This document shows, piece by piece, positions 1 to 64,000 of a stretch of DNA of 64,000 nt. Under the pieces are notes generated by a model. That model was not told the DNA's origin. It worked only from the letters and a program-made list of their open reading frames with translations, and did not search any database. Source of the DNA: a virus (taxonomy: Duplodnaviria > Caudoviricetes); IMG/VR virus record IMGVR_UViG_3300021426_000067, one strand, 5' to 3'. Position numbers and translations under genes: made by a program. How positions within the stretch are numbered: position 1 is the first letter of the stretch; each line of letters opens with the position of its first letter.

Positions 1-180
1 ACGTTCACGTTCAGCTTTCAGCTTTTCCTTCTTCGTATTTCTACGAGCAGGCAAGCCTCCCTTTCGAGGTTTATATTTCTTACAAGTCTGACAGGCATCT
101 CGAAAGGTTCCCTTCTTTCCTTTTGAACACTCTCCTTCCCATCTGTAATATTCACAAGCAATTTCACGATTCGCCGCCAT
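1..180 (-). CDS. small Cys/Lys-rich hypothetical protein (runs off window start)
   Basis: ATG at 180 after AAGGAG RBS; open frame MAANREIACEYYRWEGECSKG... Confidence 0.6.
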   Translation of the reverse strand, partial: MAANREIACEYYRWEGECSKGKKGTFRDACQTCKKYKPRKGGLPARRNTKKEKLKAERER

Positions 181-194
181 TTTAACAATCTCCT

Positions 195-896
195 TTAATA
201 ATCATACCATCCGCTAAAATCAAGTAAAGCAGGACTTCCATCTTTCCTATATCCAAAGTTTCCACCATGAGTATCAGATAAAATTGTAGTATCAATCTCA
301 CAATAGTTAAAGAAATCTTCAACTCTTTTTCTACCATAATACTCGACGCAGTTTGCAAACCATTCAGAATCAAGCATTTCCGTATTTACTTCTAATGTTT
401 CTACAATTTCTTTTGTCTGCGGAGAAGTGGGATGTGTGTCTTCATCAAGATAAAAAGGTGTTACATATTCTTGAAGATAGAAACTATGATTATTTTCACT
501 TTTATATATCATAGTCTCCGCCACAAAACATTCAAGATCTTTTGAAATTAATTCTTCATACTTGCAACACTCCACCGCACAATAGTCATGATGAGTGGTA
601 TCTCCTGCTCCCTCAAAAGGATACCAAATAAGTTCACCAGTATCCATATCCATATGATACCAGCCATTGAAAGGAATCTTTAGAACAACATCGCCCATAT
701 CAGGGCAAAGAATTGCGCATTTAGACACTCCATTCAAAACTTCTGCGTCAAATCCATGTTCTTTTAATTCCTGCTGAATCCAATAGGCATCATCAAATGA
801 ATATTCATCATCTTCTTCAACCTGTCCGAACTCATCGCGGATTAAAGGTGAAATAATTTCAATAATTTTATTAACTACAGATTCATTAATAATCAT
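195..896 (-). CDS. divergent protein-kinase-like fold protein
   Basis: 233 aa; GVSK-like loop, VVLKIP lysine, DTHGGNFG catalytic-loop-like and LLDFSG DFG-like motifs; own promoter near 930-958. Confidence 0.6.
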   Translation of the reverse strand: MIINESVVNKIIEIISPLIRDEFGQVEEDDEYSFDDAYWIQQELKEHGFDAEVLNGVSKCAILCPDMGDVVLKIPFNGWYHMDMDTGELIWYPFEGAGDTTHHDYCAVECCKYEELISKDLECFVAETMIYKSENNHSFYLQEYVTPFYLDEDTHPTSPQTKEIVETLEVNTEMLDSEWFANCVEYYGRKRVEDFFNYCEIDTTILSDTHGGNFGYRKDGSPALLDFSGWYDY

Positions 897-989
897 TTAT
901 TAAATACCTCTTTTTTATTTTATATATATATTATATAATATTTTTATAAAAAAGTCAATAGGGGATTTTTGAATCCCCTATTAGGGTTT

Positions 990-1874
990 TTAGTCAATGA
1001 CTTTTATGATACATCTGTTGAGATAAGTGTTTTTTATACCCATGTACTCTTCAAACTTCTTGATAGTGCCAGTCAGATCTACAGTATCTCCTGCTGCAAC
1101 ATCAAGAGACTTAGGAGTCATCCAAATGAATACATAGTTTTCAGAAGTAAAGGTATAAACAAAAGTATAGCCATAAGCGCCCTCAAAACCGCGGATTTTG
1201 GATACTTTTGCAGTAATATTGCGGATCCGCTCTTTCTCAACTCCAGGATAGAACTGAGAAGTGGAAGGTCCCTTTAGTTCTGCGATTCGCTTATTGACAA
1301 TTTCTTTTGCATTTTCTTTGTAAATCGCCCACTTAGAGGAAGGATGATAATCATAGACTTCATCAAAGCTCATTTCACAAAGATTATAACCTGCGGGAAG
1401 TTCGACTTTATTGGGGAAGAACCACATCAGAACAGGATCAAATCTTGCACCCAGCTTCTTCAGCTCATCCTTAATAGCATAGGTGTCGTCACCATATACC
1501 AGATAAGCCTTTTCATCTTCGCCAAATCCCATCTTCAGCGCCAGTTCGTGCTTATACTTTGCGGCATTGTCAATCAGATCTTGTTCCTTAGCTTCCTTTT
1601 CTGCGGCTTTCTTTGCGCGTGCCCGCTCATTAGCTTTTACCATGCGATTGTATTCTTTTTCATTATATGCGCGGACAGTAATAATATTGGTACCAGATCC
1701 CATACAGCCATAGCACATGGTTCCGTCCATTTCATTATAGGCATAGTGCCCGCTCCCGCCGCATCTCTTACAAGGAATTTTAATCTTTACGCACATTTTG
1801 CCTTTTTCATTTTCAAAAGGCTCTTTAACAACTTCCGCATCTTTATAAGAATCAGCTACAAAATATTTTTCCAT
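990..1874 (-). CDS. Zn-finger (CxxCxGxG x2) protein with C-terminal OB-fold-like domain
   Basis: CKRCGGSG and CYGCMGSG motifs; C-terminal DLTGTIKKFEEY..TYLNRC resembles OB-fold. Confidence 0.55.
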   Translation of the reverse strand: MEKYFVADSYKDAEVVKEPFENEKGKMCVKIKIPCKRCGGSGHYAYNEMDGTMCYGCMGSGTNIITVRAYNEKEYNRMVKANERARAKKAAEKEAKEQDLIDNAAKYKHELALKMGFGEDEKAYLVYGDDTYAIKDELKKLGARFDPVLMWFFPNKVELPAGYNLCEMSFDEVYDYHPSSKWAIYKENAKEIVNKRIAELKGPSTSQFYPGVEKERIRNITAKVSKIRGFEGAYGYTFVYTFTSENYVFIWMTPKSLDVAAGDTVDLTGTIKKFEEYMGIKNTYLNRCIIKVID

Positions 1875-1993
1875 TTCTCATCACTCCTTTTCCTTATCTT
1901 ATATATATTATATCAAAAATTTTAAAAAAAATAAAGCTGCGGATGCAGCTTTACTCAATATGAATGTTTAGTTGGTATGCGGGGAATTATATT

Positions 1994-2467
1994 CTATTCC
2001 TCTTCTTGTTTTAAGAGTCTTAGCATTTCCGCCTGATTTTCTTTTTCAAAATTTACTATTTCTTCTTGTACACTTTTTAATAATAGAGCAGTATTTTCCC
2101 GTTTCTCCATTTCTTTTTCCATAACTGCCCATTTTTTTCTAAGTCTTTTATATTTTAAAACATCTAAATAAGTTTTAAATTCAATACAAACAGGACTATA
2201 ATAATCATGGTCGTTACCACTCCAAGAATAAGAATACTCACAAAGATACTCATATTTTTTTGTATAAAATCTAACATAAGTATCATAGAGCGCCCAACGT
2301 TCTTTGGGTGTTACTTTATACCATTTAACAAAAGCATCATAAGAAATTCTTGGAGCGGTTTCACAAATACCTGCTTTCCAAAATATTACTGTTGTAATAA
2401 ATGAAATTATACCGCAAAGTATTAGACCTCCAATAATAACAATAATAATAAATAATATTGTTCCCAT
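1994..2467 (-). CDS. hypothetical membrane-anchored protein (may extend past TAG to TAA near 1967)
   Basis: 157 aa, N-terminal hydrophobic helix. Confidence 0.6.
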   Translation of the reverse strand: MGTILFIIIVIIGGLILCGIISFITTVIFWKAGICETAPRISYDAFVKWYKVTPKERWALYDTYVRFYTKKYEYLCEYSYSWSGNDHDYYSPVCIEFKTYLDVLKYKRLRKKWAVMEKEMEKRENTALLLKSVQEEIVNFEKENQAEMLRLLKQEEE

Positions 2468-2472
2468 TTTTA

Positions 2473-2763
2473 TTATTTGTCCTCCGCCTTTTCAATAATA
2501 ATGACTTGTCCTTCAAAAACACCCCATTCAGAGTCTGCATAAAACATATGCGTTTCTGGCTTTTCGTCCTCTCTAAAAGGTCTGGTAAGAATCCATAAAG
2601 TAGTATCATCTTTCCAAGTAATTTCTTCTAACTTTTGACCTGGTTCAAGTTCTATAGTCATTTCTCCGCCAAAATTTTTAGTTGTTTCATGGCAACCATT
2701 TAAAGTTGATGCGGCTATAAACAATAGTAAAGAAATAGAAATAACTGTAATTACTTTTTTCAT
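2473..2763 (-). CDS. putative lipoprotein
   Basis: MKKVITVISISLLLFIAASTLNGC signal peptide with lipobox-like Cys. Confidence 0.6.
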   Translation of the reverse strand: MKKVITVISISLLLFIAASTLNGCHETTKNFGGEMTIELEPGQKLEEITWKDDTTLWILTRPFREDEKPETHMFYADSEWGVFEGQVIIIEKAEDK

Positions 2764-2948
2764 TAGTTCTCTATTTTCCTCCAAATACATACAATATCAT
2801 CTAAGGGCATATAAAGTGGTTTATTATCTTTAATGCCAGTAATTTTATAATCCATAATTTTTCCTGTTATACTATTAGTAGTCAATTCAAAAGATTCGCA
2901 CTCAATAGGTAATTCAAATCCATCTTTAAAGCGAAAAACAATAGTCAT
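2763..2948 (-). CDS. hypothetical protein
   Basis: GAGGT RBS before MTIVFRFKDG. Confidence 0.55.
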   Translation of the reverse strand: MTIVFRFKDGFELPIECESFELTTNSITGKIMDYKITGIKDNKPLYMPLDDIVCIWRKIEN

Positions 2949-3099
2949 TTTGTTTACCTCTCTGTTATTAATATTAAAACTATAAAACTGATAAGAAGAA
3001 ATATATAATGTCTCAACGTTGTACCAAATGAAGCACCATTCATCATATCTTCTATTAAGCGCCATGTCCACCAGATTATTGCTAATATAAAAAATATTC

Positions 3100-3399
3100 T
3101 CATTTTAGTTTACTCTCCCGATACGGTTCTGGTTTAGGCATCCACGCTTTTACATAATTACGCCAATATTTATAATTTCTTTCATTATCATGAAATGCTA
3201 ATCTTGCAACTCTGCCATAATAATCTGTTATTGTGTATACAGCTGATTTATCTGGCAGTCTCTCTGCAACGGGTATCCATTGCTGTCTTTTCAATGCTTC
3301 AATTGCCATACTTATAGCTTCATTTTTCTTTTTAGCAGTTTTAAAATTATTAACACTGTAACATTGTGTAAGTTCATTAATTGCTTCGTCAATTGTCAT
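3100..3399 (-). CDS. DUF551-like phage protein
   Basis: WIPVAERLP...VKAWMPKPEPY motifs. Confidence 0.65.
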   Translation of the reverse strand: MTIDEAINELTQCYSVNNFKTAKKKNEAISMAIEALKRQQWIPVAERLPDKSAVYTITDYYGRVARLAFHDNERNYKYWRNYVKAWMPKPEPYRESKLK

Positions 3400-3580
3400 T
3401 CTGCTCGCCACCTTCCCGATAAGCCTCAAACCAGTCTACCAGTTTTTCTGCACACTTGTCGCAAAACATCCTATCCCTTTTGAAAAAATGCTGCGGCTCT
3501 TCTTCTACTATAATTTCAACACTATTTCTAAATTGTTTTTCCTGTATCTTTCCGCATCTATCACATCTATATAAAATCAT
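3389..3580 (-). CDS. small Zn-finger protein
   Basis: CDRCGK...FCDKC. Confidence 0.6.
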   Translation of the reverse strand: MILYRCDRCGKIQEKQFRNSVEIIVEEEPQHFFKRDRMFCDKCAEKLVDWFEAYREGGEQNDN

Positions 3581-3999
3581 TCCTGTTCTCCTCTTATATC
3601 TTCTACCCACGTTTTGATATACCCATCTCTTGGAAGTATCACAACTGTTTTAAACATAGTCGACCAACCACAGATTTCTCTAAGCCACACATCCCAATTA
3701 TTCATTATATTATCTATAAAATCTTGGTCATTTCCTCTTTGGATATACCGCTTTCTATATATGGCTTTGTCAGCTAATGGTGGTACTATAACAGTATATT
3801 TTGCTTTTATTTCCTCAAGTGCTCCAAGCATTTCTCCATGTGTTGATACCATCACCGTGTATCCATTGTCACTCATATGCTTTGCAACCTCTGCATATAA
3901 AAGCCAATTCTGCTTAAATGGCGTACTCTCTAAGTCCACCCAATTACTAATCTTTGCCATTGTCGTTTTTCCCACTCCAGGGAATCCACATATAATCAT
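3577..3999 (-). CDS. P-loop NTPase / nucleotide-kinase-like protein
   Basis: N-terminal Walker A GFPGVGKT. Confidence 0.7.
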   Translation of the reverse strand: MIICGFPGVGKTTMAKISNWVDLESTPFKQNWLLYAEVAKHMSDNGYTVMVSTHGEMLGALEEIKAKYTVIVPPLADKAIYRKRYIQRGNDQDFIDNIMNNWDVWLREICGWSTMFKTVVILPRDGYIKTWVEDIRGEQE

Positions 4000-4484
4000 T
4001 CTTCTTCACTCCTTAATACGACCGCCTCTTTACACATTTCAACTGTATTTCTTACAGCTTTCAATAGTATATCTTCACTGATCTCTAAATCTCTGACTTC
4101 TCCGCTTCTTGCCATTCCTGCGCAGACGCAGTCGCAAATCATTTCAATTACATCAATAAGATTTACATCATCAGGGCATCTCATCAATAGATGATGTCTT
4201 TCAAGTGCGTAGTGGTCTTTATTCCATTGTCCGTCTTCAAATTTGATTCTGCCTTCAATAGTGTTGCAAAGATCGCGGTAGAAATTACTTTTGTATGGTT
4301 CATATTTTTTTGTCCAATCGTGATCTCTTCCTACCTCTTTAATCATATCCGCAATTGCTATCATCATACTTTTTACATCTTCAGCATGAAGAGTGTTTGC
4401 ATCTGAAAACTCAGAAAAAGTAGGTATTTTTTCTGCTACTCTGGTATCACCATTTGTATTTCTTTTAATAATTACTTTGTTCAT
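3996..4484 (-). CDS. HD-like (DUF5662-type) phosphohydrolase candidate
   Basis: HDWTK, ERHH and DVIEMICD motifs. Confidence 0.55.
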   Translation of the reverse strand: MNKVIIKRNTNGDTRVAEKIPTFSEFSDANTLHAEDVKSMMIAIADMIKEVGRDHDWTKKYEPYKSNFYRDLCNTIEGRIKFEDGQWNKDHYALERHHLLMRCPDDVNLIDVIEMICDCVCAGMARSGEVRDLEISEDILLKAVRNTVEMCKEAVVLRSEEE

Positions 4485-4505
4485 TAAATGTCCTCTCTCC
4501 TTTTC

Positions 4506-4715
4506 TTATTGTGCAAGTTCTCTTATCGCGAATAGTCTGCCATCAATTCGGAATCTGATTTCTCTTCCTTCATATCCTGCTTTGAATATTTCTTCTTTCG
4601 TCACAGGCATCCACCGCTGTGTTTCTAACGCGTCAATTGCCATTTCTAATGATTTTCCACCAACGACAGGTTTGATATTGTCTTTTATATCTTTGATCGC
4701 TTCATCAATCGTCAT
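4506..4715 (-). CDS. hypothetical phage protein
   Basis: 69 aa, GAGGTG RBS; MTIDEAI N-terminus shared with 3100-3399. Confidence 0.55.
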   Translation of the reverse strand: MTIDEAIKDIKDNIKPVVGGKSLEMAIDALETQRWMPVTKEEIFKAGYEGREIRFRIDGRLFAIRELAQ

Positions 4716-4868
4716 TATTGTTCACCTCTCATATCTGCATCTGTTTCCCCTGAATATTGCACCTTCCCATACCCATTCATGGTAGATACAGTCAGGGCAA
4801 TAATAATGATTTCTCTTGCACATAATTCTTCGTTTTATAGCCTTAATCAGTTTCCGAATCATTCTGCT

Positions 4869-5159
4869 TCACCCCTCACCTCTCAATTTTCGTCCGCAGT
4901 TCGGGCAGAAATTTGGTGTCTCCTCCAAAAACATATATCCTGTTCCTGCATTTACATAATCGCTAAACGACTTTCCACATTTATTACATTTTATCCCCAA
5001 CTCAGAATCATCTGGTATCCAGTGTCCTGTCTTCCGTTCTGGCTGTGCGGACGGCAAATTCTTAATTGTGTCCTTTGCGATAATTGCGTTTGTCGGAACA
5101 CGTTTAAATCTTTCCATGAGCGCATCAATCGCAGCTTGCTGTGAAATCAGTTTGTCCAT
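4869..5159 (-). CDS. Zn-ribbon phage protein
   Basis: LPSAQPERKTGHW...CNKC...FCPNCG. Confidence 0.65.
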   Translation of the reverse strand: MDKLISQQAAIDALMERFKRVPTNAIIAKDTIKNLPSAQPERKTGHWIPDDSELGIKCNKCGKSFSDYVNAGTGYMFLEETPNFCPNCGRKLRGEG

Positions 5160-5360
5160 AGCTTTTCACCTTCCTCTCTGCACTAATTACTTTCATTCTA
5201 TTCACCATCTTTCTTTTTTTGCTTCATTTCCTGATATTCGTTACCAGATTTCCACCCTGCGCCAAATGCCGTATCCCATTTATCATCAAAATAAACAATT
5301 ATTATTATTAATCCCATAAGACCACAGCCGAATATCAATCCTACAATCAGAGACAATAAA

Positions 5361-5702
5361 TCAAAAGTTATTTGCATCTTGTTTACCTCTCATTTTTGCA
5401 CCGCAACAATTACAGAAATTTATATGACCAATTCTATTGTCTTTTCTGATACCACCACATTTAGAACAAACTATTGATCCAACAGCATCTTTCGTCCAGT
5501 AAGCGGTTCTGAACTCTGATTGTGCGGATGATAGTTCGTTAATAATTTTTAATATATTATAATTATGTTTCTCAATAGCGTCCAAATGATTTGTATATTC
5601 ATAATGTTCTTTTATACTTTTTGGTACCGGCACTTTATCAACTTGCGCTTTCCAGTAATCTTTTATAGCTTGTTCAACCTTATCGGCTTCAATTAATTTC
5701 AT
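5361..5702 (-). CDS. Zn-ribbon phage protein
   Basis: CSKC...FCNCCGAKM. Confidence 0.6.
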   Translation of the reverse strand: MKLIEADKVEQAIKDYWKAQVDKVPVPKSIKEHYEYTNHLDAIEKHNYNILKIINELSSAQSEFRTAYWTKDAVGSIVCSKCGGIRKDNRIGHINFCNCCGAKMRGKQDANNF

Positions 5703-5710
5703 TTATATTC

Positions 5711-5938
5711 TCACCTCTCACATGGCGGAAATAAATCATATCTTCCGAGTTGTCTAAGCGTTTCTAAACTCATCGCTGTTACATCTTCTCCATTGAATCC
5801 ACATAAATGAATTGCTGTTGTAATTGCGTTCCACAGCTCTAAATCTCGTTTTTCTTTTTCATTTTTTGGAAAAATCGGTTTAACAGGCTGGATATTAAAT
5901 ATCACTCTTTCCGCCTGTTTGTTAATTAAATCATCCAT
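5711..5938 (-). CDS. hypothetical protein
   Basis: 75 aa ORF in co-oriented cluster. Confidence 0.5.
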   Translation of the reverse strand: MDDLINKQAERVIFNIQPVKPIFPKNEKEKRDLELWNAITTAIHLCGFNGEDVTAMSLETLRQLGRYDLFPPCER

Positions 5939-5956
5939 TATTCTTTCCTTTTCATC

Positions 5957-6145
5957 TTAAAAATATATATGTTTTTCAAACCATTTATCAATAGCGCGCC
6001 AGATATGTAACAATGCAATATATCCATAGCAGCCGGCCCATAAGACCCATATAGGGGCGGTAGCCGCCACCCAGGATATATCTATTTCTCCGCAGAGCTT
6101 TAATACTATAAGGACGCACGCCAGTATATAACAGATTCTTTCCAT
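5957..6145 (-). CDS. small membrane protein
   Basis: hydrophobic; LKLCGEIDISWV..APIW. Confidence 0.6.
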   Translation of the reverse strand: MERICYILACVLIVLKLCGEIDISWVAATAPIWVLWAGCYGYIALLHIWRAIDKWFEKHIYF

Positions 6146-6350
6146 TATGTATACTCCTTATTCTTCTACTAATGAATATTCATCATGCCAATTAACATGT
6201 AAAATATCCCCTATTCTACTGATTGAGAAATTCTCTTCCAATTCCGCCCAATTTATAAAATGGCTAAGAACTGAGACTTCTTCATCAGAAAGTTCAACCA
6301 TTATATTATCATCAAAACGTCTATCTCGAATTAAATATTTTTCCATATTT

Positions 6351-6644
6351 TTACCTCCACATATCAAACTGCGCGGCCTCGATCTCCCAAATAGCAATTT
6401 CATCATATGGATTATGCGGGAACCACTCTTCTTTAGCTTCTAACATCATATCATATGTTGCACCAGGGAACCAGTCTTTACCTGTTAAAGCACATGCCGC
6501 AAGAATCTCAGGATCCGCAACATCAGTATGCTCATACCAAGTCATAACACGACGATAGATGCTATCAGTATCATTCATAATATGATTTGCCTCAAGTAGA
6601 TTAACCGCCATCTTTACTGCTATTTCTACTGTTGTGTACATCAT
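6351..6644 (-). CDS. hypothetical protein
   Basis: 97 aa, AGGAG RBS. Confidence 0.55.
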   Translation of the reverse strand: MMYTTVEIAVKMAVNLLEANHIMNDTDSIYRRVMTWYEHTDVADPEILAACALTGKDWFPGATYDMMLEAKEEWFPHNPYDEIAIWEIEAAQFDMWR

Positions 6645-6655
6645 ACTTAACTCCT

Positions 6656-7414
6656 TTATAAGGTAATAATTGCTTCCTCATAGAGGTCATAAACATATTC
6701 ATCATTTAACATAAATTGAGTTTTATTATCAATAGAATGATAAAACCGCAACGCATGAAAATGACCCCAGAACCATGTTTCATATTGAATGTTATATTCA
6801 ATATGTCCTAACCAATGCTCCATAGTATTATCAACAAGAGTTTGATCGATTTGCGGCAGGAACAGGTCAGTAGGCATAAAAAGAAATGGGCATGTGTGAG
6901 AAAGAACTAAGTTCCAGTCCTGAGATTCTGCAAGGCTGGTCCCCGCATCCATTTCTTCTTTTGTTAATTGTTCATGCTCAAACCACATTCCATGACCAGC
7001 TAACCGCCAATACTTATCAACGCTATATGCGCCTGGTAAAACAAGAGTATCAAGAACCCCATCTGTTGCGGGAACCTGATATTTTGCGGGGTGATCTAAT
7101 GCGTATTTAATGTAAGGAAATTCATTTTCCACATAAACCGTATTACCCCAGAAAATCTCTGTATGCCAATCTGCGGGATTCCGCTCCGCGCATAAACTGG
7201 GCCGCTCTTCATGGTTGCCCCGAATTGCAAAATAAGTTAGGTTATAATAGCCTAATTTCCTTTTAAATTTTTTATCTTTTATATCTAAGAAATAGTTTGC
7301 ACCAAAATCGCCTAAACATATAACAGTTGCAGGCTCATGGTTGGTTATATGAGAAAGTTTCTTAAAAGGTTTTGCACTTCCATGCACATCACCAATTAGA
7401 TAAATCTTTTCCAT
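6656..7414 (-). CDS. calcineurin-like metallophosphoesterase
   Basis: GDVHG, CLGD, RGNHE, SHTCP, GHFH motifs. Confidence 0.85.
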   Translation of the reverse strand: MEKIYLIGDVHGSAKPFKKLSHITNHEPATVICLGDFGANYFLDIKDKKFKRKLGYYNLTYFAIRGNHEERPSLCAERNPADWHTEIFWGNTVYVENEFPYIKYALDHPAKYQVPATDGVLDTLVLPGAYSVDKYWRLAGHGMWFEHEQLTKEEMDAGTSLAESQDWNLVLSHTCPFLFMPTDLFLPQIDQTLVDNTMEHWLGHIEYNIQYETWFWGHFHALRFYHSIDNKTQFMLNDEYVYDLYEEAIITL

Positions 7415-7549
7415 AAAAACACCTCATTTCTTTTTCATTATAGATATATTATATAATAAATTTTTTTAAAAGTCAATAGGAAGATGATGAGAGGCGGTGA
7501 TGCCTTGAAAAACTAAAAAAAATATTTTATAATTAAAACAAGAGAAGAG

Positions 7550-7906
7550 GTGATAGAATTGACAGTAATTTGCGGACGGACATATTGTCCTTATTTTGAT
7601 AAAAACAGTCCTTATGAGGGCGGTTGGGGATATTGTGGAAGAGGAGTAATAAAAGTTGATCAAAGTGGTGTTTGTGCTGGTGTCAATGAAGTACATCATT
7701 GGAATGGGCGGAAAATTTATAAAAACCGTACCGTTTTTATTGACACAGAAGAAATGCCAGAGACAATAGAAGAAAATAGAAAGGAGGATGCGGGAAGCCG
7801 TCCTGAGGATCTCATTGACGGGCCCGCCGCATATGAACAGGTAGCAGAGAAGAAAATTTTATAGAAAAGCGGGTAGGAAGAAAGCACTGAAAACCGCGAC
7901 AGATGA
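7550..7906 (+). CDS. hypothetical Cys-rich protein, two in-frame TAG near C-terminus
   Basis: GTG start; reading through TAG 7862 and 7874 reaches TGA 7904-7906. Confidence 0.5.
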
Positions 7907-8044
7907 AACATTTAAAAATTTACAAGATTTGTTTGAAAAATCTTGGGAGCGAACAAATACCTTTGAGTAGGAAGAAAGTCTTAAATTAGAGGAAGATGGA
8001 AAGGTTGGGAATATTATTTTTGGAAAAGGAGGCCCGCAAAAATC

Positions 8045-8812
8045 TTGAATGATATAAGATAGTTAATGACTGCTAAAGAAGTTTGTTAGATGTTTGGTTG
8101 CTCAGAGGCCAGTCTCCGCACGAACTTTAACAGGACCGCCGCATCTATAAAAAGAAAATATGATGTTGATATTTTTAGATTAGAAAAAGGTAAAGAAAAA
8201 TATTATCAGATTTTTGAAGATAAGACAAAAAGAGCTTTAACTATATATAATGAAGAAAATAATATTCCTATTACATTAGAAAGTTTGGGGTATGAAGCAT
8301 ATTAGTTTTATATTTTTTTAGCACTTGCCGCATCATAGCAAGGTGTTTATAGAGGTAGTTAGATTGATCTCTTGAAATATATAGGGGTATAGAAACCGCA
8401 GAAAAGACATATAGATAATTTAAAGAAAGCTATTAATTCTTTAGTTTAGAAAAAATGTGTTGTGATACATGAAGATTAGGATTATATTATTCTTTATTTG
8501 AAGAGGGGAATTGAATCTAAGTATTTAGTTAAGATTAATATGTTAAAGGAATGTCAGAAAATTGCAAATGAAAATCATAAGCAATTTACTAAGATCCCGC
8601 AATTCATACAAGTATGGGAGGCGGTAAGAATTTGCGCCGAAAAACAACCTTTTACTTATGCGGATTTAGCTAAATTAACTGGGTTAAGTTATAAACAGAT
8701 AAGAGATGTTAGAAGATTATTAGAAAGTAATGATGCGTTTAAAACAAGTAGAGCTGGTTCATATTTTTTAAATATGGGGTCTAATGTAGAATTAAATGGA
8801 TTTTTTGAATAA
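8045..8812 (+). CDS. putative DNA-binding / replication-related protein with 8 in-frame TAG
   Basis: AAGGAGG RBS, TTG start; ORFs 8090-8305 and 8498-8812 share one frame broken only by TAG; HTH-like segments (TAKEVC.MFGCSEASL; TYADLAKLTGLSYKQIR). Confidence 0.65.
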
Positions 8813-8849
8813 AATTATTAAAGTAAGAGTTTTTCGTATGATAAATTTA

Positions 8850-8954
8850 CCAAAATTTAATTGTGCGACAACTTTTGGCAACTTTGGTAAAGATAATAAT
8901 ATATATATATCTTAACCAAAATTGCACAATCCTGTCGCACAATTAAAATTTTGG
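8850..8954. repeat. ~105 bp imperfect palindrome centred on an (AT)n tract
   Basis: CCAAAATTTAATTGTGCGACA...TGTCGCACAATTAAAATTTTGG with inner TTTGGTAAAGATA/TATCTTAACCAAA arms. Confidence 0.75.
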
Positions 8955-9312
8955 GAAAAATATTAAGATTTTAATATTTGCAACTATTTTTGGAAGTTTT
9001 GGTAAGGTTATAGTAAATATTAGAGAGTAAATTTTTATCTGGATGGGCTTCGCCCATCCAGATGGGACGATTTGGCCGTAGAGGGCGGTCAGGGGTCGGA
9101 TGATAGAAAAAACGGAGAGGTCGTTTCAAAAAATGAAATGAAAAAAATAAGGGGATGGGTGTATGGTAGTGATGATGAGGTTGTTTTGAAGGATTAAGGG
9201 GGATAAATTGGATTCCCAAGAAAGAGGGCAAAAAATGAAATGAAAAATTGGGGGATCGTCAACCCGTCGCATGTTTTAGAAAAATGGTTTTAAAATTTGA
9301 AAGGAAAATTTT

Positions 9313-9534
9313 ATGCAGTTTTTACAAGCTAAAGTTAAAGATAATAAGTTAGGAGTAGAGGATACTTATCCTATTGCTATTGATTCTGTTGAGTTTTTTA
9401 AGGGTAGTATAGTTATATATGTGACTCAGAGAAATGGAGTTAAGACTTGGGTTAGTTATGATAGTTTAGAGAAGTTGTTTAATGAATTTGATGTAGTAGA
9501 TTATGGAGATTTTAAGGAGATATGGTATTTATGA
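9313..9534 (+). CDS. hypothetical protein
   Basis: 73 aa, AAGGA RBS. Confidence 0.55.
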   Translation: MQFLQAKVKDNKLGVEDTYPIAIDSVEFFKGSIVIYVTQRNGVKTWVSYDSLEKLFNEFDVVDYGDFKEIWYL

Positions 9535-9692
9535 TGGATATATTAAAAGTAGTTGGTGGATTGTTGGGACCGTGGGTTCCGCTCTTAGTTTATGTCTATT
9601 GGAGTGAGAGAGTATGATGTTTTTAGGTTTTATTTGGGGTTTTGTAATAGGAATATTAATAGGGTTTATGATAATTATTTAATGGAGGGAAT

Positions 9693-9947
9693 ATGGTATA
9701 CGTTATTACATTTTTAGTGTTAGTATTTTTTAGTATCTTTTGCGGATGGGTTGTTGCTGCGATGATAGATGAAGAGGAAGCGCGTGAATTAGATGAGAAA
9801 GAGGAAGATAAAAGTTTAGAAGTTCAGATTTCTGAATTGAGAGAAGAGATATAGAATTTAAAGAAAGTTAATGAAGAGTTGCGGGAAGCTATGAAAATTA
9901 GATTAATGAGAGAATTAACAGGAGTAGTAGAAAAATGGAAGAATTAA
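9693..9947 (+). CDS. small membrane-anchored coiled-coil protein, one in-frame TAG
   Basis: GGAGG RBS, N-terminal TM helix, frame open to TAA if TAG is read. Confidence 0.55.
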
Positions 9948-10132
9948 TTGTAGGAATTTGTTTATTTTTAGCTATTGTATATGCTATTGCGGGGATTGGT
10001 GTTATAATAGATGACATGAATTTTAATAAACAAAAAGAGAAAGCAAAAGAACTTTATCTATTAAAATAGAGAATAAAAAAAGAAGTGTTAGAAGAATTAA
10101 TAGAAGAGTTATTTGGGTCATAGACCTTGTAA
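9935..10132 (+). CDS. small membrane-anchored protein, two in-frame TAG
   Basis: AGGAG RBS; MEELIVGICLFLAIVYAIAGIG; ends TAA 10130. Confidence 0.5.
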
Positions 10133-10228
10133 ATTTTCTATTGTTTATTATTAATCATCTGAGTGGGTACCGCAGGACCAGACCCTGTAACACTCATCGC
10201 TTACGACAGACGATCGTTCACGACAAAT

Positions 10229-10250
10229 AGCCTGGGTTTCCCCAGGCTAC
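10229..10250. terminator. hairpin between convergent gene blocks
   Basis: TAGCCTGGG-TTT-CCCAGGCTA. Confidence 0.55.
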
Positions 10251-10274
10251 ACATATTTTATTTAGTAAGTGAAA

Positions 10275-10622
10275 TCAGATCAGTGACTGAAACCAACGAT
10301 GAAGAATGTCCTCATCTGTTAAAGATTTCTTAGCTTTTACTGTAGTTCTACTGTCTTTCTCAAATGTTTTATACATATTTTCTATAAGCTCACGAGTTGC
10401 CTTATCCATAGGATCGGCGCCATAGGCTTTCTGGCAATAGTCGTCAAGAGCATTAATAAGTTTCTCTCTCAGCTGAACCACGCGGATTTCATCTACTTTA
10501 GCTTTTGCGGCAGCGGCCTCCTCAGCCTTTTTCTTTTCGATGGCTTCTTTCAGCTGTTTCTCAAAGTCTCGTTTCATTTCTTCTGGGGTTGCCCCAGCTT
10601 TCAGTGCTTCATAAATATCCAT
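10275..10622 (-). CDS. hypothetical helical protein
   Basis: 115 aa with upstream TATAAT promoter. Confidence 0.6.
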   Translation of the reverse strand: MDIYEALKAGATPEEMKRDFEKQLKEAIEKKKAEEAAAAKAKVDEIRVVQLREKLINALDDYCQKAYGADPMDKATRELIENMYKTFEKDSRTTVKAKKSLTDEDILHRWFQSLI

Positions 10623-10851
10623 AATTTTATTTTTCCTTTCTTATTGTAATTATATTATACAAAAAATTTTTTAAGTTTTCAAGTAGCGGCGGTGGGGTAC
10701 CTAATTTTGGGAATCTGGCGGAAAGCGGCATATGTAGCCAAGGTTCTGGAAAAAAGTCGCATATGGTCGAGGTTCTGGGAAGCGGCCTTGAGACCTGCGG
10801 CCTCGGGCCGAAATTATACCACAGGCCGCAAGTGTTTGTCAAGGGGGTTTT

Positions 10852-11214
10852 TCAATAATAATTATAAATTCCTAATTCTTCTAAGACTTTATAACATGTA
10901 TCTCTACAAAAAATAGAAAAATCATCATTGTTAAACCAATTATAAATCTGATAGAGAGCATATTTTCGAGGGTCACCATCTATAATAAAAGCTGGATATT
11001 TCTCATTATTTATGGCTTCCTGAATACATTCCCACATCCATTCATTTGCATCATCATCAGAAAGTAATTTTACTTCTTCTAACCATTTGTCTGTTCCCAT
11101 CTTTCCCATTTTATAATAACTGGAAAGCTCTTCTTTTATTGCTTTTATTAAATTGTCAACATCAATTTCAACATCATATTCAATAATTTGTTCAAAATGA
11201 TACATATCAATCAC
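10852..11214 (-). CDS. acidic hypothetical protein (paralog family A)
   Basis: shares IEYDVEID/FIIDGD with 12031-12351 and EAINNEKYP with 11218-11553. Confidence 0.6.
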   Translation of the reverse strand: MIDMYHFEQIIEYDVEIDVDNLIKAIKEELSSYYKMGKMGTDKWLEEVKLLSDDDANEWMWECIQEAINNEKYPAFIIDGDPRKYALYQIYNWFNNDDFSIFCRDTCYKVLEELGIYNYY

Positions 11215-11217
11215 CTC

Positions 11218-11553
11218 TTAATATAAAAGACCTAAATCCTTTGCGACTTCTTTCGCTTTCTCCCAGCAGAAATCATAATACTTATAAGGAAATTCATCCT
11301 CAATTTCCCCGATTGTATAAGGAACTCTGCAGACATAACCCCACGGATAAACATTGAATATGGGATACTCTTCATCGTTAATAGCTTCGCTGAAAATACT
11401 CCATAATCTATCTTCCAACCAAGGAGTATCTCCCCATCTTTCTTTTTCTTTTTCCCATGTTACTTCCGCTCTTTTCCAAGCCTTTTCAAGATTATCCTCA
11501 TTAATAATCAAGTCCCATGTTCTTACATTAGAACTAAACTGAAATGTTCTCAT
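11218..11553 (-). CDS. acidic hypothetical protein (paralog family A)
   Basis: EAINDEEYP motif; start MRTFQF. Confidence 0.55.
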   Translation of the reverse strand: MRTFQFSSNVRTWDLIINEDNLEKAWKRAEVTWEKEKERWGDTPWLEDRLWSIFSEAINDEEYPIFNVYPWGYVCRVPYTIGEIEDEFPYKYYDFCWEKAKEVAKDLGLLY

Positions 11554-11554
11554 T

Positions 11555-11806
11555 TTACACCATCCTTTTTGATTCATATCTTTTAAGTGTTTTTCCAAAG
11601 TATTCACAGATGTCTGCCCACTCTTCATCATCTTCCGCGATGTCCAGAAAGTCATCTTCTGTAGGCGCATCGGGGATAGCTACCATGAGCCAACTCATGT
11701 GAGCGGATTCATCATAAATATGTTCAAGGACATATTTGTTCATCTGTTTGAGCATTTCTACTCTTAAAGCGATTTTCTTTTCTCTTTCTTTTCTTACATC
11801 AAACAT
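11555..11806 (-). CDS. acidic hypothetical protein
   Basis: 83 aa, own promoter near 11855-11881. Confidence 0.6.
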   Translation of the reverse strand: MFDVRKEREKKIALRVEMLKQMNKYVLEHIYDESAHMSWLMVAIPDAPTEDDFLDIAEDDEEWADICEYFGKTLKRYESKRMV

Positions 11807-12030
11807 TTTTCTGTTTCCTTTCTTTTGTTTGTTTTCCTTACCTTGTAAATATAGTATAATATATTTTTTTTAAAATGTCAATAAAAAATGTTGCACAAAT
11901 TGCGGGAAATTTATTAATTAAAGTTTGTGCGGTTTTCCTATTGACAAAAATGCGGCAGGTATGATATAATGAAAACTCGGACAGGTGACCCAGGAAAGCG
12001 GTCCGAAATTTTCTTCCAGACCGCCTAACA

Positions 12031-12351
12031 TCAGGGGAGCAGACCCCAGCTTCTAAGATATTCTGCAACTGCATTTTCGCATTTGTCTGCTACTTTAGTT
12101 CCATAATAACCATCAACTTCACGAATATCCCATCTATCTCCATCAATCAGAAAATAATCGGTTTTCGCACCATAATAAGGATAATAAAGAGTATCACCAA
12201 AATTATCTTCAAGGATTTCGTCAGTTTCCTTTTCATTCGGCCAGTTATCATCAGCTGTATATCTTGCGATAATTTTTTTCCATGTAGTGATTACTGCCTC
12301 AGTATCAATTTCAATATCATGTTCAATAACTTCTCTGTAATGGATTTTCAT
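12031..12351 (-). CDS. acidic hypothetical protein (paralog family A)
   Basis: HYREVIEHDIEID, FLIDGD. Confidence 0.6.
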   Translation of the reverse strand: MKIHYREVIEHDIEIDTEAVITTWKKIIARYTADDNWPNEKETDEILEDNFGDTLYYPYYGAKTDYFLIDGDRWDIREVDGYYGTKVADKCENAVAEYLRSWGLLP

Positions 12352-12552
12352 TGTTTACCCCCTTATAAAGCATAAGTTTCAATCTTACCAGCATCACAAT
12401 ATTTATCAACTACCACAGGGTCACTGATATCTAATTCATCATATCCCTCATCTGAAAGCATCCTTTTGGCTTCCTCTAAATTGTGGGCATAGCAACCCCA
12501 TGTCCATGTTCCCGAAAATTCAAAATAGCACTCTTTCATTTTTCACACCTCT

Positions 12553-12810
12553 TTAATACCTAAACTCACCGATAACTGCCACACCGCAAAAGTCCTCTTC
12601 ATCAGGGTCATCAGGATTATTATAGAACAGCATTTCCCATTCTACTTCATCCCATGTCATCGCCCTAAAGTTATCAAGGTCGATGAACAACTTATTTCCC
12701 CGACCATCCTCAGTTAAGATGAACGGTCTCAGAGAGTGATTGAAATGGAACATTACAGGCGGAAAGTAGTTGGTCTTAACAGTGATAATCTTTTCATTCA
12801 ATTCATTCAT
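12553..12810 (-). CDS. hypothetical protein
   Basis: GAGGTG RBS before MNELNEK. Confidence 0.55.
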   Translation of the reverse strand: MNELNEKIITVKTNYFPPVMFHFNHSLRPFILTEDGRGNKLFIDLDNFRAMTWDEVEWEMLFYNNPDDPDEEDFCGVAVIGEFRY

Positions 12811-13279
12811 GTTGCACCTCTTTCTTAGTGGTTGCTTTCCTCTTGACAATTATTATTATAGCAGACAGGTATGATTTTGTCAATAGTTAATATTCAAAAT
12901 TTTCTAACCATTCTCTAAATTTTTTAAGAGGATATAAATTTTTCCAAAAAACCCTTTTTACTCTATGAGGTGAACATTGTAAGGAAGTTGCAATTGAATA
13001 AAATATATCATAATCTTCCCAATACCTAAAATATTCACGCTGAGAAATGAATAAATAAATATAGGCTTCAATTTGTTTTTCTAACACTATTTTCTTTTGT
13101 TTTGTCATTCTTTTTTCCTCCTGACAATTATTATTATAGCAAATTATAGGAAAAATACAAGAGGGAATATTACACAAAATAGCGGCGGAAAATTTGTTGA
13201 TCTTGCACATTGACAAAATGGCGGTGCGTAGTGGAAGATTACGCACCGCTACCTTAAAAAAGATAGTGGTGCTTTTTGG

Positions 13280-13480
13280 TTACTCGAAAGGACGCCAATT
13301 AGTAGGCTCAGGCGGAGGCGTCAATTCCCAATTACAAGGAGCATCAAAAATATTAGGATTATTAACAAGACATTTATCTGCATAATCAGAGTAAAAAGGG
13401 CAACCAGAACAATCTTTTTGATTTTCGCAGATACGACGAATTAAATCCAATGCTGAATAAATATCTTTTTCAGTAAACAT
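13280..13480 (-). CDS. Cys-rich small protein
   Basis: CENQKDCSGCPF..C..PCNW; similar to 13491-13688. Confidence 0.55.
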   Translation of the reverse strand: MFTEKDIYSALDLIRRICENQKDCSGCPFYSDYADKCLVNNPNIFDAPCNWELTPPPEPTNWRPFE

Positions 13481-13490
13481 TTTTTCTCCT

Positions 13491-13688
13491 TTACCATTTA
13501 AATGCTTTCCAAGGCTCAAAATTAAATTCCCAATCTCTGGGGATTTTTTTAATAGCACATGTTACATATCCCTGTGCATCTTTCTTTCCTCGAAGAGGAC
13601 ATTCACTGCAACAACGATGCTCTTCACAAGTTTCCTGTAAAGTTACAAGAGCCTGCATGATTTTTTCTCTATCCATTTTTACCACCAC
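13491..13688 (-). CDS. Cys-rich small protein
   Basis: CEEHRCCSECPL..C..PRDW. Confidence 0.55.
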   Translation of the reverse strand: MVVKMDREKIMQALVTLQETCEEHRCCSECPLRGKKDAQGYVTCAIKKIPRDWEFNFEPWKAFKW

Positions 13689-13924
13689 CCTTCAAAAATT
13701 TCAATACCAAATTGCGCTAATTCATAGTTGTGAAAAGGTAATATCATCTTACTTGCACATTCCCAAATCCACGCAGGAATTTGATTCTCTCTATCAATAA
13801 AATCACAAGTCTTAAAGTCTGAGAAAAGAAACACGCTGTCAGGATGTTTAGTAGATGCGCCCCAACACTCTAATACAGTTTCATGGTCACTAATTCTGGA
13901 ATAAAGTTTATACATTTTTATCAC
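13679..13924 (-). CDS. hypothetical protein
   Basis: 81 aa in operon-like cluster. Confidence 0.5.
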   Translation of the reverse strand: MIKMYKLYSRISDHETVLECWGASTKHPDSVFLFSDFKTCDFIDRENQIPAWIWECASKMILPFHNYELAQFGIEIFEGWW

Positions 13925-14109
13925 CCCTCTTTTACAGGTTCCATACTAATCTTCCAAAGTTTTTCGTTACCAAACATTGAAGGTTTCATAAGAATCTCTA
14001 CTGTTTTCACTGCTTCTGAAAGGTCAAAAGGGTCAGAGACTAAGATTTCTCTTTCAGTATAACTGTCCTTTAAATCAAGTCGCTCTCTTAAACATACTTT
14101 CCATTTCAT
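13921..14109 (-). CDS. hypothetical protein
   Basis: GAGAGGAG RBS, promoter near 14143-14171. Confidence 0.55.
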   Translation of the reverse strand: MKWKVCLRERLDLKDSYTEREILVSDPFDLSEAVKTVEILMKPSMFGNEKLWKISMEPVKEG

Positions 14110-14347
14110 TTTTATTTATTCTCCTCTCTTGTTGTTAAATAAATTATAATATAAATTTTGGGAAAAATCAATAGGGGAATATTGCACAAGAAATTCATTT
14201 AAAAATTGTGCAATCTGTATATTGACAAAATGACGGGCTGGCGACCTTAGAAGGCGGCCCGTCCAGGCGGTTTTAGTAAAAATAATGAAAAAATGAGCCA
14301 ATTTTTGTTATTTTTTAACAAAAATTGGCTCAAAACAGGAGAAAATG

Positions 14348-14752
14348 TCAGTTTTCTTTAGTTTTTTTAGTTCTCTGTTTGATTAAATCGAGTTTGTAGT
14401 GATTTTCACCGACATTAAACTCAATAATCTTGGATTTATTAGTGATTTCAGCAGGATAGCCAGCATTTGTCAGACAATTTGCCAACATTTCAATCAATTT
14501 TTCCTTTTCTACATCAGGTTTGCGCTCACGAACCACCTTTTTTCTGGGGGCATCTGCTTTAGCTTCACGATTGATTTTATTGACTTTTGCCTTTTTTGTG
14601 AGTTCCTCTACCTCTTCATTGGTCTGAAAGTCATTATCTTCAAGCCACATCTGGACAGCTTCCTCACGGGTAATGTCAAGCAGTTTCATGTTGTTTTCGA
14701 TTTCCGCATCAGGGATACGGACAACTTTACCATTTTCAAGTGTGTAATTCAT
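14348..14752 (-). CDS. hypothetical phage protein
   Basis: 134 aa, GAGAGGAG RBS, own promoter. Confidence 0.65.
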   Translation of the reverse strand: MNYTLENGKVVRIPDAEIENNMKLLDITREEAVQMWLEDNDFQTNEEVEELTKKAKVNKINREAKADAPRKKVVRERKPDVEKEKLIEMLANCLTNAGYPAEITNKSKIIEFNVGENHYKLDLIKQRTKKTKEN

Positions 14753-14858
14753 TTTGATTTCTCCTCTCTCATTTGATAAGTCTATTATATACTATCCGTA
14801 TCCCCTTGTCAAGTCTTTTTATCGGGTCGGGGATAATTTTTTATCCCCGACCCTTACC

Positions 14859-15215
14859 TCAAGCGATAGCGAAATAAGGGGTCTGCTTAACCTTAGTTCT
14901 AACAACCTTTTTTGCGCTAACAAGGTCAGTCAGCAGGCGAGCAATCCGCTGGTTGCTCAGGTCTGCAAGAGCAGGAATACCATTCTGAATCTCCTTGATG
15001 TTCATAGGCTTATCCGCATCGGTCAGGAAAATCAGGATGTCATCCTTGAAACCAATGTTCTCAAGCTGTGTTGCAGTAGGCTTACGAGGAGTAGCACTCT
15101 TCTTGTCAAGCAGGTCAACCTGATGGTCAACGAACGCAACAAGGTCAGGATTGTCAATAACGATAGCACGAATCTCAGCAAAATACTCTCTTTTAGTCTT
15201 ATTCATAGTAAACAC
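14859..15215 (-). CDS. winged-helix-like DNA-binding protein (paralog B1)
   Basis: LSNQRIARLLTDLV..KKVVRT..KQTPYF; close paralog of 18203-18574. Confidence 0.6.
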   Translation of the reverse strand: MFTMNKTKREYFAEIRAIVIDNPDLVAFVDHQVDLLDKKSATPRKPTATQLENIGFKDDILIFLTDADKPMNIKEIQNGIPALADLSNQRIARLLTDLVSAKKVVRTKVKQTPYFAIA

Positions 15216-15551
15216 CTCTTTCTTTCTTAAAAATTAACTTTTTTTATCTTACATATTTATTATATCACATTTTTTTAAAACTGTCAACAGTTTTTTTTCT
15301 TTCGGTAAGATTTTTTGTTTCCACAGCTGATTGTTTCTTTCCCTTACCTTGTATACTTATTATAATAAAAATTTTTAAAAAAAGCAATATCGGAATATTG
15401 TACAAATTATGGGATCCGCAGGTTTTAAATTTTGTTGAAATTTCCTATTGACAAAAAGTGCAGGATATGGTATAATGAAAATTTCCCGCCGAGCCGATGG
15501 TCGGCGGGCCAGGGAATTACCCTAACCCGCCAAATTTGTCAAGGGGATTTT

Positions 15552-15974
15552 TTAAAAAACATAAATTCTGTTATCTTCGTATTCAGCGTAGAAATACATG
15601 TTGTTATCTTCTTCCCATGTAATCGTTCCGCAGGAACTCAAAGTATCGTCAAAGCATTTCCCGGCTTTTGCTCTTTCTAAAATGCCAGCAGGAACAGCGT
15701 CTCTTCTGGTTAAATTAGGAAATCTTAAAATAATATTGTTTTTCTGATCGAGGTCAACATACCCAAGAACCATGCCGGATTCTACAGCTTCATCATATTC
15801 TTTTACGCACTCAAAAGAATTATCTCTTTTAAGCTCCCACACTTCGAACTGATAATCAATGTCATGGGTTCGGTAATAGGCTAACCAATCGTTAGTCATA
15901 GTAATGGGGGTGCGGTCAGCATCGCATTCCCACTGGTCATCTAATACATCGCATTTCATAATTAAATATCTCAT
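15552..15974 (-). CDS. hypothetical acidic protein
   Basis: 140 aa, GAGGT RBS. Confidence 0.6.
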   Translation of the reverse strand: MRYLIMKCDVLDDQWECDADRTPITMTNDWLAYYRTHDIDYQFEVWELKRDNSFECVKEYDEAVESGMVLGYVDLDQKNNIILRFPNLTRRDAVPAGILERAKAGKCFDDTLSSCGTITWEEDNNMYFYAEYEDNRIYVF

Positions 15975-16007
15975 TTTATTTACCTCTTTTCAATGGGCGG
16001 TGGTTCT

Positions 16008-16718
16008 TTACAGAGCCACCTTGTTCTGATAAGCGTGAAAAGCAGGCTGAGGGATTTTCCACGGCATGTGAACAATTGTTCTGGTCATTTTCTGGTGAGT
16101 GGCGATACACTTGACGAAAATATGAACCTCAATGATTGCATCTTCAAGAGCCGTATGGGATTCAATAAAATCCATGTTCTTAACAAGATGACGATATGCA
16201 ACCTCGGCGGATGTTCGGCAGTTGCCACATTCAGACCGCCAATCGTTCTCAACCGCATCCTTGAAGAAAGAACGTCTGTTCAGAACTGTCTGACAAGCCA
16301 TATGCCATGTATCCCATACAACCGCATCTTCAGGAAAGAATGTCTGTTCTTTATCAAACTGGGTCAGATGCTTTAATGTGCTATTCAGTGCGTTTACATC
16401 AAATTTTGCATTGTAGGCGATAATTGCCTTGACTTTATACTGTCTCATAAGGTCGAGCATTTCGTTGCGGATTTTCCAAAAACTGGAAACAACGAACATA
16501 TTGTCTTTAATGCCCTGCCGATAAAGCGGAATCTTATCAGCGTAATAAGCTGTTTTCATCTTCTTCCACTCGCCATAGAAGATTTCACGGACAACGTAGG
16601 AACGCTTCTCAAAAATGTTACCTGCATTATCATGGATGCAGTAGCCGATGTCATATACAAGCGGATTACCAAAGCCACCGCAAGTTTCAGTATCAAGGGT
16701 TAAGTAAGTGAATTTCAT
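16008..16718 (-). CDS. DEDDh (DnaQ-like) 3'-5' exonuclease
   Basis: LDTET, AYNAKFD, HTALED motifs. Confidence 0.85.
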   Translation of the reverse strand: MKFTYLTLDTETCGGFGNPLVYDIGYCIHDNAGNIFEKRSYVVREIFYGEWKKMKTAYYADKIPLYRQGIKDNMFVVSSFWKIRNEMLDLMRQYKVKAIIAYNAKFDVNALNSTLKHLTQFDKEQTFFPEDAVVWDTWHMACQTVLNRRSFFKDAVENDWRSECGNCRTSAEVAYRHLVKNMDFIESHTALEDAIIEVHIFVKCIATHQKMTRTIVHMPWKIPQPAFHAYQNKVAL

Positions 16719-17031
16719 GTTGCTTTTGTTCTCCTCTCTTTATCTTATGTACTTATTATATACTATGTTCAGCACTTTGTCAAGCACTTTTTTAAGATTT
16801 TTTTGGTGTGTCAGGTGGGCTTGCCCTCCTGACAATTATTATTATAAGGGATAGGGAATAAGAAGTCAACAGGTAGATCTGCACAAATTATGGGAAATTA
16901 GGGGTTTGATTTTTGTTCAAATTGTCTATTGACAAAAAGCCGAGCGGTGTGGTATAATGATTTTCCGGCACATGAGGAGCGTGTGCCGGGCGATGAGTTT
17001 GCACCCACCGCCCATTTTGTCAAGAATTATT

Positions 17032-17244
17032 TTACATATTTTCAGGTTTTGTTACATTGGGGTCATCCCAAATAGTGCCGTCTACGATCTGTGTGTAGGT
17101 TCTCACTTCTTTAGCTCCCACTCGATAAATCATAGCATAAACAGTAGGGGCATAAATATGAGTATGTTCAATCAATTTAATGATTAACATATTTTTAATA
17201 TCATTTTTGAAGTCGTGAATAGCATCGAAAATAGTATAATCCAT
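17032..17244 (-). CDS. hypothetical protein
   Basis: 70 aa, GGGG RBS. Confidence 0.45.
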   Translation of the reverse strand: MDYTIFDAIHDFKNDIKNMLIIKLIEHTHIYAPTVYAMIYRVGAKEVRTYTQIVDGTIWDDPNVTKPENM

Positions 17245-17396
17245 TTTTATTCCCCCTTTACAAACATAACAATATTATAGGCTAAAAACCCGAACACGCC
17301 TACAAGGACAATAGGTGGTAATACTGCAGTAGAAAATGTTACAAAACTCATTTTAGTTTCTCCTCTCTTGTTTTCTTTTAATATAATAATTATACC

Positions 17397-17801
17397 TTAT
17401 TTTGTATTGATTGTCAAGCCTTTTTCTTTTAAATATTGAATAGCTTTATTCGCATCATGCCATTTTAAAACTTCGGCAATAGACATATTTCTTTTTCTTG
17501 TAGACGACTTAATGGTAACGTTAAGAGGCGCTTTCCATTCTTTAATATCCCATGTATTGCGATTAAAAAGAGAACAATTATACCATGAAATCACTCTTCC
17601 CTTTTTATTGCTACGGTAAATACTAAAAGGTAACATCATTCCGCAAGTAGGATAGACAAAATCTAAATTTTCCCAATCAAGGTCGGTGCTACAGTTTAAG
17701 TCTGGAGCGCTATCTTCATCAATTAAAATTGCTGTACTATCACCACCCATAAATTTATCATTGTGATAAGTTTCGAAAGATAAAGTGTAAAATTCTAACA
17801 T
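17397..17801 (-). CDS. hypothetical protein
   Basis: AGGAG RBS before MLEFYTL. Confidence 0.55.
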   Translation of the reverse strand: MLEFYTLSFETYHNDKFMGGDSTAILIDEDSAPDLNCSTDLDWENLDFVYPTCGMMLPFSIYRSNKKGRVISWYNCSLFNRNTWDIKEWKAPLNVTIKSSTRKRNMSIAEVLKWHDANKAIQYLKEKGLTINTK

Positions 17802-18048
17802 TTTTTTATTCTCCTTTCTTGACAATATTATAATATCATATCTCTAAAAGAAAAACAATGTACAAATTGCACAAAATTGCGGGAAGATCATTATTAAAAA
17901 TTATTTTCAAAAATCTCTTGACAAAAAGTGCGGGGTGTAGTATAATGGAATTGGCGTCCTGGTGCTGCAAGTAAGCGGGACGCCAAATAAAAAAAAAGGG
18001 GGGCGGTTTTAAACCGCCCCAGAGAAAGGGAACAAAAAAGGAGGAAAA

Positions 18049-18122
18049 CGACCATGATGGGACTTGAACCCACAATCTTTTGGGAGACAACCAACTGCTT
18101 TCGCCAATTAAGCTACACGGCC
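18049..18122 (-). tRNA. tRNA-Asp(GTC), degenerate
   Basis: GGCCGTG acceptor, TAGCTTAATTGGCGAAAGC D arm, TTGG-TTGTCTC-CCAA anticodon arm, GTGGG-TTCAAGT-CCCAT T arm, G73; no encoded CCA. Confidence 0.7.
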
Positions 18123-18202
18123 AGATAAAGGTGGCGGTTTTAAGGGTTGACCGCCAACCCATTTCAATATTCAGTTTTTAAGTAGTGAGGTACTCAGACC
18201 TC

Positions 18203-18574
18203 TCAGGCTTCAACGTCCTCTTCTGCGCCCAGAGCGTAGTGAGGGGTCTTGCCAACGTAAGTCCTTGCGACCTTTTTAGCTTTCCGCAGGTCAGCAAGCA
18301 GGCGAGCAATACGCTGATTGGTCAGACCCTCGAGGGCAGGAACCAGAGCGACCAGTTCCTTGATGTTGACAGGCTTGTCAGCGTCCGCCAGAGCAACAAG
18401 AATGTCGTTCTTGAAGCCGATGTTCTCAATCTGCGTAGCAGTAGGCTTCCGCTCTGCGGTCTTTTTCTTGTCAAGCAGGTCGACCTCATGGTCGACAAAG
18501 GCGACAAGGTCAGCGTTGTCGATAACCAGTTCACGGATTTCTGCGAAGTATTCTCTCTTAGTCTTGTTTGCCAT
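18203..18574 (-). CDS. winged-helix-like DNA-binding protein (paralog B2)
   Basis: KTKREYFAEIR..KPTATQIENIGFK..LTNQRIARLL. Confidence 0.6.
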   Translation of the reverse strand: MANKTKREYFAEIRELVIDNADLVAFVDHEVDLLDKKKTAERKPTATQIENIGFKNDILVALADADKPVNIKELVALVPALEGLTNQRIARLLADLRKAKKVARTYVGKTPHYALGAEEDVEA

Positions 18575-19012
18575 AATGTAACACCTCTTTCTTTCTTTTG
18601 ATTTGCTTTGTTTTCTTTACCTTACATATTTATTGTATCATATTTTTTTTAGGTTGTCAAGACTTTTTTTAACTTTTTTTTGAAGTTGTTTTTCTTGACT
18701 TCCTTTACCTTATGTATTTATTATATCATAAGGTTTTTTATTTGTCAAGGTTTTTTTTAGAATTTTTAAAAACTTTTTTTTGAAGTTTTTTCTTTCTTCC
18801 CTTACCTTGTATATTTATTATACTAAATTTTTTTAAAAGATGCAAGTCAAAATATCAGGTGAAAATTGGGAAAAATTTATGCAAGATCACGAGAAGAAAA
18901 TGCTTGACAAAAAAGGTGCGGATGTGGTATAATGGAATTTTCGCGCCTGCCCGATGGTTGGCGCGCCAGTACAAAAGGTGGTGAGATTATTATCTCACCA
19001 CCCCCTATATTA

Positions 19013-19528
19013 TCACATAGTAGCATCCCAAGCATAATCAATGACGCAGACCTTGCCACGGCGATAACCAACATTATTATAATGCAGGTCGTAGATGTTA
19101 TCATAGAGCCATTCAAGCTCATAATCCGTGCAGGTTCTCTGCCAGCACTTATCATCATCGCCGACCCCATTAACACGGGGCATTACAGTGCAGGTCAGCC
19201 CATTGATATAAAGCAGAGTAGGTCTTGCCAGAAGATATGCCATACCTGCTCTCTCCGCCATGTCATATACCTGCGCTTCTGTCTCGCAGTTGCCTGCTCT
19301 GCCATTCGCCCATTCGCGCTCTCTGTTCTTGTAATCAAATTTGATTACATAATCAGACCTGATAATGACAATCCGGCTGACCCCATTGGAGTACCTCAGC
19401 TTCCTTTTGTGACAGTCGTTATATGCCTTAATAACTTCCTTGAAATCGGACAGGTAGTAGCAATCTTCAAACAGCCTTGCCAGAATCTTTGCAAACTTGA
19501 TACCTCTTTCCTCATAAGTAGTTTTCAT
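19013..19528 (-). CDS. minimal protein-kinase-like fold protein
   Basis: GVSRIV, YVIKF, DLHYNNVG and VIDYA motifs. Confidence 0.6.
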   Translation of the reverse strand: MKTTYEERGIKFAKILARLFEDCYYLSDFKEVIKAYNDCHKRKLRYSNGVSRIVIIRSDYVIKFDYKNREREWANGRAGNCETEAQVYDMAERAGMAYLLARPTLLYINGLTCTVMPRVNGVGDDDKCWQRTCTDYELEWLYDNIYDLHYNNVGYRRGKVCVIDYAWDATM

Positions 19529-19764
19529 CTTTACACCTCTTTCTTTGTGCTTTGTTTCCCTTTTGATAATACAAGTATATCAAATGAATACTTATTTGTC
19601 AAATGAAATATTACATAAAATACAGGAAAAATAGTTGATATTTTTTGTTACATTTTCCCATTGACAAAAAGTGCGGCGCGTGGTATAATAGTGATGGCGC
19701 GCTGGTGACGCAAGAAAGCGGCGCGCCATTAAGACGCGCCTTAGAGAAAGGGGATAAAAGGGGA

Positions 19765-20283
19765 TTACCAATTTTTCTTAACGATGACAGGAGCATGACA
19801 GCAATTGCTGTGATACTGATGAATGTTCTGCAGGGTTTTGCTGTTACGAGTACGACCACCAAGGAAGTCTCCGCACTTTTCGCAGTACATGGTATACCGA
19901 TAAACAGCATCCATTTTAACGTCTGGCTTTCTTTCAAAGTTAAAGAATTGAGTACCATCATTAGTTGTGCCAATTTGAGCGCAATAGAACTTGAAAGTAG
20001 CATCGTGACCATGATTTTCTCTTGTTTTGTAAGTAGCTACATAGTGGGCACACTCGTGCATAATGACATTTTTAATACACTCATCAGTGCCAGTTTTCAG
20101 CATCATCTGGCTGAACTCCATTTTATAAGGACGCCAACCTGTGCGAGCTGTAGCTCGAATAAAGCATCTACCTAAAGTCTGTGTTAAAGCAGGATTGATA
20201 AGAACAGGAGCCTGAAATTCAACTCCGCATTTTGCACAATATTCAATACAAAGGGTCTTAATAATTTCAACAGTCCATTCCAT
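19765..20283 (-). CDS. SprT-like zinc metalloprotease
   Basis: HECAH (HExxH), HGHDATFK, C-terminal CEKC Zn ribbon. Confidence 0.8.
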   Translation of the reverse strand: MEWTVEIIKTLCIEYCAKCGVEFQAPVLINPALTQTLGRCFIRATARTGWRPYKMEFSQMMLKTGTDECIKNVIMHECAHYVATYKTRENHGHDATFKFYCAQIGTTNDGTQFFNFERKPDVKMDAVYRYTMYCEKCGDFLGGRTRNSKTLQNIHQYHSNCCHAPVIVKKNW

Positions 20284-20964
20284 GATTTTTACCTCTCTTT
20301 TGATTTGTTATTTCCTTTCTGTAATTATATATTAACATACCTTGTAAAGAATGTCAAATGAAATATTACACAAAATATGGGATCTTTAAAAGAAAAAGTT
20401 TATTCAAATTGTCTATTGATAAAAAGTGCGGGACATGATATAATGGTGAGAGCGGACTGGTGCGCCTGGCGGCGGTCCGAAAAAAGCTAACACCTTTTGA
20501 GTGTTAGCTTCCATTTTTATTCTATTTCATATTCCTCTATGTGATTCTGAGGACCATTCGGGTCTGCCCCACAATAATAATATTCATGTTCATTGAGGGT
20601 ATCTGTGACATAGGCGGCTTTTTCTCTTGAATCGTATACCCCCTTAATACGATCTTCTTTGCATACAATATATACTTTCATTTTTTTTAATTCTCCTCCA
20701 TTTCCATACGATGTAACTCTCTTTCAAAGAGAACCTGCATTATCAACCACATTTCAAGGCACATTATTCTACCCCCTTGTGATACTCAAGGATGCTCAGC
20801 AGAACATCCTCGGCGACACCTTCTTCAATCATTCTGGCGAACCTGATAACAGTGACATGCTCAAAACCGAACATGTAAATCATTTCAGTTAACATTTCTT
20901 CTTTTGTCATGATTTTTCTCCTCTCTTGATTATGTACTTATTATATCAGGTTCGCGCAGGTTTG

Positions 20965-21153
20965 TCAACCCTCAAATTCTACAATATCATCAATATCTAT
21001 TTCATCAATAGTGATATACGGATCATCCTCATTCCAATCGACTCCTAATTTCCCCATGTTCACAAACCACTTGATAAGGTTTGCATCTCGTTCAGTTACA
21101 GCCATTGTAAAATCCTCGACAGGGGTTTCTACTTTATAAATTCTTTTTTTCAT
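20965..21153 (-). CDS. small acidic hypothetical protein
   Basis: GAGAGGT RBS, own promoter. Confidence 0.55.
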   Translation of the reverse strand: MKKRIYKVETPVEDFTMAVTERDANLIKWFVNMGKLGVDWNEDDPYITIDEIDIDDIVEFEG

Positions 21154-21886
21154 TTTTATTACCTCTCTTTTATTGTATCTTTATTATATCAGGTTCGCGT
21201 GGGTTTGTCAACCCTTAAATTCGAAAACTTTTTCAATGGGTTCTAACCATAATTCATCTTCAGTACGGGTTACTTCATTAATAAACCATGTAAGAAAAAT
21301 ATACTCTTTATTGGAGAGTTTCACTGTAACAGTTTCATCGTATATTGTGTTATGTAATGTATAATATTTCTTTTCTTCCATTTTGATTACCTCTTTTTTC
21401 TTTATTATATCATCAATATTTAATTATGTCAAGAGGACAAAGATTTTTATTTGTTGGGGGAGTGGAAGATAGAGCGTGCGCACGAAACTTTATTTTCCTA
21501 CTCTCAAGGACTGTATCTTTACATATCCCCTTGACAATTATTAGTATATCACATTATAGGAAAAAAACAATGTACAAATTGCACAAAAATTTACTGAAAA
21601 AATTGTGCAGATCGTATAATAAACAGATTGACGGCTCGACGCCACAGGAATCGAGCCGTCAGCTTAAACCAACGGCTCTTTTCTGAGAAAGGGAACAAAA
21701 ACCTAAAAAAGGGTAATGTCATAAACCTGCTTGCCCGCAAATGCAGACGCTACACATAAGGAGTTAATTACAACGCTCGTCTCTACGATTACAACAGTAT
21801 GGTCAACACAAGACAGAATATACTTTTTCATAATTTTTTCTCCTTTTCTTTTGATAATATAATTATAATATAATATTTATAAAATG

Positions 21887-22189
21887 TCAAGGGGATTTTT
21901 TAATTCTAATAGTAAAATCATCGCCCCCAAAAAAGTTCATAGGGAAATCTTCAAAAAATTCTTTAACCCCATATTTCCAAAGATACCGAAAAAAAGTAAA
22001 AAGCATAACAGGAATAAAGAAAATTATTTTTAATGTCCGCCTGGGAGTGATTGCAACTACTGTATACTCATGCTCTTCTTTTTTAATATAAAATTTAAAA
22101 AGCAAAGGGAGCAGGAAAGGAATTTTAACAAAAGGTTCATTAGTATTTCCCATCATAGCGCAGAACTCTTTAAAAGAAATTTGTCTCAT
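21887..22189 (-). CDS. hypothetical membrane protein
   Basis: hydrophobic segments, AGGAG RBS. Confidence 0.5.
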   Translation of the reverse strand: MRQISFKEFCAMMGNTNEPFVKIPFLLPLLFKFYIKKEEHEYTVVAITPRRTLKIIFFIPVMLFTFFRYLWKYGVKEFFEDFPMNFFGGDDFTIRIKKSP

Positions 22190-22249
22190 TTATTTTCTCC
22201 TTTTTTATTTTATTATACAGGATACTTATGGTTTTGTCAAGGGGATTTT

Positions 22250-22693
22250 TTAAATCCCCTTGAGGATTTCTAAAATATTGTGAACATCATAGGCGATTCC
22301 TGTCCATGTTGTTCTATTCTTTTCTTCATCATCGAAAAGAATATCATTTTCAGTGGCGAATGTCTGTTTGGGAGTTCCATAGGTTTCAATGTGGATTTCA
22401 TCAAAGTGAACGCTTGCCAGATGCTTTTTAAGCCAATCCATTTTAGCTTTTGTGACAGCTTCATCGTATTCAGGTTTGCTGTCACGAGCCAGCCAGCTGA
22501 TAATGCCGATGCGGAATCCAGTTTTCTGAAGCCTATTAAGGATTCTGGCAAGAGAAGCCATTCTCAGCAGGGGTTCTGCATGGATGTAAGGATAAGGATT
22601 TTCAGCGTGGAGATAATCAAGCCAACCCTCAACACCATAGAAGTTTGCTAAAGTACCGTCCATATCGAAATAAATAGTAGTCATTTTTATCAC
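22250..22693 (-). CDS. HAD-superfamily 5'(3')-deoxyribonucleotidase-like protein
   Basis: YFDMDGT motif I, ILFDD motif IV. Confidence 0.8.
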   Translation of the reverse strand: MIKMTTIYFDMDGTLANFYGVEGWLDYLHAENPYPYIHAEPLLRMASLARILNRLQKTGFRIGIISWLARDSKPEYDEAVTKAKMDWLKKHLASVHFDEIHIETYGTPKQTFATENDILFDDEEKNRTTWTGIAYDVHNILEILKGI

Positions 22694-23339
22694 CTCTCTC
22701 TGTTTGCCTTTCTGTAATTATATATTAGCACACTTTACATAGGCTGTCAAATAAAAAATGTAACAAAAATGGGAAAAAATATCGCCGCTTTTTTGTTACA
22801 TTTTCCTATTGACAAAAGTGCGGGTGATGTGGTATAATGATCAGCGCGTCGGCCCGATGGTTGACGCGGCGATAAAAAGGGCGGTGCGAACCTGACTATG
22901 AATGTGGTTCCTGACCGCCCTATAAATTTAGTATTTGATTTCCCGTGCGGGCAGGAGCCAGTGGCCAGTTGGCTCCCTTTTTGTGCCCTCGTACCAGTTT
23001 CTGTCATCGCGCCGTACGTAGCGCTCTACTTTTTCGCTTGGTCAGCATTATCTTTCTCCTCTCTTGGCTTGATTGTCTCGCTACAGGAGACCGCCCATTT
23101 AGATTTAAAATTTAGAATTTAGAAATTAATTATAGTGGTTTCTTTTGGCGATGCTCTAATCATTTTTCTCACCTCTCTTTGATGATTTAATTATATCAGG
23201 TTCAGAAGCTATTGTCAAGAGGTTTTTTAACTTTTTCTTTCAAGCGTCCTACCTGAGCGGTAACCCTAAGCAAGACGCTTGCCCAGTAAGTTGTTTTCCT
23301 CTTTTGTTATATTTATTATATCTTATTTTTATTTAGTTG

Positions 23340-23621
23340 TCAACCCCTTTCTTTAATTTTTTCTAAACAATCTCTATCATCAAAAACTTTGCTAAACATC
23401 ATGTACTCTACTGCTTCTAAATGCTGAAGAATACCGCTGTTAGGATATTTTTTTTTCATTTTATCAAACCATTGTTTGATTTCTTTTTCTGTATATTTTT
23501 TATTTTCAATAGTTTCATTGACACATTTCTGTACTTTTCTTAATTCAGAGGGGGTCATACTGGAAAAATATGACTTTAAATCAGAAAAAGTTTTGATTTC
23601 TACTGTCTTACCATAATCCAT
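23340..23621 (-). CDS. hypothetical protein (C-terminal half paralogous to 26431-26592)
   Basis: MKKKYPNS..LEAVEYMMF..FDDRDCL. Confidence 0.55.
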   Translation of the reverse strand: MDYGKTVEIKTFSDLKSYFSSMTPSELRKVQKCVNETIENKKYTEKEIKQWFDKMKKKYPNSGILQHLEAVEYMMFSKVFDDRDCLEKIKERG

Positions 23622-23967
23622 AATATTTTTCCTTTCTTTTAATCGGAAATTTTTTTATTTTTCCTGCGGACTTCTTTTTTTGCCCACTTTTTCATATCCT
23701 TTTTAGATTTCATATCCTGCCAGTATCCGTGAGTAACGGTGGTCTTTTTGTAATCTGCTCTTTTCATTTGTGGTAGCTCCTTTCTGTAATTATATGATAC
23801 TACATCGGGCGGAGAATGTCAAATGGAATATTGCACAAATTATGGGATCTGGTTCACAGAAATGTTTATGCAAATTGCCTATTGACAAATGGGCAGCACC
23901 TGTGGTATAATGGAAACGCGCCAGACCCGACAGCTGGCGCGGCGATGAAAAAAAGGTAAGATTTCTC

Positions 23968-24513
23968 TTACCTTTCTCCCTTAAAACCCCATTTGTAGCA
24001 GAGAGGAGCATCTTTTTTCAAATCAATATCAGGGTACTTCTTTAAAATCTCCCTTGTATCAAATCCTCTTGAAGTGATGACTGCAAATCCATGAGGCGTT
24101 CTGTGGATTGCGTACTTAATTTCCGCAGGGATTTCTTTAATAAAAGCTAAAGTAGTATTTAAATCAGTATCACAATCAAAGAGCCATTTTTTCTCCAGCT
24201 TATTTTCTACTTTTGAAGCGAGAGAAACGACTTTGTTTTCAATCTGTTCCAGCTTCCAATTAGTAGGAGTGATAGCTTCATCAATGAGGAACTTTGCCAA
24301 TTCTTTTTTGACTTTAGTTTCATCTACTCTATTGATAGAAACATAAAATCTGGAAAACTCGCCATCCATGCCCTTTTCAATAAAATCTTTGAACTTTTCA
24401 TCAAGCTCTTTATTGAGGAAGCCCTCTGTTAAGAAACTTTTAGAACGAGGTTTAAATCCCTCAATATTTGCATTGTCTTTATTACGGCTGATAAAATTAA
24501 TTACGTAAGTCAT
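23968..24513 (-). CDS. hypothetical protein, possible AEP/primase-like catalytic motifs
   Basis: WLFDCD (hhhDxD) and RTPHGFAV. Confidence 0.45.
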   Translation of the reverse strand: MTYVINFISRNKDNANIEGFKPRSKSFLTEGFLNKELDEKFKDFIEKGMDGEFSRFYVSINRVDETKVKKELAKFLIDEAITPTNWKLEQIENKVVSLASKVENKLEKKWLFDCDTDLNTTLAFIKEIPAEIKYAIHRTPHGFAVITSRGFDTREILKKYPDIDLKKDAPLCYKWGFKGER

Positions 24514-24699
24514 TTTTTATTTCCTCCTGACAATTATTATTATATATTAAATTAATAAAAAAGTCAAATAAAATATTGCATAAAAAACAGGATCTATAAA
24601 GTCTCATCTTTGTTAGATTTTTCTATTGACAAAAAGTGCATTATATAGGGGAATAGACTTGGCGCGCTGTCACCGTTCGAAGACAGCGCGCCAATAAAA

Positions 24700-24937
24700 A
24701 AAGTAGGTTTCAGCCTTTCGAGCATCCCCCTACTTTATTGCGTCCATTCTTGCCACCCCCGGAGTTTCAGACGCGCTCCGTTGCTGCCACCACATTTGTA
24801 TTCCGCACAGCAAGATTGTAGGCGTGCGGTCGTGGTCTTTATCAGCAGGACTTATCCGGGCAACTTGCGCCCTAAGAACCGCACCTTCAGCCTGCATCCC
24901 GACCTTCGTGGGTTTGGGGTTTTCCTTCCCTTTGATG
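24700..24937 (-). ncRNA. candidate ~240 nt structured ncRNA
   Basis: TTGACA-N17-TATAAT promoter at 24942-24971, GC-rich multi-stem body without RBS-led ORF, hairpin plus U-tract end. Confidence 0.5.
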
Positions 24938-24984
24938 ATTTAATTATATCAGGCTTCCGCCGGATTGTCAAGAGTTTTTTGAAA

Positions 24985-25090
24985 AAAAGTTGGGCTTTTT
25001 TGCGAGGGTGTTCGCACGGTTGACTTCCTTTTCTCGCCCTAACTACCAATCCCCTTAGTAGTGCATTGACGTGTTCCTCACTTTCTATAT
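24985..25090 (-). ncRNA. candidate ~100 nt ncRNA
   Basis: promoter TTGACA..TACAAT at 25093-25121, internal hairpins, U-tract end, no convincing ORF. Confidence 0.4.
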
Positions 25091-25137
25091 CTATTGTAGC
25101 ACGGAATCACTGGATTGTCAAGAGTTTTTTGAAAAAA

Positions 25138-25234
25138 TGTAAGAGCAGGAGTTGAACCTGTAGGTGGCTACTGGTGCACGCTTCACCACCGATACTGTTA
25201 GGTATCACCTACTTCCGTTCGGTTTCCCCTTACA
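25138..25234 (-). ncRNA. tRNA-like ncRNA (acceptor stem plus T arm, no canonical D/anticodon arms)
   Basis: TGTAAGG/TCTTACA 7 bp stem abutting CAGG-TTCAACT-CCTG; internal GTAGGTG/CACCTAC helix; own promoter. Confidence 0.5.
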
Positions 25235-25877
25235 AGTATATATTACCATACCCCGCCTGCAGGGTCAAGGGGTATTTAATAAAAAAATTGCACAAAATCG
25301 GGAATCGAAAAGTATTAGTTTTTGTTCAATTTTCCTATTGACAAAAGAGGCTGGGGTGTGTTATACTGAAAAACCCGCCGAATCGACAGTCGGCGGGCCA
25401 GCAAGAGCAACCAAAAAAGAGAGGGTTACCCCTCTCTTTTATCAAATCAGATGACCACGGTTTGTGTACAGGTTGTAGATGTAGGTGTAACCATCAGCCA
25501 TGTCAACGTAGACCTCGCCAGCATAAAGGCTGATTTCCTCGATAGGCCGTCTATCCTTTTTGGGGATGGCATTTAAAATCTGCTGAAGTTTTGTGAAATC
25601 TACATAACCTAATGTTTCCATTTTTTATCTCCTCTCTTGAATCTATATTAATTGTACTACAGGGGGTTGAGGTTGTCAACCCCTTATTTTAAAGAACTAC
25701 ATATTTTTCAGTCTGATAAAAGGTATCAATGGTAGGCGTTTCTAACTCATCAAAATGGTTATAGTAGCCACCGCTGTCACGATGCTGGATTACGACTTCT
25801 AAATCTAATGCGTTATTCTGTTTTGCCCACTCATATAAGTCTTTAATTGTCATTTTTAATCTCCTCTTTTACGGTTT

Positions 25878-26045
25878 TTAGAAATTAAGTGTAACCACAC
25901 CGCCGATTTCACGAGCAACCTCATCAGCCCTCTCTTTGGTTTCATATGCGCCCCAGAACCAGAGTTCTCCATCGCAGAGTCTGGAAACGATGAACATATA
26001 TCTCTTTGCGTAGTCAGGCAGGTTTCTTACATTGATTTTGGTCAT
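25878..26045 (-). CDS. small protein (paralog family C)
   Basis: RLCDGELWFWGAYETKERADEVAREIGG; 55 aa, not in ORF track. Confidence 0.6.
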   Translation of the reverse strand: MTKINVRNLPDYAKRYMFIVSRLCDGELWFWGAYETKERADEVAREIGGVVTLNF

Positions 26046-26266
26046 TTTTTTGTACCCCTTTCGTGGTAGTTATTGGTTATGTCCCTTACAAGTATTATAA
26101 TACTATACCTGCGTAGAAATGTCAAGGGGGTTTTGCAAATTTTCTGGAAAAATTTTACTGATCAGCGTGCGCCTAAATCCAGCTGATTTTTTCGCTGATC
26201 ATGGGTGAAAACATTTGGCGGTGCGCTCCCCGTCGCCCGCGCACCGCCAAATAAAAAAAGTGGGAC

Positions 26267-26362
26267 TTAATCGTCCCACTCATCAGAGGTCATCGCCTCT
26301 TCAAGGGCCTCGGCCTCGAATGCCTCGGTCATGTAATACTCTTCCGCCACCCACATTCCCAT
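26267..26362 (-). CDS. 31 aa highly acidic micropeptide
   Basis: GAGAGGAG RBS and own promoter; MGMWVAEEYYMTEAFEAEALEEAMTSDEWDD. Confidence 0.55.
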   Translation of the reverse strand: MGMWVAEEYYMTEAFEAEALEEAMTSDEWDD

Positions 26363-26430
26363 GTCGCTCTCCTCTCTTGTTGAGTGCTTTCCTTTAACTG
26401 TCTTTATTATACTACAGTGAATTGGGGTTG

Positions 26431-26592
26431 TCAACCCATTTCTTTTATTTTTTTCAAACAATCTCTATCATCAAAAGTATTGTTAAACATCATGTACTCT
26501 ACTGCTTCTAAGCACTGAAAAAGATTGCTGTTAGGATACTTTTTTTTCATTTCAGCAAACCATTCTTTGAGTTCATTTTCTGTATAGGTCAT
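26431..26592 (-). CDS. small protein paralogous to 23340-23621
   Basis: MTYTENELKEWFAEMKKKYPNS. Confidence 0.6.
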   Translation of the reverse strand: MTYTENELKEWFAEMKKKYPNSNLFQCLEAVEYMMFNNTFDDRDCLKKIKEMG

Positions 26593-26606
26593 TTTTTACT
26601 CTCCTT

Positions 26607-26723
26607 TTAATAAAATCCATCATTTTCTTCTGTATCTTCATCTTCTGGATCATCTTCATCTTCAATGAGATTGTTCAAAATGTAGTATGCTTTTTTAATA
26701 TAATCTTCTCCATAGAAATTCAT
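26607..26723 (-). CDS. 38 aa highly acidic micropeptide
   Basis: AGAGG RBS; ..IEDEDDPEDEDTEENDGFY. Confidence 0.5.
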   Translation of the reverse strand: MNFYGEDYIKKAYYILNNLIEDEDDPEDEDTEENDGFY

Positions 26724-26822
26724 TGTTTTTTCCTCTCTTGTTATATGTTTTCCTTTAACTGTATTTAGTATATCAAATTAAAATCGGATTGTCAAGGGTT
26801 TTTTTGGAAAATGTCAGGAAAA

Positions 26823-27245
26823 TTAATTCCTGACTTTTTCCAAAAGTGCTTTTTTATTTGCAAGCTGTTTTTCAAGTTCTGCAATTTCTCTTTCAAGTCT
26901 TGTAATCTGTGCCTTGCGTGCTTTGGCTTTCCGATATTCTTCTACGGTCATGCCTGCGTCCTGCGCTTTCCGCATTTCAGTAGCAAGTCTCTTTTCTTTT
27001 CTGGCTTCAGCTTTTTCCTGCCGCGCCTGATAGGCGGCTTCCCTTGCGGCGTCCTCGGCGGCGATTTCTTCAACAGTCTTAATGTAACCCTCATTGACGG
27101 TGTAACCTACGGCGGCGGCTTTTGCGGCTGCTTCTTCAGCAGTTTCTGCCTGAACCTCAACGACTTCAACGTCGTAGTTATAGGCACCGCCCATATATGC
27201 GATATAATCAGCGTGTTTCATTCTCTCAACTCTATAAGTGTTCAT
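26823..27245 (-). CDS. Ala/Glu-rich coiled-coil protein
   Basis: 140 aa, own promoter. Confidence 0.65.
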   Translation of the reverse strand: MNTYRVERMKHADYIAYMGGAYNYDVEVVEVQAETAEEAAAKAAAVGYTVNEGYIKTVEEIAAEDAAREAAYQARQEKAEARKEKRLATEMRKAQDAGMTVEEYRKAKARKAQITRLEREIAELEKQLANKKALLEKVRN

Positions 27246-27362
27246 TTTATATTCCCCTTTCTATTTCCTTTCTGTAATTATATGATACTACATTTTTTTT
27301 AATTTGTCAAATACTTTTTTTGATAAGGAGCAGGCAGGTTCTGCCCGCCCCCGCCATATGGA

Positions 27363-27575
27363 TTAGATTATAGGAGTGGCAAGACCGCCAATCTCACATG
27401 CGACCTCAAAAGCCCTGTCCATGGTTTCATATGCACCATAGAACCATGCCTCATCGTCACAAATACGGAATGTGATGAACGCTTCATGAAGAGCATATGC
27501 AGGGACGTTCTGGATGCGCCATCCATTAGTCTCAATAGTGAAAACCTTGTTGTTCCAATCTTTGATAATAGTCAT
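27363..27575 (-). CDS. small protein (paralog family C)
   Basis: close copy of 28570-28782. Confidence 0.65.
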   Translation of the reverse strand: MTIIKDWNNKVFTIETNGWRIQNVPAYALHEAFITFRICDDEAWFYGAYETMDRAFEVACEIGGLATPII

Positions 27576-27953
27576 TGTTTTAATCCCCTTTCAAATTGTT
27601 GTTGTGTTCCCTTGACACTACCTATTATAAGGGCTACTATAATATAGTGCAATAGTCAAAGTATACAAATTTTCATGGCTTTATTGTACAAAACCACCAA
27701 AAAAATGAGGTTTTTGTAAACGATTTCACGAAAAACACGAAAAATTTTACGAAAACTTTACGAAACTATCGATCATTAGCTTACTGGCAAAATATACAAA
27801 AACCGTAGGCGGTTTTTGGTAGATCTGCTGAAAAGCAATTTCGTCACTTTTAACAATTACCGGATTGTATTTTTATATATTTTTTTATAAAATTAGTCTT
27901 GACAAACTGCGGTTATATGTGGTATAATTTTGCGGCCAGCAGCCGGTCGTTTA

Positions 27954-28224
27954 CTTTAGTCATTTAATGCTTTAGTGTACTAAAGCTAACAAACAAAACT
28001 CTAAGTTTTGACTATTAACTTCAATGCTTTAGTGCGTTAAAGTTAATAGTCAAAACTTAGAGTTTATGTTATTAACTTTAACACTTTAGCGCATTAAAGC
28101 TAACTTCAATACTTTAGTGCGCTAAAGTTAGCAACTAAAACTTGAAGTTTTGGCTATTAACTCTGACACTTTAGCGCGTTAAAGCAGATCAGGATCTGGA
28201 CTTTCGGGCTTTAACGCGCTAAAG
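27954..28224. repeat. array of CTTTA-N6-TAAAG palindromes with nested 26 bp perfect inverted repeat
   Basis: copies at 27970, 28027, 28084, 28112, 28169, 28209; IR AAACTCTAAGTTTTGACTATTAACTT spanning 27996-28065. Confidence 0.85.
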
Positions 28225-28333
28225 CATATGCGGTCAAGGATCTGGCTTTTTTTTGGCATAACGGAGCGGAAGCCTGAGGCGGCTCGCTCCCGAGCGCCCG
28301 CGAGCCGCCAATTTTTAGAGGTAAGGAAGAGGG

Positions 28334-28429
28334 TCACCCCTCTTCCTCTTCCAGGACCTCGGCAACCTCTGCCCAGATGGCATCCCAGCCGTATTCGTTA
28401 TATGCTACCTCAAGTGCTGTCATTTCCAT
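28334..28429 (-). CDS. 31 aa acidic micropeptide
   Basis: AAGGAG RBS, own promoter; MEMTALEVAYNEYGWDAIWAEVAEVLEEEEG. Confidence 0.55.
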   Translation of the reverse strand: MEMTALEVAYNEYGWDAIWAEVAEVLEEEEG

Positions 28430-28569
28430 GTTCGTTTCTCCTTTCTGTAGTGCTTTCCTTTAACTGTCTTTATTATAACAGGTGGTTACTGGATTGTCAA
28501 GTCTTTTTTTTTATTTTTTTTAGATTTTTTTGAGGGGCAGGCAGGTTCTACCTGCCCCTTGCCTATAGG

Positions 28570-28782
28570 TCACACTACCGGAGTAGCAAGACCACCGATT
28601 TCCTCGGCGACCTCGAGCGCCCTGTCCATGGTGTCATATGCACCGTAGAACCAGCAGGTATCATCGCAGATGCGGAATGTGATGAACCGTTCGGTCAAGG
28701 CATATGCCGGAACGTTCTGGATGCGCCAGCCGTTAGTGTCGATTGTGAAAACCTTGTCTTTCCAATTTCTTACGATTGTCAT
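28570..28782 (-). CDS. small protein (paralog family C)
   Basis: FRICDDTCWFYGAYDTMDRALEVAEEIGG. Confidence 0.65.
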   Translation of the reverse strand: MTIVRNWKDKVFTIDTNGWRIQNVPAYALTERFITFRICDDTCWFYGAYDTMDRALEVAEEIGGLATPVV

Positions 28783-29009
28783 TTTTTTATTCCCCTTTCT
28801 GTTGTTTGTTGTTTTCCCTTTCTGTAATTATATAATAACATAGGTTGCTCACACTGTCAATACTTTTTTAATAAAAAAATGTATAAATTAGGAAAAAATA
28901 TTTTGTGCAAAAATCTCAAAAATTAGTCTTGACAAACTGCTGCCATATGTGATATAATTTTTTCGCCCGCCAAACGGGCGTTCGCGTTAACTAAAAAAGG
29001 ATTTGAGGT

Positions 29010-29174
29010 TTAAACCTCAAATCCTACGATAGTACCATCTTCTGCTACGGTCACCAGAGCCTCACCAGAGCCGTAACCAGTGCCGGATACGTAGATAGTG
29101 CCGTCCTCAAATTCAGTAATGTCTACCAGACCGATGTGAGCCATTTCTCGAAGTACTGCAATAGTAAATAACAT
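29010..29174 (-). CDS. small acidic protein
   Basis: AGGGG RBS before MLFTIAV. Confidence 0.55.
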   Translation of the reverse strand: MLFTIAVLREMAHIGLVDITEFEDGTIYVSGTGYGSGEALVTVAEDGTIVGFEV

Positions 29175-29535
29175 TTTGTGTTCCCCTTTCTGTGGTTGTT
29201 TTCCTTTAACTGTCTTTATTATAGCAGGTTTGCTGTAGTCTGTCAACAACTTTTTTGAAAAATTTTTAAATTTTTCTGTCTCAGCGGGAACCGGACCTAC
29301 TCAGCCTCAGCTCCCGCCGGAGCTTTTATTTTGTTGTTGTTCCTTTCTGTAATTATATAATAGCACACTGGATTAACTTTGTCAAATGATTTTTAATAAA
29401 AAAATATACAAATCAGGAAAAGATTTTTTGTGCAAAAATCTTGAAAATTAATCTTGACAAACCGCATCACTATATGGTAAAATTTTTTCGCCCTGCAGGC
29501 GGTCGGCTTCAGTAGCCGCCGCCTGTTTTTGCTTT

Positions 29536-29844
29536 TCAGCAGTATGCCAGATTTTTTCTTGCCCAACCGAAAATGCTAATCTGTTTGCAAGCCCTGCCGA
29601 TTGCAAGTGCTTCTTTTTTAGTGTTAACTCTTTTGCTTTTATCTACATAGTAGATACCATTAGCAAGCCAGACACCGCAGTTACCACCAAATGCCTTGAC
29701 AGCATTAATTGCATCCCTTGCTGTTGTCGCCTCAATACCTTCAGTGGCAACCTGCCAGCCTGTCTTATAAGTGACGATCTGACCATTTTTAAGAGTGATA
29801 CCATCATTATCCTGCAGTTTGTTAATTGTACGAATGTTAATCAT
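29536..29844 (-). CDS. hypothetical protein
   Basis: start MINIRTIN; own promoter. Confidence 0.6.
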   Translation of the reverse strand: MINIRTINKLQDNDGITLKNGQIVTYKTGWQVATEGIEATTARDAINAVKAFGGNCGVWLANGIYYVDKSKRVNTKKEALAIGRACKQISIFGWARKNLAYC

Positions 29845-30112
29845 TTTATAAACCCTTTCTTTTTTGTTTTTATTGTTTTCCCTTTCTGTAATTATAATAT
29901 AACACATTAGTTCAACCTTGTCAATGGATTTTTGATAAAAAAATGCACAAAATAGGAAAAAATATTTTGTGCAGATTTTCCGCAAATTAGTCTTGACAAA
30001 CTGCATCATTGTATGGTATAATTGTTTCGACTTGCAGTCGATCGACTGCGTTTATTAACATAGTTAAAGGCAAGTCTTTCGACTTGCCTTTGTTTGTGTG
30101 TGTTACATCTTT

Positions 30113-30337
30113 TCAGAAGATTCTAATTCTGTCTGCCTTTGCAAGTTTCACCGGATGAAAGAACCCTGCTTTTAAGTAGACTTCATAACGTGTGTCTGCG
30201 CCGTCTACACGAATCATTCTGTAAATTGCTTTATGGTTTTCAGTTGCAAGTGCTTTGGCATCCTGCCACGCTTTGCCCCAACACTCTGTATCTGTAAACT
30301 CTGTACCTGCTACGATGTAATTGTAAGTCTTTGTCAT
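30113..30337 (-). CDS. hypothetical protein
   Basis: GAGG RBS before MTKTYNY; terminator-like hairpin at 30066-30091. Confidence 0.6.
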   Translation of the reverse strand: MTKTYNYIVAGTEFTDTECWGKAWQDAKALATENHKAIYRMIRVDGADTRYEVYLKAGFFHPVKLAKADRIRIF

Positions 30338-31202
30338 TTCTTTGTCCTCTCTCTCTTGTGTGGTTTTGTGTACTTGTTCCTTACAAGTATTATAATACAC
30401 TATCTCCCTTTAATTGTCAATACATTTTTTGAAAGTTTTTTATTTTTTTTTACATGTTCAACTTGTTTCAACATGTTATGTGTATACTTTATTACTTTAA
30501 TACTTTATTTCTTTATTGCTTTAGTGTGATGAAGTGAACAAAACTTGTTTTGTTCACACTTTAGTCCTTTAGCGTGCTGAAGTGCTTTGCTCTCTGTTAC
30601 TCATCTGGCGTATTGTGCAAACTGCCCAATTCAGGAAGCCGGATTTTGTGCAATATTTTTTGTAAATTAGTCTTGACAAACTGCATTATAATATGATAAA
30701 ATTTTCCGGCCTTCGAACGGCCGTTCGCTGTAATTATTAAGGGTAGGCTTTTCAGCCTACCCTTTTTATCCTTTTATTTTGTGTGGCTTGTTATCAAAAG
30801 GCAATCACTGCAATAATGCTGGGAATAATACCAACTACTGTCCATGCCATGAGGATGTAATGTCTTATTCTGTCGCTCTTGTCTTCAATGTCAGTGCCGA
30901 TAATCCAATTAATCATGTTCTTCATTTTTTGTATTCCTTTCTTTGTTCTTGTGTGTGGTTATGTATCTCTTCCTTACAAGTATTATGATACTACATCTTC
31001 ATTTAATTGTCAATAAATTTTTTTAAAATTTACAAAAAATTTTTTTGTTAACTTTGTACCGGCTAACTCTGTTTTTAGGGCGGTCTGGTCTGATCGTTCT
31101 ACGTGACGTATACCCGCACAACCGCCAGTATCAAAAACATACCCTGGGGGTAGGATTTGGGCTTTAATACTTTAACACGTTGAAGTGTGAAATGCCCGCC
31201 AC

Positions 31203-31300
31203 TTTTCCCTCTCCAAAAATAATTTAGAAACGAAAACACGTCCCTCTCCAAAAATAATTCAAATACGAAAATACGAAACCTTTTCCCTCTCCAATAAAAA
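31203..31300. repeat. three direct repeats of TCCCTCTCCAA at right edge of early region
   Basis: TCCCTCTCCAAAAATAATT twice plus TTTTCCCTCTCCAATAAAA. Confidence 0.7.
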
Positions 31301-31309
31301 AAGAGGGAG

Positions 31310-31690
31310 TTAATACTCCCCCTCAGGTCCATAGTAGCAATCAACTAAATGTCCCTCACTATTAAAAATAAAAGTCCAAGCACCAAGCCAAACTTCACCA
31401 GTAGCCATCTGTCCATATCTGGCATCCATCATTTCCTCTTCATAGAAATAATAAGTATTGCCATCAATAGTATGCCAACCAACCAGCATATCAGCTTCAC
31501 TCCACCCTCCATTATTCACATAACAAAAGGTAGCATCTCCTTCTCTTACCCACACAAAAACCTGCTCAACATCACCATCTGCATAGTCTTCTGCGGCGGC
31601 TACATTTATGGGAAAATTAAGAATTGACACCCCTATAAGCCATATAATAAATAATCGCTTGCAAACTCTCTTAAAGCTATTCATATTCAT
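31310..31690 (-). CDS. secreted protein with cell-wall/choline-binding-like repeats
   Basis: signal peptide; GWHTIDGNTYYF, GQMATGEVWLG..FIFNSEG. Confidence 0.65.
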   Translation of the reverse strand: MNMNSFKRVCKRLFIIWLIGVSILNFPINVAAAEDYADGDVEQVFVWVREGDATFCYVNNGGWSEADMLVGWHTIDGNTYYFYEEEMMDARYGQMATGEVWLGAWTFIFNSEGHLVDCYYGPEGEY

Positions 31691-32024
31691 AACATTCTAC
31701 CACCCTAAATTTTGGCTCTTCCGCGCACTCCCAACCTTTTTTAGTATAAGTTGCTAAAGCCCAGCGGAAGATGCCATTTTCTTTTCTTATTCTTAATAAA
31801 TACATCTTACCAATTTCAGGAGCATCCGCCTATATATCATATTTCTTTAATCTTTTTATTATCATAATATATAACAAAAGCCTCCCCAACAGAAAATCAG
31901 CATAAGCCAACTAAGAAAGAAATAAGGGAGCGGAACCTCATGCTTCTCATTCTCATAAACCGCGGTTTTCATAACGTGCGCACCCCCCGCCAAAACAAGT
32001 CCAAGACTAACTAATATAATCCAT

Positions 32025-32231
32025 TTACTCCAATCCATTTTTTTCTCCTTCTATCCATTTTTTAAATTCACATTTGCAATCTTCGCATAAATCAATAGTT
32101 TCTTCTTCTATACCATACGAATAAGGGAGCATTTTTAATTTACATAAATAATAAGGAAATGCAGGCACAGCTTCATATTTTCGAAAAGGCACTGTAGGTT
32201 TCCCGCATCTATCACATACCGTCGCTAACAT
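32025..32231 (-). CDS. small Zn-finger protein
   Basis: CDRCGK..IDLCEDC..FKKW; paralog of 32555-32743. Confidence 0.6.
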   Translation of the reverse strand: MLATVCDRCGKPTVPFRKYEAVPAFPYYLCKLKMLPYSYGIEEETIDLCEDCKCEFKKWIEGEKNGLE

Positions 32232-32555
32232 TTATTTCTCCTTTTCAGGTAAAGCCAAAATCTCACTAATTGCGCTCATCCGCCAGTCAACACCTCTACC
32301 ACGATACGGTCTTTGACAACATAGTCCGCGGCCACTCCAATCAATAGGACAGCCCTTGCAATTTCCAATTGTCTGTAAAGCATATTCACAAAGAAAACAA
32401 CTTCCCTGTATTGACTCTTTTGGAAATTTTTCTTCACACCATTTAAGTTTATAAGACATCCTATCATCCCAATAAGGGCGGTCTCCTAAATCTTTCTGCA
32501 TATCGCGCCACATCTGACGGTGATACTCTAATGCTTGTTCTCTTGTTAAAAACAT
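32232..32555 (-). CDS. Cys-rich protein
   Basis: CFLCEY..CKGCP..VDWR..ISEILALP; paralog of 32743-33102. Confidence 0.6.
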   Translation of the reverse strand: MFLTREQALEYHRQMWRDMQKDLGDRPYWDDRMSYKLKWCEEKFPKESIQGSCFLCEYALQTIGNCKGCPIDWSGRGLCCQRPYRGRGVDWRMSAISEILALPEKEK

Positions 32556-32743
32556 TAATAGTCTTCCCCTAACCATTTTTTAAAACTGTTGCAGCAATCC
32601 TCACATAAATCAATTTTTTTATCCAGCCCAAAACCATATGGGTCTTCATTTAATCTTCCTAAGAAATAAGGAAAATTTTCTTGTTTTTTTGATACTGATA
32701 TAGGTTTTCTACATCTATCACAGATATATTTTTCAATTTTCAT
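32555..32743 (-). CDS. small Zn-finger protein
   Basis: CDRCRK..IDLCEDC..FKKW. Confidence 0.6.
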   Translation of the reverse strand: MKIEKYICDRCRKPISVSKKQENFPYFLGRLNEDPYGFGLDKKIDLCEDCCNSFKKWLGEDY

Positions 32744-33102
32744 TACTCTTCTTCCTCCACATATTTCTTTCTAAGCGGTAAGGCTAAAATATCACTAATT
32801 TTAGAAGTTCTCCAATCTACTGTTCCAATTCCTTTTTCACAACCATAATATATATAGTTATTCCAATTATAAGGACAATAGATACAAGAATGAGAATGAA
32901 ACTGTTCATTATATTCACATAAATAACAATTATTTGTAGGGCGTTTTTCTCCTGTAGAAGCTCGTCGTGCTTCAACCCACCCTACTTTAAAAGCAGCTCT
33001 TTCTGCTAATGAAGGATTGTTTCCCAATGTTTGCATAGCTTCCCACATTTCTTTATGTTTTCGAACAGCTTCATCAAAAGATAATTCAAAATTAAGTTCC
33101 AT
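32743..33102 (-). CDS. Cys-rich protein
   Basis: CYLCEY..CIYCP..VDWR..ISDILALP. Confidence 0.6.
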   Translation of the reverse strand: MELNFELSFDEAVRKHKEMWEAMQTLGNNPSLAERAAFKVGWVEARRASTGEKRPTNNCYLCEYNEQFHSHSCIYCPYNWNNYIYYGCEKGIGTVDWRTSKISDILALPLRKKYVEEEE

Positions 33103-33106
33103 TTTA

Positions 33107-33466
33107 TTATTTTCCTCCGCGCATTTCCGGATAATGCGGATCCTTCAATCTTCCATGATACCAAAGAAGTTTACAGCGGCGATTCATTTCCTTAATATAT
33201 TTATCAAATTCGCGGTCAATATCTTTCTTTCGAGACTCTGCGGCTCTATATTCAGCCAGCCGTCTGCCATAAGTTTCGTCCCAAGTATCTTCCGGCGCGC
33301 ACTTCGCCTTGCCCTTATAGATGCGGACTTCATTAATTTCATCATAATCCTCATCACCAAGACCATACTTAGCCAGTCTCTCCGGCATATCGTTATATGT
33401 AGTAATAATACATACAACAGTTCTCTTCTCTTCATTTACCTTATATTCAGTTGTTACATAAGCCAT
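33107..33466 (-). CDS. conserved phage hypothetical protein
   Basis: GKAKCAPEDTWDETYGRRLA motif. Confidence 0.6.
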   Translation of the reverse strand: MAYVTTEYKVNEEKRTVVCIITTYNDMPERLAKYGLGDEDYDEINEVRIYKGKAKCAPEDTWDETYGRRLAEYRAAESRKKDIDREFDKYIKEMNRRCKLLWYHGRLKDPHYPEMRGGK

Positions 33467-33644
33467 AATTTTATCTCCTTTTATAATCTTAAATGACTAT
33501 TATCTTTTTCCTTTTTAGATGCGGCAAGCAATGGCTCTATGGCGGCATCTACTCTGCGGACCGCCGCATCATCAATTACTTCTACTTTTGATGGATGTTT
33601 ACCATATTTAGAAAAAGGTTTTGCTTTTTCCCTTAACCGCCCCA

Positions 33645-33839
33645 TTACATTAGGTATACATCCAATTCTGTAAAAAGGGTATTAAAATCATCCTTTGACA
33701 TTCTTTGCTTTTGACCGTCTTCTGCATGAATAATAAATTCTTCAGGATTTTTTGGGTCTACTTCACCTTTATAAGTATGACCTTCATAAAATTTTCCGTT
33801 ATCAAAGGTCATATTATAATTTGCTTGCAAAAGCATCAT
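33645..33839 (-). CDS. hypothetical protein
   Basis: 64 aa, overlaps upstream stop. Confidence 0.5.
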   Translation of the reverse strand: MMLLQANYNMTFDNGKFYEGHTYKGEVDPKNPEEFIIHAEDGQKQRMSKDDFNTLFTELDVYLM

Positions 33840-34267
33840 TTTCTAAGTCCTCCATAATCTATAATTTCTTTATGTTGTGCGGCGGCGTAACGACGAGTGT
33901 AATAAGTCCCGCCTTGTGGGATCCCATCCCAAACACATAATAGAGCATCCGCACAATCCACCATATATTCATCTCTTATCAAGTAGGCTTTTTTAGAATA
34001 TGCAGGGGTTAGATAAAGTATCTCTTCTCCATCCATTAACCATTGTTCTGTTGGAGAATAGTTTTCTTTAGGAAAAGGATAACAACATATCAGCGGGATT
34101 CCTAAATTTTTTGCAACGCCGCCAATAAGTTGATCTGTGCCTCTTGCCATCCCAATGTATACAGATTCAGGTTGAAGAGCAATAAGCTGGTCCTCCGCCC
34201 ACTTTTTTATCATTTCCTCTTGTCCTTTTAAACGCTCTGGACGATGTCCTGTTACAGCTACTATCAT
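33836..34267 (-). CDS. SLOG-family (YspA/DUF1273-like) protein
   Basis: VAVTGHRP, GMARGTD, RDEYMVD, VWDG..GGT. Confidence 0.8.
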   Translation of the reverse strand: MIVAVTGHRPERLKGQEEMIKKWAEDQLIALQPESVYIGMARGTDQLIGGVAKNLGIPLICCYPFPKENYSPTEQWLMDGEEILYLTPAYSKKAYLIRDEYMVDCADALLCVWDGIPQGGTYYTRRYAAAQHKEIIDYGGLRK

Positions 34268-34510
34268 TCTTCATCCCCCTCTTGGCATCTTTTTTCTGCG
34301 CAAAGTCCATTTGTATATCCTTCTAAATAGATTTCACGCTCTTTATTTAATTTTCCTGTACCCATTGTAAATAATGTTATAATGGAGCCTAACACACATC
34401 CACCTCCAAAAATCAATAAATTAAACATTATTTTTTATTCCTTTCTTATTAACTATAAATATTATAAAATAAATTTTTTTAGAAATCAAGTAAAAATCAT
34501 TTAATCGAGT

Positions 34511-34539
34511 TTGACAAAGGAAAATTTTTTTTGTATACT
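34511..34539 (+). promoter_or_regulatory. sigmaA-type promoter at start of plus-strand module
   Basis: TTGACA-N17-TATACT. Confidence 0.7.
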
Positions 34540-34570
34540 ATAAGTATAGTATATAATGAAAGGAGTTTTT

Positions 34571-35677
34571 ATGGGAGAAGAAATAAAAAATAAAAATGCG
34601 GGCTTTGAAAATAAAAGACCTTATCCTTTATTAGATAAGACTATTAAAGACCCGCATGAACGTAATGAAATAGTCCATAAAATAGTTGCGGAAGTCCCCC
34701 CAGAAAAATTAACTCCTTATTATTTAGAATAGCTTACCAAATATTTAACAGAAACTCCTGATACAAAAAAGGCGCGGACAGTTTTAACTAACAACCGCAT
34801 GGTTACTGTAACTAAGCGTGAAACTTCTTATGAAGGACTTATTTCAAAATTGGAGAATGGTGAAGATGGTATTTATAATTTTATGACAGGTGGCGATAAA
34901 AATATTTTATTGGTTCCAAAAATACAAATTACAGAAAATGATATAGAGACAATTCCAGGTTTAAAATAGTTAAGAGAAGAAATAAAAAAAGTTGAAGCTA
35001 AACAAAAGACAGCAAAGGGAAGACAAAAATATTTATTAACAAAGCAATTAATTGAAATGCGGCAAGACCAATACGTTTTAAAAAATATTTATAAACCGCC
35101 TATTACAATGATGAAAGTTACAAAAAATCTTCATCAAATTGATTTAAGTTAGCACGTTACGACTAATGAAAAAGGAGAGCCAGAAAGTCATTGTGCTGTG
35201 TCATTTTTTAATCCAGATCATGTTTGTTATCTTTTGTGCAATTATTCTAAAATTAAGGAGGATTGCTGGGGTCATTTTGATAGCGATTGGTGGTATTTCA
35301 TGGAAGACTTTGATGCTCTTGTTGATAGAGCATTAAAAGAACAACATCCTATTTTATATGATATTATGATTTATAAAATTGATGGAATGTTGAATAAAAC
35401 TATATCAGAAAAGATTCAAGAGAAATATGATGCTTATTATACTGTTGAGCATCTTTCCAGTATATGGCGTAAGAAAATACCTAAAATAATTGCGGAAAAG
35501 GCAAAAGAAGAATGGCTTTTATGGCATTACACTATGGAAGAAAAAGGGCATTGGAAAAGATGCTCTCGTTGCCATGAAATAAAATTAGCTCATCCTTACT
35601 TTTATACAAAAAATAAAACTTCTAAAGATGGCTGGTATAGCATGTGTAAATGTTGCAGAAATAAAAAGAAAAATTAA
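34571..35677 (+). CDS. putative regulator (HTH/sigma-region-4-like plus C-terminal Zn finger), 3 in-frame TAG
   Basis: AGGAG RBS, ATG 34571 in frame with 35198-35677; CSRC..CKCC. Confidence 0.6.
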
Positions 35678-35743
35678 GGGCGAAAAATCTAAATTTATAT
35701 AGAAGTTTTTTAAAAGAAAAAGAGAGAAGAAAGGAGGCATTTT

Positions 35744-37084
35744 ATGGCATTAAAGATAAAAGGACAAGTGGAAGATGCCAATGGGAAATGTAAATGTTAG
35801 AGATGCGGTAAGCGGATTGGTCAAATAAACTTTTATACTTATAAAGATGGTAGTAAATGTGAAATTTGCAAACCTTGTTTAACCGCACATATAGATAACT
35901 TTGATCCTACTACTTTTGAGTGGATTCTCGAAAAAATGGATGTACCTTTTATACCTACTGAATGGAATGTTCTTAGAGATAAGGCTTTTGCTAAAGACCC
36001 TTATAAAATGAATGGTATGTCTGTTATTGGAAAATATCTTGCAAAGATGAAATTAAAACAATGGAATAAATATGGATATGCAGATACTCCAAAAATTATG
36101 AAAGAGATGGAGTAGGAAGAAGAAAGAAAGAGAGTTGCTCAATAGACAGAAAGACTTCGCCATGAAGCTGAACTTAAAGTTAAGTTAAGTGAAGGAAAAA
36201 TTTCTCAGGCTTAGTATCAAACTCTTGTTAGCACAGAGACTCAAAATAAAGAGTTGGCGCGATGGGGTAATGCAATTACTGGAGAGCACTTAGGTCAGCC
36301 TGGATTCCAAGTTCACGGTTCCCCGCAATCTTATGCAGAAGCATTAAGTCGAGCAAAAAATCCTTTTCAATAGCAAAATTTCATGTCAGAGAGTTAGTTG
36401 ATTGACCCTGGCGCGGATTTAGAAAAAGATGAAAAAATGTATCTTGCGATTAAATGGGGAAGACTTTATACTCCCGCTCAATGGGTTGCTCTTGAGCAGT
36501 TGTATAATGAATTTATGAACTCTTTTGATATACAGGGCGCCGCCAGAATAGATACTTTGAAAAAAATTTGTAAAACATCTTTAAAGATGGATTAGGCTAT
36601 AGATAGCGGCGATATAGATTCATATCAGAAATTATCAAGAGTTTATGACACTATGATGAAATCCGCAAAGTTTACAGAAGCGCAGAATAAAGATGGTGAT
36701 GGTAAGAATATTGATTCAGCTTCTGCTATTGTAGATTTTGTTGAAGCTCATAGCGGACAAATTCCTCGCATGAAAATTGAAGAGCCTTTGGATATAGTAG
36801 ATAAAATTATTTTTGATTTAAAATCTTATACTCGAAACTTAATTTATGATGATCCTTCTCTTGCTCAAGAAATTGAAAAATATTTACAAGATAAAAGAAT
36901 TTCTGAACAAATGAAAAAAGATAAAGAGGAGGCTGCAGCTAAAGGATTAGATTATGTTCCATTGGAAGATTAGGATATGGTAGTTTATAAAGATACTTTA
37001 AGACATATGTCTGAAGAAGATAAAGAGTTAACTGATGAAAAAATCGAAACAGACTATGGGAAAAGGAGAGTACAACCTAAATGA
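35744..37084 (+). CDS. Zn-finger protein upstream of terminase (terminase small subunit candidate), 8 in-frame TAG
   Basis: AGGAGG RBS; one frame joins 36398-36595 and 36653-36973; ATGA overlap with terL. Confidence 0.6.
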
Positions 37085-38817
37085 ATTTAAAATAGTTATT
37101 ACAACTGTCTTCTGATAGAGAATATAAAAAACAAGGATTATCTGAAGAAAGATTAACTGCAGATATAGATGAGTTAAGAAGAATAATTGCTTTTTTTAGA
37201 GAGTATCCTGATATTTTTGTAGATTTTATTAAAGGCAAAGACAGTACCTTTAATTTTTTATTTTATCAAAGAATTTTTCTTAGAAATGTTATGCGGCATA
37301 GATATGTATATGCAACATTCCCTCGTGCTTATTCTAAGTCTTTCCTATCTATGATGGCTTTAATGATTAGATGTATTCTATATCCTAATTCCCATTTATT
37401 TGTAACAACAGGTGGCAAGGAGCAGGCAGCTTCTATTACTGTTGCTAAAATAGAAGAAATATGTAAATTAATTCCTGGATTAAATAATGAGATAAACTGG
37501 GATAGAGGTGTTTCTACTAAATCAAAAGATAATGTAAAATACGTTTTTAAAAATGGCTCAAGTATTGATATTCTTGCAGCAAGGCAATCTTCGAGAGGAC
37601 AACGTCGAACGGGCGGTCTGATGGAATAGTGTGTTCTTATTGATGGAGATATTTTAAATGAAGTTATTATTCCTACAACAAACGTTGATAGACGTTTATC
37701 AGATGGCAGCCGCCATAAAGAAGAGAACGTAAATAAATCTCAAATTTATATAACAACCGCAGGATGGAAAAATAGTTTTGCTTATCATAAGTTAATATAG
37801 ATTTTAATTAATTCAATAATATAGCCTGATTAGTATATGATAATGGGCGGAACTTATGAAACCCCAGTTATATCTGGTCTTTTGGACGAGAACTTTGTAT
37901 AGCAACTGCGCTTACAAGGAACTTTTAATGATTAGTCATTTAATAGATAGTACAGAAGTATTTGGTCAGGAGATGTAGAAAATGCGTTTTTCTCATCTGA
38001 AAAATTTGATAAATATAGAGTTTTATTACAACCAGAATATTAGTATAGCGGACGCTCATCTAAAAATGCGTATTATGTATTTGGAATTGACGTAGGCCGT
38101 GTGGGTTGTACTACAGAAATTTGTGTATTTAAAGTAACTCCGCAAGTACAAGGAGCTGCTCATAAGACTCTTGTTAATATTTTTACATATGATGCAGAAC
38201 ATTTTGAAACTCAATGTATTCATATTAAACATTTATATTATAAATATAAACCTAAACGAATTGCGGTTGATGCGAATGGATTAGGAGTTGGTTTAATTGA
38301 TTATTTAATTAAGTCTCAAGACACTGAGGATGGATAGTATTTACCTCCTTTTGGAGTTTTTAATACTAATGATTATCCTGAATATAAAAAGTTTGTAACT
38401 CCTGAGACTGTTAAAGATATTTTATTTTTAATCAAAGCTAACGCGCCCATTAATACTGAAGCATATAGCTATGCTCAAACTCAAATGTTTAGTGGTAAAA
38501 TTAGGTTTTTAATAGATGAAGGACAAGCTAAAACTAAATTAATGGCTACTAAGCAAGGGCAAAATATGAATATGGATGAGAGAAATGAATATTTAAGACC
38601 TTTTATTTTAACGTCTATTTTAAAAGAACAAATGTTAAATCTTGTAGAAGAAAATGAAGGAGTTAACATTATTTTAAAACAAAGCAATAGAAGTGTTAAA
38701 AAGGATAAATTTTCAGCTTTTATATATGGATTATATTATATCCGATATGAAGAAGAATTAAGTAAAAAACGAAAGAAAAGAAATATATCAGACTTTTTAT
38801 TTTTCACGCCAAGTTAA
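37081..38817 (+). CDS. terL: terminase large subunit, 10 in-frame TAG (578 aa)
   Basis: FPRAYSKS Walker A variant, GGLME* Walker B, YITTAG coupling motif, GIDVG/VDANG/KDKFSA nuclease motifs; three track fragments in one frame. Confidence 0.9.
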
Positions 38818-38875
38818 GGTCAAGTTTTATTAATTCAATACGCGTTTTTTTATATAAAGATAGAAAGGAGAAAAT

Positions 38876-39238
38876 ATGCGTGCATCCAGAGGAGAAATAA
38901 AAATAGAAGAAATTTTAAAAGAGTCTGGGTTAGAGTTCGCAGAAGAATACTCTTTTCCAGATTTAGTAAGTAACACAGGCCGCCCATTAAGATTTGATTT
39001 TGCGGTTTTTGATGATTAGCATAATCTTGATTTTTTAATTGAATTTCAAGGAATACAGCATTATGAAGCAAAAAGTAAATTTGGTGGGATGAATGGATTA
39101 AGAAAACAACAATATAATGACATGAGAAAAAGAGAATATTGTCGATAGCATGGGATTAAACTGGTTTTAATTCCCTATTGGGAATAGGCTATAATTACTT
39201 ATGATTATATTCTTAATGCGGCTTGGAATACAGATTAA
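38876..39238 (+). CDS. PD-(D/E)XK / Vsr-like (DUF2726-type) endonuclease, 3 in-frame TAG
   Basis: SRGEIKI..LRFDF..LIEFQGIQHY..D..KREYC..IPYW; absent from ORF track because of TAGs. Confidence 0.75.
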
Positions 39239-39254
39239 AGAGAGGTATTTAAAG

Positions 39255-40847
39255 TTGATTAATCGAATGGCTTAGATAAAGAAAAAAGGCTTTAATATGC
39301 CGATTGAAACTGAAGAATACCAAATTCCTGAAAGTGCGAATGGATATGTTCCTATTGACTTTTCAAAAATTCGAGTGGGAGTAAAAACCTTATCAGATGC
39401 CGTTTATAAATTAGGAGATTTTCAAAGAATAAACCCTCGATTAGCAGATAAACGTCAGGTTTTAGAAGCTATTCATTATGGGGATTTAGAAAGAATGAGA
39501 GATATTTCTAATTATTTTTATAAAATCAGTGGTATTTATCAAAGGTTATGTCGATACATGGCATATATGTATAGATATGATTGGTTAGTAACTCCTTATT
39601 ACAGTGAGACTATGAAGCCAGAAAAAATAAAAGAAGGTTTTATGCAAACTTTAACTTTCTTAGATAAGTTTGAAGTAAAACGTTTCTTTGGTGAAGTTGC
39701 ATTAAAAGTAGTTAGAAATGGTTGTTATTATGGATATTTAATTGCTAAGAATGGGACAGTAGTAGTCCAAGAGCTGCCGCCCAGATATTGCAGATCCGTA
39801 TACATATCATCAAATCGGGAGCCTGTAGTTGAATTTAATATGAAATATTTTGATGATGCTTTTCCTTCTATTGAGTTAAGACAAAGAATCTTAAAAATCT
39901 TTCCTGCGGAATTTGAAAAAGGATATAAATTATATAAACAAGGGAAATTAAAACCTCAATATCCTGGAGATTAGGCTGGATGGTATTTACTTGAAGTTGG
40001 CTCTGTTATTAAATTTAATTTTAATGGGGAAGATTTTCCTCCTTTTATTGCAGTAATTCCCGCCATAATAGACCTTGACGCTGCGCAAGACTTAGACCGT
40101 AGAAAAATGGCACAACAATTATTGAAAATAATTATTCAAAAAATGCCTATTGATAAAAATGGTGATTTAATATTTGATGTGGATGAAGCTCAACAACTTC
40201 ATAATAATGCGGTTAAAATGCTTTCTAAAGCTATTGGTATAGATGTTTTAACTACTTTTGCGGATGTTGATGTGGCGGATATGGCTGATAATAAAACTTC
40301 TACTACAACAGATGAATTAGAAAAAGTTGAACGTACAGTATACAATGAAGCTGGTACTTCCCAAATGTTATTTAATACTGATGGAAACATCGCTCTTGAA
40401 AAATCTATTTTAAATGATGAGGCTTCAATGTGGAATTTGATTCAACAGTTTGAAACATTTTTAAACACTCTATTGACACCTTTTAATAAAAGTCCTAAAA
40501 AGGTTACTTATAGAGCGCAAATTCTTCCTACTACAATTTATAATTATAAAGAATTAGCTAAACAATATAAAGAACATACTCAATTAGGTTACTCAAAAAT
40601 GTTACCGCAAATTGCTTTAGGTCAATCTCAAAGTGCTATCTTAACTACAGCTTACTTTGAAAATGATGTACTTGATTTAGTTAATGTATTTATTCCTCCG
40701 CTAATGTCCAGCACAATGAACGCAGAAGTTCTCAATAGAGGAAAAACTGGAGAAAATGCGAATGGAAAAGAAGGCGCAGGAAGACCTGAAAAAGCGGATG
40801 ACCAAAAATCAACAAAGACTATTCAAAATCGTGAATCTATGAATTAA
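39255..40847 (+). CDS. portal protein, 2 in-frame TAG (530 aa)
   Basis: position after terL, size; 39297-39974 and 40107-40847 in one frame; low-complexity tail with GRP motif. Confidence 0.8.
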
Positions 40848-40940
40848 GTCAGAAAATTTTTCCAAAAATTTTGGTCGGAAGTTATTAAAAGATTTGTTTG
40901 AATTTTTATATTATATGAAGAAATAAGGGGGACTTATTTT

Positions 40941-42278
40941 ATGCACCAATCAGTTGCAACAATAGACTCTCCTCAATTCTTAAATCTTCAACCTCTTGAT
41001 ATTAACCCTTTAATGTCAAAATGTGAGATAAAAGTTCTTTATGTAGGAGCTAATAGAAACCGTAGTTTTATTACGGAAGAGGTTGCCGCGGAAATGGGTA
41101 AAACCTTACGTGGCGCGCCTATTGTGGGTTATTATCGTAAGAATAAGGAAGATTTTACAGATCATGGAGAAAAAGTTATTATTGATGATGAAGGAGTAAA
41201 GTTTGAGTGTCAAACGATTCCTTATGGTTTTGTTTCGCCAGATGCTAAAGTTTGGTTTCAAGATTTTGAGGATAATGATGGAATGGGTAATACAGTTACT
41301 CGTAAATATTTAATGACAACTGGTTACCTTTGGACTGGCCAATTCCCAGAATCCAGCTTACCTGTGGAATAGGGTCGTCCGCAATCTATGGAACTTTATG
41401 AAGATTCTGTTAAAGGATCTTGGCAAACAAATTATGATAAAGGAATGGACTTCTTTATTATAAATGATGCAATTATTCAAAAAATTTGTATCTTAGGAGA
41501 CGATGTTGAGCCTTGCTTCGAAGGCGCTTCTGTAACGGCTCCAGATGTAAGTACAAAATTTACATTAGACGACAAATTTAGGCACACACTTTATAGTATG
41601 ATGCAAGAATTAAAGAGTGCCTTAAACGGAGGAGGACAACAGATGGAAAATCTTGAAAACACTGTAACTGCTGAAGAACCTGTTGTTGATTTTACTCAGG
41701 AAAATGCAGCTACAGAAGTTGATGAGAACAAAGATGCTTCTATTCCCGCTGATTTCGTCAAAAAAGATGATGAAGAAAAAGAAGAGAAAAAACCTGCGGA
41801 AGAAGAGAAATCTTCAGATGAAGGAGATAAAGAAAAAGATTCTAAAGATAGTTCTGATGATAAAGAAGATGACGATGATGAAGATGATAAAAAGAAAAAA
41901 GATCAGAAATATGAACTTCTTGAATCTAAATATGCGGCTTTATAGGCTGCATATCAAACTCTTCAAGCCCAATGTGCAGAACTTATTGATTTCAAAAAAT
42001 CAATAGATAATCAGCGTAAGGATGAACTTATTGCAGAATTTTATATGCTTTCTGATGATGATAAAGCAGATGTTATTCGCAATAAATAGAAGTATTCTTT
42101 AGATGAGATTAAAGCTAAATTAGCAATTATTTGCTTTGATAGAAAAGTTAGTTTTAACCCTTCAGAACAGAAAAAAGAAGAAGAAGTTGTTACTTATTCT
42201 TTAAACAATAATGAAAATAACAGTCAACCAGAATGGGTGAGAGCTGTTAAAGAACAAGAAACACTACTTGGATATTAA
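40941..42278 (+). CDS. prohead protease / scaffold fusion, 3 in-frame TAG (445 aa)
   Basis: NRN..PIVG..H..QSMEL..CILG..PCF protease motifs, acidic linker, coiled-coil C-terminus. Confidence 0.75.
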
Positions 42279-42290
42279 TCTATTAGGAGG

Positions 42291-42899
42291 ATGCTAAAAA
42301 TGGCAATTGTAATGAAAAGAATAGGTTATGGACAGGTTGAGCCTAACCACCTTTCTGGTATTGTGACTGGTCAAATTTATGCTCAATTACCTGCTCAGAT
42401 TGCTACAACAACAGGTACAGGAGATACTGCCGTTACTACTATAACTCCTATTGCTCAACTTGAGCAAGGACAATTTGCAAAATATGATTATGCAAATGGC
42501 GCGGTTAACTTTACCGGTGATGGTGAATTTATGCTTGTCTATAATGAAGAAAAACTTTATGATGAAAGACAACAACATCATAAGGATTTCGTTTATAAAG
42601 CTACTGATTTTACTGATGGAAAATTATTCCCTCGTTTAATCAGAACTTATGTTGGAGATATTATGACAACTAATACCCTTGCTACTGCTAATACTTCCAA
42701 TGTTGCTGAGGTAAATTCTTCCCTTAGCGTTTCCGTTGGTAATTATCTGACCGTTGATTCAAACGGTTTCTTAGTAGTTGCTCAGTCTGGCAACTCTGCT
42801 GCTACTACAATGCCTTCAAGTGGTATGGTTTGGAAAGTTGTTAAAGAATACACAATGCCAGATGGACAACCTGGTATTAAAATTCAGAGAGTGCAATAA
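42291..42899 (+). CDS. capsid decoration / minor head protein
   Basis: between scaffold and MCP; no TAG. Confidence 0.6.
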   Translation: MLKMAIVMKRIGYGQVEPNHLSGIVTGQIYAQLPAQIATTTGTGDTAVTTITPIAQLEQGQFAKYDYANGAVNFTGDGEFMLVYNEEKLYDERQQHHKDFVYKATDFTDGKLFPRLIRTYVGDIMTTNTLATANTSNVAEVNSSLSVSVGNYLTVDSNGFLVVAQSGNSAATTMPSSGMVWKVVKEYTMPDGQPGIKIQRVQ

Positions 42900-42922
42900 T
42901 AAGGAATAGGAGGAAATAGAAA

Positions 42923-44011
42923 ATGGCATTAACAAGAGATCAACTTATTGAGTTAGCCAGAGCCAATGCGAGAGCTTCATTAAATCCTTCTGTCGCTTAC
43001 TCTTTTGGCGGAGAAAAACTGTCAGCAGAGGCACTGGATAAAACTTTTATTAAGGAGTTAAATGAATTAGGTGCAACTCCTCAAGCATTTAGAGAAAATA
43101 AAAATCTTATTTATACATTAATTGAAGTAAGCCTTACAGAGATTCTTCCGCCTAAGGTTCTTCAAAGCTACGGTCAATTCGCGGATGTTCAAACTTTTGC
43201 TCAAGGTACAAAACCTGTTTATAAAGTTAGAATTAGCGAGGCTTCTAAGAAACGTGCTAAACAATTCGTTACAAGAGTTGGTTTAGCTGGTCGTTATGAA
43301 GTCTTCAAACTTGATGGATATTCACTTGAAGTTCCTACAGCAGCTTTCGGAGGAGCTTCCAGGGTAGAATGGGAAGAACTTCTTGATGGTCGTATGACAA
43401 TGAGCGATTACTACAACTTAGTTCTTGAAGGAATGGACGAAGCTGTTTATCGTGAAATTGCGAAAGCTCTTGAAGCTACAGTTGCTGGTATTAAACCTGC
43501 AAATAAAACTGTCCAAACTGCTTTTAATGAAAAAGCTATGGATCAATTACTTATGACTGCAGATATGTATGGAAAGAGTTCAATTTATTGTACTTTTGAA
43601 TTTGCGGCAACTATGATTCCTGCAGCAAATAGTGGTATGTGGTCTGACAGTATGAAAGAGCAAATTTGGAACAATGGCGCATTTGCAAATTATAAAAACC
43701 ATTCAGTAATTATTCTCCCTCAATCTTTCACAGATGAGACTAATACTGAAAAAGTCATTGATCCTTCTTATGCTTGGATTATTCCTAATGGTGCGGAGAA
43801 ACCTGTAAAAGTTGCTTTTGAAGGTTCAGCACAAGTTAAATCATTTGAGAACCGTGACTGGTCAACAGAAATTCAGACATACCAAAAACTGGGTGTAGCT
43901 ACTTACATGATTAATCCTGGTATTTGCGTATATCAAAATACTTCTTTAAAGAAAGCTATCCATTATCCAATTGGATCTGATAACTTCGATCCCGTACCAG
44001 TTAATCCTTGA
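42923..44011 (+). CDS. major capsid protein
   Basis: 362 aa, strong AGGAGG RBS, synteny, followed by terminator; no TAG. Confidence 0.8.
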   Translation: MALTRDQLIELARANARASLNPSVAYSFGGEKLSAEALDKTFIKELNELGATPQAFRENKNLIYTLIEVSLTEILPPKVLQSYGQFADVQTFAQGTKPVYKVRISEASKKRAKQFVTRVGLAGRYEVFKLDGYSLEVPTAAFGGASRVEWEELLDGRMTMSDYYNLVLEGMDEAVYREIAKALEATVAGIKPANKTVQTAFNEKAMDQLLMTADMYGKSSIYCTFEFAATMIPAANSGMWSDSMKEQIWNNGAFANYKNHSVIILPQSFTDETNTEKVIDPSYAWIIPNGAEKPVKVAFEGSAQVKSFENRDWSTEIQTYQKLGVATYMINPGICVYQNTSLKKAIHYPIGSDNFDPVPVNP

Positions 44012-44032
44012 TGATTAAATAAAAATGTGAAT

Positions 44033-44065
44033 ATGGGGAGAATGAGTAATTCTCCCCATTTTTTT
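44033..44065 (+). terminator. intrinsic terminator
   Basis: ATGGGGAGAAT..ATTCTCCCCAT plus T tract. Confidence 0.8.
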
Positions 44066-44094
44066 ACTATAAGAGATAAAAGGAGTTTTTAAAT

Positions 44095-44667
44095 ATGATT
44101 AATAAAGATACATTAATAAAAGTTACTAATAAATATAATGGAACAGTGGGTTATGATGTTCCTGATTTAATGGTGCATAGAGAATTTTATCCAGGAGAGT
44201 ATAAAGAAATTACTTTTGAAGAATTAGAAAAACTTTCTTTTGCACCAGGCGGAGACGTTATTTTAAATCAATTTCTTGAAATTGATAATAAAGATGCGGT
44301 AATGAGTTTATTTGGAAAAGAACCAGAACCAGAATATTATTATACAAAAGCAGATATACAAGAGCTTATGTTGAAAGGTTCGTTAGACCAATTTTTAGAT
44401 TGTTTAGATTTTGCTCCAGAGTCAGTTAAAGAAATTATTAAAGACTTGGCGGTAGAATTACCTTTAAATGATGTAGCAAAAAGAGATGCCATTAGAGATA
44501 AAATGGGTTTTGATGTTTCAAAAGCAATTGAAATTAAAAATACTAAATTTGATGGCGGTGATGAAGATACTTCAGGAAATAAAACTCAGACAAAAAGACG
44601 TGCTCCCGCGCCTAAGGCGGCGCCCGCTCCATCAGGTCGTCGATACACTCCCGCTTCTAAAGAATAA
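44095..44667 (+). CDS. hypothetical virion-module protein
   Basis: 190 aa, AGGAG RBS. Confidence 0.65.
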   Translation: MINKDTLIKVTNKYNGTVGYDVPDLMVHREFYPGEYKEITFEELEKLSFAPGGDVILNQFLEIDNKDAVMSLFGKEPEPEYYYTKADIQELMLKGSLDQFLDCLDFAPESVKEIIKDLAVELPLNDVAKRDAIRDKMGFDVSKAIEIKNTKFDGGDEDTSGNKTQTKRRAPAPKAAPAPSGRRYTPASKE

Positions 44668-44688
44668 TTTTTTATAGGGGGTATATAA

Positions 44689-45246
44689 ATGAATACAACT
44701 TCTTTTTCACTTGTATATGACTCCTTCCTTTCAAAAATTACAGATGATATGTATTTAGAACTAACGGAGCTTGATACATTTAGAATGTTAGAACAGCTTT
44801 TATGTTCTGCTATTGAGAGATTTGAATTTCCACGAGTAAATATATGGGATTATGATTTATTTGAAATTGAAGATGAAAGAACTTATTGTGGCGTAGAAAG
44901 CCAAAATATAGAAGTCCCAGTAATTATTTATAGTGGAGGATATTTTAATAATCCGTTGACGCATGAAGAAATTAATATATTATCTCATTATATGATTGTA
45001 GAATGGTTAAGTCAACAACTTGCCAGTGTAGAAAATACACGCATGAAATATAGTGGTTCAGATTTTAAATTTACCTCTCAAGCAAATCATATGCAAAAAC
45101 TTCTTCAATTGAAAAAGGATTATGAAAGAGAGGGCTTTCATCTTCAACGTTTATATAAAAGAAGAAAACAGGATAAAAATGGCATTATGAGATCTACTTT
45201 TGATGTTATTATGCGACCTGTGACTTATACAACTGATTTAAATTAA
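44689..45246 (+). CDS. putative head-tail adaptor
   Basis: synteny; helical 185 aa. Confidence 0.55.
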   Translation: MNTTSFSLVYDSFLSKITDDMYLELTELDTFRMLEQLLCSAIERFEFPRVNIWDYDLFEIEDERTYCGVESQNIEVPVIIYSGGYFNNPLTHEEINILSHYMIVEWLSQQLASVENTRMKYSGSDFKFTSQANHMQKLLQLKKDYEREGFHLQRLYKRRKQDKNGIMRSTFDVIMRPVTYTTDLN

Positions 45247-45270
45247 TTTTAAAATTGGAGGGTAAAATTA

Positions 45271-46623
45271 ATGGCTTAGATTTCAAAAATTACCTTACCT
45301 TCTGGTGTTACGTATGACTTAAAAGACGCCCAAGCGCGTTCAGACATTGAGGCTTTACAAACCAGTGTTACAGGTGGTATGCACTATATTGGTGTTACCA
45401 CAACTGCATTAACAGATGGAGCAACTACAAATCCTATTAAAATTAATAATGCTGATGTTACTCCTAAAGCGGGTGACATTGTTATGTATGGAAGTTTAGA
45501 ATTTGTATGGGCAAGTAGTGATGGAAAATGGCATGAATTTGGTTCAACAGGCTCTTTAAAAAGTTTAGCTTTTAAAGATAGTGCTTCTGGAAGTTATACT
45601 CCAGAAGGAAGTGTTTCACCTACTTTTAAAGGCTCTCAAACAGGAGTTACTATTACAGTAGCAAATAATACAAGCGGAAATTATACACCTGCAGGAACTA
45701 TTACTGCTCCAACTTTTACAGGACAGTCAATGACTTCAACTGGGTCTTATACTCCTGCGGGAACTGTCGATATTAGTGTTACTAAAACTGAAGGACAATC
45801 TGTTACAGTTTCGGCGGCTTCTTCAGGTACTATAACATATACTCCTAAGGGAAGTATTGGTACTATTAATTTTACTGGTGAAAATACTGCTTTCTCTGGG
45901 ACTTATACTCCAAGTGGAACAGTAAGACTTACTGGAAAAACTCCTACAACTACAACAGTTTCTTCTGCTAATTCTGGAACTGCGACTTACACTCCTGCGG
46001 GTAGTATTCAAGTTCCTATAAAAGTAAAAACTGCGGGGACTACAGCTACAATAAAAAATCCTTCTACAATTCGAACTGTAGCAAAAACTGTAGTGGCTGC
46101 CGCGCCAGGAGCAACTGCGCCAAGTAATAATTTAACTTATTATAATGTAACAGGAGAAACTTTATCTTTATACCAATTAGGCTATACAACGGATGCGGCT
46201 ATTTCAACCAGTAATGTAACTGTAAAAACAGGAGACGCAGCATATGAGGCTGACTCTCCTACTTTCCAAGGAACTGGAGCCAGATTAGTTACAGATAGTT
46301 TCGATATCCCTACAACAGCTGCTTTTGAAGGAACAGAGGGAACTGTAAATGTTTCAGGAACTCCGCTTGGAAGTGTAAATACTCCAGCCTTCACAGGAAC
46401 TGGAGTTAGACTTGTTACAGGAAGTATTTCTGTTCCTAAGACTATTTCTGGTGGATTCCATGGAACAGAAGCTACTATTTCTGTTACTGGAACTACAACA
46501 GGACAAGTAGGAGCACCTACATTTAATGGTACTAAAGTTCAAATTAGTGGTACAACAACTGCGGCAGGTACTATTGAAAATACTGAATTTGTTGGTACAC
46601 CAAAAACTGTTACAGTATCTTAA
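45271..46623 (+). CDS. Thr/Gly-rich repetitive structural protein (head fibre/decoration), TAG at codon 3
   Basis: GGAGG RBS before ATG GCT TAG ATT; repeated YTPxG and PxFxG motifs. Confidence 0.7.
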
Positions 46624-46644
46624 TAAGGAAGGAGGGCGCCGATT

Positions 46645-46794
46645 ATGGCAGATATTTCAGAAATTATCCTTCCTAACGGAAATCAATATGATTTAAAAGA
46701 TAAATTGGCAGCGCATGTTGTATTTTCATAGACTCAACCGACAACCCAAAAAACTGGTGACGTTTGGGTAATTATAGAAGAAGTTGAAACATAA
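46645..46794 (+). CDS. 49 aa protein sharing N-terminus with 45271 gene, 1 in-frame TAG
   Basis: MADISEIILPNGNQYDLKD versus MA*ISKITLPSGVTYDLKD. Confidence 0.6.
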
Positions 46795-46825
46795 GGGCGT
46801 CATTGGAAATTTGGAGGGTTAAGTT

Positions 46826-47155
46826 ATGATATTAAAATATAATATAGATATAGGAAATAATGTAATTTCCCATAGATTGCAAAATCTTATTAATCAAATT
46901 TATAAACTCCTACCCAGTCGAGAAGAAGGAATAGATTGGGAAAAACCTTTAGAAACTATTATGGAAGAATTAGCGGGATTAGAAAGATTAATGGATGGCG
47001 GCTATCCGGAAATCTTTCTTCCGCTACTTAGTAAATTAGAAGGACTCTTTTTATTAACTGACGTTGAAGATTTTTCTTGTTATAGAAGAACTATTTTTGA
47101 ATGTTTAGGATTAATGAATGAGTTAAAGAAAGAATTATGTCCTTAGAATTATTAA
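46826..47155 (+). CDS. hypothetical virion-module protein
   Basis: TAG 47144 followed three codons later by TAA 47153. Confidence 0.6.
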
Positions 47156-48120
47156 ATAAAAGATTACAATATCAGGGCGGTAATCAATAGCAAAGATTCA
47201 TTAATGATAAATTAAGAGGTTTAAAACGCGCCCTGTTATATTCTTATCAAGCCGCGACCGCTATTTTAGCAGATGGTAAAGAGTTTAGATGTTTGATTAA
47301 TCCAGATAAAAATAAGCCTGCTTATGATAATAAAATTCTTTCAATCCCATATAAAGATATTTGTTTAAATATGCCAAGAATAGGTAAAACTATTGAAGGA
47401 GAAATTCCTATTGATATTAAACCTGGTGATGTTTTTGTTTGGAAAGAAACAAATACTCATTGGTTAGTTTATTTATAGTATATTGAAGAGGATGCTTATT
47501 TTCGTTCATAGATTCGTAGATGCGATCAATAGATAAAAGTAAATAATGAAGAATATTGGGTTTATATTAGAGGTCCTGTTGAAACATCGATAGAATGGAC
47601 TCAGAAGTCAGGAATAGAATGGAATACATTAAACTATTCTTTAGTTATGTATATAACCGCTGATGAAAATACTAATAATTATTTTGAAAGATTTCAAACT
47701 GTAAAAGTAATAGACCCAAGATATAATACAGAAAAAACTTGGCAAATAGTAGGCGTTGATCCTTATTATGGTGATGGTATTTTACAAATCTTTTTAGATG
47801 AATTTTTTGAGAATCCTATTGCAGATGCTGAAAAAGAATATCAAAAAGAACATTATAAATAGAAAATAATAGATGAAACACAACCTTATATCAGCGGCCC
47901 CACAACTGTTTCACAATATAGTAAAGCATATTTTGAAATTCATAATGTGAGTAATGGGCACTGGTACTTAAAATGGGATGGAAAAGAACAAGATTTGCAT
48001 AGTTCTTTAAATATTATTCCGTTAAATATTTCTATGGGAAAATTAGGAATATTTACGTTAATATATAGAATCGAGGGGTAGGAAGATATTACTCTTGATG
48101 TCAAGATTACCGCTCTATAA
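47137..48120 (+). CDS. putative head-closure/neck protein, 6 in-frame TAG
   Basis: one frame joins 47293-47478 and 47647-47862; synteny. Confidence 0.65.
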
Positions 48121-48149
48121 GGAAGAGATAAAAGGAGTAGACAAAACAT

Positions 48150-48755
48150 ATGAAAAAAGATTTAGCTTTAAGACCAACTGATTTTACTTCATCTTTTTTA
48201 TCATGTGAAAAAGATTTAGAATCAATTTTAAGAAAATTGTTTGTAGAAAGTCAACCTTATAGTAATTAGCTAAAAAAATTATTAGTTATTAACACTAAGG
48301 ATTGTTTAGATAATAAAACCAGTTAGGTTTATAATAATGCAATAAAAGATATGAGTCTTGCAAAATTGCGGGAATAGGGTTATATTAAATTTGAACCTAA
48401 AGTAAAAATGCCAGAACATGAAGATATAAAAAGTTATTTAATTTTTTCTTTTGATAATTTTAAATCTAATTATAATAATCCTCAATTTAGAGATTGTAAT
48501 GTTTATATTGATGTTCTTTGTCATACTGACTATTGGGATTTAGGAGGTTTTAGGCTTAGACCTTTAAAGATTTGCGGTTATATTGATGGCATTTTAAATA
48601 ATGCGCGTTTATCAGGAATTGGAATGTTTCAGTTTTCGGGATGTAATGAATTAGTTCTTGATGAAACTCTATCTGGTTATACATTATCTTATGCCGCTAT
48701 TCATGGCACAGACGATGTTTTACCAAGTCAGCATAATTGGGTGAAGAATGGTTGA
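48150..48755 (+). CDS. putative tail completion/terminator protein, 3 in-frame TAG
   Basis: AGGAG RBS, in frame with 48408-48755. Confidence 0.6.
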
Positions 48756-49500
48756 TGAATTACTTTTATTATCAGGTAATGATATACCCTTTCCCGAAGC
48801 AAAATTAACGATTCATCAACCGCGTTTAAAAGAAATTGCATATCTTACTTAGACTAACTTTTGGCCAAGCTGTTAGTTATTAAAATTTAATAAAGAATCT
48901 TTAATAGATTAGGACAGAATTGGATTAACGAATATGTCAAATTTTAATATAATAATGACGATAGTTCAAGGGAAAGATTTAGAAGCAAGACAAGCAAAAA
49001 TAAATATGCTTTCTCTTTTGACTTTATTATTTCCTACAAGCGAGATTATTTTAAATAAGAAAGTAATTCAAATACGAAATGTTTAGACTGGTGAAACAAG
49101 TTAGATTAATTAGTAGAATTATGATTCTTTTAAAAAAATCTTAGTTACAATGTTTTGTCTCACGAATAAAGATAATGAATAGTATAATCCAAGCGGTGAC
49201 TTAGCTCGTAAAATTGCTAATAAAATTAAGCAAGGTAGAGAGCAAAGGGCGAAGCTGGCGCCAGAAGGTAAAGTTGCTATTTTAAGTCGTTATGTATCTA
49301 TTCTTGCTGTTGGTTAGCAGAAAGATATGAATGACTTAATGAATTATACTGTTTATCAACTCATGGATGAATTTAACCGTTTTAATTTAAAACTTCAATA
49401 TGATTCTTGGTAGAAATTTAAAATTGCGGGAGCCACAGGGATGAAAGATCCAGAAGATTGGCTAAAAGACATTCATGAAATAATAAATAATGAAACATAA
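48748..49500 (+). CDS. virion-module protein with 10 in-frame TAG including TAG-TAG (250 aa)
   Basis: 753 bp with no TAA/TGA in frame; fills the gap before the tail tube gene; missing from ORF track. Confidence 0.7.
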
Positions 49501-49532
49501 TATTTTGTACAAAATATAAGGAGGAAATCCAA

Positions 49533-50486
49533 ATGAAATTTGGTTTACGTGAAATTGCTAATGTAGTTTTCAAAGCAAAAAACGACCAGCAGATCGGACC
49601 TTATACATTTAAAAAGGGACAACCTGTGTTTTATATTGATTCTGCAAAAACATCAACTGTAGAAGGAGCAGCTACTACAGTATATGCAACTGGTGGACGC
49701 GGTAACACTCGTTTAATTGCTTGGGAAGGTGAAAAAACTTTAACATTTACTGTTGAAGATGCTCTTCTTTCTCCTGTAAGTTTCTCAATGCTTTCTGGTG
49801 CTGGTCTTTTGAAAGGTGCTGCTGATTCTACAAACAAAATTCATTTCCATCAAACTACTAATGCTGTTATTAGTACAGCTCAAGGTGGCGGAAAAGAGAT
49901 TGATTTAACAGATGCTTTAGAGAGTGGAGAGGAAATTTGTGGAACTGCTCCTATTTATGTTATCAAATTAGATGAATTTGGTGATTTAACTGGTGAAATT
50001 ATTGAAGGATGCACTGTTGCAACAGGTGGTAAAAAAGTTACTCTTGGACAAGACGCAACTGCAACAGGACCTGTTATGGTTGACTACTATGTATTAAAGA
50101 ATGAAGGTACTGTATCAGAACTTCAAATTGATGCTGGTAACTTTGGTGGATATTACTACGTAGAAGCCGATACATTATTCAGACGTCAGGCGGACGGTAA
50201 AGACTTACCTGCTAATATTACATTCCCTAACGTTAAAATTCAGTCTAACTGGACATTCACAATGGCGGCTACTGGTGATCCAAGTACATTTACATTTACT
50301 ATGGATGCGTTCCCTGGTTATACATATTTTAACCGTACTAACAAAGTGCTTTGCGCTATCCAAATCGTAGATGATGCGACAGAAGTTAAATCTAATGTTA
50401 AACCTCTGTTCCCTCATCCTGCTGGATTTGATATTGACGAATCTAAAACAGATTCTGTTTCGGGATCAGATGAATCTAATATTTGA
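49533..50486 (+). CDS. major tail (tube) protein
   Basis: 317 aa, AGGAGG RBS, FTMAATGDPSTFTFTMD motif, terminator follows; no TAG. Confidence 0.7.
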   Translation: MKFGLREIANVVFKAKNDQQIGPYTFKKGQPVFYIDSAKTSTVEGAATTVYATGGRGNTRLIAWEGEKTLTFTVEDALLSPVSFSMLSGAGLLKGAADSTNKIHFHQTTNAVISTAQGGGKEIDLTDALESGEEICGTAPIYVIKLDEFGDLTGEIIEGCTVATGGKKVTLGQDATATGPVMVDYYVLKNEGTVSELQIDAGNFGGYYYVEADTLFRRQADGKDLPANITFPNVKIQSNWTFTMAATGDPSTFTFTMDAFPGYTYFNRTNKVLCAIQIVDDATEVKSNVKPLFPHPAGFDIDESKTDSVSGSDESNI

Positions 50487-50506
50487 TACTAATTAACAAT
50501 TAAATA

Positions 50507-50536
50507 AGGGGAACTTTTATAGTTCCCCTCTTTTTT
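50507..50536 (+). terminator. intrinsic terminator
   Basis: AGGGGAACT..AGTTCCCCT plus T tract. Confidence 0.8.
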
Positions 50537-50551
50537 ATTAGAGGAAAAAAT

Positions 50552-51901
50552 ATGAGTGCTTTAGGAGATTATATTCATTTATATACTTCACATTATTTAG
50601 ACCACGGTACAAAAAGAAAAACTGGATCAAATGAACCTAACTATAGTATAGATATAATTAATAATAGAATAACAACAAATGTTAAACCTATTAATTTATC
50701 AGCAATTAGTGAGCTTGAAAGAAAATTAAAATTAAATTCTGATTTAAAAGAAAATCAAGAATTAACTAAAGCTGAAGAATAGAGACAAAGATTAATAGAT
50801 ATTTGTTATCAATTATTATATGAACGAAGTCAAAGAATAGATGGAATTAAAAGAGTGGCAAAAGTTGCTAAGGGTGGTGAAATATTTTCTAAAGGTGGTA
50901 AGAAAATCGCCTTAGGAGATCAAACTTGGGCAGCGCATATGACTCATGCACAATTAAAATAGCTTAGTGAAAAAGCTAATGCTATATATCGTGAAATTCA
51001 AAAATTAATAAATAAAATTAATAATACTTATGGACCATATTCTTATGATGATTTTACAAAACTTGTATCTTTATTTAATGAATATACTCATTTAGCTAAA
51101 GACCCAGATAGTTCTACAATGGGTGAAATTTTACGAGCTTTAAAAGTTTATAGATATAAAGGTGCAGTAAATGAAATTTCAGGCAACTTTGGAGAAATGA
51201 TGGTAGCTATTTGTGATGATGCTTGTAACGATTTAGCTGAAGAATAGGTAAAAAAAGTAATAACTGAAGCTATTGTTGGACAGTAGAGAACAGCTATTAG
51301 ATTTAATAAAAATTTAATTTCTACTGGTTATAATTTCATGGGAACTAATCCTGATGATCAAAACCAATATTCTTTAGGATCAACGCAAAATAAAGTAGAT
51401 GTGCGAATAAAAATAAATGATGAAAATGTTTATGCAAGTGTAAAAACTTCTCAAGATGTTTCTAAAAATCCTCGTCCAAAATTACAAGATGTTAATTTAT
51501 TAGTTTCTTTAACTTTTTTAAACAGTTATCCTGGATTAGAAGATTTTGGTAACCATTGGTTAAATATGCACGTTATGCACACAAGTCATAATAAACAAAA
51601 GATATTAGATGAAATACTTAAAAAAGAAATTGCTTATGAGGCGCTTTCAAGTGGTAACCCTTTTAAACAAAACGTAGAAAGTGCAAATGTTTTTGTATAC
51701 ATTAACAGAGCAAATGGAAAAGTATATGTTCAATCAGTTCAAAAACTTTTAGATGATATGGATAGAATAGGTGGATTAAAAGAAATACCACAATTACATT
51801 TTAAAAATGAAAGACAAGATGAAATATGGCAACGTATCAATGATATTTTGGCTCAAGTTCATGCAACAAAATTACAAGTTGCTATGAATATTATTTATTA
51901 A
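50552..51901 (+). CDS. hypothetical protein, 4 in-frame TAG (449 aa)
   Basis: 50552-50782 and 51338-51901 in one frame; GNFGE..KVDV..SVK could be PD-(D/E)XK-like. Confidence 0.6.
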
Positions 51902-51929
51902 TAAAAAAGAGATAAAAGGAGATTTTATT

Positions 51930-52493
51930 ATGAAAGTATCTTATGCTAATATGAAATTAAAAGTAAATACAGATGTTAATACTTTTGATTTTCATGGACA
52001 AACAATAGAAGTGTTAAAATATCTTCCTGCAAGAGATAAATATGATTTATTAATGATTACTTTGCAGAAAGCATAGAACGCAGATGGTACATATAATGAT
52101 TTTTTATTAAATCTTTATTTTGAATTAAATTTAGTTTATATGTATACTAATATTTCTTTTACAGAAAAACAGCGGGAAGATGAATTTAAACTATATGATT
52201 CTTTACAAAGTAATGGCTTTTTTAAAGAATTTTATGGAGCAATCGACGAAGATGAATATAATGAGTTGTATACACAACTTAATACTATAAAAAATACTAA
52301 TACTATTAATAGAAATAGTGTAGGCGGACTTCTTAATAAAGTTATTAGCGACCTTCCTGCAAATGCAGAAGCAGCTGCTAAGATTGTTGAAAACTTCGAT
52401 CCAAATCAATTTAAGTCAGTTGTTGATTTTGCAACATGGGCAAATGGTGGAAGAAGTATTGTAACTAATCAACCAATGCCGCCTATGAATTAA
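51930..52493 (+). CDS. hypothetical protein (possible tail assembly chaperone), 1 in-frame TAG
   Basis: AGGAG RBS, in frame with 52140-52493. Confidence 0.6.
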
Positions 52494-52534
52494 AAAGAGG
52501 GCAGATGATTAATCATCTGCCCTTTTATTTTTTT
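52494..52534. terminator. bidirectional terminator between convergent modules
   Basis: AGGGCAGATGATT-AATCATCTGCCCT flanked by A and T tracts. Confidence 0.8.
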
Positions 52535-52535
52535 A

Positions 52536-52982
52536 TTAAAATTTTCCTGAATCACCAAATCCGCCAGCTCCACGGTTTGTATCTGATAAATCTTTTACTT
52601 CAATAAAATCCATTTCAAAATATGGAAGAAGAATCATTTGAGCAATTCTTTCGCCAGGTTCAATACTTTGTATTTCATCAGTATCATTATGAACTGCTAC
52701 AATGTATTCTCCTCGATAATCTGAATCACAAATACCCACACAGTTAGCGGGGCGGAGTCCGCGTTTAGTAGCAATACCAGATCGCGCCACCAATGCTGCA
52801 AAAGTTCCATGCGGTAGTGCGAATGAAAGTCCCGTTCCGATCTTTACAGTAGAATGAGGAGCAATATTAATAACATGATCAGTGGCTGCATATAAGTCAT
52901 AACCTGCCGCACATTCACTTCCTCTTGTTGGAGTTTTAGCTAAATTATTTAATTTTTTAAAATCAACTCGTGTAAATTGCAT
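52536..52982 (-). CDS. dut: trimeric dUTPase
   Basis: AGYDL, ARSG, GICDSDYRGE, RIAQ, RGAGGFGDSG motifs. Confidence 0.95.
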   Translation of the reverse strand: MQFTRVDFKKLNNLAKTPTRGSECAAGYDLYAATDHVINIAPHSTVKIGTGLSFALPHGTFAALVARSGIATKRGLRPANCVGICDSDYRGEYIVAVHNDTDEIQSIEPGERIAQMILLPYFEMDFIEVKDLSDTNRGAGGFGDSGKF

Positions 52983-53218
52983 TAGTCCACCTCATATACA
53001 ACTTTTACATCAGAAATAGGTTCTTTAATGTCATTAAAAACCTTAGTTAATACTACTTTATAATATTCTTCAACAACTTCTCCTTTTGATTTACGCTCTT
53101 TATGTTCAGTTGAATATTTACTAAGAATATATGAGCCGTCTTGCTTAGCTTCTTCTATTGTTCTTGTCGCTTGTTTTTCTGTATCAAATCTATGTGTTTC
53201 TACTGTACTAATTAACAT
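52982..53218 (-). CDS. hypothetical protein
   Basis: 78 aa, AGGAG RBS. Confidence 0.6.
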   Translation of the reverse strand: MLISTVETHRFDTEKQATRTIEEAKQDGSYILSKYSTEHKERKSKGEVVEEYYKVVLTKVFNDIKEPISDVKVVYEVD

Positions 53219-53230
53219 ATCATTCTCCTT

Positions 53231-53491
53231 TTAAATACATTTTACAATTATTTTATTTGCGTTATATTTCGTTAATTCTTTTTCTTGAATTTCTTTAACA
53301 ATTCTCTATGAAAACTGTTTTGCGCCAGATAAGTCTACCTATTGAATATCATAAGTATATGCTAATTCAATTATATCTTCTGAGATATTATTTAATTTAC
53401 TATATCTCATTTCAAGTTTATTTCCATCCTAATAAACATAAAGACGTTGACATATATCAAATGGATGAATAATCCCAATAATTTTTTTCAT
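53231..53491 (-). CDS. hypothetical protein, 3 in-frame TAG
   Basis: AGGAG RBS; MKKIIGIIHPFDICQRLYVY*DGNK; fills gap between neighbours. Confidence 0.65.
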
Positions 53492-53503
53492 ATATTATTC
53501 TCC

Positions 53504-53884
53504 TTAACATTCAATAACACCATTGTCATAATTAAATAAATAATAGACAAAGGCTTCTTTTCCAATTTTAAGCCAAATTTCCCAATCCTCTCCCTTTTTA
53601 TCAATAGAAAGAATATCTCCTCTTTCTTGAAGCAATCCAATAAGTTCTGAGGCTGCAATTTTAGGCGGATTGGGATTTGCTTTTTGATATAAATGAAATA
53701 ATGTATAATCTCGTCTTTCATGGCAAAGTAACATAGCATATCCATCTATCTGCCAATTAAACCATTCTTCAATGTCTTGCTGGGCAGTTTTAATAGCTGC
53801 CGCGCTTAGAGTACCTTGATTTAACATAAGTCGTTTATTTATATCATATAAAGTTCCCAATGAAATTTCTTTTGTATTACCCAT
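53504..53884 (-). CDS. conserved phage hypothetical protein
   Basis: MLLCHERRDYTLF..EIW..YYLFNYD. Confidence 0.65.
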   Translation of the reverse strand: MGNTKEISLGTLYDINKRLMLNQGTLSAAAIKTAQQDIEEWFNWQIDGYAMLLCHERRDYTLFHLYQKANPNPPKIAASELIGLLQERGDILSIDKKGEDWEIWLKIGKEAFVYYLFNYDNGVIEC

Positions 53885-53898
53885 ATTTTATTTTCCTT

Positions 53899-54381
53899 TT
53901 AACAAATTTTTTTAGCATATTGATTATTTGATGATAATTTTACCCCCAACACTTCATCAAAATGCGGTTTTTGATTAGGTATAAATCTTCCAAATTTAAT
54001 TATAATATTTGAAAATATTTCTTTTAACGCACTTACTTCTTTAGAAATCTCATCCTCATTATAACCAGTATAAATTACTACATCATCTTGATTATGGTAT
54101 TGATGTTGAAACCAAAGAAGAAAATTATTTATTTCTCCAAAAGAATCAAATGGTTCTAATCCTTGGAAAACAATTGCTTCAGTAATAGGATTGTTTATAT
54201 ATCTAATAATAATGCTTTCACAAGAAATGTCGATATTTGGTTCTTTTACCAAAGAACTATTTTGACATACTGGTTGACCACATTCTTTATCACATTTAAA
54301 ATTACAATAAGGAAATTCAATTACCATTGAGGGTTTTTTATAATTTACAAAATCTTCATCAATTAATCCTTTTATTATCAT
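53899..54381 (-). CDS. nrdG: anaerobic RNR activating radical SAM protein
   Basis: CNFKC..C.N, GLEP, IYTGY, KFGRF, SNNQ; adjacent to nrdD. Confidence 0.85.
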   Translation of the reverse strand: MIIKGLIDEDFVNYKKPSMVIEFPYCNFKCDKECGQPVCQNSSLVKEPNIDISCESIIIRYINNPITEAIVFQGLEPFDSFGEINNFLLWFQHQYHNQDDVVIYTGYNEDEISKEVSALKEIFSNIIIKFGRFIPNQKPHFDEVLGVKLSSNNQYAKKIC

Positions 54382-56299
54382 TAATTGGCTCCCATCTTCT
54401 CATATTATATTCTAACTTTCTATGAGCAGACCAAGTTCTGATTGGAGTATAAAATCCTACAACTCTGGTGTATTCTCCCGCAATTGGTTTTCCACATACT
54501 GGACAAGTTGTTCCATAGAAAGCATGATTATCTTCACAAACTTGAATTTTTGTATTAAAGGCAAAATAAGTAACACCCTGGTCTGCAATATATTTAACCA
54601 TTTTCCATGCTTGATCAAAATTAGAAAATGGTGCATCAATATTAGCATGTAAGATAGAACCTCCATTACAAAAATGATCGAATTGTGCTTGGATTCTTAC
54701 TCTTTCTTGTAAAGTAGTTTTGATACCAAGAGGAATAAACTGATTTCCATATAGCGGTAAATCATATATATTTGCGTTAGGATAAAAGAATTTGTCTTTT
54801 TTCATAAGTTTATCTGCCGCAGTTTCTCCAGGAATCTGTTCTGTGTTAATCTTATAATTCAAATTATATTTGTCAATAAAGTTATCCGCAGTTCTTCTTA
54901 TTGTTTGGAATATTTTTTCTCCAAATTTAGCAGCATTTTCTGTATAGAAAGTATTACCTAATTCATCTTTTGTAATATATCCAAAATGTTTCATTGTTTC
55001 ATATATACCTAAGAATCCAATTGTATTATATAAATGTTCAAAATCAATTAATCCATATTTAAAATTAGGTAAAAGTCCTTTATCAACATTTCTTTTAATA
55101 ATATGACGAACACAATCTAAGGCTTGAAGACATACATTAGTTCTTCTTTCAAGTTCTACTAAATACTCTTCTTCTGAATTGGTATCTAAAGCAAGTCTTG
55201 CTAAATTAATAGTATTAACTTTTACTGAGCCAACCTTAAGAGCTGTTCCACCAATAGAATTAAAGTAGCCTAAATCTCTAATATCGGATTTTAAACGACA
55301 GCAATTAGATAAACTATTAACACTATCATCTACAAATAAATTACTGTCTGACCATTTCATATTATGTTGAATTGCCCAACGCGCGAACTCATCATCTACA
55401 AATTCTCCATCTTGATATAATAAAGAAATAGTGCTAACTGGAAATGTCATCATATTTTCTGAACGAATTTGAGACATTGTTTCCATATATATTTTTTGAA
55501 AAGCAATAATTTCTTCTTCATAATCAATCATAAAACTTCCATCAGGAAAAGTGCTTCCGCCAAATAGAGCTTCAAAATAAGGTCTATCAAATACAGAAGT
55601 ATTGGTAAATGCGGATTGAGATCCGTCTCTAACATAAGGTTGATTCACTGCATAGATAAATCTTTGGAAGTTCTGAATAGCATATTTTTCAGGATTGCCT
55701 TCCCAATATTTTTCTTCAATATCTTTCTTCCAAAAATAATACATATAAGGAATTAAGTTTGGTAGTCCAACCGCGCCAGAAGTCCTGTTGCTTGTATATG
55801 AAATAAATTCTTTTACAAAATCTACAAATGTACCTAAGTGCCGCGGCGGTTTTGCATTAAAATTTTTACCAAGGAAAAAAAGTCCTTTTTCAGCAAGTTC
55901 TTTCAAATCATAAGCAAAACAATAACTTTTAAAAGTACATGTGTCTGAATCGTGCATATATAAAGCACCAATCCATTCTAATTTAAGCCATTCGTTAGCT
56001 GCTTTAAAACCATATTTTTTTTGCATTTCATAATAAATTTTATTAAATGCTAACAATTTTCTATGAGACTTTGGCATCTCATTTAGTAAAGTAACTATAT
56101 CTTTATGTGATACATTTGAATTACCATCAATACTGGCATCCGCAACTGTGTCCTCTTGAATAAAGTTACTAATAAAATCATTATATGACAACTGTTCATC
56201 TGCAAAACCATTTATTTTTGCAATATCAGTTCCATATTCAGCTTGAAGTCTGTTATAAGCTGTTGTAAAATTTTTGTTTAATCTAATTGATATATCCAA
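54359..56299 (-). CDS. nrdD: class III anaerobic ribonucleotide reductase
   Basis: SNCCRL finger loop, C-terminal CPVCG and YTRVVGFY glycyl-radical motif. Confidence 0.93.
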   Translation of the reverse strand: MDISIRLNKNFTTAYNRLQAEYGTDIAKINGFADEQLSYNDFISNFIQEDTVADASIDGNSNVSHKDIVTLLNEMPKSHRKLLAFNKIYYEMQKKYGFKAANEWLKLEWIGALYMHDSDTCTFKSYCFAYDLKELAEKGLFFLGKNFNAKPPRHLGTFVDFVKEFISYTSNRTSGAVGLPNLIPYMYYFWKKDIEEKYWEGNPEKYAIQNFQRFIYAVNQPYVRDGSQSAFTNTSVFDRPYFEALFGGSTFPDGSFMIDYEEEIIAFQKIYMETMSQIRSENMMTFPVSTISLLYQDGEFVDDEFARWAIQHNMKWSDSNLFVDDSVNSLSNCCRLKSDIRDLGYFNSIGGTALKVGSVKVNTINLARLALDTNSEEEYLVELERRTNVCLQALDCVRHIIKRNVDKGLLPNFKYGLIDFEHLYNTIGFLGIYETMKHFGYITKDELGNTFYTENAAKFGEKIFQTIRRTADNFIDKYNLNYKINTEQIPGETAADKLMKKDKFFYPNANIYDLPLYGNQFIPLGIKTTLQERVRIQAQFDHFCNGGSILHANIDAPFSNFDQAWKMVKYIADQGVTYFAFNTKIQVCEDNHAFYGTTCPVCGKPIAGEYTRVVGFYTPIRTWSAHRKLEYNMRRWEPINDNKRIN

Positions 56300-56500
56300 T
56301 TACTCATGCTCCTTTATCCATTTTATTGCTTTAGAAAAATTTAAATATTGATCGTCTACCTGTAAAACAGGGACTTCCATAAAACCTAATTCTAATAGTT
56401 GGTCTATATCATTGGAAATCTAAAAATCAATAGACAAACTTTCTAATTTTCTTTTTAAGACTGTGCATTTTGGACAGCCTGTTGAGTATAGGGTGATCAT
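56300..56500 (-). CDS. glutaredoxin/NrdH-like protein, 1 in-frame TAG
   Basis: LYSTGCPKC, VPVL; GGAGG RBS. Confidence 0.8.
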
Positions 56501-56573
56501 AAGCAAACCTCCTATTTCAGTAAAAATCATCTAAAGCCATCTATATTATTTAAAAAAGAAGTAATAAAATTAT

Positions 56574-56948
56574 TTAATTTTGTCCTTCTTCCTTTAAATA
56601 ATGAAATTGCTTTTTCCCTTCTCTTGATTTTAAATCACACATTTCTGGGAGAGTTTCTTCCATTTGAAGTGCGCCTAAAATATTAAAAGCTGCGGCTGCA
56701 AGATGATCTTCATCATCCCACCCCGCAATATATTTAGCTAAATGACGTTCTGCTGAATCCAAGAAAGATGAGACTGGGATTCCTTTTAAATAATTAAAAC
56801 GTCCATATTTTTTAGCACCCTCCTAATAATGAACAGATAATCTTAATAAAGCAGCCATAGGAAGGGAGAGCATGTCCCCCTTCCCACCTTTCATATCTCT
56901 AACTGCGCCAGTATTAAATTCAGTTCTTTCTCCAGAATCTTTAATCAT
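56574..56948 (-). CDS. DUF5664 dATP/dGTP diphosphohydrolase-like protein, 1 in-frame TAG
   Basis: KDSGERTEF.TGAVRD..GKG..HY*EGAKKYG..KGIP..DSA.RH..DEDHLAA. Confidence 0.8.
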
Positions 56949-56961
56949 ATTATGCTCCTTT

Positions 56962-57168
56962 TTATTTTAACATAACCCTATTACATATAGGACATCGTTG
57001 TGGTAATTGCAATTTTCCATATTGTAAATTATTTATTTTATATCTTATAATAATGGGGTGCGTTATAAAATCACATTTTAAACATTTAATATAATCTTTT
57101 TCACATAGCCCAATCGGAAGATCAATATTATTTAAATTTACCCATTTAGAATAATAATCATTATTCAT
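56962..57168 (-). CDS. small Zn-ribbon protein
   Basis: CLKC..CPIC. Confidence 0.5.
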   Translation of the reverse strand: MNNDYYSKWVNLNNIDLPIGLCEKDYIKCLKCDFITHPIIIRYKINNLQYGKLQLPQRCPICNRVMLK

Positions 57169-60100
57169 TATTTATCCTTTCATGTTCTAATGTAATATTC
57201 CCATTGTTAATATCTGTAATTCTATATAATTGATGGGTTGCGGTTGATTTATATTTTTTAGTTACAAAAGTATCTTCTCTTCTAAAACCTGTAACCATAA
57301 TTTTTGTTCCACGAGAAAACCAGCCTTTTTCTAAAACTTTTTTACTTCCGTCAGCTTGTCTTTCTGAAATTTGACGATTATACATAGCATAATATTCTTT
57401 CGTAAATTTTACATTAACAACTCCATCTGTTGTTAAAATAGTTACAGTTGATTTTGTATTATTCTTACTAATAATAGTTCCTGCAATTTTATGTAATTTA
57501 AAGATAGGAATATTTCTTCCTGCTCTTTTGAAGAAGTAATCAACTTCTGGGTCAGAAGGTAAAGAAGAGAAATCTACAATACCATATTTAAATTTATTAA
57601 TATTAGCTAACTCATGCGGATGATAATAGAAACATAAACTTTCCATTTCCCATGCAGAGATATTACCTGCCGCATCTTTATTCCAAACAGTTTGAAATAA
57701 AAGATTATTATATTGATTTAAAATTTCTATTTGATTTTCTTTTAACCATTCTCTTACAGCATCCATTTCCTTTTGATAAATTTTATCCCATTTAGTTTGT
57801 AAGATACAAACTTCTCCATTGATAATACTTATCTCATTTAAATCATAATTATGACCATAAAATCGTAAAGCTGAATCATCAAGTACATAATATTTTCCAT
57901 TTTTATGTTCTTTAAGATATTTATTAAAAGAAAAAACAAAAATTTGTTTTTGTAATTTTTTTGTTGGGATTAAATTATTCTTTAATAAACCATTAAAGTT
58001 TTGTAAAGTTAATTTCTTTTTAGGCTCACTAATTATAGAAATGTAATATGCCATAATTGCATAGCGCGGATTATCTTTACAAATTTCTGATGCCCACTTT
58101 TCATCAGTTTTATCAAATGCTCCTGATTTAATTAAAGATAACATTTGAGTTTTATTTAATGGACATCTTGCCATAAAATCAATAATTCCTTTGTATGGGC
58201 GGCCTTCAATAATTTTATCAATGACTTGGCCACTAATTTTATTAACACCTTTTAAACCAAATAAGATTTCATTATTAGCTTCATCTGGTTCAAAACTAAA
58301 ACCAGATTTGTTAATATCAATTAAAGATACTTTAATACCTTTAGTGGTAATATCTCCAATAGCTTTAGCTAATTTAGAATAATCGGTTGATTTATCTTTT
58401 GTATTTCCATCATCGTCATCATCTTCTTCTCCTTCAAGAGAAGCACTATTGACAATTAAACATGCGGTATTCCAATAAATAGGATTCCAATGAGTTGCTA
58501 AATAAATTCCTTGGACTCCAATAAATGAATAAGCAAGAGCATGAATAATAGAAAAAGAATATCCCATCTGAGGGCCTACTCCACATCGCCATACATAGCG
58601 ACCAAGGGCGGGGCTACTTGCGGTATCCAGAATTTTTTGATGCAATTCTGGGATTTTATTCATTTGTTTCTTACCAACAATCTTTCGCGCGGCATTAGCT
58701 TCTTTTAAAGAAAAGTTACATATATGTTCATCCATTAACATTCTCATAAGCTGTTCCTGAGAAGGCGGAACTCCATAAGATTGTTTAAAGTATGGTTCAA
58801 GATATGCCTGTTCATCTTTAGTTAAACCTGCTAAATCCATTTCTTGATACCATAAAGATAAATTATTCTTATAGCGGATATATTTTTCCATAGGTGTTTC
58901 TTCACCTTTTTCTGCGGTCATTAACCGCATCAGACCATTGGCATCCGCCATTTCAAGAATGTTTGTAGGTTTAATTTTTTTAGCAGCTTGAGAACCAACA
59001 TCTGAATCAAACTGGAAAACATTTAAAACAGTGTTTTCTCTTAATGCTTTCCAAATTTTTTCATCATTTAAAGGTAAAACTTCTGGATGTAAATATGTGT
59101 CATAGACTTCTCTTAAAGTAAAATATTTATTAATTTTATTATGCTTTTGTAAAAGTTCAATAGTTTTTACAATTTTATCTTGAAATTCTGTTACCAAGAA
59201 ATCATATTTAGTCATGCCGCATGCTTCACATTTATGTAAATCCCATTGAGTAATAATTTCTCCTTTGGGAGTTTTCATAAAGCATCCAAACTCATATGGG
59301 TCTTCGTCAAAGAGGATAACTCCAGAAGCATGACTACTTCTTTTATTTACCAATCCTTCTATTGCCATAGCAATATCTAAAAGACCTTCATACTTATTAA
59401 TTTCTGTAATAAACGCATTTATTGGTTTTCTGCCTTTATCTTTATTGCCATACACAACATCTTTAAGAGGCCATAAAAAACCACGTTCACTGGGAATTAA
59501 TGAAGATAAGTATTGTGCTGTATCTACATCTATCCCATCTGTGAAATCTTCTGATCTGTATCCTCTACAAGCAGTGAGAACAGCACTTTTTGTTCCTTCT
59601 GTTCCAAAGGTAGCTATAAGAGTGCATCCAAGATTTTTCCTTGAGAGTTCATCAATTTCACTTGAAAAGTTTGCACCACGTTCATCTTTAATTCTCCTTA
59701 ATATTAATGGTCGTTTTGAAGGACAAAGATCTAAATCAATATCACCTAACTCAACTCGTTCTTTATTTAAATAACGCCAGAACGGAAGATCCCATTTAAT
59801 AGGATCAAGCTGAGTAACACCTAATAAATAATGATTTAGTCCTGAGCAAGATGAACCTCTACCCGCACCAACTGTACTGCCACATTCCCAAAACATATCA
59901 ACATAATGTTGAAGAGTTATTGGATAACGAAACATATTAGTTCCTAATTTTTCACTAATAGTTTTTTTAATATCTGCCTCTTCTTCTAATCGAGAGAGAT
60001 ATTTATCACAATATAATTCTTTTTCATACAGTGTATCTACACATTTATTTACCCAATATCTTTCATAAATGTCGTCAGAATTTTTCATTGAACACAATGT

Positions 60101-61081
60101 TGGATATTTTTCTTTAATATAATCAGGTTGCTGATTGTCTTTTTGATAATCTTTAACCTTTACTTTTGGAATAGTTTGTTTATGTGCAATACTATAATTT
60201 TCAATTTTATTATAAATTTCATATGAATTATTTACTAATTCATCATAATCTAATTCAGATGGAGCAATATTTTCTTTTATATCGTTTTCATCTTGAAGAT
60301 ACGCATATTCATAAAATGAATCAACTTCACGCTCTCCACCTTTTGAATTAAGATATGCTTTATGAACATATCTATCTTCTTTTTTAAGATAATGTGCATC
60401 TGATCCAAGAACCATCTTACATCCAAATGCGGCAGCTACAGATTTAAGACGTTTATTAACGGCAATCTGTTCGCTTGATTGACCCGGCGCACACTCAATA
60501 TAAAAGTCGTCTCCAAATAAATGTTTACACCAGATAAGAAATCCATTAATATTTTTACGTATTTCTTGCTGTCCTTGAATATCATCATGTTTTTCAGCTT
60601 TAATAAGATTTAAAAGCTGAGAAGATACTTGACCGCCAAGACAAGCAGTTGTAGCAATTAAACTATTAGGATATTTTTTAACAATCTCATATAACTCTGC
60701 ATAGGTAGTAGGAACTCTTTCCATACCTCTATCCCAATAACTTGCCATCCATGCTCTGGAAGAAAGCTCTCTTAATGCCTTAAATCCAGTTTTGTTTTTT
60801 GCAATCAAAATAAAATGATAATATTTCTGACCCATTTCTCTATTCTGGGTAAGATATATTTCATTTCCTAATGCAACCTTAAAATCTGGATATTTAGTTA
60901 AAATTTCTTGAGCGTAAAAATTAGCTTCAGGCGCGGCAGACAAACATTCATGATCTGTAATTGCTATCCCGCTTAAACCAATTTCTATTGCTCTATCAAT
61001 CAATGGTTTGACTTTATTGATTGAATCAAGAAGTCTTAAATTTGAATACTCAGTATGAGAATGAGGTTCAAATCGTTTCAT
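57161..61081 (-). CDS. dnaE: family C DNA polymerase (Pol III alpha-like)
   Basis: PHP motifs HSHTEYS, AITDH, SDAHY; GAGRGS, GDIDLD, HASG, KYDFL; 1306 aa, no TAG. Confidence 0.95.
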   Translation of the reverse strand: MKRFEPHSHTEYSNLRLLDSINKVKPLIDRAIEIGLSGIAITDHECLSAAPEANFYAQEILTKYPDFKVALGNEIYLTQNREMGQKYYHFILIAKNKTGFKALRELSSRAWMASYWDRGMERVPTTYAELYEIVKKYPNSLIATTACLGGQVSSQLLNLIKAEKHDDIQGQQEIRKNINGFLIWCKHLFGDDFYIECAPGQSSEQIAVNKRLKSVAAAFGCKMVLGSDAHYLKKEDRYVHKAYLNSKGGEREVDSFYEYAYLQDENDIKENIAPSELDYDELVNNSYEIYNKIENYSIAHKQTIPKVKVKDYQKDNQQPDYIKEKYPTLCSMKNSDDIYERYWVNKCVDTLYEKELYCDKYLSRLEEEADIKKTISEKLGTNMFRYPITLQHYVDMFWECGSTVGAGRGSSCSGLNHYLLGVTQLDPIKWDLPFWRYLNKERVELGDIDLDLCPSKRPLILRRIKDERGANFSSEIDELSRKNLGCTLIATFGTEGTKSAVLTACRGYRSEDFTDGIDVDTAQYLSSLIPSERGFLWPLKDVVYGNKDKGRKPINAFITEINKYEGLLDIAMAIEGLVNKRSSHASGVILFDEDPYEFGCFMKTPKGEIITQWDLHKCEACGMTKYDFLVTEFQDKIVKTIELLQKHNKINKYFTLREVYDTYLHPEVLPLNDEKIWKALRENTVLNVFQFDSDVGSQAAKKIKPTNILEMADANGLMRLMTAEKGEETPMEKYIRYKNNLSLWYQEMDLAGLTKDEQAYLEPYFKQSYGVPPSQEQLMRMLMDEHICNFSLKEANAARKIVGKKQMNKIPELHQKILDTASSPALGRYVWRCGVGPQMGYSFSIIHALAYSFIGVQGIYLATHWNPIYWNTACLIVNSASLEGEEDDDDDGNTKDKSTDYSKLAKAIGDITTKGIKVSLIDINKSGFSFEPDEANNEILFGLKGVNKISGQVIDKIIEGRPYKGIIDFMARCPLNKTQMLSLIKSGAFDKTDEKWASEICKDNPRYAIMAYYISIISEPKKKLTLQNFNGLLKNNLIPTKKLQKQIFVFSFNKYLKEHKNGKYYVLDDSALRFYGHNYDLNEISIINGEVCILQTKWDKIYQKEMDAVREWLKENQIEILNQYNNLLFQTVWNKDAAGNISAWEMESLCFYYHPHELANINKFKYGIVDFSSLPSDPEVDYFFKRAGRNIPIFKLHKIAGTIISKNNTKSTVTILTTDGVVNVKFTKEYYAMYNRQISERQADGSKKVLEKGWFSRGTKIMVTGFRREDTFVTKKYKSTATHQLYRITDINNGNITLEHERINNE

Positions 61082-61134
61082 ATAGTGTTACCTCTTTTTC
61101 TTTTATTTAATTATAGTATAATATAAAAAAATAA

Positions 61135-61166
61135 AAAAGTCAAGTGAGTTGCCCCACTTGACTTTA
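61135..61166 (-). terminator. intrinsic terminator overlapping the dnaE promoter
   Basis: AAAAGTCAAGTG..CACTTGACTTT with A tract on left. Confidence 0.6.
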
Positions 61167-61337
61167 GAATAAATATTAATTTACAGTGCCCATTGGAGTA
61201 TACCTCCTATTCATATTGAATTGTTATCAGGTATCATTAATTTAATTACTTATCAAACCATTGGACTGTACCTCGCTTTCTTAATATTTATTTCTGTAAT
61301 TATATTATACAAAAAATTTTTTGTTTTGTCAAATTTT

Positions 61338-61676
61338 TTATTTATATATTTTTAATCTAATTGGATCATTAAATACCCAATATTTTGATTCTTCTTTTAA
61401 TGGTTCTTTAATAAAATCATAATGACGAAACATAAAATTACCAATGTCTTTCATAATACCATCATAAATTAATGCTAAACAAGGTTGATTAATTATTTCA
61501 TTAAAATTTTCAATTTCTAATATAGAAAAAACTTTAATTAAATCATTAGTAGAAAATATTAAAAAAGCTGTCCCTTCTGTTGATGTTATTTCTAATTTTA
61601 GGATTATTTTATTTGTATCTATATCTTTAATTAAATTAGCATGTGTTATTTTTGCATTAAATATACCTGTAGTCAT
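61338..61676 (-). CDS. hypothetical protein
   Basis: 112 aa, GAGGT RBS. Confidence 0.55.
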   Translation of the reverse strand: MTTGIFNAKITHANLIKDIDTNKIILKLEITSTEGTAFLIFSTNDLIKVFSILEIENFNEIINQPCLALIYDGIMKDIGNFMFRHYDFIKEPLKEESKYWVFNDPIRLKIYK

Positions 61677-61720
61677 ATTATTACCTCATTAATATTAATT
61701 TATTACTGGCTCTTGTTATT

Positions 61721-61990
61721 TTACTAAATAATCCAGTTTTCATCCTCATATTCTTCCCAATCATCAGCTTCATACGAAACTATTTCTGATTCAATAAAAT
61801 CAGATTCTTCTTTAATTCTATTTAAAACATCTTCATACCATTCAAAATCTTCATCAGACATTTTATTTTCATCTGTATTTTTTAAATCATAAAATCTTTT
61901 TTGTTCATCTTTATTTAAAAAATTATCTAAATTAATATGTTTTTCAAGAATAAAAGTTCCTTTGCAAAATTTAGTTTGAATATATTTCAT
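61721..61990 (-). CDS. acidic hypothetical protein
   Basis: ends TAG-TAA. Confidence 0.55.
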
Positions 61991-61992
61991 AT

Positions 61993-63174
61993 TTACCTCA
62001 CTAATACTAATTTATCACTGGCTCTTGTGCAAGCTGTATAGAGCCATCTGGCATGTTCAGTTCCATCAAAAGGAAAGTTTTCCTCAAGAACAACTACTTT
62101 ATCCCATTCACTACCTTGAGATTTGTGACAAGTAATAGCATAAGCAAAAGCAAATTCTTTAGGAACTATCTCTCCATATTTTGGCTTTAGTTTTCCTAAC
62201 TTATATGATAATTGCCATCCGCAACATTTTTCTCCAGTGATAATCATTTGGTGATCCATTTCTGTCATTTGATAAACATCATTGGTTTCTGGCACAACTA
62301 AATCGCCAACTAAAATATCAAATTTTCTTATGTTACTTTGTATAAATCTGGGAATTTCTCGCCAAGTTTGATAACTATTTTTTAAAATACCAATCGTTCC
62401 ATTAATAAGCGGATTTCCCTCTTCGCTAAGGTCATCCCAATAATTTCTTAAACAAATCATTTTGTCTCCATCAACAGGAGAACCTGACCTTCCTTCTAAC
62501 ATTCTCATTTGAGTATTAATAGCTTGCCGTTTGGCGTTTGTTGCAGTTAGAATCTGATCACCCCATTTGAGCACGCCTGTATTTAATTTAGAATAAGGCA
62601 TAATGATTACTTCTTTTCCATTATAATAATCAATAGGCTCATGGTTCCTAATTTTCATAGTCAGTCGAATAATTTCAGATTCCTGTGCCTGCCGCATAAT
62701 TTCATCTAAGAAGATATGAGGGGCATCCAGAAGATGATTGTTTTCATCTTTATCTATTGGCGGAAGCTGACCAGGGTCTCCTAAACAAATTACATAAACT
62801 CGATGAGAGAATAATAAATCCATTAATGTTTTTGGAGCCATACTGACTTCATCAACTACAACAATAGTATAGTCTAATCGCGGCTTAGGTCGTTTGAAAA
62901 ATCCACCGGCGGATTTAGGAATAAACTCATATAATAACTTATGTAAAGTGCAAGCGTTCTTATTTCCTTTTTTACGTAATACTTCCGCAGCCTTACCGGT
63001 AAAAGCACAATAACATACTTTATCTTCATCTACATCAAGAGCCTGAATAATAAAGCGGACAAGGGTAGATTTACCACTACCCGCATATCCACTAATAACT
63101 GTATATTTTTCTCCTGCATTATGCCGACTAACCGCTATTTTCAGTCCTTCTTCTTGTTTCTTTGTTAATATCAT
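61993..63174 (-). CDS. RecD/Dda-like SF1B helicase
   Basis: GYAGSGKS, VVDEVSM, GDPGQLPP, AITCHKSQGSEW, LYTACTRA. Confidence 0.92.
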   Translation of the reverse strand: MILTKKQEEGLKIAVSRHNAGEKYTVISGYAGSGKSTLVRFIIQALDVDEDKVCYCAFTGKAAEVLRKKGNKNACTLHKLLYEFIPKSAGGFFKRPKPRLDYTIVVVDEVSMAPKTLMDLLFSHRVYVICLGDPGQLPPIDKDENNHLLDAPHIFLDEIMRQAQESEIIRLTMKIRNHEPIDYYNGKEVIIMPYSKLNTGVLKWGDQILTATNAKRQAINTQMRMLEGRSGSPVDGDKMICLRNYWDDLSEEGNPLINGTIGILKNSYQTWREIPRFIQSNIRKFDILVGDLVVPETNDVYQMTEMDHQMIITGEKCCGWQLSYKLGKLKPKYGEIVPKEFAFAYAITCHKSQGSEWDKVVVLEENFPFDGTEHARWLYTACTRASDKLVLVR

Positions 63175-63395
63175 TATTCATGTTCTCCAATTGCTTCATC
63201 TAAAATTTGCACAAAACGCATTATATCCTGATTTGCTCTTTGTCGATATATAGCCCATCCAGTATGATTAGAAACATTACTTTCTGTATCTCTTAAGTAT
63301 TCATATTCTGCCATTTGTTCTCTGGCTCTAATATATCTATATACCAGTGAATCATATTGATAGCCTTTTAATTTCTTTTCATCTATTGTTCCCAT
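63174..63395 (-). CDS. hypothetical protein
   Basis: 73 aa, GAGGT RBS. Confidence 0.55.
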   Translation of the reverse strand: MGTIDEKKLKGYQYDSLVYRYIRAREQMAEYEYLRDTESNVSNHTGWAIYRQRANQDIMRFVQILDEAIGEHE

Positions 63396-63530
63396 TATAA
63401 TATACCTCTATTTTTTATTCTATAATTATTATAATAAAATTTTATAAAAAAATCAAAAAAAGAAAAAGTGATTTAAAAAAATCCAAATGCCTTTTTGGTT
63501 CTCAGATACGACTGCCAGCGCGCCAATCAG

Positions 63531-63737
63531 TTAAGAAGATATACTTAATGAATCCAAAAAATCTGCTATTTTAGGGGCACACGTAGAACATACTTCAATA
63601 TTAGAAAGGTCTACATATTTAAATTTAGCTAATTTAGTTCCATTACTCATCGCATACATATATTTATTTACTGGGACTTGTATTGTTATTATGTTTTCAG
63701 ATGTTTTTTTACATAAATCACATTTATAAATAACCAT
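63531..63737 (-). CDS. small Zn-finger protein
   Basis: CDLCKK..VCSTC. Confidence 0.55.
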   Translation of the reverse strand: MVIYKCDLCKKTSENIITIQVPVNKYMYAMSNGTKLAKFKYVDLSNIEVCSTCAPKIADFLDSLSISS

Positions 63738-63747
63738 TTTATTCTCC

Positions 63748-64000
63748 TTAAAAGAAATACTTAGATGAATCTATAATTTCATAATCCTACATGATAAGTT
63801 GTGGAGTTACTTGTCCATTCCATTCATTAGCATTACACTTACAGATAGCATTTACTTCTAAATATCCAGTAGTAGTAAATAAATTTGCCTATTCTTCAGT
63901 CCCACCAAATTTAATAATAGATAATCCATTTAATAGATTAAATTTAAAAGTATTATTTTTCATAATTTGGAAATTAGAACTGGTAATTTTGAAATTGATA
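63748..64000 (-). CDS. C-terminus of RecJ-like ssDNA exonuclease (partial), 2 in-frame TAG
   Basis: NEWNGQVTPQLIM*DYEI resembles the RecJ C-terminal OB motif. Confidence 0.6.

What the first reader, a model, noticed from the sequence alone, without database searches (positions are those of the whole stretch)
11880..30730. About 20 repeated divergent-promoter cassettes that would each make a tiny antisense-oriented hairpin RNA
Seen: nearly all genes here are minus strand, yet between gene groups a conserved unit recurs: minus-strand promoter, ~60 bp spacer, plus-strand TTGACAAA-N-TG-N-TATAAT, then at once a GC-rich 6-13 bp hairpin, often an A tract, and the terminator of the next minus-strand unit. 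There is no RBS or ORF. Two subtypes: CTATTGACAAAA (11.9-25.3 kb) and AATTAGTCTTGACAAACTGC (27.9-30.7 kb). In some copies (13210, 14222, 21628, 24626) the -10 is lost but the hairpin is kept. Inference: a dispersed small-RNA array (protein sponge, anti-defence decoy or antitoxin mimic), an RNAP sink for host takeover, or DNA hairpin signals used in genome entry or recombination. I know no described system with this layout.
Basis: partly seen in the sequence, partly recalled or inferred. Interest (0 to 1): 0.85.

Follow-up and report, generated by a model that had tools for sequence, protein, structure and literature searches.

The report
Backward-firing promoter cassettes in gut phage
An uncultured gut or rumen phage separates its early genes with about 19 copies of a conserved junction unit, in which a perfect host-type promoter points backwards into a GC hairpin and the previous operon's terminator; this is a new variant of known phage promoter-terminator cassettes, and the backward RNA has not yet been observed.

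Summary
Window 11.9-30.7 kb has 18-19 cassettes on the + strand, among small minus-strand genes.

Each cassette contains, in order:
- the next operon's minus-strand promoter;
- an inverted repeat whose arms sit about 40-55 bp upstream of both promoters;
- a consensus sigmaA promoter (TTGACA, 17/18 bp, TG-N-TATAAT);
- a GC hairpin that starts 7-10 nt after the -10;
- usually the U-tract and terminator of the preceding minus-strand operon.

I found 83 distinct copies in related 130-146 kb uncultured phages. Of these, 82 have TTGACA, 79 have TATAAT and 81 have TG. Stems covary, and 55 of 71 copies are clearly antisense to the flanking ORFs. The gap between the two -35 boxes clusters at 58-60 bp, with minor peaks near 48 and 68-70.

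Hairpin loops are not conserved across the family. Rfam has no match. Terminators facing a cassette are no more bidirectional than other terminators. Between close relatives, indel and rearrangement breakpoints fall at cassette edges, as with PeSL cassettes of T4-like phages.

Best reading (0.45): a cis-acting operon-junction insulator whose head-on promoter makes a short 5'-hairpin RNA. A trans-acting decoy RNA is not excluded. No RNA data could be obtained. This scan has reported PeSL-like cassettes in other phages, but not this family.

The parts
11853..12013 (+). Cassette 1 (subtype 1). Minus promoter -35 at 11876-11881 and -10 at 11853-11858; box TTGCACAAAT at 11890; plus promoter 11941-11970; hairpin 11978-12005, followed by AAATTTTCTT.
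13125..13251 (+). Cassette 2 (variant B). Box, then TTGACAAAA at 13210, then hairpin 13219-13251 directly. No -10. On the minus strand it reads as a hairpin followed by AUUUUGUCAA.
14135..14332 (+). Cassette 3 (variant B). Inverted repeat ATTGCACAA..TTGTGCAAT; TTGACAAAA at 14222; hairpin 14232-14263; minus-strand terminator 14294-14332.
15355..15552 (+). Cassette 4. Plus promoter 15448-15476; hairpin 15485-15508 (loop CCGATGG). This hairpin is the only terminator-like structure after minus-strand gene 15552-15974.
16841..17023 (+). Cassette 5. Minus promoter 16869-16841; plus promoter 16929-16958; hairpin 16965-16989.
17815..18020 (+). Cassette 6. Plus promoter 17918-17946; hairpin 17951-17986; A9 tract; terminator 18000-18020 of the minus-strand tRNA-Asp unit.
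18800..19002 (+). Cassette 7. Plus promoter 18904-18933; hairpin 18942-18965; second hairpin 18977-19002.
19574..19731 (+). Cassette 8. Minus promoter 19602-19574; plus promoter 19661-19689; hairpin 19692-19731.
20329..20520 (+). Cassette 9. Minus promoter 20357-20329; plus promoter 20416-20444 (TTGATA); hairpin 20453-20479; bidirectional terminator 20484-20510.
21530..21661 (+). Cassette 10 (degenerate). Inverted repeat TTGCACAAAAA..TTGTGCA; TATAAT at 21615; TTGACG at 21628 lies inside the hairpin stem 21630-21661.
22722..22921 (+). Cassette 11. Minus promoter 22750-22722; plus promoter 22809-22838; hairpin 22845-22868; second hairpin 22878-22921.
23794..23975 (+). Cassette 12. Minus promoter 23822-23794; plus promoter 23882-23911; hairpin 23917-23941; A7 tract; terminator 23952-23975.
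24539..24696 (+). Cassette 13. Minus promoter 24567-24539; TTGACAAAAAGTGC at 24626 with a degenerate -10; hairpin about 24659-24694.
25240..25445 (+). Cassette 14. Plus promoter 25338-25367 (TATACT); hairpin 25374-25397; bidirectional terminator 25412-25441.
27890..27950 (+). Cassette 15 (subtype 2). Plus promoter 27899-27928; hairpin 27932-27950. It fires into the palindrome array 27954-28224.
28832..29025 (+). Cassette 16 (subtype 2). Minus promoter 28860-28832; plus promoter 28929-28958; hairpin 28964-28980; minus-strand terminator 28998-29025.
29357..29535 (+). Cassette 17 (subtype 2). Minus promoter 29385-29357; plus promoter 29454-29483; hairpin about 29495-29526 followed by UUUUUGCUUU, a plus-strand terminator.
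29896..30100 (+). Cassette 18 (subtype 2). Minus promoter 29924-29896; 11-bp inverted repeat 29944-29973; plus promoter 29993-30022; hairpin 30033-30050; plus-strand terminator 30065-30092.
30600..30775 (+). Cassette 19 (subtype 2). Plus promoter 30673-30702; hairpin about 30707-30723; strong plus-strand terminator 30739-30764 with a U-tail.

Best explanation
Each unit is the junction between two early operons of an SPbeta-like, TAG-recoded phage. Read along the gene (minus) strand, it holds: the preceding operon's intrinsic terminator, a second GC hairpin, a host sigmaA consensus promoter facing head-on into those hairpins, a shared inverted-repeat upstream element, and the next operon's promoter.

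I propose that the head-on promoter acts in cis in two ways:
- Polymerase bound or firing there stops read-through from the upstream operon, by collision or as a roadblock just beyond the terminator's U-tract. Each early operon is then expressed only from its own promoter.
- Its product is a short RNA of about 45-95 nt that begins at the base of a stabilising 5' hairpin. This RNA is complementary to the 3'-terminal hairpin of the upstream mRNA, so it could also act as a local antisense RNA.

The two back-to-back promoters are helically phased and share one upstream element, so they probably work as a coupled pair. The conserved cassettes also serve as recombination joints at which gene modules are swapped.

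Shown: the anatomy, conservation, covariation, orientation, phasing and breakpoints. Inferred: that the promoter fires, the RNA ends, the insulation and the antisense effect.
For: Promoter under selection: among 83 distinct copies from the window and relatives, 82 have TTGACA, 79 have TATAAT and 81 have TG. Spacers are only 17 or 18 bp. The spacer and the discriminator GGAAWTTC are conserved.

Hairpin: it starts 7-10 nt after the -10. Mean dG is -17.3 against -4.8 for background 40-mers, and 95% of copies lie below the background 5th percentile. There are 57 distinct stems. In a subset chosen for one register, 98.4% of cells pair, 7 of 8 pairs change on both sides, and the covariation score is 0.79 against 0.16, with 0 of 500 shuffles reaching it.

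Position: the A-tract after the hairpin is the U-tract of the preceding minus-strand terminator. At 11941, 15448 and 16929 the hairpin is the only terminator-like structure after the upstream gene.

Orientation: 55 of 71 copies are clearly antisense to the flanking ORFs and 2 are sense. In a complete 130-kb relative, all copies lie in one 12-kb early region and all are antisense.

Coupling: the gap between the two -35 boxes is 58-60 bp in 52 of 72 copies, with minor peaks at 48 and 68-70. In the window it is 58-59 bp for subtype 1 and 68 bp for subtype 2.

No family-wide RNA sequence motif was found, which suits a local role.

Predicted RNAs fold as two hairpins with z-scores of -4.5 to -8.3 in 7 of the 8 tested; the unit at 15448 scores -1.3.

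Breakpoints between relatives that are 80-96% identical over their aligned blocks fall at cassette edges.
Against: - No transcript data.
- G.U usage shows no strand bias (22 against 23), so the hairpin could act in either RNA or in DNA.
- Terminators facing a cassette are no more bidirectional than others (mean A count 3.70 against 4.15, p = 0.33). There is therefore no sign of selection for a defined plus-strand 3' end in subtype 1.
- A strong terminator alone normally insulates operons, and about 60% of the minus-strand promoters here lack a cassette.
- Subtype 2 has its own plus-strand terminators and a more conserved RNA, which fits a true small-RNA gene better.
- The copies are related by descent, so the counts are not independent.
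Confidence: 0.45

Rival explanations
1. The cassettes are genes for a multi-copy family of early small RNAs acting in trans. Each RNA has a 5'-triphosphate GC hairpin, an A-rich linker and a terminator hairpin. Such RNAs could soak up a host RNA-binding protein, an RNA decay enzyme or a defence sensor that recognises shape rather than sequence.
For: - The promoter is a perfect, conserved, very strong one.
- The hairpin sits at the predicted 5' end, a known stabilising position in Firmicutes (the stabilising effect is my own knowledge).
- Subtype 2 copies in the window and in relatives have their own U-tailed plus-strand terminators and a partly conserved RNA sequence.
- There are 10-19 copies per genome.
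- The same early region carries other promoter-driven non-coding candidates.
Against: - No loop or linker motif is shared across the family. GGA is not enriched (0.23 against 0.28 in shuffles).
- Facing terminators are not specially bidirectional.
- Phasing with the divergent promoter is not needed for an RNA gene.
- Variant B keeps the hairpin without a -10.
- Rfam has no match.
Confidence: 0.2
2. The backward promoters are polymerase traps. Super-consensus promoters aimed at hairpins would hold or recycle host sigmaA polymerase on phage DNA. This would raise local polymerase supply for the paired early promoter or starve the host as the genome replicates.
For: - Every promoter element is optimal, including TG and a GG discriminator.
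- The two promoters are paired, phased and share an upstream element.
- In relatives, some gene-strand promoters fire straight into a hairpin with a U-tract.
Against: - Ordinary minus-strand gene promoters here are equally close to consensus.
- Nothing links copy number to host shut-off.
- Conservation of a paired hairpin is not explained by trapping alone.
Confidence: 0.1
3. The cassettes matter mainly as recombination scaffolds, with PeSL-like modular shuffling. The backward promoter would then be a passenger kept by gene conversion.
For: - In L007/L008, 4 of 9 breakpoints lie within 15 bp of a cassette edge. My rough estimate is about 0.4 expected by chance.
- In L097/L098, cassettes are the shared junction of rearranged blocks.
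- PeSL precedent: PMC2839356, PMC4122927.
Against: - Gene conversion would homogenise the hairpin too, yet there are 57 different stems beside an invariant promoter.
- The promoter is kept intact across phages whose shared genes are only about 65-70% identical.
Confidence: 0.1
4. The inverted repeat is an operator for a phage regulator that flips each junction between the early promoter and the backward promoter. This would be a distributed early shut-off switch, comparable to phi29 p4 at its divergent A2b/A3 promoters.
For: - Arms of up to 12 nt, 14-26 nt apart, lie next to both -35 boxes.
- The motif TGCACAAAW occurs 13 times against 2.3 expected, and 11 of the 13 lie in cassettes.
- Helical phasing of the two promoters.
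- SPbeta has a repeated operator (SPBRE) at about ten promoter regions bound by MrpR.
Against: - The arms may simply be two copies of one upstream promoter element. Both read AAAWTTTGTGCAA towards their own promoter.
- No binding protein has been identified.
- The sequence is unlike SPBRE.
Confidence: 0.1

Closest known systems
PeSL (promoter-early stem-loop) cassettes of T4-like myoviruses (Arbiol et al. 2010, PMC2839356; Comeau et al. 2014, PMC4122927)
   Same: Both are repeated composite units of a strong host-type early promoter plus a GC stem-loop. Both lie between small genes of unknown function in a plastic early region. In both, indel and replacement breakpoints between close relatives fall at the cassettes.
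   Different: Here each unit carries a second, perfect promoter that faces backwards into the stem-loop. The unit also has an inverted-repeat upstream element and fixed helical phasing between the two promoters. The stems differ from copy to copy, unlike the GGGG..CCCC stems of PeSLs. The phage is SPbeta-like, not T4-like. Mini-circles were not tested.
Convergent 3'-overlapping antisense RNAs: lambda OOP RNA, and the type I antitoxin RNAs of B. subtilis prophages (SR4/bsrG and SR6/yonT of SPbeta, RatA/txpA). Comparison from my own knowledge; yonT silencing by RNase III is mentioned in PMC10516654.
   Same: In both, a short RNA from a constitutive promoter converges on a gene and overlaps the 3' end or terminator of its mRNA. 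The known examples occur in temperate phages or prophages, including SPbeta, a distant relative of this phage.
   Different: Here there are 10-19 copies per genome, behind unrelated and mostly non-toxin-like genes. The predicted overlap is little more than the terminator hairpin. No RNA or RNase III evidence exists.
SPBRE, the repeated MrpR operator of Bacillus phage SPbeta (PMC10516654)
   Same: Both are short symmetric motifs repeated at many promoter regions of a large phage with a YorL-type DNA polymerase.
   Different: The sequence differs: ATACAAA..TATGTAT in SPbeta against TTGCACAAAT..ATTTGTGCAA here. So does the position: SPBRE lies over or next to the promoter core, whereas this repeat lies between two divergent promoters. 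No binding protein is known here.
Lambda PR' with its short 6S RNA and tR', and HK022 put RNAs (my own knowledge)
   Same: In both, a strong constitutive promoter makes a short structured transcript just upstream of a terminator.
   Different: No Q-like or put-like features were found. The direction is antisense to the neighbouring genes, and there are many copies.
Convergent-promoter interference, as at coliphage 186 pR/pL (my own knowledge)
   Same: Both have head-on promoters where polymerase at one promoter interferes with traffic from the other.
   Different: In 186 there is one pair forming a lysis-lysogeny switch. Here a terminator lies between the promoters and the design is repeated at many operon junctions.

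Membership tests
PeSL-type composite promoter-terminator cassette | Strong host sigma70/sigmaA-type early promoter in the repeat | tested here: met
   One search finds 12/12 matches. One search finds 82/83 TTGACA, 79/83 TATAAT and 81/83 TG.
PeSL-type composite promoter-terminator cassette | Adjacent stable stem-loop in an intergenic position | tested here: met
   Terminator activity itself cannot be tested with these tools.
PeSL-type composite promoter-terminator cassette | Many copies in a plastic region of small genes of unknown function | tested here: met
   18-19 copies among about 45 small ORFs, most without family hits. About 10 copies lie in one 12-kb region of a complete relative.
PeSL-type composite promoter-terminator cassette | Indel or replacement breakpoints between close relatives at the cassettes | tested here: met
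   L007/L008 and L097/L098. The sample is small, only two pairs.
PeSL-type composite promoter-terminator cassette | Promoter oriented to drive the flanking gene | tested here: not met
   The conserved promoter studied here is antisense to the flanking ORFs in 55 of 71 copies. A separate minus-strand promoter in the same cassette does drive the next gene.
PeSL-type composite promoter-terminator cassette | Excised mini-circles formed between cassettes | not testable with these tools
   Needs PCR or sequencing reads from virions.
Cis-antisense RNA (OOP or type I antitoxin kind) | Promoter convergent with the target gene and close to its 3' end | tested here: met
Cis-antisense RNA (OOP or type I antitoxin kind) | Transcript that overlaps the target mRNA | not testable with these tools
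   No RNA data. The predicted overlap is the shared terminator hairpin.
Cis-antisense RNA (OOP or type I antitoxin kind) | Target is a small hydrophobic toxin (type I toxin-antitoxin systems) | tested here: not met
   Upstream genes are diverse: 54-172 aa ORFs, a SprT-like protein and a tRNA.
SPBRE/MrpR operator | 15-bp motif of the ATACAAA..TATGTAT kind | tested here: not met
   One search shows SPBRE in SPbeta promoters. The box here has a different sequence.
SPBRE/MrpR operator | Bound by an MrpR (YopR)-like repressor | not tested
   I did not search for an MrpR homologue, and only 64 kb of the genome is held.
Any Rfam RNA family | Covariance-model match | tested here: not met
   Only tRNA-Asp reaches threshold. 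No cassette match at E <= 5.

The most novel reading that the evidence does not exclude
The backward promoters are genes for a new class of multi-copy phage early RNAs: 5'-triphosphate, hairpin-capped, 45-95 nt, with 10-19 different sequences per genome. These would act in trans by shape, as decoys for a host RNA-binding, RNA-decay or RNA-sensing defence factor. Alternatively, the promoter-hairpin pairs act as polymerase traps that reprogramme host transcription.
Probability: 0.2. Interest if true: 0.8.

Novelty: new variant of a known kind. Interest (0 to 1): 0.55.

Why it matters
Repeated promoter-terminator cassettes are known to organise and shuffle phage early genes. A cassette with a second, perfectly conserved promoter aimed backwards at the terminator, phased with its partner, has not been described to my knowledge.

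If the head-on promoter insulates operons or tunes their 3' ends, it would be a compact natural design for transcriptional insulation, of interest for synthetic biology. It would also show how large uncultured gut phages time their early genes.

If the RNAs act in trans, it would be a new kind of phage counter-measure.

The family is widespread in rumen and gut metagenomes. It can be tested with ordinary in vitro transcription using sigmaA holoenzyme.

Tried and rejected
- Rfam at gathering and at E <= 5: no family for the cassette.
- blastn of 7.9 kb against cultured phages: only tiny unrelated hits, so no cultured relative carries the unit.
- The first genome contigs pattern found nothing. 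The looser pattern gave 84 loci, about 33 of them with true units, all metagenome bins. The two Ruminococcus sp. YE71 isolate contigs were promoter look-alikes without units.
- MAFFT-based consensus folding of the hairpins failed because the registers differ. I replaced it with a single-register subset and a covariance model. That model is narrow: it finds 6 hits in the window, all on the plus strand.
- G.U strand-bias test: no bias.
- CsrA-type GGA loop, Shine-Dalgarno-like loop or any other common loop motif: not enriched family-wide.
- The 135 nt after a unit-type minus-strand promoter at 10842 does not fold better than shuffles (z = +1.5).
- Homology of the box to SPBRE: rejected.
- Closer relatives for breakpoint mapping: the best protein identity in IMG/VR is only 61-65%.

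Full report
**What the window is.** The window encodes a DnaE-type DNA polymerase, NrdD and a Dda-like helicase. The polymerase is about 40% identical to YorL of Bacillus phage SPbeta and to large Enterococcus phages. Other readers of this scan note TAG-recoded late genes from 34.5 kb on the plus strand; I did not test that. No whole genome is held. Region 10-34 kb is packed with small minus-strand ORFs that have ribosome-binding sites. The few family hits there (SprT-like, NT5C-like, several PHROGs of unknown function) are all on the minus strand.

**The observation.**
- TTGACAAA occurs 32 times against 6.3 expected.
- The consensus scan finds 15 plus-strand promoters with 11-12 of 12 matches in 11.9-30.7 kb, nearly all with a TG extension and a 17 or 18 bp spacer. 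They lie among about 35 minus-strand promoters of equal quality.
- Reading the sequence gives 18 units plus one degenerate unit.
- The layout in plus-strand order is:
  - the -10 and -35 of a minus-strand promoter;
  - a box TTGCACAAATTWTGGGA;
  - an inverted partner ATTTGTGCAA;
  - CCTA-TTGACA-AAAAGTGCGG..GTGGTATAAT-GGAAWTTC;
  - a GC-rich hairpin;
  - CCAG or GCGAY;
  - an A-tract;
  - the terminator hairpin of the preceding minus-strand operon.
- Subtype 2 (27.9-30.7 kb) has AATTAGTC-TTGACAAACTGC and a longer linker.

**Conservation.**
- A pattern scan of IMG/VR found ten loci from 26-146 kb viral contigs. These carry the whole unit many times each.
- An HMM built from ten window units found 45 units at E < 1e-8 in the window and those loci. 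It found more in about 33 rumen or gut metagenome-bin contigs.
- Among 83 distinct copies, 82 have TTGACA, 79 have TATAAT and 81 have TG. All spacers are 17 or 18 bp. The spacer, the GG-AAWTT discriminator and the box are conserved.
- Subtype 2 is conserved in relatives too.
- In a complete 130-kb relative with terminal repeats, all units lie in one 12-kb stretch and all are antisense to the genes.
- Across loci, 55 of 71 units are clearly antisense to the flanking ORFs, 2 are sense and 14 are ambiguous.
- No cultured phage carries the unit at blastn level, and Rfam has no matching family.

**The hairpin.**
- It starts 7-10 nt after the -10 hexamer, which is at or within a few bases of the expected start site. 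It ends about 33 nt after the -10.
- Mean dG is -17.3 kcal/mol against -4.8 for random 40-mers from the same loci. 95% of units fall below the background 5th percentile. There are 57 different stem starts among the 83.
- In a 16-sequence subset sharing one register, 98.4% of cells pair and 7 of 8 pairs change on both sides. The covariation score is 0.79 against 0.16 in shuffles (0 of 500 reach it) and at most 0.25 when the partner columns are slid. That subset was chosen for its register, which favours the structure.
- An apparently orthologous pair differs by a compensatory C:G to T:A change (L007 2108 against L008 8098).
- G.U usage shows no strand preference (22 against 23). The stem could therefore act in the plus RNA, the minus RNA or the DNA.
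- Loops are not conserved across the family. GGA and other motifs are not enriched beyond sub-family effects.

**What lies around the hairpin.**
- The A-tract after the hairpin is the U-tract of the upstream minus-strand terminator.
- In most units a second hairpin, that terminator, follows at about +40 to +75.
- Where there is no second hairpin (11941, 15448, 16929), the first hairpin is the only terminator-like structure after the upstream gene. Read on the minus strand, it is followed by GAAAUUYCAUUAUA.
- Eight window units were folded as plus-strand RNAs of 45-72 nt. Most fold as two hairpins, and 7 of the 8 have z-scores of -4.5 to -8.3; the unit at 15448 scores -1.3.
- At least 10 of the 15 promoter-bearing window units have some U-rich tail after the last hairpin on the plus strand. 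The RNAs extend to about 95 nt when the longer second hairpins are counted.
- However, gene-strand terminators that face a cassette are no more A-rich upstream than other terminators in these phages (3.70 against 4.15, p = 0.33). There is thus no sign of extra selection for a plus-strand 3' end.
- Subtype 2 is different. Several copies have strong U-tailed plus-strand terminators and a partly conserved RNA sequence.

**Coupling of the two promoters.**
- The inverted repeat consists of the same element, AAAWTTTGTGCAA, read towards each promoter. Each copy ends a few to about 20 bp from its -35.
- TGCACAAAW occurs 13 times against 2.3 expected, and 11 of the 13 lie in cassettes.
- The gap between the two -35 hexamers is 58-60 bp in 52 of 72 units where a divergent promoter could be called. 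Minor clusters lie at 48 and 68-70, roughly one helical turn apart.
- In the window the gap is 58-59 bp for subtype 1 and 68 bp for subtype 2.
- This rigid, phased geometry suggests that the pair works as one unit. That could be through a bound regulator or through the polymerases themselves.

**Variant B.**
- At 13210, 14222 and 21628, and at a dozen places in relatives, the hairpin follows the -35-like box directly. On the gene strand this reads AAAATTTC-stem-GAAATTTTTGTCAA, a classical bidirectional terminator.
- In relatives it is often faced by a complete gene-strand promoter whose expected start site falls inside the 5' arm of the stem. Transcripts arriving from upstream would then terminate, while new transcripts would start beyond the block.
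- This supports the view that the constant job of the hairpin is to stop gene-strand traffic just before the next promoter.

**Recombination.**
- In the pair L007/L008 (about 90-96% identical across the aligned blocks), 4 of 9 homology breakpoints lie within 15 bp of a cassette edge. Three of those four lie at the far edge of the hairpin. My rough estimate of the chance expectation is about 0.4.
- In L097/L098, cassettes form the overlapping junction between blocks that sit at different places in the two genomes.
- This is the behaviour described for PeSL cassettes of T4-like phages.
- The sample is small. No relative closer than 61-65% protein identity to the window was found.

**Interpretation.** I read the unit as a PeSL-like operon-junction cassette that has gained a head-on sigmaA promoter.
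- The facts that point to a cis role at the DNA or transcription level are: its fixed position just beyond the upstream terminator, its phasing with the next operon's promoter, the lack of any family-wide RNA motif, and the existence of variant B. The cis role could be insulation by collision or roadblock, or local antisense to the 3' hairpin of the upstream mRNA.
- The facts that keep a real small-RNA function alive are: the start-site-proximal hairpin, the extreme promoter quality, and the self-terminated subtype 2.
- My odds: cis junction/insulator with a short antisense RNA 0.45; trans-acting RNA 0.2; polymerase trap 0.1; recombination scaffold only 0.1; operator switch 0.1.
- None of these can be settled without transcript mapping, which I could not obtain.

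**Relation to earlier notes of this scan.** Many PeSL-like cassettes have been reported in other phages, and one multi-copy early RNA module in RaK2-like phages. A sequence look-up found this family only in this same stretch.

Noticed in passing
window 10790-10842 (-): A unit-type promoter (TTGACAAACACTTGCGGCCTGTGGTATAAT) lies on the gene strand. It is followed by about 120 nt of GC-rich sequence with no ORF, ahead of the promoter of gene 10275-10622. This stretch does not fold better than shuffles (z = +1.5).
   Followed up: partly
window 14859-15206 (-) and 18203-18574 (-): Two paralogous early genes (115 and 123 aa, no clear family). Each sits behind two or three tandem consensus promoters with a shared leader ACAAGGTAAGGGAAAG. 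Relatives carry up to three copies.
   Followed up: partly
window 18048-18123 (-): tRNA-Asp(GTC) sits in the early region with its own terminator (18000-18020). That terminator is faced head-on by cassette 6, and read-through from that cassette would be antisense to the tRNA.
   Followed up: no
window 27954-28224: An array of CTTTAGNNNNNNCTAAAG-type palindromes lies directly downstream of the subtype-2 backward promoter at 27899. It gives spurious plant-miRNA hits in Rfam. It could be a transcription-activated origin or a protein-binding array.
   Followed up: no
L008 about 4560-4700, L009 about 4730-4820, L010 about 14085-14164, L046, L053, L071: In relatives, a complete gene-strand promoter is placed so that its expected start site lies inside the 5' arm of a bidirectional terminator hairpin. 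Upstream transcripts would stop there, while new transcripts would start past the block.
   Followed up: partly
window 34511-34572 (+): The first gene of the plus-strand late block has its own consensus promoter (TTGACAAAGG..TATACT). It lacks the cassette box, so it is not part of this family.
   Followed up: partly
loci (for example L014, L028, L039, L019): Contigs carrying these phage cassettes are binned into metagenome-assembled genomes labelled Saccharibacteria, Methanobrevibacter, Endomicrobiaceae and Bacteroidales. These are probably mis-binned phage contigs, so host labels from bins are unreliable here.
   Followed up: no

Follow-up and report, generated by a model that had tools for sequence, protein, structure and literature searches.

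What is the function of the GC-rich stem-loops that lie at cassette borders in the early-gene region of a large uncultured phage? We analyzed a stretch of 64,000 nucleotides from this phage (64 kb; hereafter the window). An earlier note on this DNA had described ten of the hairpins, placed them in two families by their loops, and proposed that the loops are retained on changing stems because of selection on a structured ligand.

Hairpins and backward promoters

All ten hairpins, loops and stems alike, were present in the sequence where the earlier note had placed them. They are 24-37 nt long and their stems are near-perfect. Eight of nine that we folded were more stable than shuffled sequences (z from -2.6 to -4.9); the fold of the hairpin at 11977 was weak (z = -0.8). 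The array contains at least ten further hairpins of the same kind that belong to neither family (13221, 16964, 21629, 24659, 26214, and five at 27.9-30.7 kb).

We found that the hairpins start 5-10 nt past the -10 box of a near-consensus sigma-70-type promoter, a context that the earlier note had missed. All 15 of the + strand promoter matches (11-12 of 12) between 11.8 and 31 kb were followed by a GC hairpin within 5-10 nt. The first 45 nt had a mean MFE of -16.8 kcal/mol, compared to -2.2 kcal/mol for 32 gene-strand promoters (Mann-Whitney p = 8e-8). The modules, in window coordinates, are:

11941..12006, + strand: backward promoter (11941-11970, match 12/12) and weakly folding family-1 hairpin (arms 11977-11982 / 12001-12006, loop 11983-12000); cassette missing from strain L090
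13210..13249, + strand: -35 box alone, then hairpin of neither family (arms 13221-13230 / 13240-13249); compensatory U-A to C-G change in L092
14222..14263, + strand: -35 box alone, then family-1 hairpin (arms 14232-14238 / 14257-14263); hairpin patch replaced in L092, with flanks still homologous
15448..15508, + strand: backward promoter and family-2 hairpin (arms 15485-15492 / 15501-15508); homology to relatives ends at the hairpin
16929..16988, + strand: backward promoter and hairpin with a different loop (arms 16964-16971 / 16981-16988)
17918..17986, + strand: backward promoter and family-1 hairpin (arms 17951-17959 / 17978-17986)
18904..18965, + strand: backward promoter and family-2 hairpin (arms 18942-18949 / 18958-18965); the adjoining gene is a paralogue of the one next to module 15448
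19661..19729, + strand: backward promoter and family-1 hairpin (arms 19694-19702 / 19721-19729); strain variants have UGAU and a compensatory G-C to A-U change
20416..20479, + strand: backward promoter and family-1 hairpin (arms 20453-20457 / 20475-20479), then a terminator-like site on the + strand (20484-20510); leader and hairpin replaced in L091, with flanks ~95% identical
21617..21661, + strand: -10 box alone, then hairpin (arms 21629-21639 / 21651-21661)
22809..22868, + strand: backward promoter and family-2 hairpin with two G.U pairs (arms 22845-22852 / 22861-22868)
23882..23941, + strand: backward promoter and family-2 hairpin (arms 23917-23924 / 23934-23941)
24626..24694, + strand: degenerate promoter and long hairpin (arms 24659-24671 / 24682-24694)
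25338..25397, + strand: backward promoter and family-2 hairpin (arms 25374-25381 / 25390-25397)
26214..26251, + strand: like GC hairpin with no recognizable promoter, read from the sequence
27899..27945, + strand: second-subtype backward promoter and short hairpin, pointing into the palindrome array
28929..28980, + strand: second-subtype backward promoter and hairpin (28964-28980)
29454..29525, + strand: second-subtype promoter and small hairpin (29489-29501), overlapping a larger hairpin (29496-29525) that is followed by a U tract
29993..30049, + strand: second-subtype promoter and small hairpin (30028-30040), overlapping a terminator-like palindrome (30034-30049)
30673..30723, + strand: second-subtype promoter and hairpin (30707-30723), followed by a + strand terminator (30739-30764)

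At 13210, 14222 and 26214 the hairpin was kept without a usable promoter.

The backward promoter opposes the local genes. Some 65 bp away lies a second, divergent promoter, that of the cassette itself, which reads forward into the genes; the two stand back to back and are separated by an operator-like dyad. In 81 unique modules both flanks were coding on the opposite strand, as determined by purine skew (purine content 0.43, none above 0.53), which replaced an ORF-length test that was too ambiguous.

The same module was found in dozens of uncultured phage contigs. When loci in IMG/VR were fetched by the -35/spacer word of the promoter, 23 of 31 had the promoter and the hairpin and the remaining 8 were chance coding matches; a second word recovered additional module loci. 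None were found in cultured phages or GTDB genomes. Relatives often have another promoter on the far side of the hairpin, facing the first.

Conservation of stems and loops

Our results support selection for base pairing in the hairpins. Three of nine pairs had changed on both sides in family 1, as had five of ten and three of ten in two sets of the family-2 type, and none of 500 shuffles reached the observed score in any of the three sets. In addition, there were 45 compensatory changes among 67 close hairpin pairs, and compensatory changes also occurred between strains. The covariation proposed in the earlier note is therefore real. The stems are not unrelated to one another, however: when family 1 was aligned from the loop, 4-5 of the 9 pairs were invariant.

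The loops are the least-kept part of the hairpin. The earlier note took the pattern to be stem turnover with loop retention, and this was not borne out. Within the window, loop identity was 0.68 and 0.69 in the two families, compared to 0.66 and 0.71 for the 5' arms. Against four strain-level relatives, loops were 90.5% identical and arms 92.8% and 93.9%; the neighboring DNA was 92.8% identical downstream and 97.2% upstream, so that loops change about as much as, or slightly more than, the downstream DNA and far more than the upstream DNA. Among the 67 close pairs, change per nucleotide was 23% in loops and 14% in stems. Two pairs of hairpins (11977 and 20453, 15485 and 25374) have a common stem and different loops. 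The invariant loop columns of one family-2 alignment (A1) were excluded as evidence of conservation because its members had been picked by loop pattern, which makes those columns circular.

Across relatives there were tens of loop types and no common motif, and a single phage carried at least five. The loop motif CGRNNG was not enriched across the clade (15 seen, 10.2 expected; P = 0.07). GGA and Shine-Dalgarno-like words in the loops were dropped as candidates, since by rough estimate the loop composition (G 38%, A 17%) accounts for them. In IMG/VR the family-1 loop pattern had only unrelated coding matches, none in the context of a hairpin. The complement of the family-2 loop, a possible kissing partner, was absent elsewhere in the window.

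The likeness of loops within the window is not explained by recent duplication, because 114-nt flanks were only 57% identical within family 1, 53% within family 2, and 55% between families. CCGATGG occurs three times in the 64 kb, each time inside the loop of a family hairpin. Our best reading is that the two families are probably old paralogue lineages that spread among modules by patch replacement, and not ligand sites.

Cassette turnover and alternative readings

Modules flank the gain and loss of cassettes. There were four cassette-level differences between the window and L090, which are 98% identical elsewhere, and all four were at module repeats, one with a 108-nt overlap. Strain-level insertions and deletions join within the promoter/operator repeats and not within the hairpin. 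Ends of homology were 3-4 fold enriched near hairpins. Leader-plus-hairpin patches had been swapped between strains, with flanks 88-95% identical, and one swapped patch has 14 nt in common with the loop of another module.

We considered it quite unlikely that the loops are ligand-binding surfaces, for a protein or, through UGGU, for the 3' end of an uncharged tRNA, with the stems as mere scaffolds. Several observations are in keeping with a ligand: the loops show a strand asymmetry with respect to the promoter (AGGA outnumbers its reverse complement 12:0, CCCG 12:0 and GTGG 11:1), loop types particular to a lineage are found again on different stems, family 1 retains GGYG...GCG even through patch replacement, and two strain substitutions in a possible inner helix at 20453 both gave G.U pairs. 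However, the candidate inner helices of family 1 are in different registers, and we make no claim for them; the rapid change of the loops, the variety of loop types in one phage and across the clade, and the lack of the family-1 pattern in other hairpins of IMG/VR also count against a ligand. So does the fate of UGGU, which the earlier note had speculated to be like the T-box bulge that is complementary to tRNA 3'-ACCA. A cmscan of positions 11800-31000 with Rfam at E <= 5 placed no T-box, and no family of any kind, on the hairpins; at the gathering threshold and at E <= 5 the matches were a tRNA-Asp gene and chance matches of microRNA models on the palindrome array. In orthologues and paralogues UGGU is UGAU, CGAG, AGGU or UGGC, and its first U behaves as a base paired to a G of the opposite arm (U.G in 8 rows, C-G in 1, unpaired in 2), which is not the conserved unpaired UGGN bulge of a T-box. 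Nor is there a co-oriented aminoacyl-tRNA synthetase or amino-acid gene with a choice of terminator and antiterminator. Because the downstream DNA is coding on the opposite strand, there is no gene for the hairpin to regulate as a T-box. The hairpins at 17951 and 19694 can be drawn like the T-box antiterminator (RF00230), with an outer helix, then a 5' bulge of 6 nt that begins with UGG, then a short GC helix, but Stem I, the specifier, a competing terminator and a downstream gene are all missing here. We give very little credence to the idea that the small set of loop types peculiar to each phage lineage, such as the asymmetric GGYG...GCG loop of family 1, could be address tags for trans-acting phage or host factors, conceivably tRNA 3' ends, by which tiny antisense RNAs would co-switch subsets of early cassettes.

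We also think it improbable that the hairpins act in the sense RNA, as second-line terminators, attenuators or 3'-end protectors behind the cassette terminator, in the manner of the stem-loop in PeSL (promoter-early stem-loop) cassettes. They are found 2-4 nt past the U tract of the neighbor's terminator. A terminator scan called 15485 and 25374 terminator-like on the - strand; a GUUUUC run after 11977 on that strand was read from the sequence and not listed by the scan. Hairpins have outlasted a decayed backward promoter (13210, 14222), and a conserved C.A mismatch in one subfamily is a U.G pair on the gene strand. But the scan flags only a few hairpins, and the U tract that directly follows the GC stem of an intrinsic terminator was present in only 13 of 132 hairpins when read on the gene strand and in 3 when read on the promoter strand. 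The earlier note was thus right to set them apart from terminators. Most cassettes already have a canonical terminator, and a role in the sense RNA leaves unexplained why a 12/12 promoter is constantly attached at a fixed distance. Alternatively, the palindromes might act as DNA, where cruciforms or hairpins would signal cassette boundaries or recombination and promote the shuffling of early genes, with the promoter incidental. The swapped patches, the homology that stops at hairpins or ends near them, and the PeSL crossovers mapped in or beside the stem-loop (PMC2839356) would fit, as would the nearly pure Watson-Crick stems, which have no excess of G.U pairs on either strand (mismatches of G.U type and A.C type numbered 17 and 18 in one set, 4 and 11 in another; strain-level changes, few and counted by hand, were 5 and 1). 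We nonetheless doubt this reading. The strain-level joints are in the promoter/operator repeats, a scan of the 30 larger ORFs in the window gave no recombinase, and the fixed 5-10 nt promoter spacing and the asymmetric loops point to a transcript. Integron attC sites are imperfect palindromes of 60-140 nt with conserved R/L boxes and an integron integrase nearby; the hairpins here measure 24-37 nt and pair almost perfectly, and the recombinase scan covered the 30 larger ORFs of the window.

A proposed boundary module and known systems

We somewhat favor the notion that these elements are boundary modules resembling PeSL, in which the hairpin would be a sequence-tolerant 5' structural clamp on a cis-antisense or insulating transcript. 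The hairpin would be the first transcribed bases of a sigma-70/sigmaA-type promoter aimed against the local genes, and backward promoter, dyad and forward promoter together would form a boundary module repeated between small early-gene cassettes. Starting a few nucleotides from the 5' end of the RNA, the stem would guard a short antisense RNA against decay that depends on the 5' end; stem-loops in this position are known to stabilize RNA (reviewed in PMC3997798). The clamp and the polymerase at the backward promoter, abutting the terminator of the neighboring gene, might insulate or damp the neighboring cassette, by antisense pairing or by interference from convergent transcription, an effect known for promoters that face each other (PMC6593788, PMC5001618). 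In keeping with such abutment, 80 of 132 hairpins had after them an A run, the complement of the U tract in the neighbor's terminator. We infer the transcripts, their ends, and their effects on neighboring genes from the sequence. The antisense RNA may be long rather than short, since most hairpins have no terminator after them on the promoter strand. A simple insulator does not explain the facing promoters in relatives. The hairpins that persist at 13210, 14222 and 26214 with no usable promoter also speak against the proposal, and the mismatch counts, with G.U types no more frequent than A.C types, favor neither strand as the one on which the hairpin acts.

If the proposal is correct, almost all early-gene cassettes in a whole clade of large phages, uncultured and with contigs of 130-200 kb, are marked by a backward promoter and its GC-clamped transcript, a systematic and modular means to insulate or damp, and to shuffle, accessory genes. 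It would also carry the PeSL idea beyond T4-type phages, to phages unrelated to them in which the layout differs. There is also a caution for searches for RNA motifs: covarying stems with look-alike loops can arise by old paralogy and patch conversion, with no ligand.

The module has parts in common with several known systems. Like lambda oop and the pR/pL promoters of phage 186 (PMC6593788, PMC5001618), it has a promoter directed at the 3' end of a transcription unit that runs toward it. Each of those is one regulatory site, whereas the module here recurs in at least 15 copies per genome, one at nearly all cassette borders, and each predicted transcript carries a 5' GC hairpin. The leader stabilizers of ompA, papA and aprE (PMC3997798) likewise have a stable stem a few nucleotides from the 5' end, with sequence free to vary if paired; they protect mRNAs, whereas the RNA predicted here is antisense and has no ORF.

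There is also a likeness to the PeSL cassettes of T4-type phages (Arbiol et al. 2010, PMC2839356; Comeau et al. 2014, PMC4122927), which are repeated composites of a consensus host-type promoter and a GC stem-loop, found in a plastic region among small accessory early genes, with copies that mark gene gain, loss and swap between close relatives. Here too a promoter and a stable stem-loop are repeated between early genes, and copies bound strain insertions, deletions and replacements. The phage has a polymerase of the SPbeta-YorL type and is not T4-like. In PeSL the stem-loop is upstream of a gene-oriented promoter (terminator, then promoter). In contrast, the stem-loop here is downstream of the backward promoter, as its predicted transcribed leader, and the forward promoter is separate and divergent.

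Hairpins with stems selected for pairing

We found that the hairpins are real, structure-selected elements whose GC stem is under selection for pairing. The ten hairpins listed in the earlier note, named here by their starts (11977, 14232, 17951, 19694 and 20453 in its family 1; 15485, 18942, 22845, 23917 and 25374 in its family 2), are all present in the window, with stems and loops as described there. Eight of nine folded better than shuffled sequences (z -2.6 to -4.9). The fold of 11977 was weak against shuffles, and 15485 was visible in a separate fold of the sequence downstream of its promoter.

The covariation claimed for the stems was borne out. Pairing survives changes on both sides of the stem, and no shuffle reached the score in any of four sets.

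Table. Covariation in hairpin stems (pairs changed on both sides; cells paired; shuffles reaching the score)
Family 1, 5 sequences: 3/9; 91%; 0/500
Family 1 plus strain orthologues: 2/7; 96%; 0/500
Family-2-type set A3: 5/10; 95%; 0/500
Family-2-type set A2: 3/10; 97%; 0/500

When the register was slid, paired cells fell to 25-55%. Given the small size of the sets, and the choice of the family-2 ones by loop pattern, this evidence bears on the stems only. Among 67 close hairpin pairs from different contigs we counted 45 compensatory changes; a further 21 changes were one-sided and preserved the pair, and 49 disrupted it. The stems are almost purely Watson-Crick, with no excess of G.U. One subfamily (hairpins with CCCGGNGGA loops in the related loci L062, L064, L017, L027 and L052) has a conserved C.A mismatch beside two apical C-G pairs; read on the gene strand, it would be a U.G pair.

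Loop families and the tRNA proposal

The earlier note held that loops were retained on changing stems. This did not hold: loops were no better kept than stems in the window, in close pairs or between strains. Within the families in the window, loop identity (0.68 and 0.69) equaled 5' arm identity (0.66 and 0.71). Hairpins 11977 and 20453 have a common stem and loops only about 60% alike (our own count); 15485 and 25374 have a common stem and different loops. In the 67 close pairs, 23% of loop positions differed, compared to 14% of stem positions. A metagenome scan yielded four strain-level relatives, L090 (98% identity), L093 (97-98%), L091 (91-93%) and L092 (88%), and we compared their modules (a backward, + strand promoter and a GC hairpin at a cassette border) to those of the window.

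Table. Identity by segment in 22 module comparisons, window versus strain-level relatives
Upstream/operator region: 97.2%
Promoter: 95.4%
Leader: 83.3%
5' arm: 92.8%
Loop: 90.5%
3' arm: 93.9%
Next 100 nt: 92.8%

Beside one conserved 118-aa gene family, modules of different phages bear very different hairpins. Because loops are no better kept than stems and no loop motif was enriched across the clade, the two loop families appear to represent lineages of paralogues, not sites for a ligand. Recent duplication is not the cause of the loop likeness, since flanks are as diverged within families as between them. In L091, the leader and hairpin have been replaced at window 20445-20479, and in L092 the hairpin has been replaced at 14232-14263, each between flanks that are 88-95% identical. 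The L092 patch has 14 nt in common with the 17951 loop. Judging from these alignments, patch replacement between strains is a route by which loop types can move.

Binding of tRNA through a loop UGGU, as in a T-box, was unsupported. The hairpins matched no Rfam family, T-box or other, even at E <= 5. The first U of UGGU lies opposite a G across the stem (U.G in 8 rows, C-G in 1, unpaired in 2), the same position reads UGAU, CGAG, AGGU or UGGC in orthologues and paralogues, and no co-oriented gene lies downstream of the hairpins. A helix, 6-nt bulge, helix drawing is possible for two copies. The candidate inner helices of family 1 lie in different registers, so no common inner helix is proposed.

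The backward promoter and its module

The window comes from a large uncultured phage and encodes an SPbeta-YorL-type DNA polymerase III alpha (~40% identical to Enterococcus and SPbeta phage proteins), NrdD, a Dda-like helicase and portal/virion genes; no near match was found among cultured phages. The - strand carries the genes from about 1 to 34 kb; those at 11.9-31 kb are small and mostly unannotatable, each with its own consensus promoter and ribosome site. A tRNA-Asp (GTC) gene lies within the cassette array (18048-18123, - strand), and its own terminator abuts the 17951 hairpin. Two of the small genes (14859-15215 and 18203-18574, both - strand; 118 and 123 aa) are paralogues, 71% identical and without a Pfam family. 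Their relatives adjoin promoter-hairpin modules in many related contigs, and the protein is an unproven candidate for a regulator of the module.

The hairpins start 5-10 nt past the -10 box of a + strand promoter that the earlier note had missed. Scanning 11.8-31 kb gave fifteen + strand sites that match the consensus at 11-12 of 12 positions, mostly with an extended -10, and each is followed by a GC hairpin. For the first 45 nt, MFE averaged -16.8 kcal/mol, versus -2.2 for 32 - strand gene promoters of equal quality (p = 8e-8). The backward promoter has a conserved, GC-rich spacer. About 65 bp separate it from the next cassette's promoter, with which it stands back to back, and an operator-like dyad lies in the interval. 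The conserved spacers (window 11941-25367) contain GTGC, the core also found in both arms of the upstream dyad (TTGCAC...GTGCAA); the spacer copy may add a third binding site, within the backward promoter.

A second subtype, with shorter hairpins, is represented by five further modules at 27.9-30.7 kb. Two of them (29454 and 29993) have a small 5' hairpin that overlaps, and shares bases with, a larger terminator-like hairpin followed by a U tract (29489-29525 and 30028-30049), a predicted attenuator-like pair with mutually exclusive folds. A terminator-like site on the + strand lies about 5-25 nt past the hairpin in modules 20416, 29993 and 30673, and their RNAs would be roughly 45-75 nt, as estimated from coordinates. 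The -10 box is lost in modules 13210 and 14222, and module 26214 is without a promoter. About six CTTTAG-type 16-bp palindromes (27954-28224) lie immediately downstream of the 27899 backward promoter and give spurious microRNA-model matches in Rfam. They could be an origin or protein-binding array transcribed from that promoter.

The -35/spacer word of the promoter retrieved 31 IMG/VR loci, with the same promoter and then a GC hairpin in 23; a second promoter word gave 43 further matches. We gathered 132 unique promoter-hairpin units from 65 loci, often six to ten in series on one strand. On the promoter strand, purine content of both flanks was 0.43 in 81 units and never above 0.53 (calibration from known genes of the window: - strand 0.42, + strand 0.52). 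On this evidence, the promoter is always directed against the genes. After most hairpins come an A run and then another hairpin, the neighboring gene's own terminator read backwards. A U tract follows on the gene strand in only 13 of 132 units and on the promoter strand in 3 of 132; as the earlier note also held, these are not ordinary terminators. Relatives often have a second promoter facing the first across the same hairpin, with the -10 boxes of the two consensus promoters about 40 bp apart (for example L028 7012-7116; also L054, L058, L043, L045, L010, L016, L019 and L060). Both RNAs would begin in the same palindrome.

Possible function and relation to known cassettes

From sequence, the anatomy is a repeated boundary module in which a pairing-selected GC stem stands at the start of a predicted antisense transcript. 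We favor the notion that the hairpin serves as a structural 5' clamp because 5'-terminal stem-loops shield RNA from 5'-end-dependent decay (PMC3997798). It is also possible that the hairpin acts at the level of DNA, or on the sense strand, where the C.A mismatch of one subfamily would be U.G. The absence of a G.U excess, this subfamily and the facing promoters together keep both alternatives live. The polymerase of the backward promoter would abut the neighboring terminator and would hinder read-through or the upstream gene, by convergent transcription (interference of this kind is described in PMC6593788 and PMC5001618) or by antisense pairing.

The window and L090, otherwise 95-98% identical, differ by insertions, deletions and one replacement of cassette size. 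Four such cassette-level differences separate them (11225-11573, 11919-13090, 21192-21367 and 23344-23830), and at least three (the last three) have their ends in promoter/operator repeats, in one case with an overlap of 108 nt. These repeat-bounded differences are what recombination between modules would give. More distant relatives lose their homology to the window at the hairpin, and ends of homology are enriched 3-4 fold in the 30-60 nt around hairpins, a figure uncorrected for intergenic DNA in general. This behavior at cassette borders matches that described for the promoter-early stem-loop (PeSL) cassettes of T4-type phages (PMC2839356, PMC4122927). The module is a phage regulatory cassette of a known kind, in a layout newly seen here.

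Follow-up and report, generated by a model that had tools for sequence, protein, structure and literature searches.

In this large uncultured phage, packaging and virion genes use the amber codon TAG as sense, and comparison with relatives makes it very likely that it stands for glutamate. The amino acid assignment rests on comparison only, without proteomic or biochemical evidence. The window analysed is the whole 64,000-nucleotide stretch of IMG/VR record IMGVR_UViG_3300021426_000067. It comprises an early region (1-34267) in which numerous small genes lie on the minus strand and follow the standard code, and which encloses a plus-strand island with TAG-rich genes (7656-10272); a plus-strand late block of 18 abutting packaging and virion genes (34556-52493); and a minus-strand block for replication and nucleotide metabolism (52536-63782). 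The glutamate reading belongs to a joint explanation, held with the same high confidence, in which the window belongs to a phage of approximately 130-145 kb of the SPbeta/Enterococcus EF1/phAss-1-like siphovirus type, and the host is a standard-code, probably Gram-positive anaerobe of the gut or rumen.

Coding capacity of the late block

The 18 late genes, all with AGGAGG-like ribosome-binding sites, contain 55 in-frame TAG codons and no in-frame TAA or TGA. If TAG alone is read through, every one of them terminates at TAA (14 of 18) or TGA. Open reading frames of 150 aa or longer cover a fraction of 0.55 of the 34.5-52.5 kb interval; with TAG treated as sense the fraction becomes 0.94, compared with 0.56 in a TGA-sense control. 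(In the AT-rich early region, apparent gains in cover with TAA or TGA as sense were rejected as artefacts of merging adjoining small genes.) The read-through products match PHROG profiles from end to end, for example the portal profile over 54-495 of 501 positions, phrog_3313 over 16-471 of 480 and phrog_4051 over 5-245 of 247, and frameshifts are thus absent. TAG accounts for approximately 12% of Glu-type codons in the late genes and reaches 10 per gene, a density that requires real reassignment and not leaky readthrough; the +4 base after TAG reveals no special readthrough context. Efficient reassignment of TAG as a sense codon in the packaging and virion module is thus supported.

This is what the original prediction had claimed from the letters and open reading frames, and its particulars held: full-length, ribosome-binding-site-led, abutting genes ending in TAA or TGA (18 genes), the absence of frameshifts and of internal TAA or TGA, every one of its per-gene TAG counts, and a tandem TAG-TAG at 49111-49116. 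It had also described two apparent TAG ends with a TAA close behind, at 47144/47153 and near 61724/61721; both are present, the second at 61726/61723. The comparison of coding density that it had proposed gives a gain only under TAG-sense. Its range, 34571-52493, has to be extended, as TAG-bearing genes also exist outside it.

The first late gene (34556-35677; alternative start 34571) has three TAG codons (34730, 34967 and 35150) and encodes a sigma-factor-like protein (phrog_5767 sigma factor, E 1.4e-42); sites 138 and 199 are GAA or GAG in relatives. The gene upstream of the terminase (35744-37084, eight TAG) occupies the YonG or small-terminase position. Its product covers 4-283 of the 286 positions of phrog_3314, and the gene in this position in Bacillus phage Thrax1 is annotated as a terminase small subunit. 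The terminase large subunit (37081-38817; phrog_2, phrog_15503) is of the YonF type and has 10 TAG codons, one of which, at 37627, specifies residue 183 within an invariant hhhh-E-E (Walker-B-type) motif. Neither Pfam nor PDB returned a match by sequence for the terminase or for seven further late proteins, and the Walker motifs were placed without a solved structure, by aligning the protein with YonF-type terminases of cultured phages. A gene resembling HNH homing endonucleases (38876-39238, three TAG; phrog_9084, phrog_559) lies between the terminase and the portal gene (39201-40847), which has TAG at 39273 and 39972; the portal assignment rests on phrog_2739 (E 3e-85) and on tblastn matches to annotated portal genes.

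Next are a gene in the head-maturation or scaffold position (40941-42278, three TAG; the phrog_3313 match) and a TAG-free head-module gene (42291-42899). The major capsid protein, of HK97 fold (42923-44011), has no TAG among 27 Glu codons. Its predicted AlphaFold model has a pTM of 0.67, and every top Foldseek match of this model in the PDB is a phage capsid or encapsulin shell (probability 1.0). Two head or neck genes (44095-44667 and 44689-45246) also lack TAG, and a structural gene (45271-46623) has a single TAG at codon 3 (45277). In a small gene (46826-47155), TAG 47144 lies three codons ahead of TAA 47153 and is common to four relatives. A gene in the neck or connector position (47137-48120) has six TAG, and a virion structural protein gene (48150-48755; phrog_6123) has three. 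TAG use is heaviest in the structural gene at 48748-49500, the phrog_4051 match, which contains the tandem pair among its 10 TAG; here TAG makes up 42% of Glu-type codons (binomial P = 0.0003 for excess use). The major tail protein (49533-50486; phrog_2729), homologues of which are annotated as such in Bacillus siphophages, has no TAG, and two tail-module genes (50552-51901 and 51930-52493) have four and one, respectively. The five TAG-free late genes, including those for the capsid and major tail proteins, hold 86 Glu codons (P = 1.5e-5).

Distribution of TAG in the window and in relatives

Use of TAG differs sharply between late and early genes (Fisher P = 1.5e-18). In the early region, 51 genes with ribosome-binding sites (5395 codons) have no internal TAG; four have a TAG 2-13 codons ahead of TAA or TGA, and these TAGs are likely to be real stops. 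The plus-strand island is different, with three TAG in one gene (7656-8048), eight in another with weak helix-turn-helix matches (8045-8812), and TAG also in two small membrane-type open reading frames (9693-9947 and 9935-10132). In the minus-strand replication block the large genes lack TAG; they include those for NrdD (54359-56299, 646 aa) and a DnaE-type DNA polymerase (57161-61081, 1306 aa), each with none, and the block also encodes an NrdG-like protein (53899-54381) and a Dda-like helicase (61993-63174). Four small genes of this block have TAG: three in 53231-53491, and one each in 56300-56530, 56574-56948 and 63531-63782. The last of these is at codon 4, and disappears if the ribosome-binding-site-bearing start at 63737 is the true one. 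The gene at 61721-61990 (minus strand) has the TAG-TAA ending mentioned above. The early genes and large replication genes are therefore in the standard code, while TAG is used by the packaging and virion module and by a few small operons.

The same recoding is found in late-module homologues on approximately 25 other contigs of the clade, assembled independently of the window, with 6-21 TAG per 1000 aligned codons and TAA and TGA essentially absent. Counts of TAG versus TAA or TGA are 74 versus 0 in L023 (4556 aligned codons), 93 versus 0 in L052 and 94 versus 1 in L025; sister-clade contigs have 0-0.3 TAG per 1000 aligned codons. Many TAG positions are common to different assemblies, one terminase column being TAG in 9 of 14 sequences, and the terminase of contig L002 has 10 TAG, as in the window, and is identical in protein sequence outside the TAG positions. 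Consensus error can therefore be excluded without reads. This was one of two outcomes that the original prediction had named as fatal to it; the other, interruption by TAA or TGA as often as by TAG, is not seen either here or in the related contigs. Complete relatives with terminal repeats have the same TAG pattern. In the relative G001, coding cover rises from 0.59 to 0.83 with TAG as sense (control 0.67), while the standard-code sister genome G007 gains no cover. In a terminase tree, one branch with support 100/100 divides the recoded from the TAG-free sequences, and a single origin of the recoding is possible on this evidence. Terminases of the recoded clade and of the TAG-free sister clade are approximately 70-75% identical.

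Amino acid at TAG positions

The original prediction left the amino acid open; comparison gives glutamate and not the glutamine of table 15. Over all genes, where HSPs reach 80% identity or more, TAG sites of the window align to GAA 278 times, TAG 182, GAT 83, GAG 66, CAA 5 and CAG 0. A codon alignment of the window terminase with 25 relatives gives the same picture: at TAG columns, other members of the recoded clade have GAA 283, GAG 62, CAA 13 and CAG 1, and of the 517 non-gap cells from 12 TAG-free sister-clade sequences, 342 are Glu, 88 Asp and 10 Gln, with many columns Glu in all 12. Summed BLOSUM62 scores for 49 sites against the standard-code clade favour Glu (45.8 bits) over Gln (24.8) and Asp (17.2). 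The conserved residue in that clade is Glu at nine TAG sites and Gln at three; Asp is the second of the alternatives but is never the conserved residue. One of the three Gln-aligned sites has a close-relative match, and it is GAG. All five cultured standard-code phages compared (Geobacillus E3, Bacillus vB_BcoS-136, Lactococcus AM1, Thrax1 and SPbeta-like phi3Ts) have Glu at both positions 183 and 290 of the terminase. The number of Glu-type codons per terminase is conserved only when TAG is counted as Glu (45.1 versus 43.9 per gene). When phAss-1 was put through this procedure with the same reference proteins as a positive control, the outcome was Gln, with four sites Gln in 8 of 8, in agreement with its published code (PMC10607447).

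TAG probably arose mainly from GAG. TAG columns are enriched in sister-clade GAG (29% versus 13%), the base following TAG resembles that following GAG and not GAA, and GAG and TAG together form 29% of Glu-type codons in late genes, compared with 28% for GAG alone in early genes.

The window contains no tRNA(CUA) that ARAGORN, or Rfam at the gathering threshold and at E<=1, could detect; its sole tRNA is a tRNA-Asp(GUC) (18048-18123, minus strand; ARAGORN). Suppressor tRNA and release factor genes, which the original prediction had suggested looking for elsewhere in the genome, were sought in five complete relatives. All five have one tRNA(CUA) each (46-65 bits with the Rfam tRNA model), with a 3-bp D stem, an 11-nt D loop, a 4-nt variable loop and G2:U71. 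The phage tRNA-Glu(UUC) of the relatives has this architecture too, unlike their tRNAs for Gln, Trp and Lys; the U1-A72 pair and the D-loop and variable-loop sizes of the phages' tRNA-Gln are absent. The anticodon arm resembles phage tRNA-Trp. Whole-tRNA identity is uninformative (60-70% to Gln, Trp and Glu tRNAs alike), so that only architecture discriminates. No RF-1 domain, RF2 or recognizable anti-RF1 factor, and no class-Ic synthetase or GluRS gene, was found in the five complete relatives, and Rfam detected no theta/HDV-like ribozyme or other known RNA beside their suppressor tRNAs. G007 has no tRNA(CUA). In the sister clade, genome G008 encodes a tRNA(CUA) unlike these, yet its late module lacks TAG; a CUA tRNA is therefore insufficient as evidence of recoding.

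Of the alternatives, ambiguous decoding survives best, but is still unlikely. Here the tRNA(CUA) would carry Glu that is in part amidated to Gln, or would be charged by two enzymes, giving a mixture of Glu and Gln. Many Gram-positive hosts form Gln-tRNA via Glu-tRNA, which is in its favour, as are the three TAG sites at conserved Gln and the avoidance of TAG in the most abundant proteins. Against it, catalytic and invariant Glu positions tolerate TAG, TAG almost never alternates with CAA or CAG inside the clade, and the acceptor end of the tRNA(CUA) is not of the tRNA-Gln type.

Ordinary genetic code 15, with TAG as Gln as in crAss-like phages, Lak and phAss-1, is very unlikely. It is the sole TAG reassignment reported for phages that differ from their host's code (bioRxiv 10.1101/2021.08.26.457843), the related phAss-1 uses it, and a few TAG sites match Gln in the sister clade. 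However, the alternative codons in close relatives are GAA or GAG 344 times versus CAA or CAG 5 times, Glu scores 21 bits over Gln, and the tRNA(CUA) lacks the tRNA-Gln features described above. TAG also occurs at positions where Glu is conserved without exception as far as SPbeta-like phages; one is the Walker-B-type Glu, and a Gln there would be expected to abolish ATPase activity (compare T4 gp17 E256).

That the TAGs are untranslated, in decayed pseudogenes or as assembly or G-to-T sequencing artefacts, is all but excluded. Nothing supports it beyond the interrupted frames under table 11; the interruptions are by TAG alone, never TAA or TGA, without frameshifts, the products fill whole PHROG profiles, and the positions recur in independent assemblies, including the otherwise identical L002 terminase with its 10 TAGs, and in complete genomes with terminal repeats. 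Pyrrolysine or another residue can be dismissed with similar confidence, the only support being the ARAGORN label 'tRNA-Pyl', given to any CUA tRNA, as against TAG sites at conserved Glu positions and an ordinary cloverleaf of tRNA-Glu type.

Proposed decoding and relation to known systems

With glutamate as the preferred reading, a mechanism can be inferred. The genome to which the window belongs would carry the same tRNA(CUA) in a tRNA array outside the window; host GluRS would charge it with Glu, and the host amidotransferase would leave this Glu unconverted to Gln, as proposed from the missing U1-A72 pair, a tRNA-Gln feature. Recognition by GluRS normally involves the anticodon, and that the enzyme would charge a tRNA with CUA in this place is assumed. 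Late proteins would need phage tRNA to have accumulated first, a putative early-to-late translational dependency. The tRNA(CUA) would compete with host RF1, and such competition may explain the avoidance of TAG in the most abundant virion proteins, the major capsid and major tail proteins.

Recoding of stop codons in phages is already known; the probable reading of TAG as Glu is what has no counterpart in the literature searched. Code 15 phages (crAss-like, Lak, Garnet, Topaz and others) have been described by Borges et al. (bioRxiv 10.1101/2021.08.26.457843) and Peters et al. (PMC9523058). As in the current study, their in-frame TAGs are concentrated in late, structural and packaging genes, their early genes fit the host's standard code, they encode a tRNA(CUA) and no synthetase (here as seen in relatives), and treating TAG as sense recovers coding density. 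Some Lak and Agate phages have an RF2 gene, which was not found in the relatives of this phage. In code 15 phages TAG is Gln, from terminase alignments and proteomics (bioRxiv 10.1101/2021.08.26.457843; PMC9523058), whereas here TAG is most probably Glu and the relatives' tRNA(CUA) has the body architecture of tRNA-Glu. According to Borges et al., only TAG-to-Gln and TGA-to-Trp changes have been seen in phages with a code unlike that of the host (bioRxiv 10.1101/2021.08.26.457843), and no report of TAG as Glu in a phage was found in the literature searched, a search limited in coverage.

Outside viruses, NCBI tables 30 (peritrich ciliates) and 31 (Blastocrithidia) have TAG as Glu, via a suppressor derived from tRNA-Glu; PMC11040004 mentions the Blastocrithidia recoding. 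Both tables are nuclear codes of cells and reassign TAA as well, whereas here TAA is the main stop and only a virus, in only some of its genes, shows the change. Tables 30 and 31 were accordingly rejected as candidates for the late genes, which have no in-frame TAA and end in TAA in 14 of 18 cases.

The phAss-1 group ('Phassvirus', OQ749652; Babkin et al. 2023, PMC10607447) is of the same broad kind, with a genome of approximately 136 kb, a siphovirus-type module order and a large tRNA array including a tRNA(CUA). Like the window it has TAG in terminase, portal and tail genes; its portal is 37% and its capsid protein 51% identical to those of the window. TAG sites in phAss-1 lie at conserved Gln but those of this clade at Glu, and it is likely that the two lineages gave TAG different meanings. 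A bolder reading, also judged likely, is that the clade has evolved a code unlisted for any virus or prokaryote, with TAG as Glu and TAA and TGA as stops, confined to late genes and independent of TAG as Gln in phAss-1; it would operate via a phage tRNA(CUA) with the body of a tRNA-Glu, with charging by host GluRS inferred. If this is true, one phage family has captured a stop codon for two different amino acids, and host GluRS can be co-opted for a code change, besides GlnRS and TrpRS. The routes to Gln and Trp that have been proposed would then not by themselves determine the amino acid of a captured stop codon, and GluRS would be indicated as a synthetase tolerant of an altered anticodon.

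The reading also matters for annotation, where gene callers and databases apply table 15 to TAG-recoded phages. In this clade that would place Gln wrongly at approximately 12% of the Glu positions of late proteins, catalytic residues included, and corrupt protein families and structure predictions. The recoded clade, its TAG-free sister and the Gln-using phAss-1 form a natural system in which to study the start of a code change (GAG to TAG) and its gene-by-gene spread. A natural Glu-inserting amber suppressor working in Gram-positive hosts may also be of use in engineering.

The YonF-type terminase, portal, major tail protein and module order of the window are like those of SPbeta/phi3Ts, Enterococcus EF1, Lactococcus 949/AM1, Bacillus Tsamsa/Thrax1 and Geobacillus E3, but these SPbeta-like and related large siphoviruses all use the standard code.

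Read-through of TAG in the late genes

With translation table 11, the region from 34.5 to 52.5 kb falls apart into fragments. Read-through of TAG alone turns it into 18 abutting plus-strand genes, which all end in TAA (14) or TGA (4) and most of which are preceded by an AGGAGG-like ribosome-binding site; these contain 55 in-frame TAG codons and no in-frame TAA or TGA. The original prediction was that TAG is a sense codon across 34571–52493, with the amino acid left open. Its counts for six genes (8, 10, 2, 3, 6 and 10 TAG) all held exactly, as did a tandem TAG-TAG at 49111–49116. The comparison of coding density that it proposed was also run: cover of the late block by ORFs of ≥150 aa rises from 0.55 under table 11 to 0.94 with TAG as sense, and the gain is specific to TAG, as a TGA-sense control gives 0.56. 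The read-through products of portal, terminase, phrog_3313, 3314 and 4051 match PHROG phage protein profiles almost end to end, so the late genes have no frameshifts.

A search of IMG/VR with the terminase returned 76 loci. Per 1000 aligned codons, late-module homologues on ~25 contigs of the same, recoded clade carry 6–21 TAG, and they almost never carry TAA or TGA (TAG vs TAA/TGA, for example, 74 vs 0, 93 vs 0 and 94 vs 1); homologues in the standard-code sister clade have 0–0.3 TAG per 1000. In the terminase codon alignment, individual TAG positions are often common to separate assemblies, and the terminase of contig L002 has 10 TAG, as in the window, in a protein identical outside the TAG positions. 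Under TAG-sense, coding cover increases from 0.59 to 0.83 in the complete recoded genome G001 and is unchanged in the sister genome G007. Neither finding that would have refuted the prediction, namely consensus errors at TAG or TAA/TGA interruptions as frequent as TAG, was met, as judged from relatives without reads, and the pattern is no product of a single assembly.

In five related contigs (L029, L030, L048, L056 and L062) the terminase match spans 2.5 kb, not 1.7 kb, with an insertion of ~0.8 kb within the gene that could be an intron or homing element. In the window, an HNH endonuclease gene between terminase and portal (38876–39238) contains three TAG, and the mobile element is therefore itself written in the code of the phage.

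Probable assignment of TAG to glutamate

TAG was translated as X, and the residues or codons opposite X in homologues were counted. The terminase set comprised 14 recoded sequences, with 1–17 TAG each, and 12 sister-clade sequences (~63–75% identical) with none. Opposite TAG, the other recoded terminases have GAA (283), GAG (62), GAT (52) and CAA (13), and the TAG-free sister sequences have Glu (342), Asp (88) and Gln (10); many of these columns are Glu in all 12 of the latter. For all TAG-bearing genes of the window, the counts in close relatives (HSPs of ≥80% identity only) are GAA 278, TAG 182, GAT 83, GAG 66, CAA 5 and CAG 0. With BLOSUM62 scores summed against the standard-code clade at 49 sites, E reaches 45.8 bits, Q 24.8 and D 17.2. 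The number of Glu-type codons per terminase matches between the clades (45.1 vs 43.9) only if TAG is counted as Glu.

Terminase residues 183 and 290 are Glu in all five cultured standard-code phages, out to the SPbeta-like phi3Ts. A YQ motif and PRAYSKS, which resembles a P-loop, precede an hhhh-[DE]-E motif whose second acidic position is residue 183 (TAG at 37627). Such spacing is typical of phage terminases, as known from T4 gp17, and by this analogy residue 183 is taken to be the catalytic Glu, a role that is inferred.

As a positive control, the related phage phAss-1 was run through the identical pipeline with the same reference proteins; the outcome was Gln (8/8 at four sites), the assignment likewise given by its authors (PMC10607447). 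It is thus very likely, although inferred from comparison and without a proteome, that TAG encodes glutamate in the late genes of the window.

That phages recode stop codons, preferentially in late genes, and encode suppressor tRNAs is already well described. According to the survey of Borges et al., TAG-to-Gln and TGA-to-Trp were the only changes observed in phages differing from their host, and no report of a phage with TAG as Glu was found in the full-text literature searched; as far as that search extends, this assignment in a phage is what is new. TAG also stands for Glu in some nuclear codes of eukaryotes (tables 30 and 31), but TAA is reassigned there as well. The nearest relatives in GenBank are from human faecal viromes or have Gram-positive hosts.

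Putative decoding machinery

The only tRNA in the window is a tRNA-Asp; synteny with relatives would place the main array just beyond the left end. Five complete relatives of 130–144 kb (three with terminal repeats) encode 9–24 tRNAs each, including exactly one tRNA(CUA) in every case (46–65 bits, Rfam tRNA model). This has a 3-bp D stem, 11-nt D loop and 4-nt variable loop in four of the five and a G2:U71 pair in all five. A phage tRNA-Glu(UUC) is present in four relatives, with the same architecture in three and G2:U71 in all four; neither was found in the relatives' Gln, Trp or Lys tRNAs. The anticodon arm resembles tRNA-Trp, contrary to the tRNA-Glu-type body. G007 has a tRNA-Glu(CUC), and no tRNA(CUA) was found in it. 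No release-factor or GluRS/GlnRS genes were found in the five complete relatives. In the mechanism inferred here, host GluRS would charge the phage tRNA(CUA), which would escape the amidotransferase and compete with RF1.

Both G001 (L108:6223–6297) and the standard-code G007 (C1:90065–90135) have a tRNA with a UUA anticodon, which should decode TAA; the G007 copy is 85% identical to tRNA-Gln(UUG) of the sister-clade genome G008. The late-module homologues showed no in-frame TAA. Although the late module of G008 is TAG-free, this genome carries a tRNA(CUA) of another kind (L130:4213–4286), and its tRNA array also includes a ROOL RNA (L130:2427–3034, 274 bits). The array of G004 includes a tmRNA (L113:5804–6084, 102 bits).

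Origin and distribution of TAG codons

TAG-bearing columns are richer in GAG in the sister clade (29% vs 13%, P = 0.002), the base following sense TAG is distributed as after GAG, unlike after GAA, and GAG and TAG together account for 29% of the late block's Glu-type codons, matching the 28% for GAG alone in early genes. TAG therefore behaves as a substitute for GAG, one G-to-T change apart. A single branch of the terminase tree (support 100/100) divides recoded from TAG-free sequences, a split compatible with a single origin of the recoding.

In the minus-strand early region (0–34.3 kb), 51 genes led by a ribosome-binding site (5395 codons) contain no internal TAG. Four of them have TAG 2–13 codons ahead of TAA/TGA, likely a genuine stop with a backup behind it. 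Six minus-strand early and replication genes (1955–2467, 5147–5377, 21664–21831, 26155–26283, 31671–31877 and 61721–61990) have their only TAG 1–13 codons before TAA/TGA; this is probably the true stop, the backup serving when TAG is read late in infection. DNA polymerase, NrdD and helicase genes have no TAG.

Within the late block, TAG use is uneven (chi-square P = 1.4e-4): it makes up 42% of Glu-type codons in 48748–49500 and 22% in terminase. Five late genes with 86 Glu codons, including the major capsid (HK97 fold) and major tail proteins, have none (P = 1.5e-5). This distribution fits a scheme in which late genes depend on the phage tRNA and the most abundant proteins are spared TAG. The first late gene (34556–35677), sigma-factor-like (phrog_5767), holds three TAG, and late transcription may therefore also need the suppressor tRNA.

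Small TAG-bearing genes lie beyond the predicted range, at 53231, 56300 and 56574. A TAG-bearing plus-strand island (7656–10272) interrupts the early region, with genes of three TAG (7656–8048) and eight TAG (8045–8812, weak HTH matches) and small membrane-type ORFs that also contain TAG (9693–9947 and 9935–10132); one possibility is a middle/late operon of regulatory or lysis type. Within it, a 0.5-kb non-coding stretch (8813–9310) has strong GC skew, words occurring twice (TTTGG..TTTGGTAA type and AAAAAATGAAATGAAAAA) and a GC-rich hairpin at ~9040–9066, and is possibly regulatory or origin-like. A motif of ~50 bp recurs between early genes (908–960, 1889–1935, 7424–7476 and 18611–18648) and also between tRNA genes of relatives.

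Follow-up and report, generated by a model that had tools for sequence, protein, structure and literature searches.

Comparative evidence for TAG as a glutamate codon in SPbeta-like phages of the rumen

Reassignment of stop codons in phages has so far been treated as having two outcomes, TAG read as Gln and TGA read as Trp, and gene callers and databases apply table 15. Only these two changes were seen by Borges et al. in phages whose code differs from that of their host (10.1101/2021.08.26.457843), and for Phass-1 the Gln reading of TAG was reported by its authors (PMC10607447). TAG-recoded gut phages (crAss-like phages, Lak, Agate, Garnet and Phass-1) combine TAG in late genes with TAG-free early and replication genes and a CUA suppressor encoded in the phage lineage (10.1101/2021.08.26.457843, PMC9523058, PMC10607447). 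This late/early partition of TAG has been read as delaying late-gene translation (10.1101/2021.08.26.457843). UAG is read as Glu, by means of a tRNA-Glu-derived suppressor, in peritrich ciliates and Blastocrithidia (NCBI tables 30/31).

The phage described here has the late-gene TAG and the TAG-free replication genes of the TAG-recoded gut phages, and a CUA suppressor is encoded by relatives of its lineage. An initial inspection of its DNA, made without database searches (hereafter the sequence-only reading), had proposed that its TAG codons encode Glu and not Gln. A full-text literature search found no published report of TAG read as Glu in a phage or a bacterium. Late-gene stop recoding that relies on a suppressor tRNA of the phage has precedents, and it is the amino acid and the type of tRNA that are new in the present case: in the 'code 15' gut phages TAG is Gln, whereas here it appears to be Glu, with a suppressor that has a tRNA-Glu-type body and lacks U1-A72. 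The likeness to tables 30/31 lies in the amino acid and in the suppressor. Those codes belong to unrelated eukaryotic lineages, however, and reassign UAA as well, genome-wide, whereas the phage keeps TAA as its main stop (63 of 99 ORFs) and uses TAG as a sense codon in part of its genome.

The phage and its use of TAG

The window, by which we mean the whole stretch of 64,000 nucleotides analysed (IMG/VR record IMGVR_UViG_3300021426_000067; G+C 34%), is about half of an SPbeta-like phage of roughly 130-145 kb from the cattle rumen. Terminal repeats are found on several related IMG/VR genomes of 130-146 kb, and the rumen origin follows from ENA contigs, 95-97% identical to the window, that are named after cattle rumen assemblies. 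Three such rumen contigs also carry the TAGs, as does an IMG/VR contig of 4.1 kb that matches the window at 99.6% identity, and the late region of a 144-kb ENA contig is 95% identical to that of the window. The overlapping metagenome contigs are short: L132 (98.5% identical) extends only 726 bp to the left of the window, and L130 is only 89% identical to it. There are 79 related loci in IMG/VR.

The morphogenesis genes of the phage are SPbeta-like, and their counterparts in near-identical contigs are annotated with the Pfam families YonG (YonG_N), YonD (YonD_N), YonB, YomW and YomV. SPbeta-like siphoviruses with a YonF terminase (Enterococcus phage H1, Geobacillus virus E3 and the Lactococcus 949-like phages) have the same order of virion and packaging genes, the same protein families and terminases 32-45% identical, but they use the standard code. 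The terminase is present in 120 records of the phage collection, among them an unannotated human-gut fragment (75% identical), and its standard-code relatives, 31-46% identical, come from phages of Enterococcus, Geobacillus, Alicyclobacillus, Bacillus and Lactococcus. Phass-1 is a distant relative (terminase 44% identical) that NCBI lists under 'Caudoviricetes code 15 clade'. As to the host, the only hint from binning is a phage fragment that was binned inside a Ruminococcus MAG.

TAG is unevenly spread over the window. The late block of packaging and virion genes (34556-52493, plus strand) comprises 18 genes with 55 in-frame TAGs, amounting to 12% of Glu codons. These genes are interrupted under the standard code and open once TAG is read through, and alignments to relatives run on across every TAG of the block. 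Four late genes, YonB-type and neighbours (42291-45246, plus strand), have no in-frame TAG; together with a fifth at 49533-50486 they hold 86 Glu codons, and these five presumably encode the most abundant virion proteins. On the replication side, the genes for DNA polymerase III alpha (57161-61081, minus strand; 96 Glu codons), anaerobic ribonucleotide reductase, NrdD (54359-56299, minus strand), and a Superfamily 1 helicase (61993-63174, minus strand) are all free of TAG. With three neighbours they make six genes with no TAG against 191 Glu codons (P about 2e-11 at the TAG share of the late block).

TAG also occurs outside the late block, in the gene for a helix-turn-helix protein (8045-8812, plus strand; 8 TAGs), in a dATP/dGTP diphosphohydrolase-like gene (56574-56948, minus strand; a single TAG, at 56823-56825) and in a small gene (53231-53491, minus strand) with three TAGs, where VY-TAG-DGNK aligns with VYEDGNK of the complete relative G001. 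When ORFs were called with TAG as a sense codon, all 99 ended in TAA (63) or TGA (36), and under the standard code few early genes would terminate at TAG. The phage shows marks of late-gene stop recoding: TAG lies in conserved genes whose homology continues across it, and the codon is concentrated in late genes but missing from those for replication.

The residue at TAG codons

The argument for Glu had started from the large terminase, where an in-frame TAG was said to occupy the Walker B motif. This proved correct: the gene (37081-38817, plus strand) has 578 codons with 10 in-frame TAGs and no TAA or TGA, and the TAG at 37627-37629 is its codon 183, in the context GGLME-TAG-CV (the stretch 37609-37638 reads T-G-G-L-M-E-TAG-C-V). 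The further TAGs singled out at that time, at 36593, 37948, 38041 (context PEY*Y), 45277, 47476, 49111/49114, 49315, 53429, 56823 and 63787, are in frame as well. Phage relatives annotate the protein as large terminase or YonF, of the SPbeta YonF type. Sequence searches of Pfam and the PDB with the terminase, as a single sequence or as a 13-sequence profile, gave no match, so its identity was taken from the fold. An AlphaFold model built on 47 diverse homologs (mean pLDDT 89.3) has T4 gp17 as its best Foldseek match (E 6e-17), followed by the large terminases of D6E, Sf6, HK97 and P74-26. In the model, the P-loop (residues 80-87, FPRAYSKS) lies between a strand and a helix, and residue 183 directly follows a strand at residues 178-182, which is the geometry of a Walker B motif. 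R82, K86 and E183 are invariant among the homologs. Besides the terminase fold, the protein has a Walker A lysine and, where a strand ends, a Walker B acidic pair. Residue 183 is predicted to be the Walker B catalytic Glu from its motif, its strand position and its invariance.

At this position Glu occurs in all 39 standard-code relatives and in all 47 full-length cluster representatives that an exhaustive profile-free search recovered at 28-68% identity. Within the clade, codon 183 is GAA 23 times, TAG 10 times and GAG eight times. A second TAG of the terminase, codon 290 (37948-37950, plus strand; F-x-R-TAG-Y, here SFNR*Y), faces Glu in 38/38 standard-code relatives and in 40/47 representatives.

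The same picture emerges from the TAG codons as a whole. We translated the genes of the window with X at TAG, aligned them to all related loci with tblastn and read the codons of the subject. In relatives at least 80% identical, the TAGs of the window face GAA (259), TAG (175), GAT (78), GAG (61) and CAA (4), with no CAG; in the reverse direction, the TAGs of the relatives face GAA (268), TAG (175), GAG (78), CAA (11) and CAG (5) in the window. Outside the late block, PQLIM-TAG-DYEI faces PQLLMEDYEI of G001. A likelihood test, in which 20 residues are compared at TAG columns under an empirical substitution table drawn for each locus from the sense codons of the same alignments, picks Glu in 83 of 83 related loci, with Glu ahead of Gln by 30-80 natural-log units in close relatives. 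The test was also run on the TAGs of the relatives themselves and gave Glu throughout the clade of the window (for instance at 52 of 77 sites in locus L062). Applied to controls, it returned Gln for the TAGs of Phass-1, a published code-15 phage, and Trp for a further relative, L070 (14 of 20 sites; for example, QIYITTAG-TAG-KNSFAY faces ...GWKN...). Since three different answers were obtained, the test does not merely return the commonest residue.

More distant sequences point the same way. Of the TAG columns, 14 reach 70% conservation or more in the standard-code outgroup (up to 39 sequences), with Glu in 11 of them and Gln in three. Pooled over the 47 representatives, the TAG columns (E 0.37) resemble the columns where the window has Glu (E 0.32, Q 0.05) and are unlike its Gln columns (Q 0.27, E 0.12). 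The sequence-only reading had named two places where Gln would speak against its proposal: the TAG columns of homologs, which turned out to be dominated by Glu, and the Walker B position of standard-code homologs, where no Gln was found. It had also flagged 36593 and 47476 as Gln-like sites, and this holds for the outgroup, which has Gln in 29 of 34 sequences at 36593-36595 (plus strand) and in 16 of 17 at 47476, but not for the clade. There, 36593 is GAA (19), TAG (15) or GAG (3), and 47476 is variable among 10 relatives (AGA 3, GAG 2, TAG 2, AAG 1, GAA 1, CAA 1). The third column with conserved Gln in the outgroup, 36212, is GAA, GAG or TAG in the clade, with only two CAA. Judging by these codons, the clade carries Glu at least at 36212 and 36593. 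With codon exchange, the likelihood test, the outgroup columns and the 47 representatives in agreement, we consider it highly probable that TAG is a sense codon for Glu in this phage.

The CUA tRNA and its charging

The only tRNA in the window is a tRNA-Asp(GUC) (18048-18123, minus strand), and no CUA tRNA was found in its 64 kb. Judging by synteny with G001, the tRNA array would lie immediately to the left of the window. One CUA tRNA, within an array of 9-25 tRNAs, is present in each of six complete or near-complete relatives (G001 to G006), whose terminases are 87-92% identical to that of the window; in G001 it lies at L115:4858-4931. A CUA tRNA derived from tRNA-Glu had been predicted, and the one present in the complete relatives does resemble tRNA-Glu and not tRNA-Gln.

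We folded six copies of this tRNA, from five of those relatives and from a phage fragment binned in a rumen MAG. All six form a cloverleaf, with compensatory changes in 10 of 20 pairs, and have G2-U71, U11-A24 and the loop CUCUAAA without exception. At 1:72, five copies have C-G, one has G-C and none has U-A. Among 185 phage tRNAs, G2-U71 together with A73 is confined to tRNA-Glu (9/12) and to five of the six tRNA-CUA of the clade, the sixth (G006) having G2-U71 with C73; the tRNA-Gln in this set mostly have U1-A72, G2-C71 and G73. A D stem of 3 bp with an 11-nt loop, RAGYGGYTTAA, is common to tRNA-CUA and the tRNA-Glu(UUC) of these phages. The determinants of GluRS include U11-A24 and an augmented D helix (PMC9976931). 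Classical tRNA-Glu has a GUCU/GGAC stem and a 4-nt variable loop, and only the copy of G004 shows both; the other copies have a G13/A22 mismatch and a 5-nt variable loop, without the U13-G22 and missing-47 features of E. coli. C34 and A36 stand in place of U34 and C36, two strong determinants of E. coli GluRS. Whole-sequence identity, at 0.64-0.74 to many phage tRNAs, singles out no isotype.

We propose that the tRNA array just outside the window supplies a CUA tRNA on a tRNA-Glu body, as the relatives and synteny suggest, and that the GluRS of the host would charge it with Glu, since a search of five complete or near-complete relatives (G001 to G005) found no gene for GluRS or GlnRS. A search of the same five genomes for a release factor gene was also negative, and the 'code 15' gut phages resemble the window clade in that no phage aminoacyl-tRNA synthetase was found. 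Position 36 is the only one at which the CUA anticodon differs from CUC, which these phages have as a natural tRNA-Glu anticodon, and a GluRS that also serves tRNA-Gln would already tolerate a change there; the non-discriminating GluRS of the indirect Gln-tRNA pathway could in this way explain the charging of the CUA tRNA. That pathway goes on, through GatCAB, to Gln, whereas the phage tRNA appears built to stop at Glu. Bacterial GatCAB needs U1-A72 and reads the D loop (PMC2811023), and G1-C72 and U20a are antideterminants (PMC9976931). Because tRNA-CUA has neither the U1-A72 nor the small D loop needed by GatCAB, and also lacks the G73 of tRNA-Gln, a Glu-charged tRNA with C1-G72 and a large D loop would be expected to stay Glu. 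Such an escape from amidation was already envisaged in the sequence-only reading, and the tRNA-CUA sequences fit it. The acceptor features would argue against GlnRS as well. TAG-containing late genes would then be translated only after the CUA tRNA has accumulated, as has been proposed for TAG=Gln phages. We are almost as confident in this explanation as a whole, with TAG as a Glu codon decoded by a tRNA-Glu-derived phage suppressor, as in the meaning of the codon itself; the particular route, in which host GluRS charges the tRNA and the Glu is kept, we put forward as probable, with appreciably more reserve.

It may also be that the host already reads TAG as Glu, without RF1, and that the phage tRNA merely boosts a rare codon. 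The amino acid would be the same, but its origin and the dependence on the phage tRNA would differ. The host in question would be one of the uncultured gut or rumen Clostridia, and a pattern scan of bacterial genomes for CUA tRNAs (at least 52 tRNAs, at least two of them relevant) did recover from an uncultured Clostridia MAG, L215 (G011), a chromosomal tRNA-CUA paralogous to the tRNA-Glu(CUC) of that MAG. The acceptor stem of this tRNA-CUA (CGCCCCA/UGGGGUG, A73) is almost identical to that of the phage tRNA (CGCCCGA/UCGGGUG, A73). RF1 was not found in this MAG, only RF2-like pieces, and if the host had no RF1, the completion of a protein with 10 TAGs would be accounted for. The MAG is incomplete, however, so that the missing RF1 is weak evidence, and there is no link between this bacterium and the phage of the window. 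Moreover, replication genes devoid of TAG over 191 Glu codons, combined with a phage suppressor tRNA, are the pattern of recoded phages in standard-code hosts (10.1101/2021.08.26.457843). The TAG-free replication genes and the retention of its own tRNA-CUA in the phage lineage argue for a standard-code host, short of proof, and we regard a host code of this kind as possible but unlikely.

Decoding could instead be ambiguous, with the CUA tRNA receiving Glu in some molecules and Gln in others, or with a host suppressor adding another residue, so that mixed proteins are made. This idea draws some support from the frequent mischarging of amber suppressor tRNAs by GlnRS, which attaches Gln to them (PMC9976931); the three TAG sites at outgroup-Gln columns fit it, and mixtures of residues are invisible to comparative data. 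Yet tRNA-CUA lacks all the acceptor-end features of tRNA-Gln (U1-A72, G2-C71 and G73), TAG almost never exchanges with CAA or CAG within the clade, and one TAG stands where every homolog has the catalytic Glu. At two of the three 'Gln' columns, 36212 and 36593, the clade moreover has GAA. Mixed decoding thus seems improbable to us.

Still less probable is the ordinary genetic code 15, with TAG as Gln, which is how public pipelines annotate these contigs. No TAG reassignment other than Gln has been described for phages (10.1101/2021.08.26.457843, PMC9523058), the database proteins of the clade are TAG=Q translations and the relative Phass-1 does use Gln. We nonetheless rejected this code, as the likelihood test goes against Gln in every locus and CAA and CAG are nearly absent at the TAG columns of close relatives. 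It would also put Gln at the Walker B Glu that all 47 representatives keep, and the suppressor is of tRNA-Glu type here, whereas that of Phass-1 has U1-A72 and G73. Finally, that the TAGs are true stops, in broken genes, misassemblies or genes with occasional read-through, has nothing in its favour beyond the standard-code reading and can be dismissed with near certainty, given the homology and conservation across all TAGs, a tRNA-CUA conserved with compensatory changes, and TAG positions common to independent assemblies (the 175 TAG:TAG pairs, and the contigs 99.6% and 95-97% identical to the window).

TAG reassignment across the phage family

The reading of TAG as Glu by a tRNA-Glu-type suppressor would place the window clade in a family that appears to have changed the meaning of this codon more than once. 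In a quick maximum-likelihood tree of terminases, whose long branches make the deeper placements unsure, the TAG=Glu clade of the window (23 rows) is monophyletic (SH-aLRT 100). Its sister clade is mostly standard-code, yet holds L053, with TAG as Glu, and L070, with TAG as Trp, while the TAG=Gln phage Phass-1 falls outside both. The tree thus suggests repeated and different TAG reassignments within one phage family. In G007, the genome that contains L070, the suppressor has its acceptor stem and T arm in common with the tRNA-Trp of that phage, and in each lineage the codon-level and tRNA-level readings match.

We therefore think it likely, though less so than the meaning of TAG in the present phage, that SPbeta-like gut and rumen phages have reassigned TAG several times, to Glu in the window clade and separately in L053, to Trp in L070 and to Gln in Phass-1, each time with a suppressor from the matching tRNA and with host synthetases only. 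On this account TAG=Glu would be a natural viral code that neither the NCBI tables nor the phage literature includes, and annotation by 'code 15' would replace catalytic glutamates by Gln in many phage proteins of public databases.

If TAG is indeed Glu, the table-15 rule is wrong for a widespread clade of rumen phages that extends to at least 40 related IMG/VR contigs, and many more would be affected among the 7,939 matched proteins. Deposited proteins would show Gln at Glu positions, a catalytic residue included, and structure prediction, family models and proteomic searches of the proteins of the clade would all be affected. It would also mean that bacterial GluRS can act on a CUA tRNA under natural conditions, and genetic-code engineering could make use of a natural Glu amber suppressor. 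Since TAG has different readings in close relatives, these phages would offer a tractable system for how codons change meaning, and the known natural genetic codes would gain a new viral variant.

In public protein collections the terminases of the clade appear as TAG=Gln translations. The closest of them has Gln at nine of the 10 TAG positions of the window terminase and is reported as matching 'with_TAG=Q'.

Codon assignments in related phages

The likelihood test of TAG columns that was applied to the window assigned Gln to TAG in phage Phass-1 (OQ749652.1; L003), in agreement with the published code of this phage. Its annotated suppressor (tRNA-Sup-CTA, L292:3748-3821) carries a U1-A72 pair and G73, and in this it differs from the suppressor of the window clade. 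A related 146-kb phage (L070, IMGVR_UViG_3300028805_000058) has in-frame TAGs that face a Trp of the window at 14 of 20 sites. The CUA tRNA of this phage (L134:4263-4355) is 93 nt long, with about 26 nt inserted into its variable region, and has its acceptor stem and T arm in common with the phage's own tRNA-Trp. To the best of our knowledge, reading of TAG as Trp has not been reported in phages.

The TAGs of a 13-kb contig (L053, IMGVR_UViG_3300026549_000406) face Glu at 9 of 11 sites. This contig is placed within the sister clade of the window's, which mostly uses the standard code, and the alignment hints at a second origin of TAG=Glu, or at its transfer.

Glutamine at TAG positions and a tandem stop

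In 29 of the 120 closest database entries, the catalytic position of Walker B (window TAG 37627-37629) is occupied by Gln, because public collections (ENA, NCBI and Logan; for example P0002, P0045, P0068 and P0075) list terminases of the clade as translations made with TAG=Gln. Three other TAGs of the window, at 36212, 36593 and 47476, fall in columns where Gln is conserved in the standard-code outgroup. Inside the clade, the columns at 36212 and 36593 hold GAA, GAG or TAG, and that at 47476 is variable. It is possible that Gln was changed to Glu via TAG, which would imply a past stage in which TAG was read as Gln.

A small early gene on the minus strand (61721-61990) closes with two stop codons in tandem, TAG and then TAA, so that it would be terminated under either code.

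CUA tRNAs in bacterial MAGs and other RNA genes

In an uncultured Clostridia MAG (G011), a CUA tRNA is encoded on the chromosome (L215:7798-7873). The D stem of this tRNA is of the tRNA-Glu type, its CCA end is encoded, and its acceptor stem is nearly identical to that of the phage suppressor. RF1 was not found in this MAG, which is incomplete and yielded only RF2-like fragments. A 3.3-kb contig (L159) binned in the rumen MAG 'uncultured Ruminococcus sp. RUG14215' is a fragment of a phage tRNA array, 96% identical over part of its length to the window-clade relative G001, and its CUA tRNA is of the same type as those of the window's relatives. Its presence in this MAG may be a binning artefact or, as a weak hint, a clue to the host.

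In two relatives, ARAGORN called UUA-anticodon tRNAs, which would read TAA, at L115:6223-6297 (G001) and L135:5566-5636 (G008). A further relative, the genome that contains L054 (G009), has a CUA tRNA at L138:4213-4286, and no in-frame TAG was found among its late genes aligned here. This tRNA may be Gln-like: in the ARAGORN drawing its first pair is U-A and its D loop has 9 nt, but a separate parse of the acceptor stem gives another first pair. At the end of the tRNA array of another window-clade relative (G004, L118:5804-6081), ARAGORN predicted a tmRNA-like gene with the tag peptide ADNYTYQMAA.
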